From Heterodontus francisci (lineage: Eukaryota), in the NCBI RefSeq assembly GCF_036365525.1, contig NC_090399.1, positions 11,593,558-11,657,557 of the forward strand: DNA of 64,000 bases. Reading direction: 5' to 3'. Positions 1-64,000 of the stretch are shown here, piece by piece. The translations under genes were made by a program, and so were the position numbers. A model generated the notes under the pieces. The model worked only from the letters and a program-made list of their open reading frames with translations, did no database searches and was not told where the DNA came from. The first letter of the stretch is position 1. Each line of letters opens with the position of its first letter.

Positions 1-650
1 GCTAATAGAATGTTATCGTTTATCACGAGGGGAATTGAATACAAAAGTAGGGAGGTTATGCTTCAGCTATACAGGGCATTAATGAGACCACACCTGGAGT
101 ACTGTGTACAGTACTGGTCTCCTTGTTTAAGGAAGGATGTAAATGCCTTGGAGGCAGCAGAGAAGGTTTACTAGACCACCTCAAGCCACCTGGAATGGGT
201 GGGTTGTCTTATGAAGAAAGATTGGACAGGCTAGGCTTGTATACGCTGGAATTTAGAAGAGTAAGAGGCGACTTGATTGAAACATATAAGATTCTGAGTG
301 GTTTTGACAGGGTGGATGTGGAAAGGATGTTTCCCCTTGTGGGAGAATCTGGAACTAGGGGTCACTGTTTAAAAATAAGGGATTGCCCATTTAAGACAGA
401 GATGAGGAGAAATTTTTTCTCTCAGAGGGTCGTGAGTCTTTGGAATTCTCTTCCTCAAAAGGCGGTGAAAACATAGTCTGAATATTTTTAAGGCAGAGGT
501 AGATAGATTCTTGAAAAGCAAGGGGGTAAAAGGTTATCGGGGGTAGGTGGAAATGTGGAGCAATCAGTTCAGCCATGATATTATTGAATGGTAGAGCAGG
601 CTCGAGGGGTCGAGTGACCTACTCCTGTTCCTAATTCATATGTTCATATG
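1..650 (+). mobile_element. CR1 LINE 3' end (degenerate)
   Basis: LSYEERLDRLGLYTLEFRRVRGDLIETYKI...FSQRVVSLWNSLP, the typical CR1 ORF2 C-terminus, followed by a short tandem tail. Confidence 0.85.
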
Positions 651-728
651 TAAACTACAATCTACGGACCTAGAGCTAGCTGGAAAGTGGGATTAGGCTG
701 AATGTGGTTGACTCTTACATGCTCTAGC

Positions 729-802
729 AAGGGCAGTTAGGGATGGGCAATAAATGCTGGCCTGGCCTGCGATGCCCACCTCCCATGAATGAATAAAAAA
801 AA
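729..802 (+). mobile_element. Short 3' end fragment of the LINE family at 985-2635
   Basis: agggcagttagggatgggcaataaatgctggcctggcc matches 2573-2610 and ends in an A-rich tail. Confidence 0.7.
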
Positions 803-984
803 AGGCTGCTTGTCGGCCTGCATGGACATGACGGGCTGAATAGCCTCCTTCTGTGCTGTAAAATCGTACGACCCTGAGTAATTTCTTCCATCTTGTTGGA
901 TCTATCCCCCCACCTTTGAAAGCCTCCTTTTTGATGTGACAGCTGTTCCCTTCCCATTATGTCTCCTAATCTTCAGCCAGATGT

Positions 985-2635
985 GCTGAGTTAATGATCC
1001 ATTTCGGCCTCCCCCTGAAGTCCCCAGCATCACAGATGCCAGTCTTCAGCCAATTCGATTCACTCCATGTGATATCAAAAAATGACTGAAGGCACTGGAT
1101 ACTGCAAAGGTTATGGGCAACATTCTGGCAATAGTACTGAAGACCTGTGCTCCAGAACTAGCCATGCCCTTAGCCAAGCTGTTCCAGTACAGCTACAACA
1201 CTGGCATCTACCCAAATTTGTGGAAAATTGCCTAAGTATGTCCTGTACACAAAAGGCAGGACAAGTCCAACCCGGCCAATTACCGCCCCATCAGTCTGCT
1301 CTCAATCATCAATAAAGTGATGGAAAGTGTCATCAACAATGCTATCAAGTGACACCTGTTTAGCAATAACCTGCTCACGGGCACTCAGTTGAGTTCCACC
1401 AGGGCCACTCATCTCTTGAACTCATTACAGCCTTGGTTCAAACATGGACAAAAGAGCTGAACACAAGAGGTGAGGTGAGAGTGACTGCCCCAAACATCAA
1501 GGCAGCATTTGACCGAGTATGGCATCAAGGAGTCCTAGCAAAACTGAAGTCAATGGGAATTAGGGGGAAAATTCTCCACTGGTTGGAATCGTATCGAGTG
1601 CAAAGGAAGATGTTTGTGGTTGTTGGAGGTCAATCATCTCAGTTCCAGGATATCACTGCAGGAGTTGCTCAAGGTAGTGTCCTAGGCTCAACCATCTTCA
1701 GCTGCTTCATCAATGACCTTCCATCAATCATAAGGTCAGAATTGGGGATGTTCGCTGATGATTGCACAATGTTCAGCACCATTCATGATTCCTCAGATAC
1801 TGAAGCAGTCCATGTAGAAATGCAACAAAACCTGGACAATATCCAAGCTTGGGCTGATAAGCGGCAAGAAAATTTCACGCCACACAAGTGCCAGGCAATG
1901 ACCATGTCCAGAATCTAACCATCTCCCCTTGACATTCAATGGCATTACCATCGCTGAATTCCCCCACTATCAACATCCTGGGGATTACCATTGACCAGAA
2001 ACTGAACTGGAGTAGCCATATAAATACCGTGGCTACAAGAGCAGGTCAGAGGCTAGGAATCCTGAGGCGAGTAATTCACCTCCTGACTCCCCAAAGCCTG
2101 TCCACCATCTGCAAGGCACAAGTCAGGAGGGTGATGGAATACTCTCCACTTGCCTGGATGGGTGCAGCTCCAACAACACTCAAGAAGCTCAACACTATCC
2201 AGGACAATGCAGCACACTTGATTGGCACCCTATCTACAATCATTCACTCCCTCCACCATTGATGCACAGTGGCAACGGTGTGTACCATCTACAAGATGCA
2301 CTGCAGCAATGCACCAAGACTCCTTAGATCGCACCTTCCAAACATGTGACCTCTACCACCTGGAAGGAAAAGGGCAGCAAATGCATGGGAACACCACCAC
2401 CACCTGTAAGTTCCCCTCAAAGTCACACACCATCCTGACTTGGAACTGTATCGCCCGCCGTTCCTTCACTGTCACTGGGTCAAAATCCTGGAACACCCTT
2501 CCTAACAGCACTGTGTCCCGACCTCACATGAACAGCAGCGGTTCAAGAAGACAGCTCACCACCACCTTCTCAAGGGCAATTAGGGATGGGCAATAAATGC
2601 TGGCCTGGCCAGCCATGCCCACATTCCATGAACAT
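985..2635 (+). mobile_element. 5'-truncated non-LTR retrotransposon (CR1/L2-related RT), frameshifted
   Basis: NYRPISLL, IKAAFDRVWH, GVAQGSVLG, FADD and ILGITIDQKLNWSSHI motifs across broken frames. Confidence 0.85.
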
Positions 2636-2769
2636 ATAGAAAAAAAATTATGATTGATGTCCATTTCCCTCCCAGTCCTGAATAGTGTTGCACTTTGGGA
2701 TGCCTTACTACCTCAAAGGTGCAATTTGCTGCTGTTTAGGGTCAAGCCATTTTGTTACCAATGAATAAA

Positions 2770-3700
2770 CTGAGAGCGGAATGGAGGGTCAGAGGGGTTG
2801 GAGGGGAGAGCAGAGGGGGTCAGAGCGGAGGAATTGGAAGGGAGAGATTGGAATGGAGGAATCAAAGGGCATGGATTAAAGGAAAACAATTGGAGGAGAG
2901 GGCTCGGCGACACGGGGTCAAAGTGAAAGGGTTATTTATTTTATTTAGAGATACAGCACTGAAACAGGCCCTTCGGCCCACCGAGTCTGTGCCCAACAAC
3001 CACCCATTTATACTAACCCTACAGTAATCCCATATTCCCTCCCACCTACCTACACTAGGGGCAATTTACAATGGCCAATGTACCTATCACCTGCAAGTCT
3101 TTGGCTGTGAGAGGAAACCGGAGCACCCGGCGGAAACCCACGCAGTCACAGGGAGAACTTGCAAACTCCACACAGGCAGTACCCAGAATCGAACCCGGGT
3201 CCCTGGAGATGTGATGCTAACCACTGCGCCACTGTGCCACCCCTTAAAGAAGCCAGATCAGAGAAAAGGGAGGGATTGGAGAAGAAGGGATTGGAGGAGA
3301 AAGGATTGATGGAGAAGGATCAAGTGTAGGGATTGGAGGAGGAGGGAAAGGAGGCAAGGGATCAGGGAAAGGGTTTGTAGCAGAAAGGGCAGAGGGAAAG
3401 GGTGAAAGAGGAAAGATCGTAGCAAAGCGAGCACGGAGCAAAAGAATCAGAGGGAAGTTGATTGGAGGAGAGGGTCAGAGGGGAGGAGCAGAAGGATGGG
3501 GTCAGTGTGGAGGGGTCAAAAAGGAAGCATTGAAGATGAAAGATCAGAGGGAAAGAAAGAGAACAGATGAATCAGTGATGTAGAATTGGAAGGAAGGGAT
3601 TGGAGGGGAGGGAGTGGGGAAGAAAGAATTAGATGCGAGGGATCAGAGAGGGATGAAAAGAGGGTTCAGAGTTACAGTGCAGAGATTGAAAGGAGGAGAT
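2770..3700 (+). repeat. Purine-rich (GA) low-complexity tract, interrupted by a SINE
   Basis: Degenerate ggagg/gattgga/gatcaga repeats with strong purine strand bias. Confidence 0.7.
2932..3243 (-). mobile_element. tRNA-derived V-SINE (HE1-like)
   Basis: Minus strand: tRNA-like head, V-domain (gtggagtttgc...gcgtgggtttcc...gggtgctccggtttcctc), CR1-like tail with TAAA repeats. Confidence 0.85.
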
Positions 3701-4124
3701 CGTAATTCTCAATAATGATTGCAGCACTGAGCCCAATCACTCAGACACAGGTATGTTGACATGTGTGCATTGTGTGTCTCAGTATGAGCTCCTGTACAAG
3801 CTGCACATCAATTAACAGGGCACAATTAACTCAATCCAGTACCACTCAGCTCGGGTGTCTCCAAGGCAGCTCCTGTACATGTACAACACACAGCAGCAAC
3901 AGCTTGTATTTATATCGTGAATTTAATGTGGAGAAAGCTCCCATGGAGATGTCTCCATTCCAATCTCTCTGATCCAATTACTCGCCTTTGATCACCATCC
4001 TTCCTCTTCCATCCTTCACTCAAACTCTCTCCTCTTCCATCCTTCCCCTCCTCCACATTTCTGAGAGGGAGCTGATCGACATCTTCAATCAGCCTCAACG
4101 GAACTGAAAGAAGCCACTTATTAT

Positions 4125-4450
4125 CATAGAATTATTGAATGATACAGCACAGAAGGAGGCCATTCGGTCCATCCTTAGTCGAGCTATCCAATTAGTCTCA
4201 CACCCACTGCTCTTCCTCCAGAGTCCTTTTCCCTTATCGTATCTAATTCCCTTTAGAAAGTTATTGTCGAATCTACTTCCACCACCATTTCAAGCAGCAA
4301 ATTCCAGATCACAACAACTCACTATGTAAAAATATGGTTCCCCATTTCTCCTCTGGTCCTTTTGCCAATTATCTTAAATCTGTGTCCTCTGGTTACTGTC
4401 CCTCCTGCCAGTGAAAACACTTCCTCCTTATTTACGCGATCAAAAACCCC
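4125..4450 (-). mobile_element. CR1 3' fragment
   Basis: Degenerate CR1 3' UTR and C-terminal sequence (cacagaaggaggccattcgg, aattccagatcacaac). Confidence 0.55.
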
Positions 4451-4664
4451 TTTAGATTTGATGGTATAAATCACCTAGTTTGCACCAAGTGTCGCTGTGG
4501 TTAGAATAACACACAGTCTGCTCCTGTTGCACATTAACTGCAAAGTTGGTCCAAAAATAAATGCCCTGAAGCATATCATTTTAAGTTAATACTGCTTTCA
4601 GTTGACTGATTTCATTTGCAAAAGTCAATATCACAAGATGAGGAAGTCCACTTGAATCCCTGTT

Positions 4665-5238
4665 AGAACATAAGAACAGAGGAAATAGGAGCAGGAGTAG
4701 GCCATTTGGCCCTTCGAGCCTGCTCTGCCATTCAATAAGGTCATGGCAGATCTTCGACCTCAACTCCACCTTCTTGCCCTATCTCCATATCTCTCAGTAA
4801 CTAAAAATCTATCAACATCTGTCTTGAATATCCTCAACAACTGACCTTCCACAGTTCTCTGGGGCAGAGAATTCCAAAGATTCAGAACCCTTTGAATGAA
4901 GAAAGTTCTCCCCATCTCACTCTGAAATGATCAACCCCTTATCCTGATACTGTGACCTGGTCTAGATTCCCCAGCTAAGGGAAACATTTTTTCAGCATCT
5001 ATCCCGTCAAGCCCCTTAATAATTTTATGTTTTAATGAGATTACCGCTCAGTTTTCTAAACTCCAGGGGATATCGGCCTAGTCCACTGAATCTCTCCTCA
5101 TAGGACAATCCCCTCATCCCAGAAACCAGTCTAGTGAACCTTTGTTGCACTCTCTCTAGGGCTATGATGCCCTTCCTTAAGTAAGGTGACCAAAACTGTC
5201 CACAGTAGCCCAGATGTGCCTCACCAATTCCCTGTATA
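4665..5238 (-). mobile_element. CR1 LINE 3' fragment
   Basis: HLGYCGQFWSPYLRK...LERVQQRFTRL...LSYEERF on minus; tail agaacataagaac. Confidence 0.85.
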
Positions 5239-5249
5239 ATTCCAGCGAG

Positions 5250-5750
5250 GGGACGCAGTTGAGAGAGTGAAGGGATATAGTTGAGAGAGTGAAGGGATGC
5301 AGTTGAGAGAGTGAGGGGACATAGTTGAGAGAGTGAAGGGATGCAGCTGAGAGTGAGGGGATGCAGTTGAGAGAGTGAGGGGCCGCAGTTGAGAGAGTGA
5401 GGGGACGCAGTTGAGAGAGTGAGGGGCCGCAGTTGAGAGAATGAAGGGACATAGCTGAGAGAGTGAGAGGACGCAGTTGAGAGAGTGAAGGGACGGTTGA
5501 GAGAGTGAGGGGATGCAGTTGAGAGAGTGAAGGGATGCAGCTGAGAGAGTGAGGGGACGCAGCTGAGAGAGTGAGGGGACGCAGTTGAGAGAGTGAGGGA
5601 ATGCAGTTGAGAGAGTGAGGGAATGCAGTTGAGAGAGTGAGGGGACGCAGTTGAGAGAGTGAAGGGACGCAGTTGAGAGAGTGAGGGGCCGCAGCTGAGA
5701 GAGTGAGGGGACGCAGCTGAGAGAGTGAGGGGACGCAGTTGAGAAGAGAC
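5250..5750. repeat. 22-bp minisatellite (GCAGTTGAGAGAGTGAGGGGAC)n, about 22 copies
   Basis: Directly visible period-22 repeat with minor variants. Confidence 0.95.
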
Positions 5751-5920
5751 AGTTTGCCTGAGTGAGAGACATTTTCCAGAGTGAATTTGGAAATTTAGTG
5801 CATGTGGGAATTCAGTGCAGAGGGGGAAGGAGTGGTTCCTTTTCCTATCTTTTTCAGCCTCTAGGTCAGTCTTCTTCGGCCTCCAGCAGTTGGTGAGTCT
5901 TCTTCCTCTGACTGCAAGGT

Positions 5921-8790
5921 AAGCTGTTCTACTCCGCAGTTTCATTTCATCTTTCGTCTCATCTGACGCATTAACAAAAAACTTTTTTTCTTCCTTTCAT
6001 GTGTTAAGGAACGCAAGCTCCAGCAGCTGATGGGGACTAATGTCCCACCAGATCCTCCCTCCGCTTCACTTCCCTCTGACCCCACCCCTTCTGATCTGAC
6101 CCCTTGCCGTGTATTCACTATACTCTCTGACCTCCCCCTCTCTGATGCTGAGCGTTCTGTACTCAGCAAAGGTCTCAGTTTTATCCCCTTACGCCCCCAC
6201 CTCAATGAATTTCGCGCTCAGCATGACGTTGAGCTCTTCTTCCGTTGCCTCCGCCTCTGGGCTCACTTCTTTGACCAGGAGTCCTCCCCCCGACCAGCAG
6301 ACCCATTCACCCGCCTCCAGCATTCTCCCGCTACCTGGACCCCTCCCCCTGGCCTCTTAGCCGCTCTTGATCTCTTCATTGAAAACTGTCGGCGAGACAT
6401 TAGTCATCTCAATTTCTCTGCCCCCCTCACTCACTCTAACCTGTCCCCCTCTGAACTTGAGGCACTCCGTTCTCTCAGGTCTAACCCCGACATGGTCATC
6501 AAACCTGCAGACAAGGGTGGTACTGTTGTCGTATGGCGTACCGACCTCTACCTTGCAGAAGCTCAACGCCAACTCACGGACACTTCTTCTTACCTCCCTC
6601 TGGACCATGACCCCACCACCGAACATCAAGCCACCGTCCAAAGGACTGTCACTGACCTCATCTCCTCTGGAGATCTTCCCTCTACAGCTTCCAACCTCAT
6701 AGTCCCACAACCCCGGACAGCCCGCTTCTACCTCCTTCCCAAAATCCACAAACGGGACTGTCCCGGCAGATCCATTGTGTCAGCCTGCTCCTGCCCCACT
6801 GAACTTATTTCTTCCTATCTAGACTCTATCTTTTCTCCGCTGGTCCAGTCTCTTCCCACCTACATCCATGACTCTTCTGATGCCCTACGTCATTTTGACA
6901 ATTTCCAGTTTCCTGGTCCCAACCGCTTCCTCTTCACTATGGACGTCCAATCACTCTACACCTCCATCCCCCACCAGGATAGTTTGAGGGCTCTCCGCTT
7001 CTTCCTGGAACAGAGGCCCAACCAGTCCCCATCCATCACCACCCCTCTGCCTGGCTGAACTTGTTCTCACATTGAACAACTTCTCCTTCAACTCCACGCA
7101 CTTCCTTCAAGTAAAAGGTGTCGCTATGGGTACCCGCATGGGTCCTAGTTATGCCTGTTTTTTTTGTGGGATATGTCGAGCATTCTTTGTTCCAGTCCTA
7201 CTCAGGCCCCCTCCCCCAACTCTTTTTCCGGTACATTGATGACTGTATCGGTGCCGTTTCCTGCTCCCGCCCCGAACTGGAAAACTTTATCAACTTTGCT
7301 TCCAATTTCCACCCTTCTCTCACCTTTACATTGTCCATCTCTGACACTTTCCTTCCCTTCCTCGACTTCTCTGTCTCCATCTCTGGGGATAGGTTGTCTA
7401 CTAATATCCATTATAAGCTCACCGACTCCCACAGCTACCTCGACTACACTTCTTCACACCCTACCTCCTGTAAGGACTCCATTCCATTCTCCCAGATTCT
7501 CCGTCTACGACGCATCTGCTCTGATGATGCTACCTTCCTTGACGGTGCTTCTGATATGACCTCCTTTTTCCTCAACCGAGGATTTCCCCCACTATGGTTG
7601 ACAGGGCCCTCAACCGTGTCCGGCCCATTCCCCGCACCTCTACCCTCACCCCTTCCCCTCCCTCCCAGAACCGTGACAAGGTTCCCCTTGTCCTCACTTT
7701 TCACCCCATCAGCCTCCATGTCCAAAGGATCATCCTCCACCATTTCCGCCACCTCCAGCGTGATGCCACTACCAGTCGCATCTTCCCCTCCCTTCCCCTG
7801 TCAGCATTCCGAAGGGATCGTTCCCTCCGTGACACCCTGGTCCACTCCTCCATTACCCCCACCACCTCGTCCCCGTCCCATGGCACCTTCCCCTGCAATC
7901 ACAGGAGGTGTAATACCTGCCCATTTACCTCCTCTCTCCTCACTATCCCAGGCCCCAAACACTCCTTTCAGGTGAAGCAGCGATTTACTTGTACTTCTTT
8001 CAATGTAGTATACTGTATTCGCTGCTCACAGTGTGGTCTCCTCTATAATGGGGAGACCAAGCGCAGACTGGGTGACCGCTTTGCAGAACATCTCCGCTCA
8101 GTCTGTAAGCAGGACCCTGAGCTTCCGGTTGCTTGCCATTTCAACACTCCCCCCTGCTCTCATGCTCACATCTCTGTCCTGGGATTGCTGCAGTGTTCCA
8201 GTGAACATCAACGCAAGCTCGAGGAACAGCATCTCATCTACCGATTAGACACACTACAGCCTGCCGGACTGAACATTGAGTTCAATAATTTCAGAGCATG
8301 ACAGCCCCCCATTTTACTTTCATTTTTAGTTATTTTTTCTTCCTTTTTTTTTACATTCTTTTTGACATTTTTTACAATTTTTTTTTGCATTTATTTCATT
8401 TCATCTTAGTTTGTTCAGTTTGCTTACCCCCTGTTTTTTTTCAGGTTTGCACTTGCTGCTGTTCAATATTCAGTGTATTAACACCTAATCTGTCCTAATG
8501 CTTTGTCTTTCAACACACCATTAACATAATGTTTGCCTTTGCTCCGTGACCTTTTGGTCAGCTATGTGGTCTGGTCCAATCTAGACCTCCTTTGTTATCT
8601 CTTGCCCCACCCCCACCTCACTTGCTTACAACCTGTGACTTTTCTAATATTTGTCAGTTCCGATGAAGCATCACTGACCCGAAACGTTAACTCTGCTTCT
8701 CTTTTCACAGATGCTGCCAGACCTGCTGAGTGGTTCCAGCATTTCTTGTTTTTATTTCAGATTTCCAGCATCCGCAGTATTTTGCTTTTA
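5921..8790 (+). mobile_element. Penelope-like element (RT plus GIY-YIG endonuclease, Neptune-type Cys linker), frameshifted
   Basis: IKPADKGG, FYLLPKIHK, MDVQSLYTSIP, GVAMG, FRYIDD; PCNHRRCNTC linker; VVYCIRC..C.LLYNGET..R..EH. Frameshifts near 7045, 7160 and 7590. Confidence 0.92.
8656..8692 (+). ncRNA. Minimal hammerhead-ribozyme-like motif in Penelope 3' region (stem II mutated)
   Basis: agtt-CCGATGA-a-gcatc/act/gaccc-GAAA-CGTT-aact; stem I is agtt/aact. Confidence 0.55.
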
Positions 8791-11635
8791 ATAAGAAGGG
8801 ATGTGGTCTCAGAAGATCATGAAGTAGAATCAGTTTGGGTGGAAATTAGGAATAGCAGGAGTCAGAAAACACTGGTGGGTGTAATTTACAGGCCCCCTCA
8901 CAATGGTTATATTATTGGACATAATATTAAATGGGAAATTATTGGAGCATATAAAATAGGTAATGTATTAATTGTGGGGTACTCTAATATGCATATAGAC
9001 TGGGACAATCAGATTGGCAACGGTCGTCTAAAAGATGAATTTGTAGAATGTTTTCATGACAGTTTCTTGGAGCAATACATTGTAGAACCAACTAGGGATA
9101 ATGCTATCTTAGATCTCGTATTGTGTAATGAAGCAGGGTTAATAAGCAATATCATAGTAAAAGATCCACTGGGAAATAGTGATCATAATACCATAGAACT
9201 TTATGTTAAGTTTGAAAATGATACATTTCAATCACAAACAAGAATCTTAAACTTAAATAAAGCCAATTACAAAAGTATGAGGGGAGAACTGGCTCAGGTT
9301 AATTTGGGTAAATAGACTGGAAGGTATGGCAGTAAACGAACGTTGGGGAACATTTAAAGAAACAATTCAAAGGGTTCAACAAAAGCACATTCCCATCAAA
9401 AAACAAAACCTCACTCAGAAAGACCCATCCATGGCTCACTCAGAAAGTTAAGGAGAGTATTTGACTAAAAGAAGTGGCTTACAAGGTTGCAAAAAAATAG
9501 TAGCAAGGCTGAGGATTGGGAGTGTTTTAGAAACCAGCAATGAGCCACCAAAAAGTTGATAAAAAGGGAACAAATAGAATTTGAGAGTAAACTAGTAGGG
9601 TAGATAAAGGGGAACCAGTAGATGTAGTTTACCCGGTTTTTCAAAAAGCATTCGATAAGGTGCCACATAAAAGATTAATAAGCAAGATAAGGGCTCATGG
9701 TGTTAGGGGTACTATATTAGCATGGGTAGAGGACTGGTGAACAGACAGGAAGCAGAGAGTGGGCATAAATGGGGCATTTTCAAGTTAGCAGGCAGTGAAT
9801 AGTGGGGTGCCACAAGGATCAGTGCTGGGGCCTCTGCTATTTACACTCTATATTAATGACTTGGATGCAGAAATAGAGAATAATGTATTTAAGTTTGCTC
9901 ATGATATGAAGCTTGGTGGAAAAGTAAGATGTAGGGAGGATGTAGAGAGGTTGCAAAGAGATATAGACAGGTTAAGTGAGTGGGCAACAAGATGGCAAAT
10001 GGAATATAATATCAGGAAGTGTGAAGTTGCTCACTTTGGTCGTAAAAATAGAAAAGCAGAATATTTTTTAAAAGGTTGAAACTGGTAAGTGTTGATGTTC
10101 AAAGAGACTTGCGGGTACTCGTACAAGGAACACACAAAGTTAACATGCAGGTGCAGCGGGCTATTAGGAAGGCAAATAGCATATTGTCCTTTATTGCAAT
10201 GGGATTGGAGTACAGGAATAAAGAAGTCTTACTAAAATTGTGCAGTGTTTTGGTGAGACTGCATCTGGGATACTGTGTGCAGTTTTGGTCTCCACATTTA
10301 AGAAAGGATTGTGTTATGACCAGGTGAGAAAGGTATCTAGGGGTCTCTTTCAGCCTTCACCTGGTCTTATTATAACAGGGTTTTAAATTTTTAAACACAC
10401 TATGTTTTGAGCTCCCCCTTGGTGAATCCTTGTTCACAGCTTTCCAATTATAAGGCAAAGAAATAAGCACGCCAGGTTTTCTTAGGTTTAAAGAAGGAAA
10501 GTGAAATTTATTAAACTTACTTAACTGTAATTTGGTTAACGCCTACGGATATACAACGTGCCCACGCTAATATGCACACACGATACACACATGCAAATAG
10601 GGACAGAAAAGTTCAGAAGAAAAATAGAGAGGTTTGAGGCAGTCTCTGAAGGGGGTTTCTTGTTACTGTGTCTGTGTTTCCAGCTCGCCGTAGAGCCTTT
10701 GATTGTAGACAGCTCTTACATTTCGTTGGGGCCCAGTATTCTTCTTAAACCTTGCTCAAGTAGGAGACTTTTGAGTTTGCATGTCTTCAATGGGTCTTCA
10801 GTTCCATGATAAAAAGTTGGGAGGCAGGCAAACAGGAGAGGGGGTTCTGCTTCAGTCCCGGAGCACACGGCTTTTTGCTCAGTTCAAAGCTCTGTGGCAA
10901 GTTCAAATTCTGCAACAGCCAGCTAGTCATGTGACTTAACTGGTCTGACCAGTCCTGGTTCTTGTGGATTGTCTTGTTCAAGCAGACCCTGGAATGTCTG
11001 CTCTACACACAATACCTAGTGATCAGAGGTCCATTGTGGATTAAACTGGAGCAGGGAATAGCCCCTTTGTCCTTTGAAGTACTGTCTGTTTATATGCTTA
11101 TGTTTCTCTCCAGCCAAATTCTCCAATTTTTTTTAAAGCAAGTTCTTTCTTCACCAACAACAGTTTAATATCAATGTTCATGGGGAAAAATTAATATTCC
11201 TTATTCTTGGCAGGTGGGTCTGCCTGACAATATACTTGCACTGGAGGCAGTCCAGCGAAGATTTACTGGATTGGTCCCTGAGATGAGGGGGTTGTCCTAT
11301 GATGAGAGGCTGAGTAAGTTGGGCCAATATTCTCTGGAGTTTAGAAGAATGAAAGGCGATCTAATTGAAACATACACAATTCTGAAAGGCCTTGATAAGG
11401 TAGAAGCTGAGAGATTGTTTCCACTGGTCAGGGAATCTAGAACACGGAGACACAGTCTCAGGATAAGGGGTCAGTCATTCAGGACTGAGATGAGGAGAAA
11501 TTATTTCACTCAAAGGGTCGTGAATCTTTGGAATCCTCTACCCTAGAGGGTTGTTAGCCATGATCATACTGAATGGCGGAACAGCCTTGATAGGCCCTAT
11601 GGTCTACTTTCGGCTCCTATTTCTTGTGTTCTTGT
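8791..11635 (+). mobile_element. Degenerate CR1 LINE ORF2 (APE endonuclease plus RT), interrupted by an LTR
   Basis: ESVWVEIRN, YRPP, PTRDNAILDLVL, LGNSDHN, SGVPQGSVLGP, LSYDERL, WNPLP. Confidence 0.85.
10312..11229 (-). mobile_element. Probable solo LTR (about 0.92 kb) inserted in CR1
   Basis: TGT...ACA termini; splits CR1 AGAAAGGAT|ATACTTGCA; AATAAA on minus near 10510. No clean TSD, and orientation is tentative. Confidence 0.65.
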
Positions 11636-11639
11636 GTCC

Positions 11640-14300
11640 AGTAAGATTTCTTTACTTTTATACTTCAATTTCTTTGTAACAACAGCTAACATACCATTTG
11701 CCTGCTAATTGCTTGCTGTACCTGGAATGTTAACTTTCTGTGATTCATAAACAAGGACATCCAGGTCCTACTGAATGCAAATATTTCCCACTCTTTCAAC
11801 ATTTAAAACATGTTCTGCTTTTTTAGTTTTCCTACCAAAGTGGATAACGTCACACTTCGTCACATTCTATTCCATCTGCCAGATTCTTGTCCACTCATCC
11901 AACCTGTCTGTATCCCACTGCAGCCTCCTTACGTCCTCCTAGAGTCATAGAGAGATACAGCACTGAAACAGGCCCTTCGGCCCACCGAGTCTGTGCTGAC
12001 TATCAACCACCCATTTATACTAATCCTACATTAATCCCATATTCCCTACCACATCCCACAATTCTCCCACCACCTACCTACACTAAGCACAATTTACAAT
12101 GGCCAATTTACCTATCAACCTGCAAGTCTTTTGGCATGTGGGAGGAAACCGGAGCACCCGGAGGAAACCCACGCAGACACAGGGAGAACTTGCAAACTCC
12201 ACACAGGCAGTACCCAGAATTGAACCCAGGTCCGCTAACCACTGCGCCGCCCCTCCTCACCATTTACTTTTTATATCGTCAGCAAACTTGGATATGTTAT
12301 ACTAGGCCTGCTCATCTAAGTCATTAATATAGATTGTAAGTAGCTGAGGCATGGGTACTGATCCACACGGTACCCCACTAGTTACGGCTCGCCAATCCAA
12401 AAATGTCCTGTTTATGCCTATTCTCAATTTTCTGTCCTTTCACCAATCCTCAATCCCTGCTAATATATTACCACTGATCTCATGAATCTTAATTTTGTGT
12501 AATGACCTCTTGTAAGGCACCTTATCAAATGCTTTTGAAAATCCAAATACACCACATTCACGAGTTCCCCCTTATCTATCCTACTAGTTACAGCCTCAGC
12601 AAATGCAACAGATTTGTCAAACATGATTTCACTTTCATTAATCCATGATGACTCTGCTTAATTATATTTTGATTTTCTAAGTGCCCTGTTACCATGTCCC
12701 TAATAATAGTTTATAGCATTTTGCCTATTATTAATATTAGGCTTACTGGTCTATCAGTCCCTGATTTCTCTTTTCCTCCTTTATTAAATAGCAGGGTTAT
12801 GTTTTCTACCCTCAAATCCTTGGGAACTGTTCTGGAATCTAAGGAATTCTGGAAGATCAATGCTAATACATCCACTATCATTGCAGCCTCCTCTTTTAAA
12901 ATTCTAGGATGCAAGTCATCATGTTCAGATGATTTGTCACCACTGAGTCCCATTACTTTCTCCAGTTGCTTTACTTATACTCATTTCTTTAAAGTTTCTC
13001 ATTATTGTTAGTTGGTTCCAGAATGCTTTTGTGTCTTCTACTATAAGGGCAGATACAAAGTAATGGTTTAATGTCACCAGTCTTTGCTCCTAATTGGCCC
13101 ACATTTACTTTCTCTATTTCTTCCTATTTCAATACCTATAGAAATGTACGCAATCTGTTTTTATGTCTCGTGCTAGTCTACTCTCATTCTATTTTCTCAT
13201 TCCTTATCAATTTTTTGGTCTTCCTTTGCTGAATTGTAAAATCCTCCCAATCCTCTGGCTTACTACTCTTTTTGGCAGCATTATCAGACTCTTCTGTTGA
13301 TCTAATTCTATCTTTCACTCCTCTTGTTAGCCACAGTTGGACCACCTTTTCTATGGGTTTTTGTGCCTTAAAGGAATATGTGATTGTTGAAAATTATGTA
13401 TTAATTCTTTAAATGCTAGTCATTGCTTGTCTACTGTCATATCTTATAATGTAGTTTTCCAAACTACCTTAGCTAACTCTCCCCTCATACCTGTGTATTT
13501 TACTTTGGTTAGATTTAAGACTCTAGTTTCAGACTTAATTACTTTCAAACTCAATATAAAATTCTATTATATTATGCTCACTCTTCCTTAAAGGTCCCTT
13601 TATCACAAGGTTATGAATTCACCCCTTCTCATTGCACAATACTAGATCCAAAATAGCTGTCCCTTGGTTGGTTCCTTGACATATTGATCTAGAAAACTAA
13701 CTTTTATTCATTCCATGAACTTGTCCTCCTCATTATTACTGCAAATTTGGATTACCCAGTCTATACGAAGATTAAACTCTCCCATGAATACTTAATAACC
13801 CTTTTTACTGTGCCTCTAATATCCTGATTTATACTCAGCTGTACACTACAACTACTGTTAGGGGGCCTATAAAAAACGCCCACCAAAATTTTCTGCCTCT
13901 TGCTGTTTCTTAGCTCCACCTAAACTGATTCTGCTTCTTAATTTCTGAGCTAAGTTCCTTTCCCTCTACTTTATCCCATTCTTCATTATCAGGGCTACCC
14001 CTCCTCCTTTTCTGTTTTGATATTTCTTCTAAATGTTAAGTATTCTGGAATATTTAGTTCCCAATTTTGGTCACTTTGTAACCATGTCTCCAGAATGGCC
14101 ATTAGTTCAAACCTATTAATTTCTATCTGTGCAACTAATTCATTTAATTTTTTGTGAATGCTTCATTCCTTCATATATAACACCTTTAGCTCTGACTTTT
14201 TGCTAATTATCTCTGAAGTCATCTTAGTCATCAGTTAGTATTGTTACTCTCACTGTCCCTTCTTGACCAACTCTGCTTAATTTTATCCGAAATTCTATTC
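11640..14300 (-). mobile_element. Degenerate CR1 LINE ORF2
   Basis: DKS..DDLHPRILKE...LLFNKGGKEK..RPVSL on minus; endonuclease YRPP near 13865. Confidence 0.8.
11941..12252 (-). mobile_element. V-SINE nested in CR1
   Basis: Same family as 2932-3243. Confidence 0.85.
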
Positions 14301-14463
14301 CGTTCTACAGACTTGATATTTCCCTTGCTACCCTTTTCTGAATCCTCCCGCCCTCCCCCCCTCCACCCTGCCATGCCCCCACCTGGAATTATTTTCCATG
14401 AAAAGCTCTAAACTCAAACCAATGTGCAGAAATCTGAAACAATCATTTCATGCTGTTAAAAAA

Positions 14464-14544
14464 TTTATTAAATCCGGACCATCTGCTCAGCAGTAAATCA
14501 TATGATAAATAAATAAATACATCAATTAATAAATATATTTAAAT
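14464..14544 (-). promoter_or_regulatory. AU-rich element and polyadenylation signal, TNF copy 1
   Basis: Six AUUUA pentamers on minus (three overlapping at 14506-14518), then AATAAA at 14469-14464, about 1.5 kb after the stop codon. Confidence 0.75.
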
Positions 14545-15991
14545 AATAACTTAGATCAATCTGGAACGACCGAAACTTGACAATATTTATGCCACTGAAT
14601 GACATCTTTAAAATAGATGTTACATTTTATACAAAACACAGATTGTGGTCACTGCACCACAATTAATATCCAACAGTCAAACATTTGAGATAGAAAATCT
14701 CCCGGTGTATGGAACCAATCAGATCTTTTGCTGGGATCACTGCCTGAATAATGGCCAATGGTGACTGCAAGGCATGATGGGAATAAGACTTCTCCATGGC
14801 AGCCAACCAGGAAACAATCCCAACAATGAACCTCAGATAAGAGCAGCATACATTCGACTCAAATAAAGCAGAATTAAACCAATAATAGTTCCTTCAAATT
14901 ATTCACAGTCATGCATTTTTGGGTGGTTTTGACAGTGCTCGTAGAATATACTTTCCCTTTTTAATTGGTTAAGTGTCAATCAATCACTTTTCAGAAAGTT
15001 AACATCCTGTGAAAAGTTGACCAATCACATTGTAGAAGGGGAAAGCCAGTTGGCTGCTGGGAGATTGGTTGGCCTTCATCAGCCAACAGAAATCTCAGAG
15101 GCTTTGCATGAGCATCGCCACTGAAGATCCAAGGAGATATGAGAGATATATTATAACACAAATAGATGACAAGGCATGGGCCATACTCTTCAAGGACCAA
15201 TAACAGGTCACACAGGCTAACCAGTCTGAATATCAGACCTGATAACCCACTTGTAGCTCTTGGGATTGTCTAATTACCCTCTCCCTGAGGAGTACCAGTT
15301 TAAATAACATGAACAACATTAAATGTCAATTAAGTACGAAATAAATTAAAGGACCAGTTGCTGATAGAGTTAAATTAAATGAGAAAATTAGCTTATTTAG
15401 AGCACAGTTATCGAAAACTGTCTCTTTGCACATTTACACAATTCATCTCATCAAACATGACGAATCGTGCACAGCAGTGAATCACCTAGACCTGCTCCCA
15501 GTGTTAAAGGTATTTGGGAGAACAGAAACATCATAGGGACAGATGTAGGTCATTCAGCCCCTCCAGCCGATTCAGACTGACATGTCCAGTCTATCTGGCA
15601 GTTTAACAGTGGCTCGTGAATCCTGAGAGAGATGCATAATTCTTCAGACTTCACCAATTGCTCTCAATACAGGATTAAAGGCACAGAGAGTGAACGAGGA
15701 GAGGCACAGACTCCCTCCGATCACTAACACTCTGGACTGTGCAATCAATCTGGAGTGGCAGAGCTGAAAGTACAGTGTGATAACCCACCACACTACCCAA
15801 TTCTAAAACACCAACACATTTGATAGTTTCTGTCTCTGCAAGTGTTTAAATAAAATGAAGGAGAAATGAGTCTCTTTGTCCAATTAGTGCAGGATAGGAC
15901 AATGTGTCCTGAACAGTTTCCATTGTATTTCAATCTGAAATTCTCAATCAGTCATCATTACTGGCCAAACGCTAGAAGTGACTCAGGTTCC

Positions 15992-18003
15992 TCACAAAGC
16001 AAATATTCCAAAGAAGCTCTTTCCTTGGGCAGTGTCTACATATCTCACCAACTCCTCACTAACCCTGGAGTAGATCTGATCTCCCTCCTCAAACTCAAAT
16101 ATGGCTCCCTGATAGGAGGTCTTGTACCAGGGATCTCCGTGTTGGCGGGAATGACAGTCTGACTTGGTGGCTCTCAGTAGCAAGACTTCCTCTGGATAAC
16201 TGGGTGAGAGCTTGGCGAGCTCGTGGCTCAGATACACAGTCTTATCCTGACAGCCCCTGCTGTAGAAGACCACCTGGGTGTAGACAAAGTACCGACCAGG
16301 GGTCTTGATGACGAGACTGTTGTCTGTGAACTCCACGCCCTCGGCAAAGGTGGAGTCCGCCTCATTCTGCCAAATCACATTCTTTCCTTTGCTAGTTGGT
16401 GAAGCTGAAGAGAGAAAGAGAGAGGGAGAAACTTAAGGACGGAATAAAGACAAAGCAACAATTTGCATTTATATAGTGCCTTTCACATCCTCAGGACATC
16501 CCAAAGCACTTTACAGCCAATGAAGTACTTTTTGAAGTGTAGTCACTGTTGTAATGCAGGAAATGGGGCAACCAATTTCTCCCCTGCACTTCCCCAATAG
16601 GATTGTAGCTGTTTCTGTTCACAGATCTTAAATATTAAACAGTACAAGCTCGATACATGGGACACTGAAGGAAGCATTGCTAAATGTCCAAAAAACTGAG
16701 TGGAATTAACTGGCCTTGGCCAGACAATGAATAGATGGGATACATAAAGCAACACAACACAAAAGGGGGCCATTCAGCCCATTGTGACTGTGCTGTATCT
16801 TTGGGTGAACTATCCAATTAATCCTAATGCCCAATTCTTTCCCCAGCACCCTGTAATTTTCTGCTGTACTACAGTGGGAGGGCCTCACTTCAGGATACGG
16901 GGTTATTAATAAGGTTAAGAATGTTCTGGTACCTGTCAGGTGAGCTGCGATTCTCCCCCTCGGGTCATTTCCCACCTGTTTCATGAGATGAGGGAGACCT
17001 GGAAAATGAAAAGGCAGATTCTCAGTTACTATTGTAACACACTCAGACCCAAAACTAACTGACAGAGAGAGTGAGAGATAGTGAGAGTGAGACAGAGTGA
17101 GAGAGAATGATGGAAAGGAAGAAATGGAGACCGAGAGATAGTGAGAGAAAATGATAGAGTGTGAGACTGATACAGGCAGAAACATTTTCAGAGTGAGAGA
17201 TTCTGAAAGAGATTGATATATAGGTGTGCAGACAGTTTGATACAAAGAAAGATACGGAGCCATATTGATAGAGAATTCGATTGAGGGAACACTCACCACT
17301 GTTACTCGGGACTGTTGTCAGCGGAGAATGAATCTGCTCAGACTGTAATCTTACTTCCTGTAGAAATTAAACAAAGAAAGAGGTTAAGATGTGAAATTCA
17401 CCCTGAATAATTCAACAGGAACATCTGTACAAAGGTTCAGTCCAGTTTGTTTGCGTTGCACAGAGAGACTGGGTGTGGAGGGGAAGATTCAGACTCTGAT
17501 TCTCATCCTGCAGATTGACAACAGATAGTTTATCAGAAAACAAGTCTTGGCTAAAGCTGAATAATGTACAGGATTGGTTATTAAATGGCTGCATGTTTTC
17601 AATCCAGGCCGTACTGAGGTGTTCAGAGAGAACAGTAAAACCCAACAGCCGCATTAACTGGGTGAACACAGTTTACTGTTTCACTGCAAGGAGCAGTGAG
17701 GACAGACACTGAAATCACTTCACAGCTTTACACCACACTGAAAGCAGCCTCTCGGAGGAATGCAAGGAACAAAGGAAAGGCAACAAGACGGAACTCGATC
17801 ACTGTTTTTCAAATAAAATCACACACCTGGTTTGAAGATAAAACTCCAAGCTGACAGAGTAACAGGTAGGAAGACACAGCCAGCAAACCCAGCACAGCCA
17901 CTGCACAGAGAGACTGCCAGAAACAGCTTCTCTTCGGCTCTGACTGCCTGAGTGTAACCATTCCTCCAGTCTCAAGGTCCAGCAACTTGTTCTCACAACT
18001 CAT
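15992..18003 (-). CDS. TNF: TNF-alpha-like cytokine, copy 1; exons 18003-17827, 17357-17297, 16998-16933, 16404-15992; 238 aa
   Basis: Manual splice: 177+61+66+413=717 nt, all introns GT-AG, phases 0/1/1 as in vertebrate TNF. Exon 1 encodes a type II TM anchor (KRSCFWQSLCAVAVLGLLAVSSYLLLC). Exon 3 ends in IAAHLT. Exon 4 encodes the TNF homology domain (LVIKTPGRYFVYTQVVF, two Cys, WY..YQGAIF, FFGIFAL-stop). TNF versus lymphotoxin orthology needs a phylogeny. Confidence 0.9.
16455..16620 (-). mobile_element. Deu-domain SINE remnant in TNF intron 3, internally deleted (also 31586-31751)
   Basis: ttgcatttatatagtgcc L2-type tail plus ttttgaagtgtagtcactgttgtaatg, resembling my recollection of the AmnSINE1/SacSINE1 Deu domain. 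Confidence 0.65.
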
Positions 18004-18110
18004 GGTGTTAGATGTCAGTCGGAACTTTGTTAGTAGCAGCCTTGTGTCTGACCCAGCGCCTCTCACTCTCAGTTCTCTGAGTGCTTTGTGATTGCTGCAG
18101 CTTCACGGCA

Positions 18111-18199
18111 GCTCTTTATAAAGAGCAGAGTCACATCACTGGTAAGTGTGATGCAATGGAGTAGGAAATACCCAACCGAAAGCAGCAACGATTGGAAAA
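18111..18199 (-). promoter_or_regulatory. Proximal promoter of TNF copy 1
   Basis: TATAAA inside palindrome GCTCTTTATAAAGAGC (18111-18126), about 110 nt upstream of the ATG; TGATGCAAT C/EBP-ATF motif 18149-18157; kB-like GGGTATTTCC (minus, 18164-18173); NFAT core TGGAAAA 18193-18199. Confidence 0.7.
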
Positions 18200-18459
18200 C
18201 GGCAACTTCTCCCGAGGCCAATGTGAGAATGATGTGAGACTGGATCTGTTCAACTTTCACTGAACATAGAAATAATTCGGCAGTTTCACCAATGCTGGGG
18301 AAACTTTAACAAAACTAAAAGTGGGCACTGTACATTGTCCCATGTTCTAAATGTGCTAATGACTGTGTCATTAACAATGAGAGAGAAAATACAGAGAAAG
18401 ATAACGTTTTTACAAATGTACGGAGAGAGTGACTCGGGGATACTCTAATCGACATTAAA

Positions 18460-19285
18460 GAAATGGTAGACTTGTTAAATAAGGGAGGTAGTTTTTGGAT
18501 TAATGTAAGTAAAAAATAACGGACAAATTAATGAGACTGAAGATCGAGAAGTTTCCAGGACCTGATGGCTTTCACCACAGAAAAAGTCGATAGAAAGATA
18601 TGAAGAGAGAAAAAATAAATTACTGAGGATCTTACATTTATATAAGAAAGATGCAACCAATTCACACTCGGAAGATCCCACAAACAGCAATGATTTAAAT
18701 AACCAGACAATCTGTTTTGGTGATTTTGGTTGAGGGATGTACATTGGAAAGGATACAGGTTCACAAGGGATATATTGGCCTTGGAGGGTTGCAGCACAGA
18801 TAGACTAGAATTGCACCAGGACAATGAGGGTTAAATTACAAGGCGAGGTTGTATAAACTTGTCTTGTGTTCCCTTGAGTATATGAGATTGAGGGGTTAAG
18901 GTGGTTAAAATGTTAAAGGATTTGATCGAGTAGATGTGTAGAAATTATATACTGTGTTGGATGATCCAAGGATAAGTGAACATAATCTTAATGTTCGAGC
19001 AAGACCATGTTGAGCGAATTTCAGGAAGTGCTTTTTCACACAAAAGTTTGTAGAAATCTTGGACTCTCTCTCGCCAAATGATAGCGAATGTTGTGTCATA
19101 ATTGGAGTGTTCAAGACTGAGATGGACAGATGTTTGTTCATTCAGAATATCAAGGGATATGGAGTAAAGGCTGGTGGATCGAGGTGAGATACAGATCTGC
19201 CATGACTTAAATGAATGTTGGAACAGGCTGGAGGGTGGAACAGGCTTGAGGGGCTGAATGGCCTCACGCTGTTCATTTGTTCCTC
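18460..19285 (+). mobile_element. CR1 fragments plus Deu-SINE fragment (about 18648-18745) upstream of the promoter; repeated at about 33575-34400 and 52255-53085
   Basis: CR1 C-terminal similarity (ALRGLNYKARLYKL..SLEY.RLRG); aagatcccacaaacagcaatg...accagacaatctg Deu-like motif. Confidence 0.6.
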
Positions 19286-19789
19286 TGCTCCAGATGACTT
19301 TGACCAGGCAGTGTTACTCTACAGCTAACCTGTGTTACACTTGATGTGGAATAGTTATAAGCTGGCAAGTGTCAGGAGGACTTTATCTGCATTTAACACA
19401 CCGAGTACTTTCCTGGGATTTGGAAAGAGTTTCCAATCCAACGATGGCCTGATTCATGTCAATAAATGTATATTTCCATTAACCATCACTCCCTTCCCCA
19501 ACATCAATGTTCTTTAATCTACCTTCTAGAAATAGGGAACTACATTATTGTCAAATCCCCTTTGTCTTTTTACATGGTATACAATTCTTTCCCAGAAAGG
19601 GAAGGTGTTGTTCTGAAGCCGAACACATTCGTCATGTTAATCTTACAGAGCCAATATTTCCACTTTGTGGGGGAATCCAGAAGAAGGGAACATCATTTGA
19701 GGTTAAAGCCAGGAGTGTAATTGGGAAGCAGTTCTTTACACAAAATGTAGTTTATATATTTATATAGCTGGAGAAGCAGTTATAGTTCA

Positions 19790-20065
19790 ATGTCGAGGTT
19801 TACAATCCATTAAACTTCTTTAGCTGATACAGTGTGAATGGTTGTGATGCCATCAGGAATGGATCTCACAGGGCAAGAGTTCAAGATGTGGGCCAATGAC
19901 TGACCTGGAGGGTCACAGTCACAATTTGAGCTGGTCCTTGGGATCCACTCATGAAGCAAGGAGCCAAATCTTCCCTGGTCCATCCTCAAGTGGTTGATGA
20001 TTGTCCAAATATTCCATGGGAGGTTGAAACCTGGGACTTCACCACTCAGTTTAGTTATCAGGCTG
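19790..20065 (-). mobile_element. 3' end of an Ingi/Vingi-like LINE (longer copies at about 34900-35300 and 53595-53990)
   Basis: WRIINHLR...RCGSLLHKW...NCDC...QTITHILNSCP...WIVNLDIEL zinc-knuckle C-terminus; clade call from recall. Confidence 0.5.
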
Positions 20066-20309
20066 CGTTGTTTTAAGGTCCTGTATCAATGCGACTGTGT
20101 CGTGGAAATCTGGAACTCTCTTCCTCAAAAGGCTGAGGATGTTGTGTCAATAGAAACATTCAAAAGTGTGGTTGATCGAATTTTCAGGGTTTATCAAGGG
20201 ATATAGAGTAAATATGGGTCAATGGTGTAAAACAGATCAGCCATGATCGAATTGAAAGGCTGCATGGCCTTTTCCTGTTCCTGTGTGATGCATGGTAAAC
20301 TCCTCATTT

Positions 20310-21320
20310 TTCAAGTATGTTCCAACTGTCAATGATTTCATTGTCTTCTGTGGGTCCTCTCATTAGTGAACAGTCTGATGTGACATTGGTATGGACGCCC
20401 AGAGAACTGGCAGTTCATAGTGTCATTGTTGGACTTGAGGGAACGTCTGCAGCTGCACCACCTCTGACCTTCCTCTGGGCATGTCGGATGATCCGAGTTT
20501 GGCCTAGATGGTCCCTGAAATACGCTGAACCAGATTTCAGTGCTTGCCCATGTGATCGGTCAGCTGCAGTGCTTTCCCAAGTGTGGTGGATTGCAATGCA
20601 GAATTTTGTGAGCCTTTGTAAGGATGTTCTTATATCATTTATAATGACAACCTTGATGATGTTTGCCCTGAGACAGCTCCGAGAGAAGATCTGCTTGGGG
20701 ATTCTGGAATCATCCATGTGGGAGACATGGCCTTGCCATCTGAGTTGAATATTCTAGAGGGTGGTCTCCATGCTGTTGAGCCAAGCACGATGAAGGACCT
20801 TGTTGTTTGTGATTTCATTCTGGTGTCAAATTCTCACGATGGTTTTAGGTGTAAGCATTCCAGAGCTTTGATGTGGCTCCTATAGCAGACCCAGGATTCT
20901 GTTCACTACAGCAGAGTGGTGAGGACAATGGCCTTGTAGAGATTGATTTCAGTCTTCAGCTTAATGCCTTGTTGCTGCCAAACATGATCATGGAGTTGGC
21001 CCGAGGCAGAACCTGCTTTCTGGATGTGTGCACCAATATCGTCATCACTAGTGACATCCCTAGAGAGCACACCACCAAGGTATGAGATTTTTTCTCCAAC
21101 CGAGACTTGTGCCATCAATGGTTATCTCTGCTGCTTCATAGTGTGTGCCAGTTGCTGGCTGAAACATAACCTCATTCTTGGAGACACTGTTTTGAAGACC
21201 AAAGTTTTTGGCAGCACTTGAGAATTTGTTTGCCATGGTCTGGATGTCTTCCTTGTTGTGGGCAGCTAGGGAACAGTCACCTGCATACTGAAACTCTCGG
21301 ATTTCTGCCTCTGTGACTTT
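20310..21320 (-). mobile_element. RTE-clade LINE fragment, unit 1
   Basis: QYAGD (degenerate YADD), YLGGVLS, RIQKA, LYKAIVLTTLLY, MDDSRIPKQIF, WE..AADRS. Confidence 0.75.
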
Positions 21321-22384
21321 AGTGGAAGCAGTTAAAATCAGGAATGCTCAAGACGACAGAATTAGAGGAGGACAGAGATCTCGATGGTGGTCGGGCTGGA
21401 GGAGATTACAGAGTTTGGGAGGGAAAAGGCCATGGAGGGATTTGAAAACGAGGATGAGAATTTTAAAACGAGGCATTACTTACTTATACCACAGCCAATG
21501 TATGTTGGCGAGCACCTGTGGATGAGCCTGTCACTCCAGAATTGGCCTTTATCGCCACTCCAGGCGCGGCTTCACAAACCACTGACCACCTCCAGGCGCG
21601 TATCCATTGTCTCTCGAGATAAGGAGGCCCAAAAGAACATGCATGATGGTGCGAATTAGCAGATGAGAAGCAGAGTTTTGAATGATGTCAGGTTTTCGGA
21701 GGGCAGAATTGTGGGAGACCAGCTAGGAGAGCTTTGGAATAGTCAAGTCTATAGATAGCAAAGACCTGAATGAGGATTTCAGCAGCAGATGAGCTGAGGA
21801 AAGGGCAGAGTCAGGAGTTGTTACGGAGGTGGAAATAGGCGGGCAAGTTGTTGGCACAGATATGAGGTCAGGAGATCATCTTGGGGACAGAAGACAAGAG
21901 CTTCAGTTTTCTCAATATTTAATTGGAGGAAATTTCTGCTCATTCAGTCCTGGAAGTTGCACCAGCAGTCTGACAATTTTGAACTGAACAATTTTGAGAG
22001 AACTGTTAATAATATTGGCTAACATGGGAGTCAGGAGGGGAAGCTGGGTCGTCGGCAATGTAGTGGGAATAGGTCTGAGAGAGCAGGACTTGGATCTTAT
22101 GGACAAGATAATCTCAGAGTGTTTCTTTCAGTGATGGAGACAGAAGAAGCAGGGTTGGGACGGGAAAGAGGGATAAATGTGGAGAGCGGTAGAAGGAAGT
22201 GATCAGAGATGACTTTATCTGTGATAAATGGAACTGCAGTGAAATGCGAAGCTAGATTATGTGCTGAAGTCCTTGACCTTTGACCCAGAAACATAAGTGT
22301 GGCAGAGCTGACACTTAAAAGGGGTGTAGACACCCTTTATGGGTGAATCCTTGATGGTTTGACAGCGTCATTAGAGTGGATGCC

Positions 22385-22760
22385 TGAAGGTTAGATTCCA
22401 CCTTTAAATGGGGTCTCTGATGGTTAAACACTCTCTTTAGATTAGCTTTCTGATGGTTAGACTCCCTCTTTAGATGGGGGTCTCAGATGGTTAACACTCT
22501 GTTTAGATGGGTATCTCTGATGTTTAGCCACCCTCTTTAGTTGTAGCCTCTGACGGTTAGTTCCCCCTTTAGATGGGGGTCTCTGATAGTTAGACTCCCT
22601 CTTTTGATGGGAGTCTCTGATGGTTCGGCCCCCTCTTCTGATTGGGGTCTCTGACGGTTAGACCCCTCTTCTGATGGTGATCTCTGATGGTTAGCCTCCC
22701 TCTTTAGATGGTGGTCTCTGATGGTTAGAATGCCTCTTTAAATGGGGTTTCTGCTGGTTG
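22385..22760. repeat. About 34-bp minisatellite (GATGGTTAGACTCCCTCTTTAGATGGGGGTCTCT)n; paralogues at 38325-38764 plus 40334-40580, and 56725-57170
   Basis: Visible tandem periodicity; copy number differs between units. Confidence 0.9.
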
Positions 22761-23112
22761 AACTCTCTCAAGCTTTGTTGAGCACATCCTGTCCAACTAA
22801 CCCTCCTGCTCCATAGACCCCTTCCCACTAAACTGCTGAGCCCCCTATTCCACACTGGCCCTCAAATGCTCACTGGCATTGTAAATGTTTCTCTCTGGCT
22901 GAGTGGTGAATATGGAAATCCCATCCTGAGGAAATGCAGAGGGCATGTACTGAAGAGTACGGAATAAGATGCTGAGAACACTCAGGAGCAGACACACATC
23001 ACTCAGCCTTCTTGGGTAAATCTGTCCAGGAGAAGGCGAATGTTTATTTCAAACACAGTCTGGATGGGACCAAGAGACTTGATAGGAAACCACGGTAGGG
23101 AATCCATGTCTG

Positions 23113-23147
23113 ATCATCATCATCATCATCATCATCATCCCATCATC
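23113..23147. repeat. (CAT)n microsatellite; longer at 40895-40950, shorter at 57520-57541
   Basis: Directly visible. Confidence 0.9.
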
Positions 23148-23299
23148 GACCGAGAGGCTTTTTCTTAATTTAAAACTTTTCCATTAGCTGGGCTGTAAAT
23201 TGTCTCATCTTTCGAACTTTCTATTTTCTGATAAGTACTATCAGCCTTTCAAAATGGTCACCCTCTGACCGACTCCCAATCATGTTATCCAATCTACAA

Positions 23300-23530
23300 T
23301 TTCCAATCACCCAATTCTCTCTCTCATATTCTCAATCTCTTGATCCTTTCACAGATTCCTAATCGCCTGATGCTCTCTGTCAGATTCCCAGTCTCCTGAT
23401 CCTCTCTCTCATATTCCCAGTCTCCTGATCCTCTCTCTCAGATTCCCAGTCTCATGATCCTCTCTCTCAGATTCCCAGTCTCCTGATCCTCTCTCTCAGA
23501 TTCCCAATCTACTGATCCCCTTTCTCAGAG
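23300..23530. repeat. 29-bp minisatellite (GATCCTCTCTCTCAGATTCCCAGTCTCAT)n; paralogues at about 41105-41330 and 57700-57925
   Basis: Period 29 (gat at 23398 and 23427). Confidence 0.9.
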
Positions 23531-23769
23531 TGCTTGTCACAGATTGGTCGTAAACTGAGTGCATCATAAACAGAATGTAAAAGTTGGGAATTCAACGAGA
23601 ATGGGAATTTGGTGTATAATGGGAAGGTGATGCTGCTTTCTGCCTCCAATACTTTGAATGGTTCATGTAACTGGTAAATATTTAGTTTCATTTCCTTGTG
23701 CCTTAAACTAGTTCAAGTAATTAGTTACAGCACTAAAATCTATGAGCTGAATGAAGTAAATAAATAAAC

Positions 23770-26700
23770 AAGGCTATATTGGGATGGCAGTGCAGGTAGT
23801 GTGGCTGCAATTGCAGCACATGGTAGTTATGGGGAGAGCATTGTGATCCTGGACAACCACATCTGCGTGAAGTGTCTGAATCTTGAGGAAATTCCCCTCA
23901 GAGATATTGACATTGTGGGGCATCAAGCAGGGAGAGAGTTACCTGGACTCTTTTATTCAGGAGGCAGTAACACCGCCTACGTTACATGCTGGTACAGGTC
24001 TGGTTAGTGGTCAGGAACAGAAGGGCGTGACTGTGAGTCAGGCAGGTAATGGGAGCCCAAGTGTACTCAGCCTTTGTCCTTGTCCAACATGTATGAGGTT
24101 CTTGCTGCCTTTGTGGATGAGGACAAAGTTTGCAGGATGGATGTGCAAACTGACCACAGCACCATGATACAGGGGTTGATTCAATTAGAGGGAGTAAAAA
24201 GGAATGTGTTAGCTAACGGAATAGTGAGGGAAATAGATACTGTTCGCTGCAGCTGTGACTGGGAGTTCCAAAGATTGTATTTCCTGCCTGGTTCCAGGGT
24301 TAAAGATCTTGCAGCTGGAGCAGAATGGAGTGGGAGAGGGAGGGGAAGGATCACGTTTGTTATGGTCCATGTAGGAACCAAAGACATAGGTAGAATTAAG
24401 GCACAGATTATGAAATGAAACCTCAAGGTTATGTCATGATCCTGTCTTTTTTTCCTCTCTGGGAAATATGTGGTGTCTCTTTCAGACAATAAATGATCAG
24501 TCCTGCTTTAAGAACCACCAGGCCTCAGGAGTTACCAATCAGGTACATTCTCGTTGCCTTGGATACAGCCACAAGGACTGAGAGCATGGAGAGATTCATT
24601 TGTTACAATTTAATTTTGAACTGGCTTATAGTGCAAACAGTCTGTTCCAACAGGAGACACAGACAGACAGCTGTGTGTTAGCACCTGAAAGAAGTGTTCT
24701 CAGTTCAATTAAAGTGAAGGAAGAAAATATAGTCTCTTTATTCTTTATTCTCTCTCAAAATTAAAACAAAGTCACGCCAAAACAGAGATCTCTGATAATT
24801 TAAACTGAAGGAAGGGAAGTGAGACTGTGACAATATTTTATCCCTCAAAATACTCTAAAGTCAGATTGATTCTATTGAAAGTGTTTGCAAGTTGTTAATC
24901 CTTGAAATCTATCACTGAAGAAGGAAAGCATCACTTACTGCTGGAATTAGACTACAGATTGTTCTGCTGTTGAAGAACGTTTTTTCCAATTGGACGGCTG
25001 TGAGGACTTCAAGCAACAGTGGACTGTAAATTTGCAAGGACTCTAATTTTTTTTTAATGTTGTTTATATCTTAGTAGTGTTTAAGATTTTAGTTTATCGA
25101 ATTAAAGAGTTAATTTGTTGATTTAAAGACACCTGGTTTGGTTAGCCTCATTTGGGGGTTAATAGATGGTATAATTAGTCTGGGTCTTTTTTTAATTTGA
25201 AATGTTGAATATGATATGTTAGGCAATCTGTGGAGGAACGAGATAGAATTAACAGTGCTTTTCTCCCACCGCTAACAGAATCGTATATTTTGATTGGGGG
25301 CTTTGACTGGAGCGGTCGGTCGTAACATATTAGTTGGGGGCTCACTCGAGATTTGAATCATATATTAATTGGGTTGCTGACTTTGAATCATATCTTGAAG
25401 TGGTCGGTCGTAACAGGTAATAATCTCTGTATTAATACCTAAGTCATGAGCCAATTCGAATAGGGTCAAACAGGTTAGAGGGTTGAATGCCTGTCTCGAC
25501 AAGGGATTTGATTTAAGGGGCATTAGTGCCAGTACAGGGGAAAGAGGAAGCAGTTCTGTTGGGACGGGCTCCCTTAAACCAGGCAGTATCCTGGCAAATC
25601 ATTTAAATAGGGCTGCAGCTAGGGCTTTAAACTGAAAATGCGGGGAAGGACCAAGTGAGGGGAAATTTATAAATCTAAAGAGAAAAGTCAAGGTGACAGA
25701 GCAGTGTGGTGCTTTGGGTAAAAGTAAGCAGAATGTGACAGGAAGGGACAAAAGTACGAGCGAAAATCATGCATCAATGTGTAAGGTCAAATTAGGGAAA
25801 AATGGTGCAAATGAAAATCAAACGCACTTTATCCAAATGCACAAAATACTTTTAACATGAATTAATGGCGCAAATAGACATCATTGGGTTTGATGTTATA
25901 CCCTTTACAGAGATGTGTTGTATGGTGACCAAGGAAGGGAACTAAATCTTGCACGGTACCTGATCTTTCAAAAAGGTAAACAAAATAGAAAAGCAAAATA
26001 GTGCAGAGTAGCCCTGTTAATAAAGCATGGTCTAAGGACAATAGTGAGGAAGAATCTTGGCTTAGAATAGGAGAATGCAGTATCGGAATTGGTGAAGATA
26101 ATAAATGACAAGCATCTGAAAATTAAGATGGGAATAATTTTTAGGTCCTCCAACAGTAGATATACTGTTGGGCACAATATTAATCAAGAAATATGAGGAC
26201 TTCGTAACAAAGGCAATGCAATAATCATGGGGCATGTAAATCTTCATATTGACTGCACAATCAAATTGACAAAAATAGTTTGAAGGAAGATTACAGAGAA
26301 TGCTTTCAAGACCAAAGCAGGAAAGAGGTTATTTTAGATATTGTTTTGAAGAATGAGAATGGTTAATTAATAATCTCATAGGAGGGGATAATGTGGGGAA
26401 GAGTGATAATAACATGATAGAACTTCACCTTGATTTTGTGAGTGACGTACATAAGACTGAAATTAAGATATTGAACATATTTAAAGCCAATTAAATAAGA
26501 ACGAGGGGTGTTGGCTAATGTATATTAGGAAACTGGAATGAAATGTGTAATGGTAGATGAACAATCGTGAATATTTCAAGAAATATTTCATAAGTCTCAA
26601 CACTTCTACATTCCATTCAGAAATAAAACTTCCATGGGAATATTGATCAACTAACGGCTAAATAACGAGGTTAAGGATAATATTAGATTAAAGAAGAGGC

Positions 26701-29325
26701 TTATAATATTGTCAAGACATGGAGTAAGCCTGAGGATTGGAAGAGTTTAAGATGCCAGCAACAGGCAATCAAAATCTTGATGAAGAGTGAGAAAGTAGAA
26801 GATGACTAGCCAGAAATATAAAACCAAATTGTCAGAGCTTCTACTTCATGTAAGAAGGAAGAGAATAGCGAAAGTAAATGTGGGCCCCTTAGAGGCTGAG
26901 ACAGGAGAAATTATAATGGGGGGCAAGAAAATGGCAGAGACGTTAAATAAATAATTTGGGCCCTTCTTGACAGTGAAAGATCCAAAAAAAATCAGACATA
27001 GTGGGGAACCAAATGTCTAATGAGAAGACAGAAATTAAAGTAATCAGTATTAGTAAAGAAAAAGTACTGGAGAAATTAATGGGACTGAAAGTCAACAAAT
27101 CCCAGGACCTGACAGCTTACATCCTAGTTCTAAATGAGGTGACTGCAGAGATAGTGGACTGATTGTGTTGGCACTGCTTGTGATCGCATCCAGAATTCCT
27201 TAAATTCTGTAACGTTCCCAGCAGATGGAAAGGTAGCAAATGTAACATCACTATTTAAAAGAAAGGAGGGAGAGAGGAAATAGGGAACTACAGGCCTGTT
27301 AGCCCAACATCAGTCGTCAGGAAACTGTTGGAATCTATTATTAGGGAAGTGGTAACAGAAAATCATAATACAATTAGACAGTGTCAACAATGTTTCATGA
27401 AAGGGAAATAGTGTTTGAAAAATCTGTTCGATATTTTTGACGATGCAACTAGTAAGGCAGCTAAGGGAGAACCAGTGGATGTAGTTAGATTATCAACAGG
27501 TAATTGGATAAGGTGCCACATGAAATGATCTTGTACACGGTAAGGTGTCTTGGTATTGGGGGGTAATATTTTAGGAGGGATGGAGGATCAGTGAAAGGAC
27601 AATAAACAGAGTCAGAATAAACTGGTTATTTTCACGTTGGTGGCGTGCTACTCGTGGAGTGCCACAAACCAGGAAAACCAGTTAACAATACAATACACCC
27701 GTTAGTCACAAGTACATTACCGAGAGTTATACGTATGCAGTGAGCGATCGCCTCCCATTGATCATTCTCTTCAGCAACTAGCCAAGTTTCTTGACTTAAG
27801 CACCAACTCACTAGTTACAATGATTTTTATACCTTTCTTTCGAAGGTGGGTGTGTCATTTCATTAATAACATCATACTGTACTGTCAAAGCCCATCTTCA
27901 GACCATGAGGCATCTAATTCTTTGTTTAAACTACAATATCAGAAACTTCCTTGATGATGTGTATATGTTTTCACCTTCCGTCAGTAATTTCATCACCCCT
28001 CATGGATGTTGCAGAAGCCTTCAAGATCTTTATTAATAAACACAATAGCAGCTTCTTTTCCTGGTCAGAAACACATTTTAAAATCAAACAAATCAAATCA
28101 GACAATTAAACAATCCAAGTCCCTTAAATGACTGACTTCTTACAAACTGCTGCTTGGAGAATTTCTACTTTCTCTGCATTTCAAAAGAAGACAATCTCTG
28201 ATGTCATCAACCAATGCCAATTTGTGTCACTCTTGCAGCTTTTCAAAACACTTTGGACCACTTTGGCAGCTGAATTAGCATTTTAAAATGATGTGAAGTC
28301 TTTTATTTCATCTTTTCAGACAACATGTCCCCCATGACCTCCATGTTTTTGCATACGTGAAGATTCTCTAAAGCTCTAACTTAGCATCAAAGTGAAACAT
28401 AGCTTTGAAGTATGTCTGGTTATTGTTTGTGACTCGATTTTTCAATTTTCTGTTTTTTTTCTAAACATTCCACAGCCTTAAACTGTTTTTTCACCAGTGA
28501 TTATTTTTATCTGCAATGAAAACAGCTTGCGGCAGTTTACAGGTTACTTTAGCTCAAAAAGTGCTTTTGACCTTTGCAATGCATGCTGCTCAGATTCGGT
28601 CAGTATTTTATGCACCTGGAAGCAGCATAGCTTCCTGCATTTCATTTAAACACTCGATGTTCCTGGGTTGGATCGCCTTGCAATTCTCAACCACAAATTT
28701 CAATTAAAATAATATTACAGTGCCATTGCACAAAAAAGTTAAACGCAGCTACAACAATCAATTATGAAGGCAAATGGTATGTTTGCCTTTATTGCAAGGG
28801 GTTTGAAGTGCAAGAGTAATCTTGTTGCAATTATAGAGGGCTCTGGTGAGACAACCCCTGGTCTCTATACCTAAGGAAAGATATATGTGCCTTTGAGGCA
28901 ATACAGTGAAGTTTCACTAGATTGGTTCCTGGAATGAGAGAGCTGTCCTTTGTGGAGAGCTGAGAAGAATGACACATCATCTCATTGAAACATATGAGAT
29001 TCTGAGCAGTTGACAGGATAGTTGCTGGCTGGGGAATCGACAACTAGAAGGCATAATCTCGGGATAAGAGGTTTGACCATTTTGGACAAAGATGAGGAGG
29101 GTTGAGAATCTCGGAAATTCTCTGCCCCAGAGTGTCCTAAATTCTCAGGTGTTGACTGTATTCAAGGCTGCGATCCATTGATCTTTTTATCTCTAAGGGA
29201 ATAAAGAGGTACGGGAATTGAGTGGGAAAGTGATGTTGAAGCAGCGGATCAGTCATGATCTTACTGAGTGACAAAGCAGGCTCGAGGACTGGTAGGGCTT
29301 TCTGCTGCTCCTATTGCTTATGTTA
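23770..29325 (+). mobile_element. Old near-full-length CR1 LINE, interrupted by an LTR (24432-25415) and an unidentified segment (27665-28740); paralogues at 41575-47880 and from 58170
   Basis: ORF1 Cys motif HICVKC and esterase motif HVGTNDIG, then degenerate endonuclease/RT and a CR1 tail. Confidence 0.75.
24432..25415 (+). mobile_element. Collapsed LTR retroelement, unit 1: LTR 24432-25327, tRNA-Pro-like PBS 25335-25352, second LTR end at 25415
   Basis: TGTCATGA...TCGTAACA termini; PBS TGGGGGCTCACTCGAGAT; TSD GGTTA/GGTAA; splits CR1 ORF1. Confidence 0.75.
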
Positions 29326-29527
29326 TTCCCAATCTCCTGATCCTCTCTCAGATTCCCAATCCACCAGTCCTACCTCTGATTCCCAAAGTCCTGATCCTGT
29401 GTCTGATTTGCAGGCTGTAACCTGACAAAAAATTCCTCCCTCAACTGGAATCCTTTCCCTTGAAAAGCTCTAAATGCAAACCAATGTGCAGTAACGAGAA
29501 AGAAGCAATTCATGCTTTTAAAATAAT

Positions 29528-29613
29528 TTTATTAATTCTTGTCCATCATCTCAGCAGTAAATAATATAAATAATAAACAATATAAATACATAAATTCATA
29601 AATATATTTAAAT
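29528..29613 (-). promoter_or_regulatory. AU-rich element and polyadenylation signal, TNF copy 2
   Basis: Six dispersed AUUUA at 29558-29613; AATAAA at 29533-29528. Confidence 0.75.
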
Positions 29614-29815
29614 AATAACTTAAATCAATCTGGAACATCCAAATCTTGACAACAGAAAAACATCTTTATAAAAGATGATACATTTTTATGTAAAACACAG
29701 ATTTTGGTCAATGGACCAAATTAATAACCAACAGTCGAACTATGGAGACTGCAAGGCATGATGGGAATGTGACTTCACCATAGCAACCAATCAGGAAACA
29801 TTTGGACCAATGAAC

Positions 29816-29961
29816 ATTGAATTAAAAGTTACCTGGACGTGCACCTGAAGTGCTGGAACATGCAAAGCTACGGACTAGGTGATGGAAAGTGGGGTCAGTT
29901 TGGGCGGCTAGTTTTTTCAGCCTCCTTCAGTGCCGTAGATTGTCTATTGTTCTCTGGTTCT
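29816..29961 (+). mobile_element. CR1-type 3' tail inserted in the 3' UTR of copy 2 (also 48366-48512 in copy 3)
   Basis: 7-bp TSD AATGAAC (29809-29815 and 29962-29968); single empty site in copy 1 at 14825-14831. Confidence 0.8.
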
Positions 29962-31122
29962 AATGAACCTCAAATAAGAGCAGTTCATATTCGATTTAAA
30001 AAATAACCTGATAAAGTAGAAATGAACCAAAAATGGTTTCTTAAAATGATTAACTATCATAACTTTTTGGGTGCTTTTCATAGTGTTTGCACAATATTCC
30101 TTCCCCTTTTTAATTGGTTATGTATTGATCAATCACTGTCTAGAAAGTTAGCATCCTGCGAAAAGTTGACCAATCACATTGTAGTGGTGGAAAGCCAGTT
30201 GGCTGCTGGGAGATTGATTGGCCTTCATCACCCAACTGAGCATCGCCACTGAAGATCCAAGGACATATTAGAGATATATTATAACACAAATAGATGACAA
30301 GGCATAGGCCACATTCTTCAAGGACCAATAACAGGTCACACAGGCTAACCAGTCTGAATATCAGACTTGATAACCCACTTGTTAGCTCTTGGGATTGTCT
30401 AATTACTCTCTCCCTGAGGAGTACCAGTTTAAATAACATGAACAACATTAAATATCAATTAAATATAAAATAAATTAAAGGACCAGTTGCTGAGGGAGTT
30501 AACCTAAATGAGAAAATTAGCTTATTTAGAGCACAGCTATCGAAAATTCTCGCTTTGTACATTTATAACACAATTCATCTCATCAAACATGATGAATCGT
30601 GCACAGCAGTGAATCACCTGCACCTGCTCCCAGTGTTAAAGGTATGTGGGAGAACAGGAACGTCTTAGGGACAGGTGTAGGCCATTCAGCCCCTCCAGCC
30701 TATCTGGACTAACATGTTCCGTCTATCTGGCAGTTTAACAGTGGCTCGTGAATCCTGAGAGAGATGCATAATTCTTCAGACTTCACCTATTGCTCTCAAT
30801 ACAGGATTAAAGGAGCAGAGAGTGAATGAGGAGAGGCACAGACTCCCTCCGATCACTGACACTCTGGATTGTGCATCAATCTGATGTGGCAGAGCTGAAA
30901 GTGCAGTGTGATAACCCACCACACTACCCAATTCTAAAACACCAACACATTTGATAGTTTCTGTCTCTGCAAGTGTTTAAATAAAATGAAGGAGAAATGA
31001 GTCTCTTTGTCCAATTAGTGCAGGATAGGACAATGTGTCCTGAACAGTTTCCACTGTATTTCAATCTGAAATTCTGAATCAGTCATCATTACTGGCCAAT
31101 CGCTAGAAGTGACTCAGGTTCC

Positions 31123-33134
31123 TCACAAAGCAAATATTCCAAAGAAGCTCTTTCCTTGGGCAGTGTCTACATATCCCACCACCTCCTCACTAACCCTGGA
31201 GTAGATCTGATCTCCCTCCTCAAACTCAAATATGGCTCCCTGATAGGAGGTCTTGTACCAGGGCTCTCCGTGTTGGCGGGAATGACAGGCTGACTTGGTG
31301 GCTCTCAGTAGCAAGGCTTCCTCTGGGTAACTGGGTGAGAGCTTGGCGACCTCGTGGCTCAGATAGACAGTCTTGTCCTGACAGCCCCTGCTGTAGAAGA
31401 CCACCTGGGTGTAGACAAAGTACCGACCAGGGGTCTTGATGACGAGACTGTTGTCCGTGAACTCCACGCCCTCGGCAAAGGTGGAGTCCGCCTCATTCTG
31501 CCAAATCACATTCTTTCCTTTGCTGGTTGGTGAAGCTGAAGAGAGAAAGAGAGAGGGAGAAACTTAAGGATGGAATAAAGACAAAGCAACAATTTGCATT
31601 TATATAGTGCCTTTCACATCCTCAGGACATCCCAAAGCACTTTACATCCAATAAAGTACTTTTTGAAGTGTAGTCACTGTTGTAATGCAGGAAATGGGGC
31701 AACCAATTTCTCCCCTGCACTTCCCCAATAGGATTGTAGCTGTTTCTGTTCACAGATCTTAAATATTAAACAGTACAAGCTCGATACATGGGACACTGAA
31801 GGAAGCATTGCTAAATGTCCAAAAATCTGAGTGGAATTAACTGGCCTTGGCCAGACAATGAATAGATGGGATACATAAAGCAACACAACACAAAAGGGGG
31901 CCATTCAGCCCATTGTGACTGTGCTGTATCTTTGGGTGAACTATCCAATTAATCCTAATGCCCAATTCTTTCCCCAGCACCCTGTAATTTTCTGCTGTAC
32001 TACAGTGGGAGGGCCTCACTTCAGGATACGGGGTTATTAATAAGGTTAAGAATGTTCTGGTACCTGTCAGGTGAGCTGCGATTCTCCCCCTCGGGTCATT
32101 TCCCACCTGTTTCATGAGATGAGGGAGACCTGGAAAATGAAAAGGCAGATTCTCAGTTACTATTGTAACACACTCAGACCCAAAACTAACTGACAGAGAG
32201 AGTGAGAGATAGTGAGAGTGAGACAGAGTGAGAGAGAATGATGGAAAGGGAGAAATGGAGACCGAGAGATAGTGAGAGAAAATGATAGAGTGTGAGACTG
32301 ATACAGGCAGAAACATTTTCAGAGTGAGAGATTCTGAAAGAGATTGATATATAGGTGTGCAGACAGTTTGATACAAAGAAAGATACGGAGCCATATTGAT
32401 AGAGAATTCGACTGAGGGAACACTCACCACTGTTACTCGGGACTGTTGTCAGGGGAGAATGAATCTGCTCAGATTGTAATCTTACTTCCTGTAGAAATTA
32501 AACAAAGAAAGAGGTTAAGATGTGAAATTGACCCTGAATAATTCAACAGGAACATCTGTACAAACGTTCAGCCCAGATTATTTGCGTTGCACAGAGAGAC
32601 TGGGTGGGGAGGGGGAGATTCAGACTCTGATTCTCATCCTCCAGATTGACAACAGATAGTTTATCAGAAAACAAGTCTTGGCTAAAGCTGAATAATGTAC
32701 AGGATTGGTTATTAAATGGCTGCATGTTTCCAATCCAGGCCGTACTGAGGTGTTCAGAGAGAACAGTAAAACCCAACAGCCGCATTAACTGGGTGAACAC
32801 AGTTTACTGTTTCACTGCAAGGAGCAGTGAGGACAGACACTGAAATCACTTCACAGCTTTACACCACACTGAAAGCAGCCTCTCGGAGGAATGCAAGGAA
32901 CAAAGGAAAGGCAACAAGACGGAACTCGATCACTGTTTTTCAAATAAAATCACACACCTGGTTTGAAGGTAAAACTCCAAGCTGACAGAGTAATAGGTAG
33001 GAAGACACAGCCAGCAAACCCAGCACAGCCACTGCACAGAGAGACCGCCAGAAACAGCTTCTCTTCGGCTCTGACTGCCTGAGTGTAACCATTCCTCCAG
33101 TCTCAAGGTCCAGCAACTTGTTCTCACAACTCAT
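31123..33134 (-). CDS. TNF: TNF-alpha-like cytokine, copy 2; exons 33134-32958, 32488-32428, 32129-32064, 31535-31123; 238 aa
   Basis: Same exon sizes and splice sites as copy 1 at a constant +15131 offset; frame open and splice sites intact. Confidence 0.9.
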
Positions 33135-33241
33135 GGTGTTAGATGTCAGTCGGAACTTTGTTAGTAGCAGCCTTGTGTCTGACCCAGCGACTCTCACTCT
33201 CAGTTCTCTGAGTGCTTTGTGATTGCTGCAGCTTCACGGCA

Positions 33242-33330
33242 GCTCTTTATAAAGAGCAGAGTCACATCACTGGTAAGTGTGATGCAATGGAGTAGGAAAT
33301 ACCCAACCGAAAGCAGCAACGATTGGAAAA
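33242..33330 (-). promoter_or_regulatory. Proximal promoter of TNF copy 2
   Basis: Same motifs as copy 1 (palindromic TATA 33242-33257). Confidence 0.7.
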
Positions 33331-35406
33331 CGGCAACTTCTCCCGAGACCAATGTGAGAATGATGTGAGACTGGATCTGTTCAACTTTCACTGATCATAG
33401 AAATAATTCGGCAGTTTCACCAATGCTGGGGAAACTTTAACAAAACTAAAGTGGGCATTGTACATTGTCCCATGTTGTAAATGTATCCACAATGAGAGAG
33501 AAAATATAGAGAAAGATAACGTTTTTACAAATGTACGGAGAGAGTGACTCGGGGATACTCTAATCGACATTAAAGAAATGGTAGACTTGTTAAATAAGGG
33601 AGGTAGTTGTTGGATTAATGTAAGTAAAAAATAACGGACAAATTAATGAGACTGAAGATCGAGAAGTTTCCAGGACCTGATGCCTTTCACCACAGAAAAA
33701 GTCGATAGAAAGATATGAAGAGAGAAAAAATAAATTACTGAGGATCTTACATTTATATAAGAAAGATGCAACCAATTCACACTCAGAAGATCCCACAAAC
33801 AGCAATGATTTAAATAACCAGACAATCTGTTTTGGTGATTTTGGTTGAGGGATGTACATTGGAAAGGATACAGGTTCACAAGGGATATATTGGCCTTGGA
33901 GGGTTGCAGCACAGATTCACTAGAATTACACCAGCGCTACGTGGGTTAAATTACAAGGCGAGGTTGTATAAACTTGTCTTGTGTTCCCTTGAGTATATGA
34001 GATTGAGGGGTTAAGGTGGTTAAAATGTTAAAGGATTTGATCGAGTAGATGTGTGGAAACTATATACTGTGTTGGATGATCCAAGGATAAGTGAACATAA
34101 TCTTAATGTTCGAGCAAGACCATGTTGAACGAATTTCAGGAAGTGCTTTTTCACACAAAAGTTTGTAGAAATCTTGGACTCTCTCTCGCCAAATGATAGC
34201 GAATGTTGGGCCATAATTGGAGTGTTCAAGATTGAGATGGACAGATGTTTGTTCGGTCAGAGTATCAAGGGATATGGAGCAAAGGCTGGTGGATCGAGGT
34301 GAGATACAGATCTGCTATGAGTTAAATGAATGTTGGAACAGGCTGGAAGGTGGAACAGGCTTGAGGGGCTGAATGGCCCCACGCTGTTCATTTGTTCCTC
34401 TGCTCCAGATGACTTTGACCAGGCAGTGTTACTCTGCAGCTAACCTGTGTTACACTTGATGTGGAATAGTACTAAGCTGGCTTAAATGGGCAAGTGTCAG
34501 GAGGACTTGATCTACATTTAACACACCGAGTACTTTCCTGGGATTTGGAAAGAGTTTCCAATCCAACGATGGCCTGATTCATGTCAATAAATGTATATTT
34601 CCATTAACCATCACTCCCTTCCCCAACATCAATGTTCTTTAATCTACCTTCTAGAAATAGGGAACTACATTATTGTCAAAGCCCCTTTGTCTTTTTACAT
34701 GGTAATTCTTTCCCAGAAAGGGAAGGTGTTGTTATGAAGCCGAACACATTCGTCATGTTAATCTTACAGAGAAACTATATTTACTTGGTGGCGGAATCCA
34801 GAAGAAGGGAACATCATTTGAAATTAAAGCCAGGAGTGTAATTGGGAAGCAGTTCTTCACACAAAATGTAGTTTATATATTTATATCGCTGGAGAAGCAG
34901 TTCAATGTCGAGGTTTACAATCCATTCAACTTCTTTAGCTGATGCAGTGTGAATGGTTGTGATGCCATCAGGAATGGATCTCTCAGGGCGAGAGTTCAAG
35001 ATGTGGGTGATGGTCTGACCTGGACGGTCACAGTCACAATTTGAGCTGGTCCTCAGGATCCACTTATGGAGCAAGGAGCCACATCTTCTCTGGTCCATCC
35101 TCAAGTGGTTGATGATTCTCCAGACTATCCATGGGAGGTTGGAATCTGAGGCTTCACCACTCGGGTCAGTTACCAGGTTGCGATTGGTGATGTCAGCAGT
35201 CAACCAGGAGGTGTGCCATCAAGAGATAGGGCTGTTGTCGGTTTGCAGTGTGTGGAGTGCGTTACAGTAGGGGATATGTGAATTCTGGCGAATGCATGGG
35301 TTGTTTTGAGGTCCTTTATCAATGGAGTGTGTAGTGGAAATCTGGAACTCTCTTCCTCAAAAGGCTGAGGATGTTGTGTCAATTGAAACTTTCAAAAGTG
35401 TGGTTG

Positions 35407-35745
35407 GGAGGCACAGTGGCACAATGGTTAGCACCGCAGCCTCCCAGCTCCAGCGACCTGGGTTCAGTTCTGGGTATTGCTTGTGCGGAGTTTGCACGTT
35501 CTCCCTTTGTCTGCGTGGGTTTCCGCCGGGTGCTCCGGTTTCCTCCCACCTCCGAAGACTTGCAGGTTGGTAGGTAAATTGGCCATTGTAAATTGCCCCT
35601 AGTGTAGGTAGGTGGTAGGAGAATGGTGGGGATGTGGTGGAGAATATGGGATTAATGTAGGATTAGTATAAATGGGTGGTTGTTGGTCGGCACAGACTCG
35701 GTGGGCCGAAGGACCTGTTTCAGTGTTGTATTTCAAAATAAATAG
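35407..35745 (+). mobile_element. V-SINE, private to unit 2
   Basis: A-box tggcacaatggtt, B-box-like ggttcagttc, V-domain; absent at the paralogous sites near 20175 and 54100. Confidence 0.88.
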
Positions 35746-35899
35746 ATACATTTTTCAGCATTTATCAAGGGATACGGAGAAAATGTGGGTAAATGGAGTT
35801 GATACAGATCAGCTATGATTTAATTAAATGGTGAAACTACTTTGATGGGCTGAATGGCCTTTTCCTGTTCCTGTGTGATGCATGGTAAACTCCTCATTG

Positions 35900-36905
35900 T
35901 TCCAGTATGTTCCAGCTGTCAATGATTTCATTGTCTTCTATGGGTCCTCTCATTAGTGAACAGTCTGATGTGAGATTGGTATGGACGCCCAGAGAACTGC
36001 CAGTTCATAGTGTCATTGTTACACTTGAGGGAACTTCTGCAGCTGCACCACCTCTGACCTTTCTCTGGGCATGTCAGAGGATCCAAGTTTGGCGTAGATG
36101 GTCCCTGAAATACGCTGAACCAGATTTCAGTGCTTGCCCATGTGATCGGTCAGCTGCAGTTTTTTCCCAAGTGTGGTGGATTGCAATGCAGAATTTTGTG
36201 AGCCTTTGTAAGGATGTTCTTATATCATTTATAATGACAACCTTGATGGTGTTTGCCCTGAGACAGTTCCCAGAGAAGATCTGCTTTGGGATTCTGGAAC
36301 CATCCATGTGGGAGACATGGCCTTGCCATATGAGTTGAATATTCTAGAGGGTGGTCTCAATTCTGTTGAGCCAAGCACGATGGAGGATCTCCTAGTTTGT
36401 GATTTTGTTCTGGTGTCAAATTCTCACGATGGTTTCAGGTGTTTTTGGTGTAAGCATTCCAGAGCTTTGATGTGGCTCCTATAGCAGACCCAGGATTCTG
36501 CTCAATACAGCAGAGTGGTGAGGACAATGGCCTTGTAGAGATTGATTTCAATTCAGCTTAAAGCCTTGTTGCCGCCAGACATGATCATGGAGTTGGCCCG
36601 AGGGAGAACTTGCTTTCTGGATGTGTGCACCGATATCTTCATCACTAGTGACATCCCTAGAGAGCACACGACCAAGGTATGAGTTGTGCCATCAATGGTT
36701 ATCTCTGCTGCTTCATAGTGTGTGCCAGTTGCTGGCTGAAACATAACCTCATTCTTGGAGACATTGTTTTGAACACCAAAGTTTTTGGCAGCACTTGAGA
36801 ATTTGTTTGCCATAGTCTGGATGTCTTCCTTGTTGTGGGCAGCTAGGGAACAGTCACCTGCATACTGAAACTCTCGGATTCCTGCCTCTGTGACTTTAGT
36901 GGAAG
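35900..36905 (-). mobile_element. RTE-clade LINE fragment, unit 2
   Basis: Paralogous to 20310-21320. Confidence 0.75.
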
Positions 36906-37089
36906 CAGTTAAAATCAGGAATGCTCAAGACAACAGAATTAGAGGAGGACAGAGATCTCGATGGTGGTCGGGCTGGAGGAGATTACAGTGTTTGGGAGGG
37001 AAGAGGCCATGGAGGGATTTGAAAACAAGGATGAGAATTTTATAACAAGGCATTGATTATATTACAGCCAATGTATGTTGGCGAGCACA

Positions 37090-38200
37090 GGCATGATGGT
37101 GCGAATTAGCAGATGGGAAGCAGAGTTTTGAATGATGTCAGGTTTTCGGAGGGCAGAATTGTGGGAGACCAGCTAGGAGAGCTTTGGAATAGTCAAGTCT
37201 ATAGGTAACAAAGGCCTGAATGAGGATTTCAGCAGCAGATGAGCTGAGGGAAGGGCAGAGTCAGGAGTTGTTACAGAGGTGGAAATAGGCGGATAAGTTG
37301 TTGGCACAGATATGAGGTCAGGAGATCATCTTGGGGATAGAAGACAATAGCTTCAGTTTTCTCAATATTTAATTGGAGGAAATTTCTGCTCATTCAGTCC
37401 TGGAAGTTGCACTAGCGGTCTGACAATTTTGAAACAGTGGAGGGGTCAAGAGAGATGGTGATGAGGTAGAGCTGGGTATCATGAGAGCACATGTGGAAAC
37501 TGACAATGTATTTTCGGATGATGTCACCATGGAGCAGCATGTTAATGAGAAATAGGAGGGGACTAAGGATTGATCCATGGGGGTCACTGGAGGTAACAGT
37601 GCAGGAGTGGGAAGAGAAACCATTGCAGCTGATTCACGCAGGCAAGTGCAGTCCCACCCAGCTGGAGAATGGTGAAGAGGCGCGGGAGGATTTATGACTT
37701 TGACAAGAGCCATTTCAGTCCTGTGGCAGTCACTGAAAGCTGATTGGAGGGATACAAACATGGAGATCTGGGAAAGATAGTCATAGATTTGGGAGACAAC
37801 AACGTGTCATAGACTTTGGAGAGGAAAGGGAGGTTCAACTGTGATAGTATTTTGTAAATTCGGAATGTTCAAGGGTTCTTTTTGAGGAGAGAGGTGCTGG
37901 CGACAAATTTGAAGGTGAGGGGGTGAGTACTGGAGGAGAGAGAACTGTTAATAATATCAGCTAACATGGGAGTCAGGAGGGGAAGTTGGGTCGTCAGCAA
38001 TGTAGTGGGAATAGGTCTGAGAGAGAAGGATCTTATGGACAAGATAATCTCAGAGTGTTTCTTTCAGTGATGGAGACAGAAGGAAGCAGGGTTGGGAAGG
38101 GAAAGAGGGATAAGTGTGGAGAGCGGTAGAAGGAAGTGATCAGAGATGACTTTATCTGTGATTAATGGAACTGCAGTGAAATGTGAACCTAGATTATGTG
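37090..38200 (-). mobile_element. L2-clade LINE fragments (also about 21640-22260 with a ~0.5 kb deletion, and about 55475-56590)
   Basis: PIPTTLL..QLP.L.PMLADIINSSL, LQSAF..CH.TEMALVKVIN, DTQLYL-like motif. Confidence 0.65.
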
Positions 38201-38764
38201 CTGAAGTCCTTGACCTTTGACCCAGAAACGTAAGTGTGGCAGAGCTGACACTTAAAAGGGGTGCAGACACCAATATGAGTGAATCCTTGATGGTTTGACA
38301 GTGTCATTAGAGTGGATGCCTGAAGCTTAGATTCCACCTTTAAATGGGGTCTCTGATGGTTAAACACTCTCTTTAGATTAGGTTTCTGATGGTTAGACTC
38401 CCTCTTTAGTTGTAGTCTCTGATGGTTAACACTCTGTTTAGATGGGGATCTCTGATGTTTAGCCACCCTCTTTAGTTGTAGTCTCTGATGGTTAGACTCC
38501 CTCTTTAGATAGGTGTCTCTGATAGTTAGACTCCCTCTTTAGATAGGAGTCTCTGATGGTTAGACTCCCTCTTTAGATAGGTGTCTCTGATAGTTAGACT
38601 CCCTCTTTAGATGGGGGTCTCTGATGGTTAGACCCCCTCCTTTAGATAGGTGTCTCTGATAGTTGACTCCCTCTTTAGATGGGGGTCTCTGATGATTAGA
38701 CTCGCTCTTTAGATGGGTGTCTCTGATGATTCGAACCCCTCTTCTGATGGGGGTCTCTGACGGT

Positions 38765-40333
38765 CCAGACGATTTGTGTCCCAGGATGCTGTGGGAGGTG
38801 AGGGTGGCGATTGCAGGGGCTCTGACCCTAATTTTTAATTCCTCTCTGGCCACGGGGGAAGTGTCAGAGGACTGGAGAACAGCTAATGTAGTTTCACTAT
38901 TCAAGAAAGGTTGTAGAGATAAGCCAGGGAACTACAGACCAGTGAGTCTCACGTCAGTGGTAGGGAAACTATTGGAGAAAATTCTGAAGGAGAGAAATCT
39001 ATCTCCACTTGGAGAGGCAAAACCTGATTAGGAATAGTCAGCATGACATTGTCAGAGGGAGGTCATGCCTAACAAATTTGATTGAATTTTTTGACATGTG
39101 ACCAGGAGTGTGCGAGGGTAGTGCAGTTGATGTAGTTTACATGGATTTCAGCAAAGCCTTTGACAAGGTCCCACATGGGAGACTTATCAAGAAAGCAAAA
39201 TGCACATGGGATACAAGGTAACTTGATAAGGTGGATTCAAAATTGGCTTAGCTGTAGGAGACAGAGAGTGATGACAGACGGCTGTTTTAGTGACTGGAAG
39301 CCAGTGTCCAGTGGCATACCACAAGGATCTGTGCTGGGTCCCCTATTGTTTGTCATTTATATAAACGACATAGGTGACTATGTGGGGGGTAGGATCAGTA
39401 AGTTCGTGGATAACACAAAGATTGGCCGAGTGGTTAACAGTGAGGTGGAGTGTCTTAGGTTACAGGAAGATATAGACGGGATGGTCAAATGGGCAGAAAA
39501 GTGGCAGATGGAATTTAACGCTGAAAAGTGTGAGATGATACACTTTGGAAGGAGTAATGCGACACGAAAGTGTTCAATGAATGGCCTGACACTGGGACGT
39601 TCCAAGCAACAAAGGGACCTTGGCGTGTTTGTCCATAGATCTCTGAAGGCAGAAGGGCAGGTTAATAGGTTGGTGAAAAAGGCATATGGGACACTTGCCT
39701 TTATCAATCGAGGCATAGATTACAAAAGCAGGGAGGTCATGTTGGAGTTCTACAAAACTTTGGTAAGGCCACAGCTGGAGTACTGTGTGCAATTCTGTCG
39801 CCACATTATAGGAAGGATGTGACTGCATTGGAGGGGGTGCAGAGGTGATTCACCAGGATGTTGCCTGGGATGGAACATTTAAGCTATGAAGAGAGGTTGG
39901 ATAGGCTTGGGTTGTTTTCACTGGAGCAGAGAAGACTGAGGGGTGACATGATCGAGGTGTACAAGATTATGAGGGGCATGGACAGGGTGGATAGGGAGAA
40001 GCTGTTCCCCTTAGTTGAAGGGTAAGTTACGAGGGGTCACAAGTTTAAGGTGAGGGGCGGGAGGTTTCAAGGGGATTTGAGGAAGAACTTTCTTACCCAG
40101 AGGGTGGTGACGGTCTGGAATGCCCTGCCTGGGAGGGTGGTAGAGGCAGGTTGTCTCAGATCCTTTAAAAAGTACCTGGATGAGCACTAGGCACGTTATA
40201 ACATTCAAGGCTATGGGCCAAGTGCTGGCAAATGGGATTAGGTAAACAGGTCAGGTGTTTTAATGCATCGGTGCAGTCTTGATGGGCCGAAGGGCCTCTT
40301 CTGCACTGTATTATTCTGTGATTCTGTGATTCT
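38765..40333 (+). mobile_element. 5'-truncated CR1 LINE, private to unit 2, inserted in the 34-bp minisatellite
   Basis: RT motifs (KPGNYRPVSLTSVVGK, GIPQGSVLGP) and the (ATTCTGTG)n tail typical of CR1. Confidence 0.92.
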
Positions 40334-42235
40334 GGTTAGCCTCCCTATTTAGTTGCGTGTCTCTGATGGTTGCACCCCTATTCTGATGGGGTCTCTGATA
40401 GTTAGACTCCCACTTTAGATGGGAGTCTCTGATGGTTAAACCTCCTCTTCTGATTGGGGTCTCTGATGGTTAACCTCCCTCTTTAGATGGTGATCTCTGA
40501 TGGTTAGAATGCCTCTTTAGCTGGTGGCCTCTGATGGTGAGAATGCCTCTTTAAATGGGGTTTCTGCTGGTTGAACTCTCTCAAGCTTTGTTGAGCTCAT
40601 CCTATCCAGCTCCATCGACCCCATCCCACTAAACTGCTGAGCCCCCTATTCCACACTGGCCCTCAAATGCTCACTGGCATTGTAAATGTTTCTCTCTGGC
40701 TGAGTGGTGAATATGGAAATCCCATCCTGAGGAAATGCAGAGGGCATGTACTGAAGAGTACGGAATAAGATGCTGAGAACACTCAGGAGCAGACACACAT
40801 CACTCAGCCTTCTCGGGTAAATCTGTCCAGGAGAAGGAGAAGGCTGGATGGGACCAAGAGACTTGATAGGAAACCACGGAAGAGAATCCATGTCTCATCA
40901 TCATCATCATCATCAACATCATCATCATCATCATCACCATCTCATCATCGACCAAGAGGCTTTCTCTTAATTTAAAACTTTTTTCCATTAGCTTGGCTGT
41001 AAATTGTCTTATCTTTCCAACTTTCTATTTTCTGATAAGTACTATCAGCCTTTCAAAATGGTCACCCTCTGACCGACTCCCAATCATTTTATCCAATCTA
41101 CAATTTCCAATCACCCAATTCTCTCTCTCATATTCTCAATCTCTTGATCCTTTCAAAGATTCCTAATCGCCTGATCCTCTCTCTCAGATTCCCAGCCTCA
41201 TGATGCTCTCTCTCAGATTCCCAGTCTCATGATCCTCTCTCTCAGATTCCCAGTCTCATGATCCTCTCTCTCAGATTCCCAGTCTCATGATCCTCTCTCT
41301 CAGATTCCCAATCTACTGATCCCCTTTCTCAGAGTGCTTGTCACAGATTGGTCGTAAACTGAGTGCATCATAAACAGAATGTAAAAGTTGGGAATTCAAC
41401 GAGAATGGGAATTTGGTGTATGATGGGAAGGTGATGCTGCTTTCTGCCTCCGATACTTTGAATGGTTCATGTAACTGGTAAATATTTAGTTTCATTTCCT
41501 TGTACCTTAAACCAGTTCAAGTAATTAGTTACAGCACTAAAATCTATGAGCTGAATGAAGTAAATAAATAAACAAGGCTATATTGGGATGGCAGTGCAGG
41601 TGGTGTGGCTGCAATTGCAGCACATGGTAGTTATAGGGAGAGCATTGTGATCCTGGACAACCACATCTGCGTGAAGTGTCTGAATCTTGAGGAAATTCCA
41701 CTCAGAGATATTGACATTGTGGGGCATCAAGCAGGGAGAGAGTTATCTGGACTCTTTTATTCAGGAGGCAGTAACACCGCCTACGTTACATGCTGGTACA
41801 GGTCTGGTTAGTGGTCAGGAACAGGAGGGCGTGACTGTGAGTCAGGGAGGTAAGGGGAGCCCAAGTGTACTCAGCCTTTGTCCTTGTCCAACATGTATGA
41901 GGTTCTTGCTGCCTGTGTGGATGAGGACAAAGTTTGCAGGATGGATGTGCAAACTGACCACAGCACCATGATACAGGGGGCAATTCAATTGGAGGGAGTG
42001 GAAAGGAATGTGTTAGGTAACGGAATAGTGAGGGAAATAGATACTGTTCACTGCAGCTGTGATTGGGAGTTCCAAAGATTGTGTTTCCTGCCTGGTTCCA
42101 GAGTTAAAGATCTTGCAGCTGGAGCAGAACGGAGTGGGAGAGGGAGGGGCAGGATCAAGTTTGTTATGGTCCATGTAGGAACCAATGACATAGGTAGAAT
42201 AAAGGCACAAATTATGAAATTGAGCCTTGAGGTTA

Positions 42236-43213
42236 TGTCATGATCCTGTCTTTTTTTCTCTCTGGGAAATATGTGGTGTGTCTTTAAAACAACAAATGAT
42301 CAGTACTGCTTTAAGAACAATCAGGGCTCAGGAGTTAGCAAGAAGATACATTCTCATCGCCTTGGATACAGCCACAAGGACTGAGCGTGGAGAGATTCAT
42401 TTGTTACAATTTAATTTTGAACTGGCTTATAGTGCAAGCAGTCTGTTCCAACAGGAGACACAGACAGACAGCTGTGTGTTAGCACCTGAAAGAAGTGTTC
42501 TCAGTTCATTTAAAGTGAAGGAAGAGAATTTAGTCTCTTTATTCTTCATTCTCTCTCAAAATTAAAACAAAGTCACACCAAGACAGAGATCTCTGATAAT
42601 TTAAACTGAAGGAAGGGAAGTGAGACTGTGACAATATTTTATCCCTCAAAATACTCTAAAGTAAGATTGATTCTATTGAAAGTGTTTGCAAGTTGTTAAT
42701 TGTTGAAATTCATTGCTGAAGAAGGAAAACATCACTTACTGCTGGAATTAGACTACGGATTGTTCTGCTGTTGAAGAACGGTTTTTCCCATTGGACGGCT
42801 GTGAGGACTTCAAGCAACAGTGGACTGTAAATTTGCAAGGACTCCAATTTTTTGTATTTTAAATGTTGTTTATGTCTCAGTAGTGTTGAAGATTTTAGTT
42901 TTTCTAATTAAAGAGTTGATTTAAAGACACCTGGTTTGGTTAGCCTCATTCAGGGGTTAATAGATGGTATAATTTGTCTGGGTCTTTCTTTAATTTGGAA
43001 TGTTGAATATGATATGTTAGGCAATCTGTGGAGGAACGAGATAGAAATAACAGTGCTTTTCTCCCACCACAGACAGAATCGTATATTTTGATTGGGGGCT
43101 TTGACTGGTGCGGTCGGTCGTAACATATTAATTGGGGGCTTACTCGAGATTTGAATCATATATTAATTGGGTTGCTGACTTTGAATCATATCTTGAAGTG
43201 GTCGGTCGTAACA
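42236..43213 (+). mobile_element. Collapsed LTR retroelement, unit 2
   Basis: Same termini and TSD as unit 1; PBS at 43133-43150. Confidence 0.75.
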
Positions 43214-44115
43214 GGTAATAATCTCTGTATTAATACTTAAGTCATGAGCCAACTCGCACAGGGTCAAACAGGTTAGAGGGTTGAATGCCTGTCTCGACAA
43301 GGGATTTGATTTAAGGGGCATTGGTGCCAGTATGGGGGAAAGAGGAAGCAGTTCCATTGGGATGGGCTCCCTTAAACCAGGCAGTATCCTGGCAAATCAA
43401 ATAAATAGGACTGCAGCTAGGGCTTTAACTTGAAAATGCGGGGAGGGCCCAAGTGAGGGGAAATTTATAAATCTAAAGAGAAAAGTCAAGGTGACAGAGA
43501 AGTGTCGTGATTTGGGTAAAGGTAAGCAGAATGTGACAGGAAGGGACAAAATCACCAGCGAAGATCATGCATCAATGTGTAAGGTCAAATTAGGGAAAAA
43601 TGGTGAAAATGAAAATCAAACGCACTTTATGCAAATGCATCAAGTATTTTTAACATGAATTAATGGCGCAAATAGACATAATTGGGTTTGATGTATGGTG
43701 ACCAAGGAAGGGAACTAAATCTTGCACGGTACCTGATCTTTCAAAAATGTAAACAAAATAGAAAAGGGGTGTGGAGTAGCCCTGTTAATAAAGCATGGTC
43801 TAAGGACAATAGTGAGGAAGAATCTTGGCTTAGAATAGGAGAATGCAGTATCGGAATTGGTGAAGGTTACAAATGACAAGCATCTGAAAATTAAGGTGGG
43901 AATAATTTCTATGTCCTCCAACAGTAGCTATGCTGTTGGGCACAATATTAATCAAGAAATATGAGGACCTCGTAAAAAAGGCAACACAATAATCATGGGG
44001 CATGTAAATCTTCATATTGACTGCACAATCAAATTGACAAAAATAGTTTAAAGGACGATTACATAGAATGCATTCAAGACCAAAGCAGGAAAGAAGTTAT
44101 TTTAGATATTGTTTT

Positions 44116-44464
44116 ATTTATTTATTTTTATTTAGAGATACAGCACTGAAACAGGCCCTTCGGCCCACCGAGTCTGTGCCGACCATCAACCACCCATTTA
44201 TACTAATCCTACACTAATCCCATATTCCTACCACATCCCCACCTGTCCCTATATTCCCCTACCTATACTAGGGGAAATTTATAATGGCCAATTTACCTAT
44301 CAACCTGCAAGTCTTTTGGTGGTGGGAGGAAACCGGAGTACCAGGCGAAAACCCACGCAGACACAGGGAGAACTTGCAAACTCCACACAGGCAGTACCCA
44401 GAATTGAACCCGGGTCACTGGAGCTGTGAGGCTGCGGTGCTAACCACTGCGCCACTGTGCCACC
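44116..44464 (-). mobile_element. V-SINE, private to unit 2
   Basis: Same family as above; empty site in unit 1 at about 26345. Confidence 0.88.
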
Positions 44465-45324
44465 TTCATTTTGAAGAATGAGTATGGCTAATTAGTGATC
44501 TCATAGGAGGGAATAATGTGGGTAAGAGTGATCATAACATGTAGGATCTTCAGCTTGATTTTGTGAGTGACGTACATAAGACTGAAATTAATATGTTGAA
44601 CTTATTTAAAGCCAATTAAATAAGAACGAGGGGTGTTGGCTAATGTATATTAGGAAACTGGAATGAAATGTGTAATGGTCGATGAACATTCGTGAATATT
44701 TCAAGAAATATTTCATAACTCTCAACACTTCGACATTCCATTCAGAAATAAAAATTCCATGGGAATATTGATCTACTAACGGCTAAATAACGAGGTTAAG
44801 GATAATATTAGATTAAAGAAGAGGCTTCTAATATTGTCAAGACGTGGAGTAAGCCTGAGGATTGGAAGAGTTTAAGATGCCAGCAACAGGTGTTCAATAA
44901 ATTGATGAAGAGTGAGAAAGTAGAATATGATCAGCCAGAAATATAAAAACAAATAGTCAGAGCTTCCACTTCATGTAAGAAGGAAGAGAATAGCAAAAGT
45001 AAATGTAGGTCTCTTAGAGGCTGAGACAGGAGAAAGTATAATGGGGGGCAAGAAAATCGCAGAGACGTTAAATAAATAATTTGTGTCCTTCTTGACAGTG
45101 AAAGATCCAAAAAAATATCAGACATAGTGGGGAACCAAGTTTCTAATGAGAATACAGAAGTTAAAGTAATCAGTATTAGTACAGAAAGAGTACTGGAGAA
45201 ATTAATGGGACTGAAAGTCAACAAATCCCAGGACCTGACAGCCTACATCCTAGAGTTCTAAATGAGGTGACTGCAGAGATAGTGGATTGATTGTGTTGGC
45301 ACTGCTTGTGATCACATCCAGAAT

Positions 45325-45447
45325 TTAAGTGGTCATTGGATAGACATATGGATGAAAATGGAATAGTGTAGGTCAGATGGTTTCACAGGTCGGTGCAACA
45401 TCGAGGGCTGAAGGGCCTGTACTGCGCTGTAATGTTCTAATTCTAAT
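45325..45447 (+). mobile_element. Short CR1 3' tail in unit 2, replacing about 180 nt present in unit 1
   Basis: gaagggcctgtactgcgctgtaatg followed by a (ttctaa)n tail; unit 1 27200-27375 is missing here. Confidence 0.65.
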
Positions 45448-46435
45448 TAAACAGTGTCAACAATGTTTTATGAAAGGGAAATAGTGTTTGACAAATCTGT
45501 TCAAGATATCTGAGAATGCAACTAGTAAGGCAGCTAAGGGAGAACCAGTGGACGTAGTTAGATTATCAACAGGTAATTGGATAAGGTGCCACATGAAATG
45601 ATCTTGTACACGGTAAGGTCTTTTGGTATTGGGGGGTAATATTTTAGGAGGGATGGAGGATCAGTGAAAGGACAATACACAGAGTCAGAATAAACTGTTT
45701 ATTCTCAGGTTGATGGAAAACCAGTTAACAATACAATACACCCGTTAGTCACAAGTACGTTATCGAGAGTTATACATACTCAGTGAGCAATCGCCTCCCA
45801 TTGATCATTCTCTTCAGCAACTGGCCAAGTTTCTTGACTGAAACACCAAATCACTATTTGCAATGATTCTTATGCCTTTCTTTTCAAGGTGGTTGCATCG
45901 TTTCATTGATAGCATCAGAATGTACTATCAAAACCCATCTTCAGACCATGAGGCATCTCGGTCTTTGTTCAAACTACAGTATCAGAAACTGCCTTGATGA
46001 TGTGCAGATGTTTTAACCTTCCGTCAGTAATTTCCTCACCCCTCATGGATGTTGCAGATGCCTTCAAGATCTTCATCAATAAACACAATAGCAGCTTATT
46101 TTCCTGGTCAGAAACACATTTTAAAATCACAGGACAATTAAACAATCTAAGTCCCTTAAATGACTGACTTCTTACAAACTGTTGCTTGGAGAATTTCTAG
46201 TATCTCTGCATTTCAAAAGAAGGCAATCTCTGATGTCATCAATCAATGCCAATTTGTGTCACTCTTGCAGCTTTTCAAAACACTTTGGACCACTTTGGCA
46301 GCTGAATTTGCATTTTAAAATTATGTTCAGTCTTTTATCTCGTCTTTTCAGACAACATGTCCCCCATGTTTTTGTATACATGAAGATTCTCTAAAGCTCT
46401 AACTTGGCATCAAAGTGAAACATAGCTTTGAAGTA

Positions 46436-47114
46436 CCCTGAGAACCCTGCTCAGAACCCTGAGCTTCCGGTTGCTTGCCATTTCAACACTCCCCCCTGCT
46501 CTCATGCTCACATCTCTGTCCTGGGATTGCTGCAGTGTTCCAGTGAACATCAACGCAAGCTCGAGGAACAGCATCTCATCTACCGATTAGGCACACTACA
46601 GCCTGCCGGACTGAACATTGAGTTCAATAATTTCAGAGCATGACAGTCCCCCATTTTACTTTCATTTTTAGTTATTTTTTCTTCCTTTTCTTTACATTCC
46701 TTTTTACATTTTTTACAATCTTTTTTTGCATTTATTTCATTTCATCTTAGTTTGTTCAGTTTGCTTACCCACTGTTTTTTTCAGGTTGTTTTTCTTCAGG
46801 TTTGCACTTGCTGCTGTTCAATATTCAGTGTATTCACACCTAATCTGTACTAATGCTTTGTCTTTCAACACACCATTAACATATTGTTTGCCTTTTCTCC
46901 GTGACCTTTTGGTCAGCTATGTGGCCTGGTCCAATCTGCACCTTCTCCTTTGTTATCTCTTGCCCCACCCCCACCTCACTTGTTTATAATCTGTGACTTT
47001 TCTAATATTTGTCAGTTCCGAAGAAGGGTCACTGACCCGAAACGTTAACTCTGCTTCTCTTTCCACAGATGCTGCCAGACCTGCTGAGTGAATCCAGCAT
47101 TTCTTGTTTTTGTT
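46436..47114 (+). mobile_element. 5'-truncated Penelope insertion, private to unit 2
   Basis: Near-identical to 8115-8750; 14-bp TSD ATAGCTTTGAAGTA (46422-46435 and 47115-47128); empty site at 28399-28412. Confidence 0.92.
47014..47050 (+). ncRNA. Minimal hammerhead-ribozyme-like motif in the Penelope fragment (stem II intact)
   Basis: agtt-CCGAAGA-a-GGGTC/act/GACCC-GAAA-CGTT-aact. Confidence 0.62.
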
Positions 47115-48085
47115 ATAGCTTTGAAGTATGTCTGGTTATTGTTGTTGACTCGATTTTTCAATTTTATGCTTTTTTTTCTAAACATTCCACAGCCTTAAAG
47201 TGTTTAAACACTCGATGTTCCTGGGTTGGATCGCCTTGCAATTCTCAACCACAAATTTCAATTAAAATGATATTACAGTGCCATTGTACAAAAAATGTTA
47301 AACGCAGCTACAACAATCAATTATGAAGGCAAATGGTATGTTTGCCTTCATTGCAAGGGGGTTGAAGTGCAAGAGTAGTCTTGCTGCAATTATAGAGGGC
47401 TCTGGTGAGACAACCCCTGGTCTCTATACCTAAGGAAAGATATATGTGCCTTTGAGGCAATACAGTGAAGTTTCACTAGATTGGTTCCTGGAATGAGAGA
47501 GCTGTCCTTTGTGGAGAGCTGAGAAGAATGACACATCATCTCATTGAAACATATGAGATTCTGAGCAGTTGACAGGATAGTTGCTGGCTTGGGAATCGAC
47601 AACTAGAAGGCATAATCTCGGGATAAGAGGTTTGACCATTTTGGAAAAGATGAGGAGGGTTGAGAATCTCGGGAATTCTCTGCCCCAGAGTGTCCTAAAT
47701 TCTCAGGTGTTGGGTGTATTCAAGGCTGCGATCCATTGATCTTTTTATCTCTAAGGGAATAAAGAGGTACGGGAATTGAGTGGGAAAGTGATGTTGAAGC
47801 AGCGGATCAGTCATGATCTTACTGAGTGACAAAGCAGGCTCGAGGACTGGTAGGGCTTTCTGCTGCTCCTATTGCTTATGTTATTCCCAATCTCCTGATC
47901 CTCTCTCAGATTCCCAATCCACCAGTCCTACCTCTGACTCCCAAAGTCCTGATCCTGTGTCTGATTTGCAGGCTGTAACCTGACAAAAAAGTCCTCCCTC
48001 AACTGGAATCCTTTCCCTTGAAAAGCTCTAAATGCAAACCAATGTGCAGTAACCAGAAAGAAGCAATTCATGCTTTTAAAATAAT

Positions 48086-48163
48086 TTTATTAATTCTTGT
48101 CCATCATCTCAGCAGTAAATAATATAAATAATAAATAATATAAATACATAAATATATTTAAAT
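48086..48163 (-). promoter_or_regulatory. AU-rich element and polyadenylation signal, TNF copy 3
   Basis: Six AUUUA at 48116-48163, including a UUAUUUAUU nonamer; AATAAA at 48091-48086. Confidence 0.75.
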
Positions 48164-49672
48164 AATAACTTAAATCAATCTGAAACATCCAAATCTTGAC
48201 AACAGAAAAACATCTTTATAAAAGATGATACATTTTTATGTAAAACACAGATTGTGGTCAATGGACCAAATTAATAACCAACAGTCGAACTATGGAGACT
48301 GCAAGGCATGATGGGAATGTGACTTCACCACAGCAACCAATCAGGAAACATTTGGACCAATGAACATTGAATTAAAAGTTACCTAAACCTGTACCTGAAG
48401 TGCTGGAACATGCAAAGCTACGGACTAGGTGATGGAAAGTGGGATCAGATTGGGCGGCTAGTTTTTTTCAGCCTCCTTCAGTGCCGTAGCTTTTCTATTG
48501 TTCTATGTTTCTAATGAACCTCAAATAAGAGCAGCTCATATTCGATTTAAATAATAACCTGATAAAGTAGAAATGAACTAAGAATGGTTTCTTCAAATGA
48601 TTAACTATCATAAATTTTTGGGTGGTTTTCATAGTGTTTGCACAATATTCCTTCCCCTTTTTAATTGGTTATGTATTGACCAATCACTGTCTGGACAGTT
48701 AGCATCCTGCGAAAAGTTGACCAATCACATTGTAGATGTGGAAAGCCAGTTGGCTGCTGGGAGATTGATTGGCCTTCATCACCCAACTGAGCATCGCCAC
48801 TGAAGATCCAAGGAGATATTAGAGATATATTCTAACACAAATATATGACAAGGCATAGGCCACACTCTTCAAGGACCAAAAACAGGTCACACAGGCTAAC
48901 CAGTCTGAATATCAGACTTGATAACCCACTTGTTAGCTCTTGGGATTGTCTAATTACTCTCTCCCTGAGGAGTACCAGTTTAAATAACATAAACAACATT
49001 AAATATCAATTAAGTATAAAATAAATTAAAGGACCAGTTGCTGAGGGAGTTAACCTAAATGAGAAAATTAGCTTATTTAGAGCACAGCTATCGCAAATTC
49101 TCGCTTTGTACGTTAAGAACACAATTCATCTCATTGAACATGACGAATCTGCATAGCAGTGAATCACCTACACCTTCTCCCAGTGTTAAAGGTATGTGGG
49201 AGAACAGGAACATCTTAGGGACAGATGTAGGTCATTCAGCCCCTCCAGCCTATTTGGACTGACATGTCCAGTCTATCTGGCAGTTTAACAGTGGCTCGTG
49301 AATCCTGAGAGAGATGCATAATTCTTCAGACTGCACCAGTTGCTCTCAATGCAGGATTAAAGGAGCAGAGAGTGAGTGAGGAGAGGCACAGACTCCCTCC
49401 GATCACTGACACTCTGGATTGTGCATCAATCTGGAGTGGCAGAGCTGAAAGTGCAGTGTGATAACCCACCACACTACCCAATTCTAAAAGACCAACACAT
49501 TTGATAGTTTCTGTCTCTGCAAGTGTTTAAATAAAATGAAGGAGAAATGAGTCTCTTTGTCCAATTAGTGCAGGATAGGACAATGTGTCCTGAACAGTTT
49601 CCACTGTATTTCAATCTGAAATTCTCAATCAGTCATCATTACTGGCCAATCGCTAGAAGTAACTCAGGTTCC

Positions 49673-51813
49673 TCACAAAGCAAATATTCCAAAGAAGCTC
49701 TTTCCTTGGGCAGTGTCTACATATCCCACCATCTCCTCACTAACCCTGGAGTAGATCTGATCTCCCTCCTCAAACTCAAATATGGCTCCCTGATAGGAGG
49801 TCTTGTACCAGGGCTCTCCGTGTTGGCGGGAATGACAGGCTGACTTGGTGGCTCTCAGTAGCAAGACTTCCTCTGGATAACTGGGTGAGAGCTTGGCAAG
49901 CTCGTGGCTCAGATAGACAGTCTTGTCCTGACAGCCCCTGCTGTAGAAGACCACCTGGGTGTAGACAAAGTACCGACCAGGGGTCTTGATGACGAGACTG
50001 TTGTCCGTGAACTCCACACCCTCGGCAAAGGTGGAGTCCGCCTCATTCTGCCAAATCACATTCTTTCCTTTGCTGGTTGGTGAAGCTGAGGAGAGAAAGA
50101 GAGAGGGAACAACATAAGTATGGAATAAAGACAAAACAACAATTTGCATTTATATAGTGCCTGTAACATCCTCAGGACATCCCAAAGCACTTTACAGACA
50201 ATGAAGTACTTTTTGAAGTACAGTCACTGTTGTAATGCAGGAAATGGGGCAATCAATTTGCGTACAGTAAGCTCCCACCAATGGTAATGTGGAAATAACC
50301 AGATAATGTTTTGTTTAGTTCTGATGTGTGCGGATACATTTAGGCCAGTACAATGGCAGGGAGTGGGGGGGGGGGGGGGCGTCTCCCCTACTCTTCTCCA
50401 ATAGGATTGTAGCTGTTTCTGTTCACAGATCTTAAATATTAAACAGTACAAGCTCGATACATGGGACACTGAAGGAAGCATTGCTAAATGTCCAAAAATC
50501 TGAATGGAATCAACTGGCCTTGGCCAGACAATGAACAGATGGGATACATAAAGCAACACAACACAAAAGGGGGCCATTCAGCCCATTGTGACTGTGCTGT
50601 ATCTTTGGTTGAACTATCCAATTAATCCTAATGCCCAATTCTTTCCCCAGCACCCTGTAATTTTCTGCTGTAGTGCAGTGGGAGGGCCTCACTTCAGGAT
50701 ACTGGGCTATTAATAAGGTTAAGAATATTCTGGTACCTGCCAGGTGAGCTGCGATTGTCCCCCTCGGGTCATTTCCCACCTGTTTCATGAGATGAGGGAG
50801 ACCTGGAAAAGGAAAAGGCAGATTCTCAGTTACTATTGTAACACACACAGACCCAAAACTAACTGACAGAATGAGAGATAGTGAGAGTGAGACAGAGTGA
50901 GAGAGAATGGTAGAAAGGGAGAAATGGAGACCGAGAGATCATGAGAGAAAATGAGAGAGAAAGAGTGAGACTAACACAGACAGAAACATTTACAGAGTGA
51001 GAGATTCTGAAAGAGATTGATATATAGGTGTGCAGAGAGTTTGATGCAGAGAGACGTAGAGCCATATTGATAGAGAAATCAATTGAGGGAACACTCACCA
51101 CTGTTACTCGGGACTGTTGTCAGGGGAGAATGAATCTGCTCAGATTGTAATCTTACTTCCTGTAGAAATTAAACAAAGAAAGAGGTTAAGATGTGAAATC
51201 CACCCTGAATTGCCAGGAAATTCAACAGGAACATCTGTACAAAGGTTCAACCCAGATTATTTGCATTGCACAGAGAGACTGGGTGGGGAGGGGAAGATTC
51301 AGACTCTGATTCCCATACTCTAGATTGACAGCAGATAGTTTATCAGAAAACAAGTCTTGGCTAAAGCTGAATAATGTACAGGATTGGTTATTAAATGGCT
51401 GCATGTTTCCAACCCAGGCCGTAATGAGGTGTTCAGAGAGAACAGTAAAACCCAACAGCCGCATTAACTGGGTGAACACAGTTTACTATTTCACTGCAAG
51501 GAGCAGTGAGGACAGACACTGAAATCACTTCACAGCTTTACACCACACTGAAAGCAGCCTCTCGGAGGAATGCAAGGAACAGAGGAAAGGCAACAAGACG
51601 GAACTAGATCACTGTTTTTCAAATAAAATCACACACCTGGTTTGAAGGTAAAACTCCAAGCTGACAGAGTAACAGGTAGGAAGACACAGCCAGCAAACCC
51701 AGCACAGCCACTGCACAGAGAGACCGCCAGAAACAGCTTCTCTTCGGCTCTGACTGCCTGAGTGTAACCATTCCTCCAGTCTCAAGGTCCAGCAACTTGT
51801 TCTCACAACTCAT
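49673..51813 (-). CDS. TNF: TNF-alpha-like cytokine, copy 3; exons 51813-51637, 51159-51099, 50802-50737, 50085-49673; 238 aa
   Basis: Same exon sizes and GT-AG sites, frame open; intron 3 is 123 nt longer than in copies 1 and 2. Confidence 0.9.
50136..50420 (-). mobile_element. Deu-domain SINE remnant in intron 3 of copy 3, undeleted
   Basis: Continues with caatttgcgtacagtaagctcccac...accagataat, a segment absent from copies 1 and 2. Confidence 0.65.
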
Positions 51814-51920
51814 GGTGTTAGATGTCAGTCGGAGCTTTGTTAGTAGCAGCCTTGTGTCTGACCCAGCGACTCTCACTCTCAGTTCTCTGAGTGCTTTGTG
51901 ATTGCTGCAGCTTCACGGCA

Positions 51921-52009
51921 GCTCTTTATAAAGAGCAGAGTCACATCACTGGTAAGTGTGATGCAATGGAGTAGGAAATACCCAACCGAAAGCAGCAACG
52001 ATTGGAAAA
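51921..52009 (-). promoter_or_regulatory. Proximal promoter of TNF copy 3
   Basis: Same motifs as copy 1 (palindromic TATA 51921-51936). Confidence 0.7.
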
Positions 52010-54264
52010 CGGCAACTTCTCCCGAGACCAATGTGAGAATGATGTGAGACTGGATCTGTTCAACTTTCACTGAACATAGAAATAATTCGGCAGTTTCACC
52101 AATGCTGGGGAAAATTTAACAAAACTAAAGTGGGCACTGTACATTGTCCCATGTTGTAAATGTATCCACAATGAGAGAGAAAATATAGAGAAAGATAATG
52201 TTTTTGCATATGTATTGAGAAAGAGTGTGGCTCAGGGGAAAATGTAATCGACATTAAAGAAATGGTAGACTTGTTAAATAGGGGAGGAAGTTATTGAATT
52301 CATGTAAGTAAAAAATAACGGACAAATTAATGAGACTGAAGATCGAGAAGTTTCCAGGACCTGATGGCTTTCACCAGAGAAAAAGGCTATAGAAAGATAT
52401 AAAGACAGAAAAAATAAATTACTGAGGATCTTACATTTATATAGGAAAGATGCAACCAATTCACACACAGCAAGATCCCACAAACAGCAATGAGTTAAAT
52501 AACCAGACAATCTGTTTTGGTGATTTTGGTTGAGGGATGTACATTGGAAAGGATACAGGTTCACAGGGGATATATTGGCCTTGGAGGGTTGCAGCACTAA
52601 TTCACTAGAATTACACCAGCGCTACGTGGGTTAAATTACAAGGCGAGGTTGTATAAACTTGTCTTGTGTTCCCTTGAGTATATGAGACTGAGGGGTTAAG
52701 GTGGTTAAAATTTAAAGGATTTGATCGAGTAGATGTGTAGAAATTATATACTGTGTTGGATGATCCAGGGATAAGTGAACAGAATCTTAATGTTCGAGCA
52801 AGACCATGTTGAGCGAATTTCAGGAAGTGCTTTTTCACACAAAAGTTTGTAGAAATCTTGGACTCTCTCTCGCCAAATGATAGCGAATGTTGGGCCAAAA
52901 TTGGAGTGTTCAAGATTGAGATGGACAGATGTTTGTTCGGTCAGAGTATCAAGGAATATGGAGTGAAGGCTGGTGGATGGAGGTGACATACAGATCTGCT
53001 ATGACTTAAATGAATGTTGGAACAGGCTGGAAGATGGAACAGGCTTGAGGGGCTGAATGGCCTCACGCTGTTCATTTGTTCCTCTGCTCCAGATGACTTT
53101 GACCAGGCAGTGTTACTCTACAGCTAACCTGTGTTCCACTTGATGTGGAATAGTACTAAGCTGGCTTAAATGGGCAAGTGTTAGGAAGACTTTATCTGCA
53201 TTTAACACACCGAGTACTTTCCTGGGATTTGGAAAGAGTTTCCAATCCAACGATGGCCTGATTCATGTCAATAAATGTATATTTCCATTAACCATCACTC
53301 CCTTCCCCAACATCAATGTTCTTTAATCTACCTTCTAGAAATAGGGAACTACATTATTGTCAAATCCCCTTTGTCTTTTTACATGGTATACAATTCTTTC
53401 CCAGAAAGGGAAGGTGTTGTTATGAAGCCGAACATAATCGTCATGTTAATCTTACAGAGCCAATATTTCCACTTTGTGGGGGAATCCAGAAGAAGGGAAC
53501 ATCATTTGAGGTTAAAGCCAGGAGTGTAATTGGGAAGCAGTTCTTTACACAAAATGTAGTTTATATATTTATATAGCTGGAGAAGCAGTTATAGTTCAAT
53601 GTCGAGGTTTACAATACATTAAACTTCTTTAGCTGATACAGTGTGAATGGTTGTGATGCCATCAGGAATGGATCTCACAGGGCAAGAGTTCAAGATGTGG
53701 GCCAATGACTGACCTGGAGGGTCACAGTCACAATTTGAGCTGGTCCTTGGGATCCACTTATGGAGCAAGGAGCCACATCTTCGCTGGTCCATATCAAGTG
53801 GTTGATGATTCTCCAGACTATCCATGGGAGGTTGAAAGCTGGGACTTCACCACTCGGATCAGTTATCAGGTTGCGGTTGGTGATGTCAGCCGTCAACCAG
53901 GTTATGTGCCATCAAGAGATGGGGCTGTTGTCGGTTTGCAGTGTGTAACATGTGTTCCAGTAGGGGCTAGGTGAATTCAGGCAAATGCATGGGTTTTTTT
54001 GAGGTCCTTTATCAATGGGAGTGTGTAGTGGAAATCTGGAACTCTCTTCCTCAAAAGGCTGAGGATCTTGTGTCAATTGAAACTTTCAAAAGTGTGGTTG
54101 CTAGATTTTTCAGGGTTTATCAGGGGATATGGAGTAAATGTGGGTAAATGGAGTTGATACAGATCAGCTATGATCTAATTGAATGATGAAAGTATTTTGA
54201 TGGGCTGAATGGCCTTCTCCCCTTCCTGCGTGATGTACGTAAGACACGTAAGATGGTGATTGTT

Positions 54265-55285
54265 CGAGTATGTTCCAGCTGTCAATGGTTTCATTGTCTT
54301 CTGTGGGTCCTCGCAATAGTGAACAGCCTGAAATGAGATTGGTCTGGATGCCCAGAGAACTGGCAGTTCATAGTGTCATTGTTGGACTTGAGGGAACGTC
54401 TGCAGCTGCAGGACCTCTGACCTTCCTCTGGGCATGTCGGATGATCCAAGTTTAGCATAGATAGTCCGTGAAATACGCTGAACCAGATTTCAGTGCTTGC
54501 CCATGTGGATCGGTCGGCTGCAGTGTTTTCCTAAGTGTGGTGGATTGCAATGCAGAATTTTGTGAGCCTTTTTTAAGGATGTTCTTATATCATTTGTAAT
54601 GACAATCTTGATTGTGTTTGCCCTGAGATAGTTCCCAGAGAAGATCTGCTTGGGGATTCTGGAATCATCCATGTGGGAGACATGGCCTTGCCATCTGAGT
54701 TGAATATTCTAGAGGGTGGTCTCCATGATGTTGAGCCAAGCCCGATGGAGGACCTCGTTGTTTGTGATTTTGTTCTGGTATCAAATTCTCATGATGTTTC
54801 AGGTGTCTCTGGTGTAAGCATTCCAGAGCTTTGATGTGGCTTCTATAGCAGACGCAGGATTCTGTTCAATACAGCAGGGTGGTGAGGACAATGGCCTTGT
54901 AGAGTTTGATTTGAGTCTTCAGCTTAATGCCTTGTTGCTGCCAGACATGATCATGGAGTCGGCCCGAGGCAGAACTTGCCTTCTGGATGCGTGCACCGAT
55001 ATCTTCATCACTCGTGACATCCCTAGAGAGCACACGACCAAGGTATGAGAATTTTTCTCCAACCGAGACTTGTGCCATCAATGGTTATCTCTGCTGCTTC
55101 ATAGTGTGTGCCAGTTGCTGGCTGAAACATAACCTCATTCTTGGAGACACTGTTTTGAAGACCAAAGTTTTTGGCAGCACTTGAGAATTTGTTTGCCATG
55201 GTCTGGATGTCTTCCTTGTTGTGGGCAGCTAGGGAACAGTCACCTGCATACTGAAACTCTCGGATTTCTGCCTCTGTGACTTTAG
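54265..55285 (-). mobile_element. RTE-clade LINE fragment, unit 3
   Basis: Paralogous to 20310-21320. Confidence 0.75.
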
Positions 55286-58200
55286 TGGAAGCAGTTAAAA
55301 TCAGGAATGCTCAAGACGACAGAATTAGAGGAGGACAGAGATCTTGATGGTGGTCGGGCTGGAGGAGATTACAGTGTTTGGGAGGGAAAAGGCCATGGAG
55401 GGATTTGAAAACAAGGATGAGAATTTTATAACAAGGCATTGATTATATCACAGCCAATGTATGTTGGCGAGCACAGGCATGATGGTCCGAATTAGCAGAT
55501 GGGAAGCAGAGTTTTGGATGATGTCAGGTTTTCGGAGGGCAGAATTGTGGGAGACTAGCTAGGAGAGATTTGGAATAGTCAAGTCTATAGGTAACAAAGG
55601 CCTGAATGAGGATTTCAGCAGCAGATGAGCTGAGGAAAGGGCAGAGTCAGGAGTTGTTACGGAGGTGGAAATAGGCGGACAAGTTGTTGGCACAGATATG
55701 AGGTCAGGAGATCATCTTGGGGATAGAAGGCAAGAGCTTCAGTTTTCTCAATACTTAATTAGAGGAAATTTCTGCTCACTCAGTCCTGGAAGTTGCACTA
55801 GCGGTCTGACAATTTTAAGACAGTGGAGGGGTCAAGAGAGATGGTGATGAGGTAGAGCTGGGTATCATGAGAGCACATGTGGAAACTGACAATGTATTTT
55901 CGGATGATGTCACCATGGAGCAGCATGTTAATGAGAAATAGGAGGGGACTAAGGATTGATCCATGGGGGTCACTGGAGGTAACAGTGCAGGAGTGGGAAG
56001 AAAAGCCATTGCAACTGATTCACGCAGGCAAATGCAGTCCTAACCAGCTGGAGAATGGTGAAGAGGCGCGGGAGGATTTATGACTTCGACAAGAGCCATT
56101 TCAGTCCTCTGGCAGTCACTGAAAGCTGTTTGGAGGGATACAAACATGGAGATCTGGGAAAGATAGTCGTGGATTTTGGATACGACAATATGTCATAGAG
56201 TTTGGAGAGGAAAGGGAGGTTCAACTGTGATAGTATTTTGTAAGTTCGGAACGCTCAAGGGTTGTTTTTTTGAGGAGAGAGGTGCTGGCGACAGATTTGA
56301 AGGTGAGGGGGTGAGTACTGGAGGAGAGAGAACTGTTAATAATATCAGCTAACATGGGAGTCAGGAGGGGAAGTTGGGTTGTCAGCAATGTAGTGGGAAT
56401 AGGTCTGAGAGAGAAGGTCTTGGATCTTATGGACAAGATAATCTCAGAGTGTTTCTTCCAGTGGTGGACACAGAAGAAGCAGGGTTGGGAAGGGAAAGAG
56501 GGATAAGTGTGGAGAGCGGTAGATCGAAGTGATCAGAGATGACTTTATCTGTGATTAATGGAACTGCAGTGAAATGTGTGGCTAGATTATGTGCTCAAGT
56601 CCTTGACCTCTTCACCTTTGACCCAGAAACGTAAGTGTGGCAGAGCTGAGACTTAAAAGGGGTGTAGACACCCTTTATGAGTGAATCCTTGATGGTTTGA
56701 CAGCGTCATTAGAGTGGATGCCTGAAGCTTAGATTCCACCTTTAAATGGGGTCTCTGATGGTTAAACACTCTCTTTAGATTAGCTTTCTGATGGTTAGAC
56801 TCCCTCTTTAGATGGGGGTCTCTGATGGTTAACACTCTGTTTAGATGAGGGATCTCTGATGTTTAGCCACCCTCTTCAGTTGTAGTCTCTGATAGTTAGA
56901 CTCCCTCTTCTGATGGGGGTCTCTGATGGTTAGACTCCCTCTTTGGAAGTGTGTCTCTGATGGTTGTACCCCCTATTCTGATGGGGGTCTCTGACGGTTA
57001 GTTCCCCCTTTAGATGGGGGTCTCTGATAGTTAGACTCCGTCTTTTCATGGGAGTCACTGATGGTTAGGCCCCCTCTTCTGATTGGGGTCTCTGACCGTT
57101 AGACCCCCTCTTCTGATGGGGGTCTCTGATGGTTAGATTCCCTCTTTAAATGGGGTTTCTGCTGGTTGAACTCTCTCAAGCTTTTTTGAGCTCATCTTGT
57201 CCAACTAACCCTCCTGCTCCATAGACCCCTTCCCACTAAACTGCTGAGCCCCCTATTCCACACTGGCCCTCAAATGCTCACTGGCATTGTAAATGTTTCT
57301 CTCTGGCTGAGTGGTGAATATGGAAATCCCATCCTGAGGAAATGCAGAGGGCATGTACTGAAGAGTACGGAATAAGATGCTGAGAACACTCAGGAGCAGA
57401 CATACATCACTCAGCCTTCTTGGGTAAATCTGTCCAGGAGAAGGCGAATGTTTATTTCAACACAGTCTGGATGGGACCAAGAGACTTGATAGGAAACCAC
57501 GGTAGGGAATCCATGTCTGATCATCATCATCATCCCATCATCGACCGAGAGGCTTTTTCTTAATTTAAAACTTTTTTCCATTAGCTGGGCTGTAAATTGT
57601 CTCATCTTTCGAACTTTCTATTTTCTGATAAGTACTATCAGCCTTTCAAAATGGTCACCCTCTGACCGACTCCCAATCATGTTATCCAATCTACAATTTC
57701 CAATCACCCAATTCTCTCTCTCATATTCTCAATCTCTTGATCCTTTCACAGATTCCTAATCGCCTGATCCTCTCTCTCAGATTCCCAGTCTCATGATCCT
57801 CTCTCTCAGATTCCCAATCTACTGATCCTCTCTCTCAGATTCCCAGTCTCCTGATCCTCTCTCTCAGATTCCCAGTCTCATTATTCTCTCTCTCAGATTC
57901 CCAATCTACTGATCCCCTTTCTCAGAGTGCTTGTCACAGATTGGTCGTAAACTGAGTGCATCATAAACAGAATGTAAAAGTTGGGAATTCAACGAGAATG
58001 GGAATTTGGTGTATAATGGGAAGGTGATGCTGCTTTCTGCCTCCAATACTTTGAATGGTTCATGTAACTGGTAAATATTTAGTTTCATTTCCTTGTACCT
58101 TAAACTAGTTCAAGTAATTAGTTACAGCACTAAAATCTATGAGCTGAATGAAGTAAATAAATAAACAAGGCTATATTGGGATGGCAGTGCAGGTAGTGTG

Positions 58201-58825
58201 GCTGCAATTGCAGCACATGGTAGTTATAGGGAGAGCATTGTGATCCTGGACAACCACATCTGCGTGAAGTGTCTGAATCTTGAGGAAATTCCACTCAGAG
58301 ATATTGACATTGTGGGGCATCAAGCAGGGAGAGAGTTACCTGGACTCTTTTATTCAGGAGGCAGTAACACCGCCTACGTTACGTGCTGGTACAGGTCTGG
58401 TTAGTGGTCAGGAACAGGAGGGCGTGACTGTGAGTCAGGCAGGTAAGGGGAGCCCAAGTGTACTCAGCCTTTGTCCTTGTCCAACATGTATGAGGTTCTT
58501 GCTGCCTGTGTGGATGAGGACAAAGTTTGCAGGATGGATGTGCAAACTGACCACAGCACCATGATACAGCGGTTGATTCAATTGGAGGGAGTGGAAAGGA
58601 ATGTGTTAGGTAACGGAATAGTGAGGGAAATAGATACTGTTCACTGCAGCTGTGATTGGGAGTTCCAAAGATTGTGTTTCCTGCCTGGTTCCAGAGTTAA
58701 AGATCTTGCAGCTGGAGCAGAACGGAGTGGGAGAGGGAGGGGCAGGATCACGTTTGTGATGGTCCATGTAGGAACCAATGACATAGGTGGAATAAAGGCA
58801 CAAATTATGAAATGAAACCTTAAGG

Positions 58826-60881
58826 TTTTTCTCTCTGGGAAATATGTGGTGTGTCTTTAAGACAACAAATAATCAGTACTGCTTTAAGAACAAGCAGGCC
58901 TCAGGAGGTACCAAGAAGGTACATTCTCATTGCCTTGGATACAGCCACAAGGACTGAGCATCGAGAGATTCATTTCATAGAGTTATGCAGCACGGAAACA
59001 GGCCCTTCAGCCCATTGTGTCTGTGCCGGCCATCAAGCACCTCTCTATTCTAATCCCATTTTCCAGCATTTGGCCCACAGCCTTGTATGCTATGGCATTT
59101 CAAGTGCTCATCTGGATACTTCTTAAATGTTGTGAGGGTTCCCGCCTCTACCACCCCTTCAGGCAGTGCGTTCCAGATTACAACCACCTTCTGGATGAAA
59201 AGGTGTTTCCTCAAATCCCCTCTAAACCTCTTGCCCTTTACCTTAAATCTATGCCCCCTGGCGATTTATCCACTTTCAAGGATGTCAGACCCTCTAGTAC
59301 TTCCTCTCTCATTATGCTTATCATATCCAATATTTCACACTCTTCCTCTTTACCTAAAATGTCTGCTTCATCCCACACCACATATTTCCCAGAGAGAAAA
59401 AAAAACAGGATCATGACATAACCTTCAGGTTTCATTTCATAATTTCTGCCTTAATTCTACCTATGTCATTGGTTCCTACATGGACCATAACAAACTGTTC
59501 CTTCCCCTCCCTCTCCCACTCCGTTCTGCTCCAGCTGCAAGATCTTTAACCCTGGAACCAGGCAGGAAACACAATCTTTGGAACTCTCAATCACAACTGC
59601 TGCGAACAGTATCTATTTCCCTCATTCTTTGTGAAGGCAGAGGCAAAAAACTCACTAAGAACCCTGCCGACATCTTCTGCATCCACGCATAAGTTCCCTT
59701 GTACATCTCTGATAGGCCCTACCCTTTCCTTGGTTATCCTCTTGCTCTTAATGTACTGATAAAACATCTTTGGATTTTCCTTGATTTTACCTGCCAATAA
59801 TTTTTCATGTCCTCTCTTTGCTTTTCTAATTTCCTTTTTTACTTTACTCCTGCACTTTCTATACTCCTCTCGGCTTTCTAAAGTATGAAGATTTTTGTGA
59901 TTGTCAAAAGCTTTCTTTTTCTGCTTTACCTTACCCTATAAGCTTCTAGATAACCAGGGGGCTCTAGATTTGGCAGTGCCACCCTTTATCTTTGTGGGGA
60001 CATTCCTACACTGTGCCTGTAGTATCTCACTTTTGAATGCCTCCCATTGGTTTGCACATTTGTTACAATTTAATTTTGAACTGGCTTATAGTGCAAACAG
60101 TCTGTTCCAACAGGAGACACAGACAGACAGCTGTGTGTTCACACCTGAAAGAAGTGTTCTCAGTTCATTTAAAGTGAAGGAAGATAATTTAGTCTCTTTA
60201 TTCTTTATTCTCTCTCAAAATTATAAAAAATCACGGCAAAACAGAGATCTCTGATAATTTAAACTGAAGGAAGGGAAGTGAGACGGTGACAATATTTTAT
60301 CCCTCAAAAAACTCTAAAGTCAGATTGATTCTATTGAAAGTGTTTGCAAGTTGTTAATCGTTGAAATTCATTGCTGGAGAAGGAAAGCATCATTTTCTGC
60401 TGGAATTAGACGATGGATTGTTCTGCTGTTGAAGAACATTTTTTTCCTTTGGACGGCTGTGAGGACTTCAAGCAACAATGGACTGTAAATTTGCAAGGAC
60501 TCTAATTTTTTTTTAATTTTATATGTTGTTTATATCTTAGTAGTGTTGAAGAATTTAGTTTTTCTAATGAAAGAGTTAATTTGTTGATTTAAAGACACCT
60601 GGTTTGGTTAGCCTGATTCGGGGGTTAATAGATGGGATAATTTGTCTGGGTCTTTCTTTAATTTGGAAAGTTGAATATGATATGTTCGGCAATCTGTGGA
60701 GGAACGAGATAGAATTAACAGTGCTTTTCTCCCACCACAAACAGAATCGTATATTTTGATTGGGGGCTTTGACTGGAGTGGTCGGTCGTAACATATTAAT
60801 TGGGAGCTCACTCGAGATTTGAATCATATATTCATTGGGTTGCTGACTTTGAATTATATCTTGAAGTGGTCGGTCGTAACA
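58826..60881 (+). mobile_element. Collapsed LTR retroelement, unit 3 (5' terminus deleted; interrupted at 58976-60056)
   Basis: Colinear with the unit 1 LTR on both sides of the insertion. Confidence 0.7.
58976..60056 (-). mobile_element. Rearranged CR1 insertion, private to unit 3, with a captured inverted local fragment (59374-59624)
   Basis: TSD CATTT (58971-58975 and 60057-60061); CR1 pieces at 60056-59625, 59373-59262 and 59261-58976. Confidence 0.8.
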
Positions 60882-60913
60882 GGTAATAATCTCTGTATTA
60901 ATACCTAAGTCAT

Positions 60914-63900
60914 ACAAAGAACAAAGAAAATTACAGCACAGGAACAGGCCCTTCGGCCCTCCAAGCCTACGCCGATCCAAATCCTCTATCTAAACATGTC
61001 GCCTCTTTGCTTCCTGCCCATTCATGTATCTGTCTAGATACATCTTTAAAGACGCTATCGTGCCCGCGTCTACCACCTCCGCTGGCAACGCGTTCCAGGC
61101 ACCCACCACCCTCTGCGTAAAGAACTTTCCACGTATATCCCCCCTAAACTTTTCCCCTCTCACTTTGAACTTGTGACCCCCTAGTAATTGAATCCCCCAC
61201 TCTGGGAAAAAGCTTCTTGCTCTCCACCCTGTCTATACCTCTCATGATTTTGTACACCTCAATCAGGTCCCCCCTCAACCTCCGTCTTTCTAATGAAAAT
61301 AATCCTAATCTACTCAACCTCTCTTCATAGCTAGCGCCCTCCATACCAGGCAACATCCTGGTGAACCTCCTCTGCACCCTCTCCAAAGCATCTACATCCT
61401 TTTGGTAATGTGGCGACCAGAACTGCACGCAGTATTCCAAATGTGGCCGAACCAAAGTCTTATACAACTGTAACATGACCTGCCAACCCTTGTACTCAAT
61501 ACCCCGTCGGATGAAGGAAAGCATGCCGTATGCCTTCTTGACCACTCTATTGACCTGCGTTGCCACCTTCAGGGAACAATGGACCTGAACACCCAAATCT
61601 CTCTGCACATCACTTTTCCCCAGGACTTTTCCATTTACTGTATAGTTCACTCTTGAATTGGATCTTCTAAAATGCATCACCTCGCATTTGCCCAGATTGA
61701 ACTCCATCTGCCATTTCTCTGCCCAACTCTCCAATCTACCTATATTCTGCTGTATTCTCTGACAGTCCCCTTCACTATCTGCTATTCCACCAATCTTAGT
61801 GTTGTCGGCAAACTTGCTAATCAGACCACCGATACTTTCCTCCAAATCATTTATGTATATCACAAACAACAGTGGTCCCAGCACAGATCCCTGTGGAACA
61901 CCACTGGTCACACGTCTCCATTTTGAGAAACTCCCTTCCACTGCTACTCTCTGTCTCCTGTTGCCCAGCCAGTTCTTTATCTATCTAGCTAGTACACCCT
62001 GGACCCCATGCGACTTCACTTTCTCCATCAGCCTACCATGGGGAACCTTATCAAACGCCTTACTGAAGTCCATGTATATGACATCTACAGCCCTTCCCTC
62101 ATCAATCAACTTTGTCACTTCCTCAAAGAATTCTATTAAGTTGGTAAGACATGACCTTCCCTGCACAAAACCATGTTGCCTATCACTGATAAGCCCATTT
62201 TCTTCCAAATGGGAATAGATCCTTTCCCTCAGTATCTTCTCCAGCAGCTTTCCTACCACTGACGTCAGGCTCACCGGTCTATAATTACCTGGATTATCCC
62301 TGCTACCCTTCTTAAACAAGGGGACAACATTAGCAATTCTCCAGTCCTCCGGGACCTCTCCCGTGTTTAAGGATGCTGCAAAGATATCTGTTAAGGCCCC
62401 AGCTATTTCCTCTCTCGCTTCCCTCAGTAACCTGGGATAGATCCCATCCGGACCTGGGGACTTGTCCACCTTAATGCCTTTTAGAATACCCAACACTTCC
62501 TCCCTCCTTATGCCGACTTGACCTAGAGTAATCAAACATCTGTCCCTAACCTCAACATCCGTCATGTCCCTCTCCTCGGTGAATACCGATGCAAAGTACT
62601 CGTTTAGAATCTCACCCATTTTCTCTGACTCCACGCATAACTTTCCTCCTTTGTCCTTGAGTGGGCCAATCCTTTCTCTAATTACCCTCTTGCTCCTTAT
62701 ATATGAATAAAAGGCTTTGGGATTTTCCTTAGCCCTGTTTGCTAAAGATATTTCATGACCCCTTCTAGCCCTCTTAATTCCTCGTTTCAGATTGGTCCTA
62801 CATTCCCGATATTCTTTCAAAGCTTCGTCTTTCTTCAGCCTCCTAGACCTTATGTACGCTTCCTTTTTCCTCTTAGCTAGTCTCACAATTTCACCTGTCA
62901 TCCATGGTTCCCTAATCTTGCCATTTCTATCCCTCATTTTCACAGGAACATGTCTCTCCTGCACGCTAATCAACCTCTCTTTAAAAGCCTCCCACATATC
63001 AAATGTGGATTTATCTTCAAACAGCTGCTCCCAATCTACATTCCCCAGCTCCTGCCGAATTTTGGTATAGTTGGCCTTCCCCCAATTTAGCACTCTTCCT
63101 TTAGGACCACTCTCGTCTTTGTCCATGAGTATTCTAAAACTTACGGAATTGTGATCACTATTCCCAAAGTAGTCCCCTACTGAAACTTCAACCACCTGGC
63201 CGGGCTCATTCCCCAACACCAGGTCCAGTATGGCCCCTTCCCGAGTTGGACAATTTACATCCTGCTCTAGAAAACCCTCCTGGATGCTCCTTACAAATTC
63301 TGCTCCATCTAGACCTCTAACACTAAGTGAATCCCAGTCAATGTTGGGAAAATTAAAATCTCCTATCACCACCACCCTGTTGCTCCTACATCTTTCCATA
63401 ATCTGTTTACATATTTGTACCTCTATCTCACGCTCGCTGTTGGGAGGCCTGTAGTACAGCCCCAACATTGTTACCGCACCCTTCGTATTTCTGAGTTCTG
63501 CCCATATTGCCTCACTGCTCGAGTCCTCCATAGTGCCCTCCTTCAGCACAGCTGTGATATCCTCTTTGACCAGTAATGCAACTCCTCCACCCCTTTTACC
63601 TCCCTCTCTATCCCGCCTGAAGCATCGATATCCTGGGATATTTAGTTGCCAATCATGCCCTTCCCTCAACCAAGTCTCAGGAATAGCAATAACATCATAC
63701 TCCCAGGTACTAATCCAAGCCCTAAGTTCATCTGCCTTACCTACTACACTTCTTGCATTAAAACAAATGCACCTCAGGCCACCAGTCCCTTTGCGTTCAT
63801 CATCTGCTCAATGTCTACTCTTTCCCTTAGTCACGCTGACTTTATTATCTAGTTCCTTACAGGCTTTTGTTACTACCTCCTTACTGTCCACTGACCTCCT

Positions 63901-64000
63901 CATTTGGTTCCCATCCTCCTGCCACATTAGTTTAAACCCTCCCCAACAGCGTTAGCAAACGCATCCCCAAGGACATTGGTTCCAGTCCGGCACAGGTGTA
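60914..64000 (-). mobile_element. Young CR1 LINE: ORF1 end plus nearly intact ORF2 (APE and RT), extends past the window
   Basis: ORFs 63669-61981 and 61941-61144 are in the same frame, split by one TAG (W to stop); one late frameshift near 61180; tail (ttctttg)n; inserted after aagtcat, which is uninterrupted in units 1 and 2. Confidence 0.95.

Follow-up and report, generated by a model that had tools for sequence, protein, structure and literature searches.

Three TNF-family genes and their relatives

The window, that is, the whole stretch of 64,000 nucleotides analysed here, holds three complete genes of the TNF family (c1, c2, and c3), all on the minus strand and each coding for 238 amino acids in coding exons of 177, 61, 66, and 413 nt.

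15992..18003, minus strand: gene copy c1, 238 aa, coding exons 18003-17827, 17357-17297, 16998-16933, 16404-15992
18004..18330, minus strand: c1 proximal promoter and 5′ UTR, with TATAAA at 18120-18115 and a kappaB-like site at 18173-18164 (one mismatch)
31123..33134, minus strand: gene copy c2, 238 aa, coding exons 33134-32958, 32488-32428, 32129-32064, 31535-31123
33135..33460, minus strand: c2 proximal promoter and 5′ UTR, kappaB-like site at 33304-33295
49673..51813, minus strand: gene copy c3, 238 aa, coding exons 51813-51637, 51159-51099, 50802-50737, 50085-49673
51814..52140, minus strand: c3 proximal promoter and 5′ UTR, kappaB-like site at 51983-51974

All nine introns have GT/AG boundaries, and every copy has a single terminal stop, a TATAAA, an ATTTA-rich 3′ UTR, and an AATAAA, which bears out the three intact four-exon genes reported by the first-pass annotation. 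The duplication is real, with three distinct four-exon copies lying head to tail, and the periods of 15.1 and 18.55 kb given earlier were recovered as 15,131 and 18,550 bp, since exon 4 starts at 16404 (c1), 31535 (c2), and 50085 (c3). The TATAAA begins 117 nt upstream of the ATG in every copy, and the proximal promoter and 5′ UTR differ at 4 of 326 sites between any pair (promoter plus exon 1, 3 to 6 of 474 sites). The promoter kappaB-like site has one mismatch, and a consensus scan gave 117 matches against 175 expected, so that such matches are no commoner than chance.

The three proteins are 96.6 to 97.9% identical, their coding sequences differing pairwise at 9 to 16 of 717 nt, and all three exon-4 frames match the Pfam TNF domain (PF00229, E ~1e-32). 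There is one hydrophobic segment per protein, near residues 27 to 55 (peak of 2.44 at residues 32 to 50 in all copies), preceded by a polar tail of 27 residues; it fits a type II membrane anchor near the N terminus, the choice of anchor over cleaved signal being putative. C153 and C185, present in all three copies and invariant in 18 relatives, match the C69-C101 disulfide pair of TNF, and the aromatic positions of the TNF core are aligned in the window proteins. Judged from their sequences, all three copies are probably functional. A tblastn search of the 64-kb window with seven family proteins found no TNF-family exons or remnants beyond the 12 known exons, no other host genes were found in the window, and Rfam gave no matches at gathering score in the 64 kb. 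A weak match of the P0035 N terminus to intergenic DNA looks like a fragment of an L2 retroelement, which we take it to be from its motif, and was not used.

Copy c3 is identical to the annotated H. francisci TNF-like protein P0023 (238 of 238 residues), whose cluster has five members, c1 and c2 not being seen as separate entries. The shark origin proposed earlier is thus right, and the genome is almost certainly that of a horn shark. Two further close paralogues from the same species, P0001 and P0035, cannot be encoded by the window (P0001, of 243 aa, has a different exon-2 region and shares 92% of its aligned residues with c3), which confirms the suspicion that the species has more than three of these genes. 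In a 61-row tree, the window copies group with P0001, P0023, and P0035 (99/97), nested in a clade of 39 rows (98/89) to which white shark LTA-c1 to c4 also belong. Separate clades, all at 100/100, are formed by the 4 rows of Pristiophorus, the 10 of the orectolobiforms, and the 10 of the batoids, a pattern not fully separable from independent duplications in each lineage, and two divergent subfamilies, also at 100/100, have one row per species. Several copies occur in most well-sampled elasmobranchs; the hits were clustered at 90%, a level at which nearly identical copies within other species go unseen.

The earlier identification as TNF-alpha is not supported: the shark-family profile gives lymphotoxin-alpha and TNF nearly equal scores (116.1 and 115.5 bits, respectively), and the relatives in the white shark bear the name LTA-C. 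The best single-sequence match among solved structures was TNF (E 1e-24, versus 2e-18 for LTA), and no bony-vertebrate TNF or LTA was found among the 120 matches listed of 226. The window genes belong to the elasmobranch LTA-C subfamily, and "TNF-alpha" is too specific a name considering that members of this subfamily would be co-orthologues of both TNF and lymphotoxin-alpha.

Divergence and turnover of the repeat units

Each gene is part of a longer repeat unit, and the units carry separate insertions.

14376..29437, minus strand: repeat unit 1, the terminal one, 15.1 kb; no sequence colinear with it is found to the left
16405..17296, minus strand: probable gene-conversion tract common to c1 and c2 (intron 3, exon 3, intron 2), partner at ~31536-32427
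29438..47995, minus strand: repeat unit 2, 18.6 kb
35406..35744, minus strand: SINE-like insertion, private to unit 2
38764..40333, plus strand: 5′-truncated CR1-type LINE within a 34-bp minisatellite, private to unit 2
44112..44468, plus strand: second SINE-like insertion, in unit 2, absent from unit 1
46422..47114, plus strand: 3′ fragment of a Penelope-like element, 93.5% identical to 8110-8756, with a 14-bp target-site duplication; present in unit 2 but not in unit 1
47996..60913, minus strand: repeat unit 3, homology to units 1 and 2 stopping at a CR1 insertion
50259..50381, strand not assigned: 123-bp insertion in intron 3, private to c3
58971..60056, strand not assigned: composite insertion of 1,086 bp, private to unit 3 (SINE and CR1 pieces and an inverted copy of neighbouring unit sequence)
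60914..64000, minus strand: CR1-type LINE ending unit 3, its endonuclease-RT frame open in two pieces of 608 and 278 aa

The units differ pairwise by 4.1 to 5.2% over 9,423 clean three-way columns. The description of the copies as near-identical is therefore right for coding sequence and promoter but not for the units with their private insertions. Likewise, unit 3 is indeed incomplete in the window, although it is not simply cut by the window edge as had been thought: its homology ends at 60,913, and the CR1 LINE inserted from 60,914 fills the rest. Placement of haplotypes or reads in tandem by the assembly would be easier in a region as repeat-rich as this one; nevertheless, such an artefact is extremely improbable, given three distinct versions 4 to 5% apart pairwise with private transposons, against 0.2% diversity in another shark, and given the similar arrays in other sharks.

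The divergence is unevenly distributed along the units (block heterogeneity p<0.0005, with and without the c1 distal UTR). In introns 2 and 3, c1 and c2 differ at 6 of 820 sites, versus 49 of 820 against c3, and a run test (p ~1e-4) marks this stretch as a probable conversion tract; in exon 4, c1 and c2 differ at 11 of 413 sites. In the distal 3′ UTR it is c1 that departs, at 94 of 692 sites (13.6%), versus 20 of 692 between c2 and c3. Such patchy high local identity is what gene conversion would be expected to give, conversion being not fully separable from successive unequal crossovers when three sequences are compared and none is an outgroup. The conversion test also gave shorter runs (14435-14554 and 19651-19766, ~120 bp), which are perhaps effects of alignment or clustered mutation, and only the intron 2-3 tract was relied on.

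The first-pass annotation had proposed that a single TNF-alpha gene was recently amplified for dosage, perhaps with its copy number still varying. The few differences in promoter and exon 1, the close identity of the proteins, all from intact copies, and the single clade formed by the Heterodontus copies are in its favor, and since they form one clade the last round of duplication or homogenisation was lineage specific. However, the units themselves, with the still more diverged distal UTR of c1, their patchy identity, and six or more separate insertions make a recent origin very unlikely, as does the presence of several copies in most well-sampled elasmobranchs, and the like scores of TNF and LTA speak against amplification of TNF-alpha in particular. 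The 4 to 5% divergence exceeds nucleotide diversity in another shark (0.002) by a factor of ~20 to 25, and 4.8% corresponds to ~3e7 generations at the epaulette shark mutation rate, two age estimates that differ in scale.

The best reading of these patterns is an old array that weak purifying selection has kept and that unequal crossing-over and gene conversion have made partly homogeneous. We consider it likely, at a probability of roughly 80%, that the window is the version in the horn shark (or a very close relative) of the elasmobranch LTA-C array, made of co-orthologues of TNF and lymphotoxin-alpha, old, and turning over by these two processes. As the divergence pattern suggests, the array would have arisen many millions of generations ago, when units of 15-18 kb were duplicated in tandem. 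Unequal crossing-over and patchy gene conversion would then account for its turnover, for copies that look younger than the array, and for their grouping by lineage, while the outer end of the terminal copy may escape homogenisation.

The 3′ UTRs and differences among copies

The 3′ UTRs, each with one AATAAA, are rich in AU-rich elements and contain stem-loops resembling the Roquin constitutive decay element (CDE).

14464..15991, minus strand: c1 3′ UTR, taken as stop to AATAAA (14469); 13 ATTTA; CDE-like stem-loops at 15910-15896 and 15238-15224
29528..31122, minus strand: c2 3′ UTR, AATAAA at 29533; 13 ATTTA; CDE-like stem-loops at 31041, 30366, 29676, and ~29642 (with G-U pairs)
48086..49672, minus strand: c3 3′ UTR, AATAAA at 48091; 14 ATTTA; CDE-like stem-loops at 49591, 48917, 48226, and ~48192 (with G-U pairs)

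Shuffled sequences had means of 2.8 to 3.8 ATTTA, and none of 300 shuffles reached the observed counts. All eight minus-strand hairpins with at least six Watson-Crick pairs and a YRY loop lie within the three 3′ UTRs (three independent sites), against a shuffle mean of 0.06 to 0.07 per UTR, the six-pair threshold having been picked after five-pair matches had been seen; non-YRY loops are not enriched. Over four thresholds the YRY excess holds for c2 and c3 (p of 0.03 or less), whereas in c1 it is lost once G-U pairs are allowed (p 0.17 to 0.29), and the distal 3′ UTR of c1 is without the tandem stem-loop pair present in c2 and c3. Of five segments that were folded, only one exceeded its shuffles in stability (z of -3.6). 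The strict consensus UUCYRYGAA (PMC11172303) has no sense-strand match, and three on the other strand against 5.2 expected. By their short stem, pyrimidine-purine-pyrimidine tri-loop, and location, the stem-loops are CDE-like and putative Roquin sites, both Roquin genes being present in sharks (PMC11172303 Table 1).

Among the coding differences, 10 changes are synonymous and 11 nonsynonymous (pN/pS of 0.29 to 0.37; omega of ~0.42, p=0.04), a weakly significant indication of purifying selection from 21 changes; positive selection among the copies is not supported, omega being below 1. That the copies are diverging in function, in receptor preference or mRNA lifetime, seems rather doubtful. Eight of the 10 variable residues lie in the TNF domain or at its start, c1 Asp184 occurs in none of 30 relatives, c2 Ala175 aligns (by hand count) with human TNF Val91, which a computational study lists as a key contact with TNFR1 (PMC11547827), and c1 lacks two stem-loops present in c2 and c3. 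Nevertheless, besides the low omega, the eight variable TNF-domain sites also vary across the 30 relatives (p=0.011), Ala is found at 175 in 14 of them, all three copies keep the Ser-Tyr pair that corresponds to TNF Ser86-Tyr87, and the promoters are nearly alike.

By analogy with TNF biology, the mRNA of each copy of the old array would be inducible and short-lived, its product being a type II membrane ligand that forms trimers, may be shed, and acts via TNFR1/2-like receptors, with the three ligands largely interchangeable. Post-transcriptional control through AU-rich elements and Roquin-type stem-loops, and not a single copy number, probably limits output. We also suggest, very tentatively and as an unlikely possibility, that the shark TNF/LT signal comes from a concertedly evolving array with near-constant promoter and ligand but differing 3′ UTRs, the terminal copy having lost a tandem pair of Roquin stem-loops; one ligand would therefore be translated from mRNAs that differ in half-life, with the dose set jointly by copy number and UTR type. 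If true, Roquin control of a TNF/LT gene would go back to the jawed-vertebrate ancestor, before TNF and LTA separated. Thanks to the copy-specific differences, each copy can be followed directly in tests of expression and mRNA decay, with a bearing on whether TNF-style post-transcriptional braking predates TNF itself.

Mammalian counterparts and known shark arrays

Like mammalian TNF (TNFSF2), the window genes have four coding exons, the last of which carries most of the domain, the putative membrane anchor and the cysteine pair, and an AU-rich 3′ UTR with CDE-like stem-loops. Mammalian lymphotoxin-alpha (TNFSF1) is secreted and without the disulfide, unlike the horn shark proteins, which keep both cysteines and the polar tail before the hydrophobic segment. 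Lineage-specific clusters of LTA/TNF co-orthologues in sharks were reportedly described by Redmond et al. in 2022. The genes resemble lymphotoxin-alpha in their near-equal family-profile score and in sharing its orthogroup (PMC7674686), and they differ from TNF in being multicopy, in the absence of the strict CDE sequence, and in having no one-to-one orthology in published analyses, which treat TNF and LTA as equally related to the shark genes (PMC7674686).

Mammals and teleosts, with which the array had been contrasted, are the wrong baseline, because multigene tandems of the TNF/LTA-C family are published for sharks (PMC7674686; PMC10751288), and the array is unsurprising, since such tandems are already in print and at least one window gene is annotated. 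The whale shark has a tandem cluster of six genes of the TNF/LTA family (PMC7674686 section 7), and chromosome 19 of the white shark has four LTA-C genes within 51 kb, starting ~21, 19, and 8 kb apart and followed by LTA-A and LTA-B, among MHC class III genes (PMC10751288 supplement). An MHC class III location would be expected here by analogy, the synteny being borrowed from the white shark because the window holds no class III neighbour.

The closest known system is white shark LTA-C (the TNFSF1/2 orthogroup of Marin), with the same clade, a tandem multigene layout, spacing of similar order, and 78 to 80% identity of c3 to LTA-c3 and c4. However, in the white shark the copies are found in both orientations and have diverged further from one another, while the three horn shark copies are head to tail and 97 to 98% alike, in 15-18 kb units that can still be aligned whole and with visible conversion tracts. 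Since the units are still alignable end to end, the turnover of a shark cluster can be seen in its conversion tracts, unhomogenised edge, and private transposons, which makes the horn shark a clean case bearing on whether lineage-specific shark clusters are independent expansions or one old concertedly evolving array.

Anatomy of the array and repeats around it

Self-comparison of the window found three head-to-tail repeat units, carrying gene copies c1, c2 and c3:

14376-29437, repeat unit 1, one minus-strand gene (c1)
29438-47995, repeat unit 2, one minus-strand gene (c2)
47996-60913, repeat unit 3, one minus-strand gene (c3)

Each gene has coding exons of 177, 61, 66 and 413 nt and a product of 238 aa, all nine introns have canonical splice sites, and the periods between genes are 15,131 and 18,550 bp. 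Every copy has a TATA box, a single AATAAA, 13 to 14 ATTTA motifs and a Pfam TNF match in exon 4, and the solved chains best matched by this exon are those of TNF. The feature is real and well resolved, and the three intact four-exon genes described in the first-pass annotation were confirmed in every element. The third unit, which had been read as cut by the window edge, is indeed incomplete, but its homology ends earlier, at a CR1 insertion that fills the sequence from 60,914 to the edge, so that the presence of a fourth unit is not visible in the window. The other features are:

1370-1918 and 8530-9315, LINE fragments with CR1/L2-type reverse transcriptase (RT) and endonuclease matches
2932-3241, 11951-12232, 35406-35744 and 44112-44468, SINE-like repeat of 300-350 bp, four copies, 82-91% alike
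5247-5744, 22-bp minisatellite, ~23 copies
5967-8764, plus strand, near-complete Penelope-like retroelement, three overlapping frames (363, 286 and 248 aa)
22384-22759; 38320-38764 with 40333-40572; 56722-57167, 33-34 bp minisatellite, one per unit
23317-23529, 29325-29408 and the corresponding sites of units 2 and 3, minisatellites of 27-29 bp, related to one another
59374-59624, inverted 250-bp copy of unit sequence (94%) within the composite insertion of unit 3, matching 24225-24476 / 42029-42280
60914-64000, minus strand, CR1-type LINE with an endonuclease domain and an RT domain, open frame split in two (608 and 278 aa)

No host gene was found in 1-14375, only LINE fragments and repeats, and the long minus-strand open frames at 5247-5744 are produced by the minisatellite and are not genes. 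The Penelope-like element has a weak Pfam GIY-YIG match (E 0.021) and motifs that we take to be those of an RT; the insertion at 46422-47114 comes from the family to which its 3' end belongs. The CR1-type LINE, whose tail is a short tandem repeat, is fairly young, since its frame is open in two long pieces. The SINE-like repeat, similar to the shark HE1 SINE, had no Rfam match. The 33-34 bp minisatellite of unit 2 is interrupted by a CR1 insertion. Those of 27-29 bp lie within each unit and also immediately past the 3' ends of c2 and c3, where they are ~30-110 bp from the unit junction; unit 1 has none at its left edge. They are a possible recombination seed. By blastn, the inverted copy resembles the sequence of units 1 and 2 more than that of unit 3 itself (87%, gapped).

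Age, selection and mosaic divergence

The units differ pairwise by 4.6, 5.2 and 4.1% (9,423 clean three-way columns). The insertions of unit 2 are two SINE-like ones, a truncated CR1 and a Penelope-like fragment, the last with a target-site duplication of 14 bp; those of unit 3 are a 123-bp one in an intron, the composite of 1,086 bp and the terminal CR1. Duplicated haplotypes are ruled out, because units 4-5% apart with private insertions compare with a diversity of 0.002 in the epaulette shark (available text of PMC10587355). At the mutation rate of 7e-10 per generation given there for this shark, 4.8% divergence corresponds to ~3e7 generations (range 1.7e7-1.7e8). The closest white shark gene lies at a protein distance of 0.33-0.34, about ten times the distances among the copies (0.022-0.039). 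The Heterodontus and white shark lineages split 200 Myr ago or more, and the ratio thus indicates tens of millions of years. Neither of these rough estimates, which do not agree in scale, is compatible with a recent origin. The earlier proposal of a recent amplification of near-identical genes holds for the tandem arrangement, but near-identity does not extend to the units, and recency is not supported.

Pairwise pN/pS was 0.29, 0.29 and 0.37, and the pooled changes (10 synonymous, 11 non-synonymous) gave an omega of ~0.42 (p=0.04). The eight variable sites of the TNF domain have a conservation of 0.61 versus an average of 0.79 (p=0.011) among 30 selected relatives within LTA-C, the elasmobranch TNF/lymphotoxin-alpha subfamily that includes white shark LTA-c1 to c4. 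A mild constraint acting on every copy would account for these values. Asp184 of c1 is found in none of the 30 relatives, and c2 departs from c1 and c3 at the residue aligned with TNF Val91; Val91 is a receptor contact according to one computational study (PMC11547827, as far as its accessible text goes). Both changes would weigh against full redundancy of the copies, although at the Val91 position c2 has Ala, the most frequent residue in the family.

In introns 2 and 3, c1 and c2 differ at 6 of 820 sites and either differs from c3 at 49, whereas in the adjoining exon 4 c1 and c2 differ at 11 of 413. Since these introns are more alike than the neighboring exon, they point to a putative conversion tract or late crossover between c1 and c2. 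The promoter and exon 1 differ at only 3-6 of 474 sites among copies, and there selection and conversion cannot be separated. At the outer array edge, the distal 3'UTR of c1 differs from those of c2 and c3 at 94 of 692 sites (c2-c3, 20/692).

Candidate decay stem-loops

With at least six Watson-Crick pairs and a YRY tri-loop on the minus strand, a threshold chosen after a first look, all eight qualifying hairpins of the window fall in the three 3'UTRs (two in c1, three each in c2 and c3), representing three independent sites. Shuffles gave 0.06-0.07 per UTR, and the same comparison found no enrichment of hairpins with non-YRY loops. In c2 and c3, two such hairpins fold in tandem immediately ahead of the AU-rich cluster, and both are missing from c1. 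Roquin constitutive decay elements (CDEs) are described, in the accessible parts of PMC9023295 and PMC7367199, as stemmed tri-loops recognized largely by shape, and TNF as a Roquin target, with both Roquin genes present in sharks (PMC11172303, likewise). Because the window scan found no sense-strand match to the strict CDE consensus and the threshold was fixed after a first look, the hairpins are CDE candidates only.

Family placement and other shark clusters

The c3 protein is identical at 238/238 residues to P0023, a protein-database cluster from H. francisci annotated as tumor necrosis factor-like, from which c1 differs at eight residues and c2 at five. This identity assigns the window to H. 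francisci or a very close species. A tree of the three proteins and all 58 database matches (242 columns) contained three elasmobranch subfamilies, two with one row per species and a multi-copy one including white shark "lymphotoxin alpha-c1" to "c4". Members of the latter cluster mostly by lineage (support 99/97 for Heterodontus; 100/100 each for Pristiophorus, orectolobiforms and batoids; a weaker 92/87 for lamniforms), and the tree places the window genes in this LTA-C group. Other H. francisci clusters, the close paralogues P0001 and P0035 and the divergent P0015 and P0019, are not encoded in the window. With the window taken as DNA of H. francisci, the species thus has seven or more family genes. 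LTA-C clusters at 90% identity from Chiloscyllium punctatum and Hemiscyllium ocellatum (P0030 and P0008) contain 13 and 5 members. This may point to arrays of near-identical copies in bamboo sharks as well, although members could be isoforms or come from other species.

The TNF-alpha label given at first agrees with the membrane anchor, cysteine pair and AU-rich UTR, and with single-copy queries, which score TNF above LTA. However, a profile from 18 shark and ray proteins scores both alike, and the two share one orthogroup (Marin 2020, PMC7674686, available text). Despite their TNF-like anatomy, the genes should be classed as TNF/LTA co-orthologues.

Intact genes, mosaic divergence, private insertions and candidate decay elements are all present in this array. 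Its genes would yield inducible, short-lived mRNAs for a predicted trimeric membrane ligand with putative TNFR1/2-type receptors; unequal crossing-over and conversion may maintain the array, probably within MHC class III. In the literature covered, thinly for subscription papers, we found no paper that describes this array as subject to conversion, nor any on CDEs in the TNF/LT mRNAs of sharks.

The kind of array is already known, and c3 was already annotated. According to the accessible text of PMC7674686, the whale shark has six family genes in tandem and the white shark the same tandem; that of Marin 2025 (PMC11762692) counts eight in the whale shark, its main text making no mention of Heterodontus where available. 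On white shark chr19, as far as Verissimo et al. 2023 (PMC10751288) is accessible, four LTA-C genes lie within 51 kb, followed by LTA-A and LTA-B amid MHC class III genes.

Follow-up and report, generated by a model that had tools for sequence, protein, structure and literature searches.

The TNF genes of the 64-kb window (the whole stretch of horn shark, Heterodontus francisci, DNA analysed here) probably belong to an old tandem TNFSF1/2 array under patchy concerted evolution, in which every copy is a mosaic. We regard this as genuine mosaic concerted evolution, a textbook process that we have not found described for the shark TNF cluster.

Gene content of the array

Self-comparison of the window resolved three tandem units, starting at 14376, 29438 and 47996, each consisting of one four-exon minus-strand gene of 238 codons with a TNF domain; no genes other than TNF copies were found in the window. 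In all three copies the 717-nt coding sequence has an open frame and GT/AG at every intron. Splice-site and translation checks place exon 4 of copy 1, with the TNF homology domain and stop codon, at 15992–16404 (minus strand, as are the other exons), exon 3 at 16933–16998 (GT/AG, its spliced junction appearing as a loose contig end at 16407 in runs X5 and X8), exon 2, of a short (20-aa) stalk type with the same peptide in all three copies, at 17297–17357, and exon 1, encoding the cytoplasmic tail and hydrophobic membrane segment, at 17827–18003, with a TATA box at 18115–18120. The coding spans of copies 2 and 3, also 238 aa and on the minus strand, are 31123–33134 and 49673–51813. Pfam PF00229 (TNF) matched the exon-4 equivalent of copy 3 with an E-value of 3e-32, the best PDB matches were TNF (1e-24) and LT-alpha (2e-18), and the translation includes an N-terminal hydrophobic segment. 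The genes are thus members of TNFSF1/2 (the TNF/LT-alpha group) with a TNF homology domain closest to TNF, and relatives have been named both TNF-like and lymphotoxin alpha-c1 to c4.

The copy 1 protein is XP_067865048.1, that of copy 3 is identical to XP_067865270.1, and copy 2 matches XP_067865269.1, a 154-aa partial model (all Heterodontus francisci). One 74.5-Mb record carries annotations for seven such proteins, and the window holds three of at least seven; the four other annotated copies lie outside it, and the comparison of units covers three copies. The most divergent 238-aa copy is XP_067865272.1, with 10–13 differences vs 5–8 among the others. Late in its TNF domain (exon 4, 16100–16200 region) copy 1 carries four private residues relative to copy 3, D184, D192, L220 and R222, two of which are changes to aspartate. 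The homology of unit 3 gives out at 60913, shortly ahead of a young LINE, so the array probably extends further right; this LINE, with a 516-aa endonuclease/RT frame, breaks the unit 3 spacer at 61063–63531.

Divergence strata along copy 1

Counting gap-free columns and leaving two large indels aside (the alignment uses four copy-2/3 columns twice, where they border a 74-nt gap), substitutions private to copy 1 amounted to 93/545 at 14376–15010 vs 56/3091 at 15011–18130, a contrast reached in 0 of 200 permutations. The best single change-point falls at 15010 (2-log-unit support 14992–15022) and is the likely left border of the homogenised block. BIC prefers two steps, at 15010 and 15773, delimiting segments with 93/545, 33/740 and 23/2351 private substitutions, or 17% left of ~15010, 4.5% up to ~15770 and 1% beyond. 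The first segment (14376–15010, minus strand; copy 1–copy 2 Jukes–Cantor (JC) distance 0.21) is an old paralog-specific stratum comprising the distal 3′ UTR and some 60 nt past the predicted cleavage site, and at 14376 homology to copies 2 and 3 stops. The second, a middle UTR stratum (15011–15773, minus strand), differs between copies 1 and 2 by about 7%, near the 4–7.5% of the spacers, and includes a 21-nt segment (~15089–15109) missing from copies 2 and 3. In run X8, record 27 (15016–15675) represents an expressed paralog located beyond the window, with deletions of 16 nt and 13 nt in this middle UTR.

A preliminary description of this DNA had pictured copy 1 as an old divergent distal UTR on a homogenised gene body. 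Its claims that the distal UTR departs much further from copies 2 and 3 than the gene body does, and that homogenisation ends inside the 3′ UTR, are borne out by these counts and by the support interval of the change-point. Uniform divergence along the gene, which it had named as fatal to its account, was not observed, the divergence falling into three strata. Its boundary at 15110 lies about 100 nt from the main step at ~15010 and misses the second step at 15773, and its single breakpoint gives way to two steps and a patchwork of tracts. The distal region, which it called loosely aligned, is collinear across copies with 17–18% substitutions once the two large indels are set aside. The close match it saw right of 15110 holds as low divergence but is uneven by pair, with 80 (copies 1–2), 134 (copies 1–3) and 107 (copies 2–3) differences per 3012 columns.

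Beyond the border, the left flank of copy 1 (1–14375) showed no homology to the flank of copy 2 other than repeat-family matches of 62–77% on both strands; apparent collinear matches between these flanks were rejected as LINE fragments.

Mosaic pattern along the units

The relationship among the copies was followed over 397 variable columns at 14376–20060 using a run test that assumes exchangeable sites. The longest runs shared by a pair were 18 sites for copies 2 and 3 (14435–14554), 17 for copies 1 and 2 (17140–17279) and 12 for copies 1 and 3 (19651–19766), each unmatched in 2000 permutations. This indicates that the closest pair switches along the unit, as patchy conversion would produce. 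A recently homogenised copy 1–copy 2 tract covers introns 3 and 2 (16405–17296), with 6/820 differences between these copies and 49/820 for copy 3. Intron 3 of copy 3 also contains an insertion of ~122 nt found in no other copy (50260–50381), and over the ~900 nt around it copy 3 is 5–8% diverged and copies 1 and 2 are 0.7% apart. Similarly, the 3′ flank and distal UTR of copy 2 (28645–30160) were recently homogenised with copy 3, with 12 mismatches in 794 columns of flank (1.5%) and 11/525 in the distal UTR (2.1%); these two copies still homogenise their distal UTRs with each other. Three layers may therefore be distinguished by their divergence, an old paralog split (~20%), unit amplification (~5–7%) and continuing short exchanges (0–2%). 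Conversion templated by mRNA was considered and rejected, as homogenisation extends to introns, promoter and 10 kb of spacer.

Insertions and deletions in the distal UTR

One of the two large indels is an insertion of 146 nt in copy 2 (29816–29961) and 147 nt in copy 3 (48366–48512), located between two copies of AATGAAC (29809/29962 and 48359/48513). It is a CR1-like LINE 3′ end on the plus strand, antisense to the mRNA. A 5′-truncated 3′ end, a short repeat tail, a 7-nt target-site duplication (TSD) and an empty site together mark it as a target-primed LINE insertion. Its local score to the end of an RT-bearing element at 38765–40333 was 69, vs a maximum of 41 among 200 shuffled sequences. 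Copy 1, as the preliminary description had observed, is without the insertion and has a single AATGAAC at 14825–14831, an empty target site bridged without insertion by contig records 2, 3, 4, 9 and 17. From the TSD, this empty site and the likeness to the RT-bearing LINE end it follows that the insertion is, on sequence grounds, the derived state of copies 2 and 3, not of copy 1.

The other is a segment of ~74 nt (14691–14764, delimited by alignment anchors) missing from copies 2 and 3. Described earlier as private to copy 1 at about 14680–14760, it is indeed confined to this copy within the window but is common to another paralog and a second species: contig records 3, 9 and 17 have it, on a DNA contig of the same organism (24 differences in 219 places) and on second-species contigs. 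The segment is probably ancestral and its loss derived in copies 2 and 3.

Among 11 unit-specific indels scanned for TSDs, one had a convincing repeat, of 14 nt. The end of a long-ORF retroelement at 6030–8764 matches a unit-2-specific insertion (46435–47116) at 93%, and a 14-nt target duplication flanks that insertion. Minisatellites of 33 bp and 29 bp occur in each spacer with varying copy number (22327–22769, 23263–23529, 29324–29404); immediately beyond the 3′ ends of copies 2 and 3 there is also a short stretch of the 29-bp repeat.

Age of the copy-1 UTR

Parts of the stretch are held by 12 of 17 listed sequencing runs, from two organisms: organism A, the horn shark (its DNA run possibly from the window's own sample), and organism B, a second species represented by one sample in two runs (X5, X7). 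Contigs of four runs were compared with 14200–16460 at 80% likeness, and the results below hold among the contigs listed. Runs X5 and X8 contain spliced RNA, since the loose end at 16407 reads exon-3 letters.

Copy-1-type contigs of the second species differ from copy 1 by 17 letters and 11 gap letters at 14635–15112, and by 8 letters with no gap letters at 14594–14866; for a copy-2-type contig, 64 and 34 differences, respectively, would be expected, along with large gaps. In both, the 74-nt segment is present and the target site empty; the longer contig also reads across 15010. Other UTR types exist in this species too, in contigs 13–16% unlike copy 1 at 14909–15046. The JC distance between the species for the copy-1-type UTR is 0.030 and 0.036, so that at ~3% it has diverged about one sixth as far as the distal UTRs of copies 1 and 2 (0.21 ± 0.04), and introns 2–3 of copies 1 and 2 are 0.007 apart. 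Assuming equal rates, the distal UTR split would be about six times older than the species split, and the 0.7% between the introns, smaller than the ~3% between species, suggests that part of the gene body was exchanged after the species separated. In the horn shark itself, the DNA run yielded near-exact copy 1 contigs and a copy-2-type joint, together with two contigs that have the empty site, record 3 (11% diverged, with the 74-nt piece) and record 4 (16% diverged). The horn-shark genome therefore has at least four distal-UTR types, and the old tail is not peculiar to copy 1.

These distances agree with the earlier claim that the duplication is much older than coding identity suggests, as do exon-2 types that cross orders (see below); a recently derived copy-1 UTR, which would have spoken against that claim, was not what the second species showed. 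They also bear on a recent triplication followed by fast divergence of the copy 1 distal UTR. Some copy 1 letters are indeed recent, since at 14807 and 14991 all compared contigs of the second species have the letter of copies 2 and 3, and near 14862 copy 1 is without 11 nt of copies 2 and 3, the second-species copy-1-type contig having 11 extra letters. Nevertheless, the ~97% identity of this UTR type in the second species largely refutes a recent triplication, from which the switching of pairs along the units would also be unexpected, leaving it very improbable. Still less credible, to the point of being negligible, is an assembly chimaera in which the UTR of an unrelated paralog was joined to a collapsed unit: near-identical tandem units are hard to assemble, and no listed contig spans the whole stretch, but record 9, from the other species, bridges 15010 by more than 100 letters on each side with copy 1 features on both, and the units differ by 4–7% and by their own insertions.

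Exon-wise trees across sharks

Of 75 proteins fetched, 53 were aligned and 33 entered a tree of exons 1+4, from which partial or mis-modelled rows, some near-duplicates and distant paralog groups were left out. Seven of the nine listed multi-row groups form single-species clades in this tree. The exceptions are Carcharodon and Cetorhinus, whose paralogs c3 and c4 pair across species, so that homogenisation is not equally strong in all sharks. Exon 2 occurs in two forms, long (26–27 aa) and short (15–21 aa). Horn-shark XP_067865046.1 matches copy 1 at 57/59 residues in exon 1 and 129/135 in exon 4 vs 10/20 in exon 2, which scores best against the long forms of sawshark and white shark, and Chiloscyllium repeats the pattern (58/59, 131/136, and 2/19 for exon 2). 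Horn, white, bamboo and saw sharks have both stalk forms, with species-like exons 1 and 4 (proteins P0002 vs P0051 and relatives). No hidden long-type exon 2 was found in the window, the best matches being the short exon 2 itself.

In a test of 18 long and short representatives (automatic gene models, groups named after inspection of the alignment) exon 2, whose tree has 27 columns and one starred branch, rejected a horn-shark clade (p-AU 0.0015) and a lamniform clade (0.0004), but not an orectolobiform clade (0.087), and exons 1+4 rejected a clade of long forms (p-AU 5e-10). The long/short split would make exon 2 another and older divergence island of this array. Sorting of exon 2 by paralog type across orders, and of exons 1+4 mostly by species, is good but not final evidence that the shark TNF array was in place before the major shark groups split. 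Two hallmarks of concerted evolution are accordingly present: paralogs are closer to each other than to cross-species relatives (a horn-shark clade for exons 1+4 with support 100/98, and introns at 0.7% vs ~3%), and different segments give different trees, as seen in the pair-switching runs and in exon 2 vs exons 1+4.

Direction of exchange

Patchy concerted evolution could have shaped the window as follows. Two paralogs, whose distal 3′ UTRs are now ~20% apart, would have recombined inside the UTR near 15010, setting the left border of a homogenised block of 15–18.5-kb units, each made of a gene body, its upstream spacer and the distal UTR of the next copy, with members now 4–7% apart. Unequal crossing-over would have preceded the split of the two species, and later short conversion tracts may have swapped gene-body segments between changing pairs, which is how we read the observed mosaic. 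Its ~18% divergence, the large indels that break it up and the non-homologous LINE DNA on its border would have kept the copy 1 distal UTR out of these exchanges, although shielding by the indels is a correlation here.

Which copy acted as donor is not readable from the window, which is symmetric on direction. Under an expansion route, an unequal crossover between old neighbouring genes A and B (letters for genes, not organisms) in the UTR would give an A-tail/A-body gene followed by B-tail/A-body repeats, leaving copy 1 intact and copies 2 and 3 chimaeric. Under a contraction route, A would cross with an already amplified B block to give an A-tail/B-body gene, making copy 1 the chimaera. A single expansion crossover is slightly simpler, involving fewer events, and we favour it tentatively, at somewhat less than an even chance; that there was no single direction at all is rather unlikely. 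XP_067865272.1 might conceivably be what is left of B.

The preliminary description had instead taken copy 1 as the array-edge gene whose body and promoter were overwritten by a unit of the copy-2/3 type up to the UTR, a sub-case of patchy concerted evolution that is possible but doubtful. Copy 1 is the leftmost unit in the window, and no TNF exon was found in the 14 kb to its left (1–14375). All three copies share the short exon 2, and lamniform sharks have two short-exon-2 paralogs, c3 and c4, one of which could be the overwritten lineage. However, an overwrite needs separate amplification and a contraction crossover, and one expansion crossover gives the same window; the dated structural change, the insertion with its TSD, sits in copies 2 and 3, where the 74-nt loss is probably derived as well. 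Nor is copy 1 special, given four more copies outside the window among the seven annotated on one record, and at least two further insertion-free distal-UTR types in the genome; accession order hints that two copies precede it. The second species, the one outgroup whose UTRs were compared (one sample, two runs), already has the copy 1 arrangement.

Regulatory motifs and selection

The stop codon of copy 1 is at 15992 and the sole AATAAA between 14300 and 16000, a putative poly(A) signal found by motif scan, lies at 14464–14469 (minus strand; equivalents at 29528 and 48086), predicting a UTR of ~1550 nt. A variant, ATTAAA, at 14960–14965 (minus strand) is another putative signal, kept in all three copies (30109, 48660) and close (~50 nt) to the main divergence step; transcripts that used it would lack the AU-rich element (ARE) described below and all of the divergent tail. 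Contig depth falls at ~14960 in RNA-like runs, and this was rejected as a transcript end because the DNA run shows the same fall and contigs cannot show ends. The gap in contig cover of X5 and X7 at 14352–14579 was likewise given no weight, none of the RNA-like runs being recorded as RNA. An invariant 6-bp hairpin with a CAU triloop lies 87 nt after the stop (15890–15905), with equivalents in copies 2 and 3, and a second hairpin with a UAU loop follows ~760 nt after the stop; we take this shape to resemble the consensus of Roquin-bound decay elements. Folding of five UTR pieces gave z-scores from -1.53 to +0.62, none notable, the first hairpin being unremarkable, and an Rfam search returned two matches, both far below the gathering score.

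A putative ARE cluster at 14500–14550 (minus strand) contains UAUUUAU, a motif as in PMC7658709, four times in copy 1 (three overlapping), three in copy 2 and four in copy 3. A regulatory difference between the UTRs of the copies is possible, and selection might maintain the differences among distal UTRs and among exon-2 stalks, so that cytokines of almost the same sequence differ in mRNA decay or shedding. AREs whose arrangement differs between copies within the divergent stratum, both tail types in runs with spliced RNA, the persistence of long and short exon 2 in several orders, and divergence peaks that mark selection in opsins (in the available text of PMC3924837) are all consistent with this. 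Against it, no peak of conservation or selection was found in the distal stratum, where divergence is even, including the ARE (10/77) and the part past the cleavage site (14/70), and the longest stretch without change is unremarkable (696/2000 permutations). The position at the end of homology and the adjoining indels explain the divergence neutrally, and a similar divergence island occurs in the introns of copy 3, so that selection appears improbable.

Comparison with known systems

In sharks, eight TNFSF1/2 genes have been reported in Rhincodon, six of them in tandem, with the same tandem in Carcharodon (Marin 2020, PMC7674686; Marin 2025, PMC11762692). As far as the available text of these reports goes, they invoke independent tandem duplications or lineage expansions, whereas the exon-wise trees here suggest old paralogs whose sequences were homogenised within lineages; 'gene conversion' has no match in the text of PMC7674686, nor have 'conversion' or 'concerted' in that of PMC11762692. 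No literature on conversion or UTR mosaics in shark TNF genes was found in a search covering few subscription papers. TNF-domain trees of shark TNFSF1/2 would then read old homogenised paralogs as recent expansions, affecting gene counts and the question of TNF vs lymphotoxin-alpha at the base of jawed vertebrates; exon 2 and the distal UTRs, not the TNF domain, would be the markers of orthology and the sole way to separate copies in expression studies. It is conceivable, though quite unlikely as a whole, that the array dates back at least to the separation of the major shark groups and is not a set of recent lineage-specific expansions, that recurrent conversion holds the membrane anchor and the receptor-binding domain uniform in any one species, and that the exon-2 stalk (shedding) and ARE-bearing distal 3′ UTR (mRNA half-life), setting dose and not specificity, are kept paralog-specific by selection and reshuffled by crossovers. 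A similar debate on concerted vs birth–death evolution concerns type I interferons (PMC6640115, in the part available).

The shark UTR resembles that of mammalian TNF, with its ARE and CDE as outlined in PMC7658709, in its UAUUUAU clusters and in the 6-bp hairpin found near the stop in all three copies, whose triloop is pyrimidine-purine-pyrimidine; unlike the mammalian arrangement, the putative shark ARE lies ~1450 nt from the stop. That concerted evolution can be mosaic and can be terminated by insertions is established, and transposable element insertions and large indels disrupt conversion (PMC3924837; for the first point also bioRxiv 10.1101/2025.10.29.685298, both as far as their available text goes). 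As in the Arabidopsis halleri HMA4 triplet (bioRxiv 10.1101/2025.10.29.685298) and the red/green opsins (PMC3924837), the shark genes are tandem copies with within-gene variation in conversion and divergence islands, where conversion would be ended by transposable element insertions and large indels. Unlike the islands outlined for those systems, the shark islands are the distal 3′ UTR and, in other paralogs, the exon-2 stalk, with exon-2 lineages that span orders and no selected site identified.
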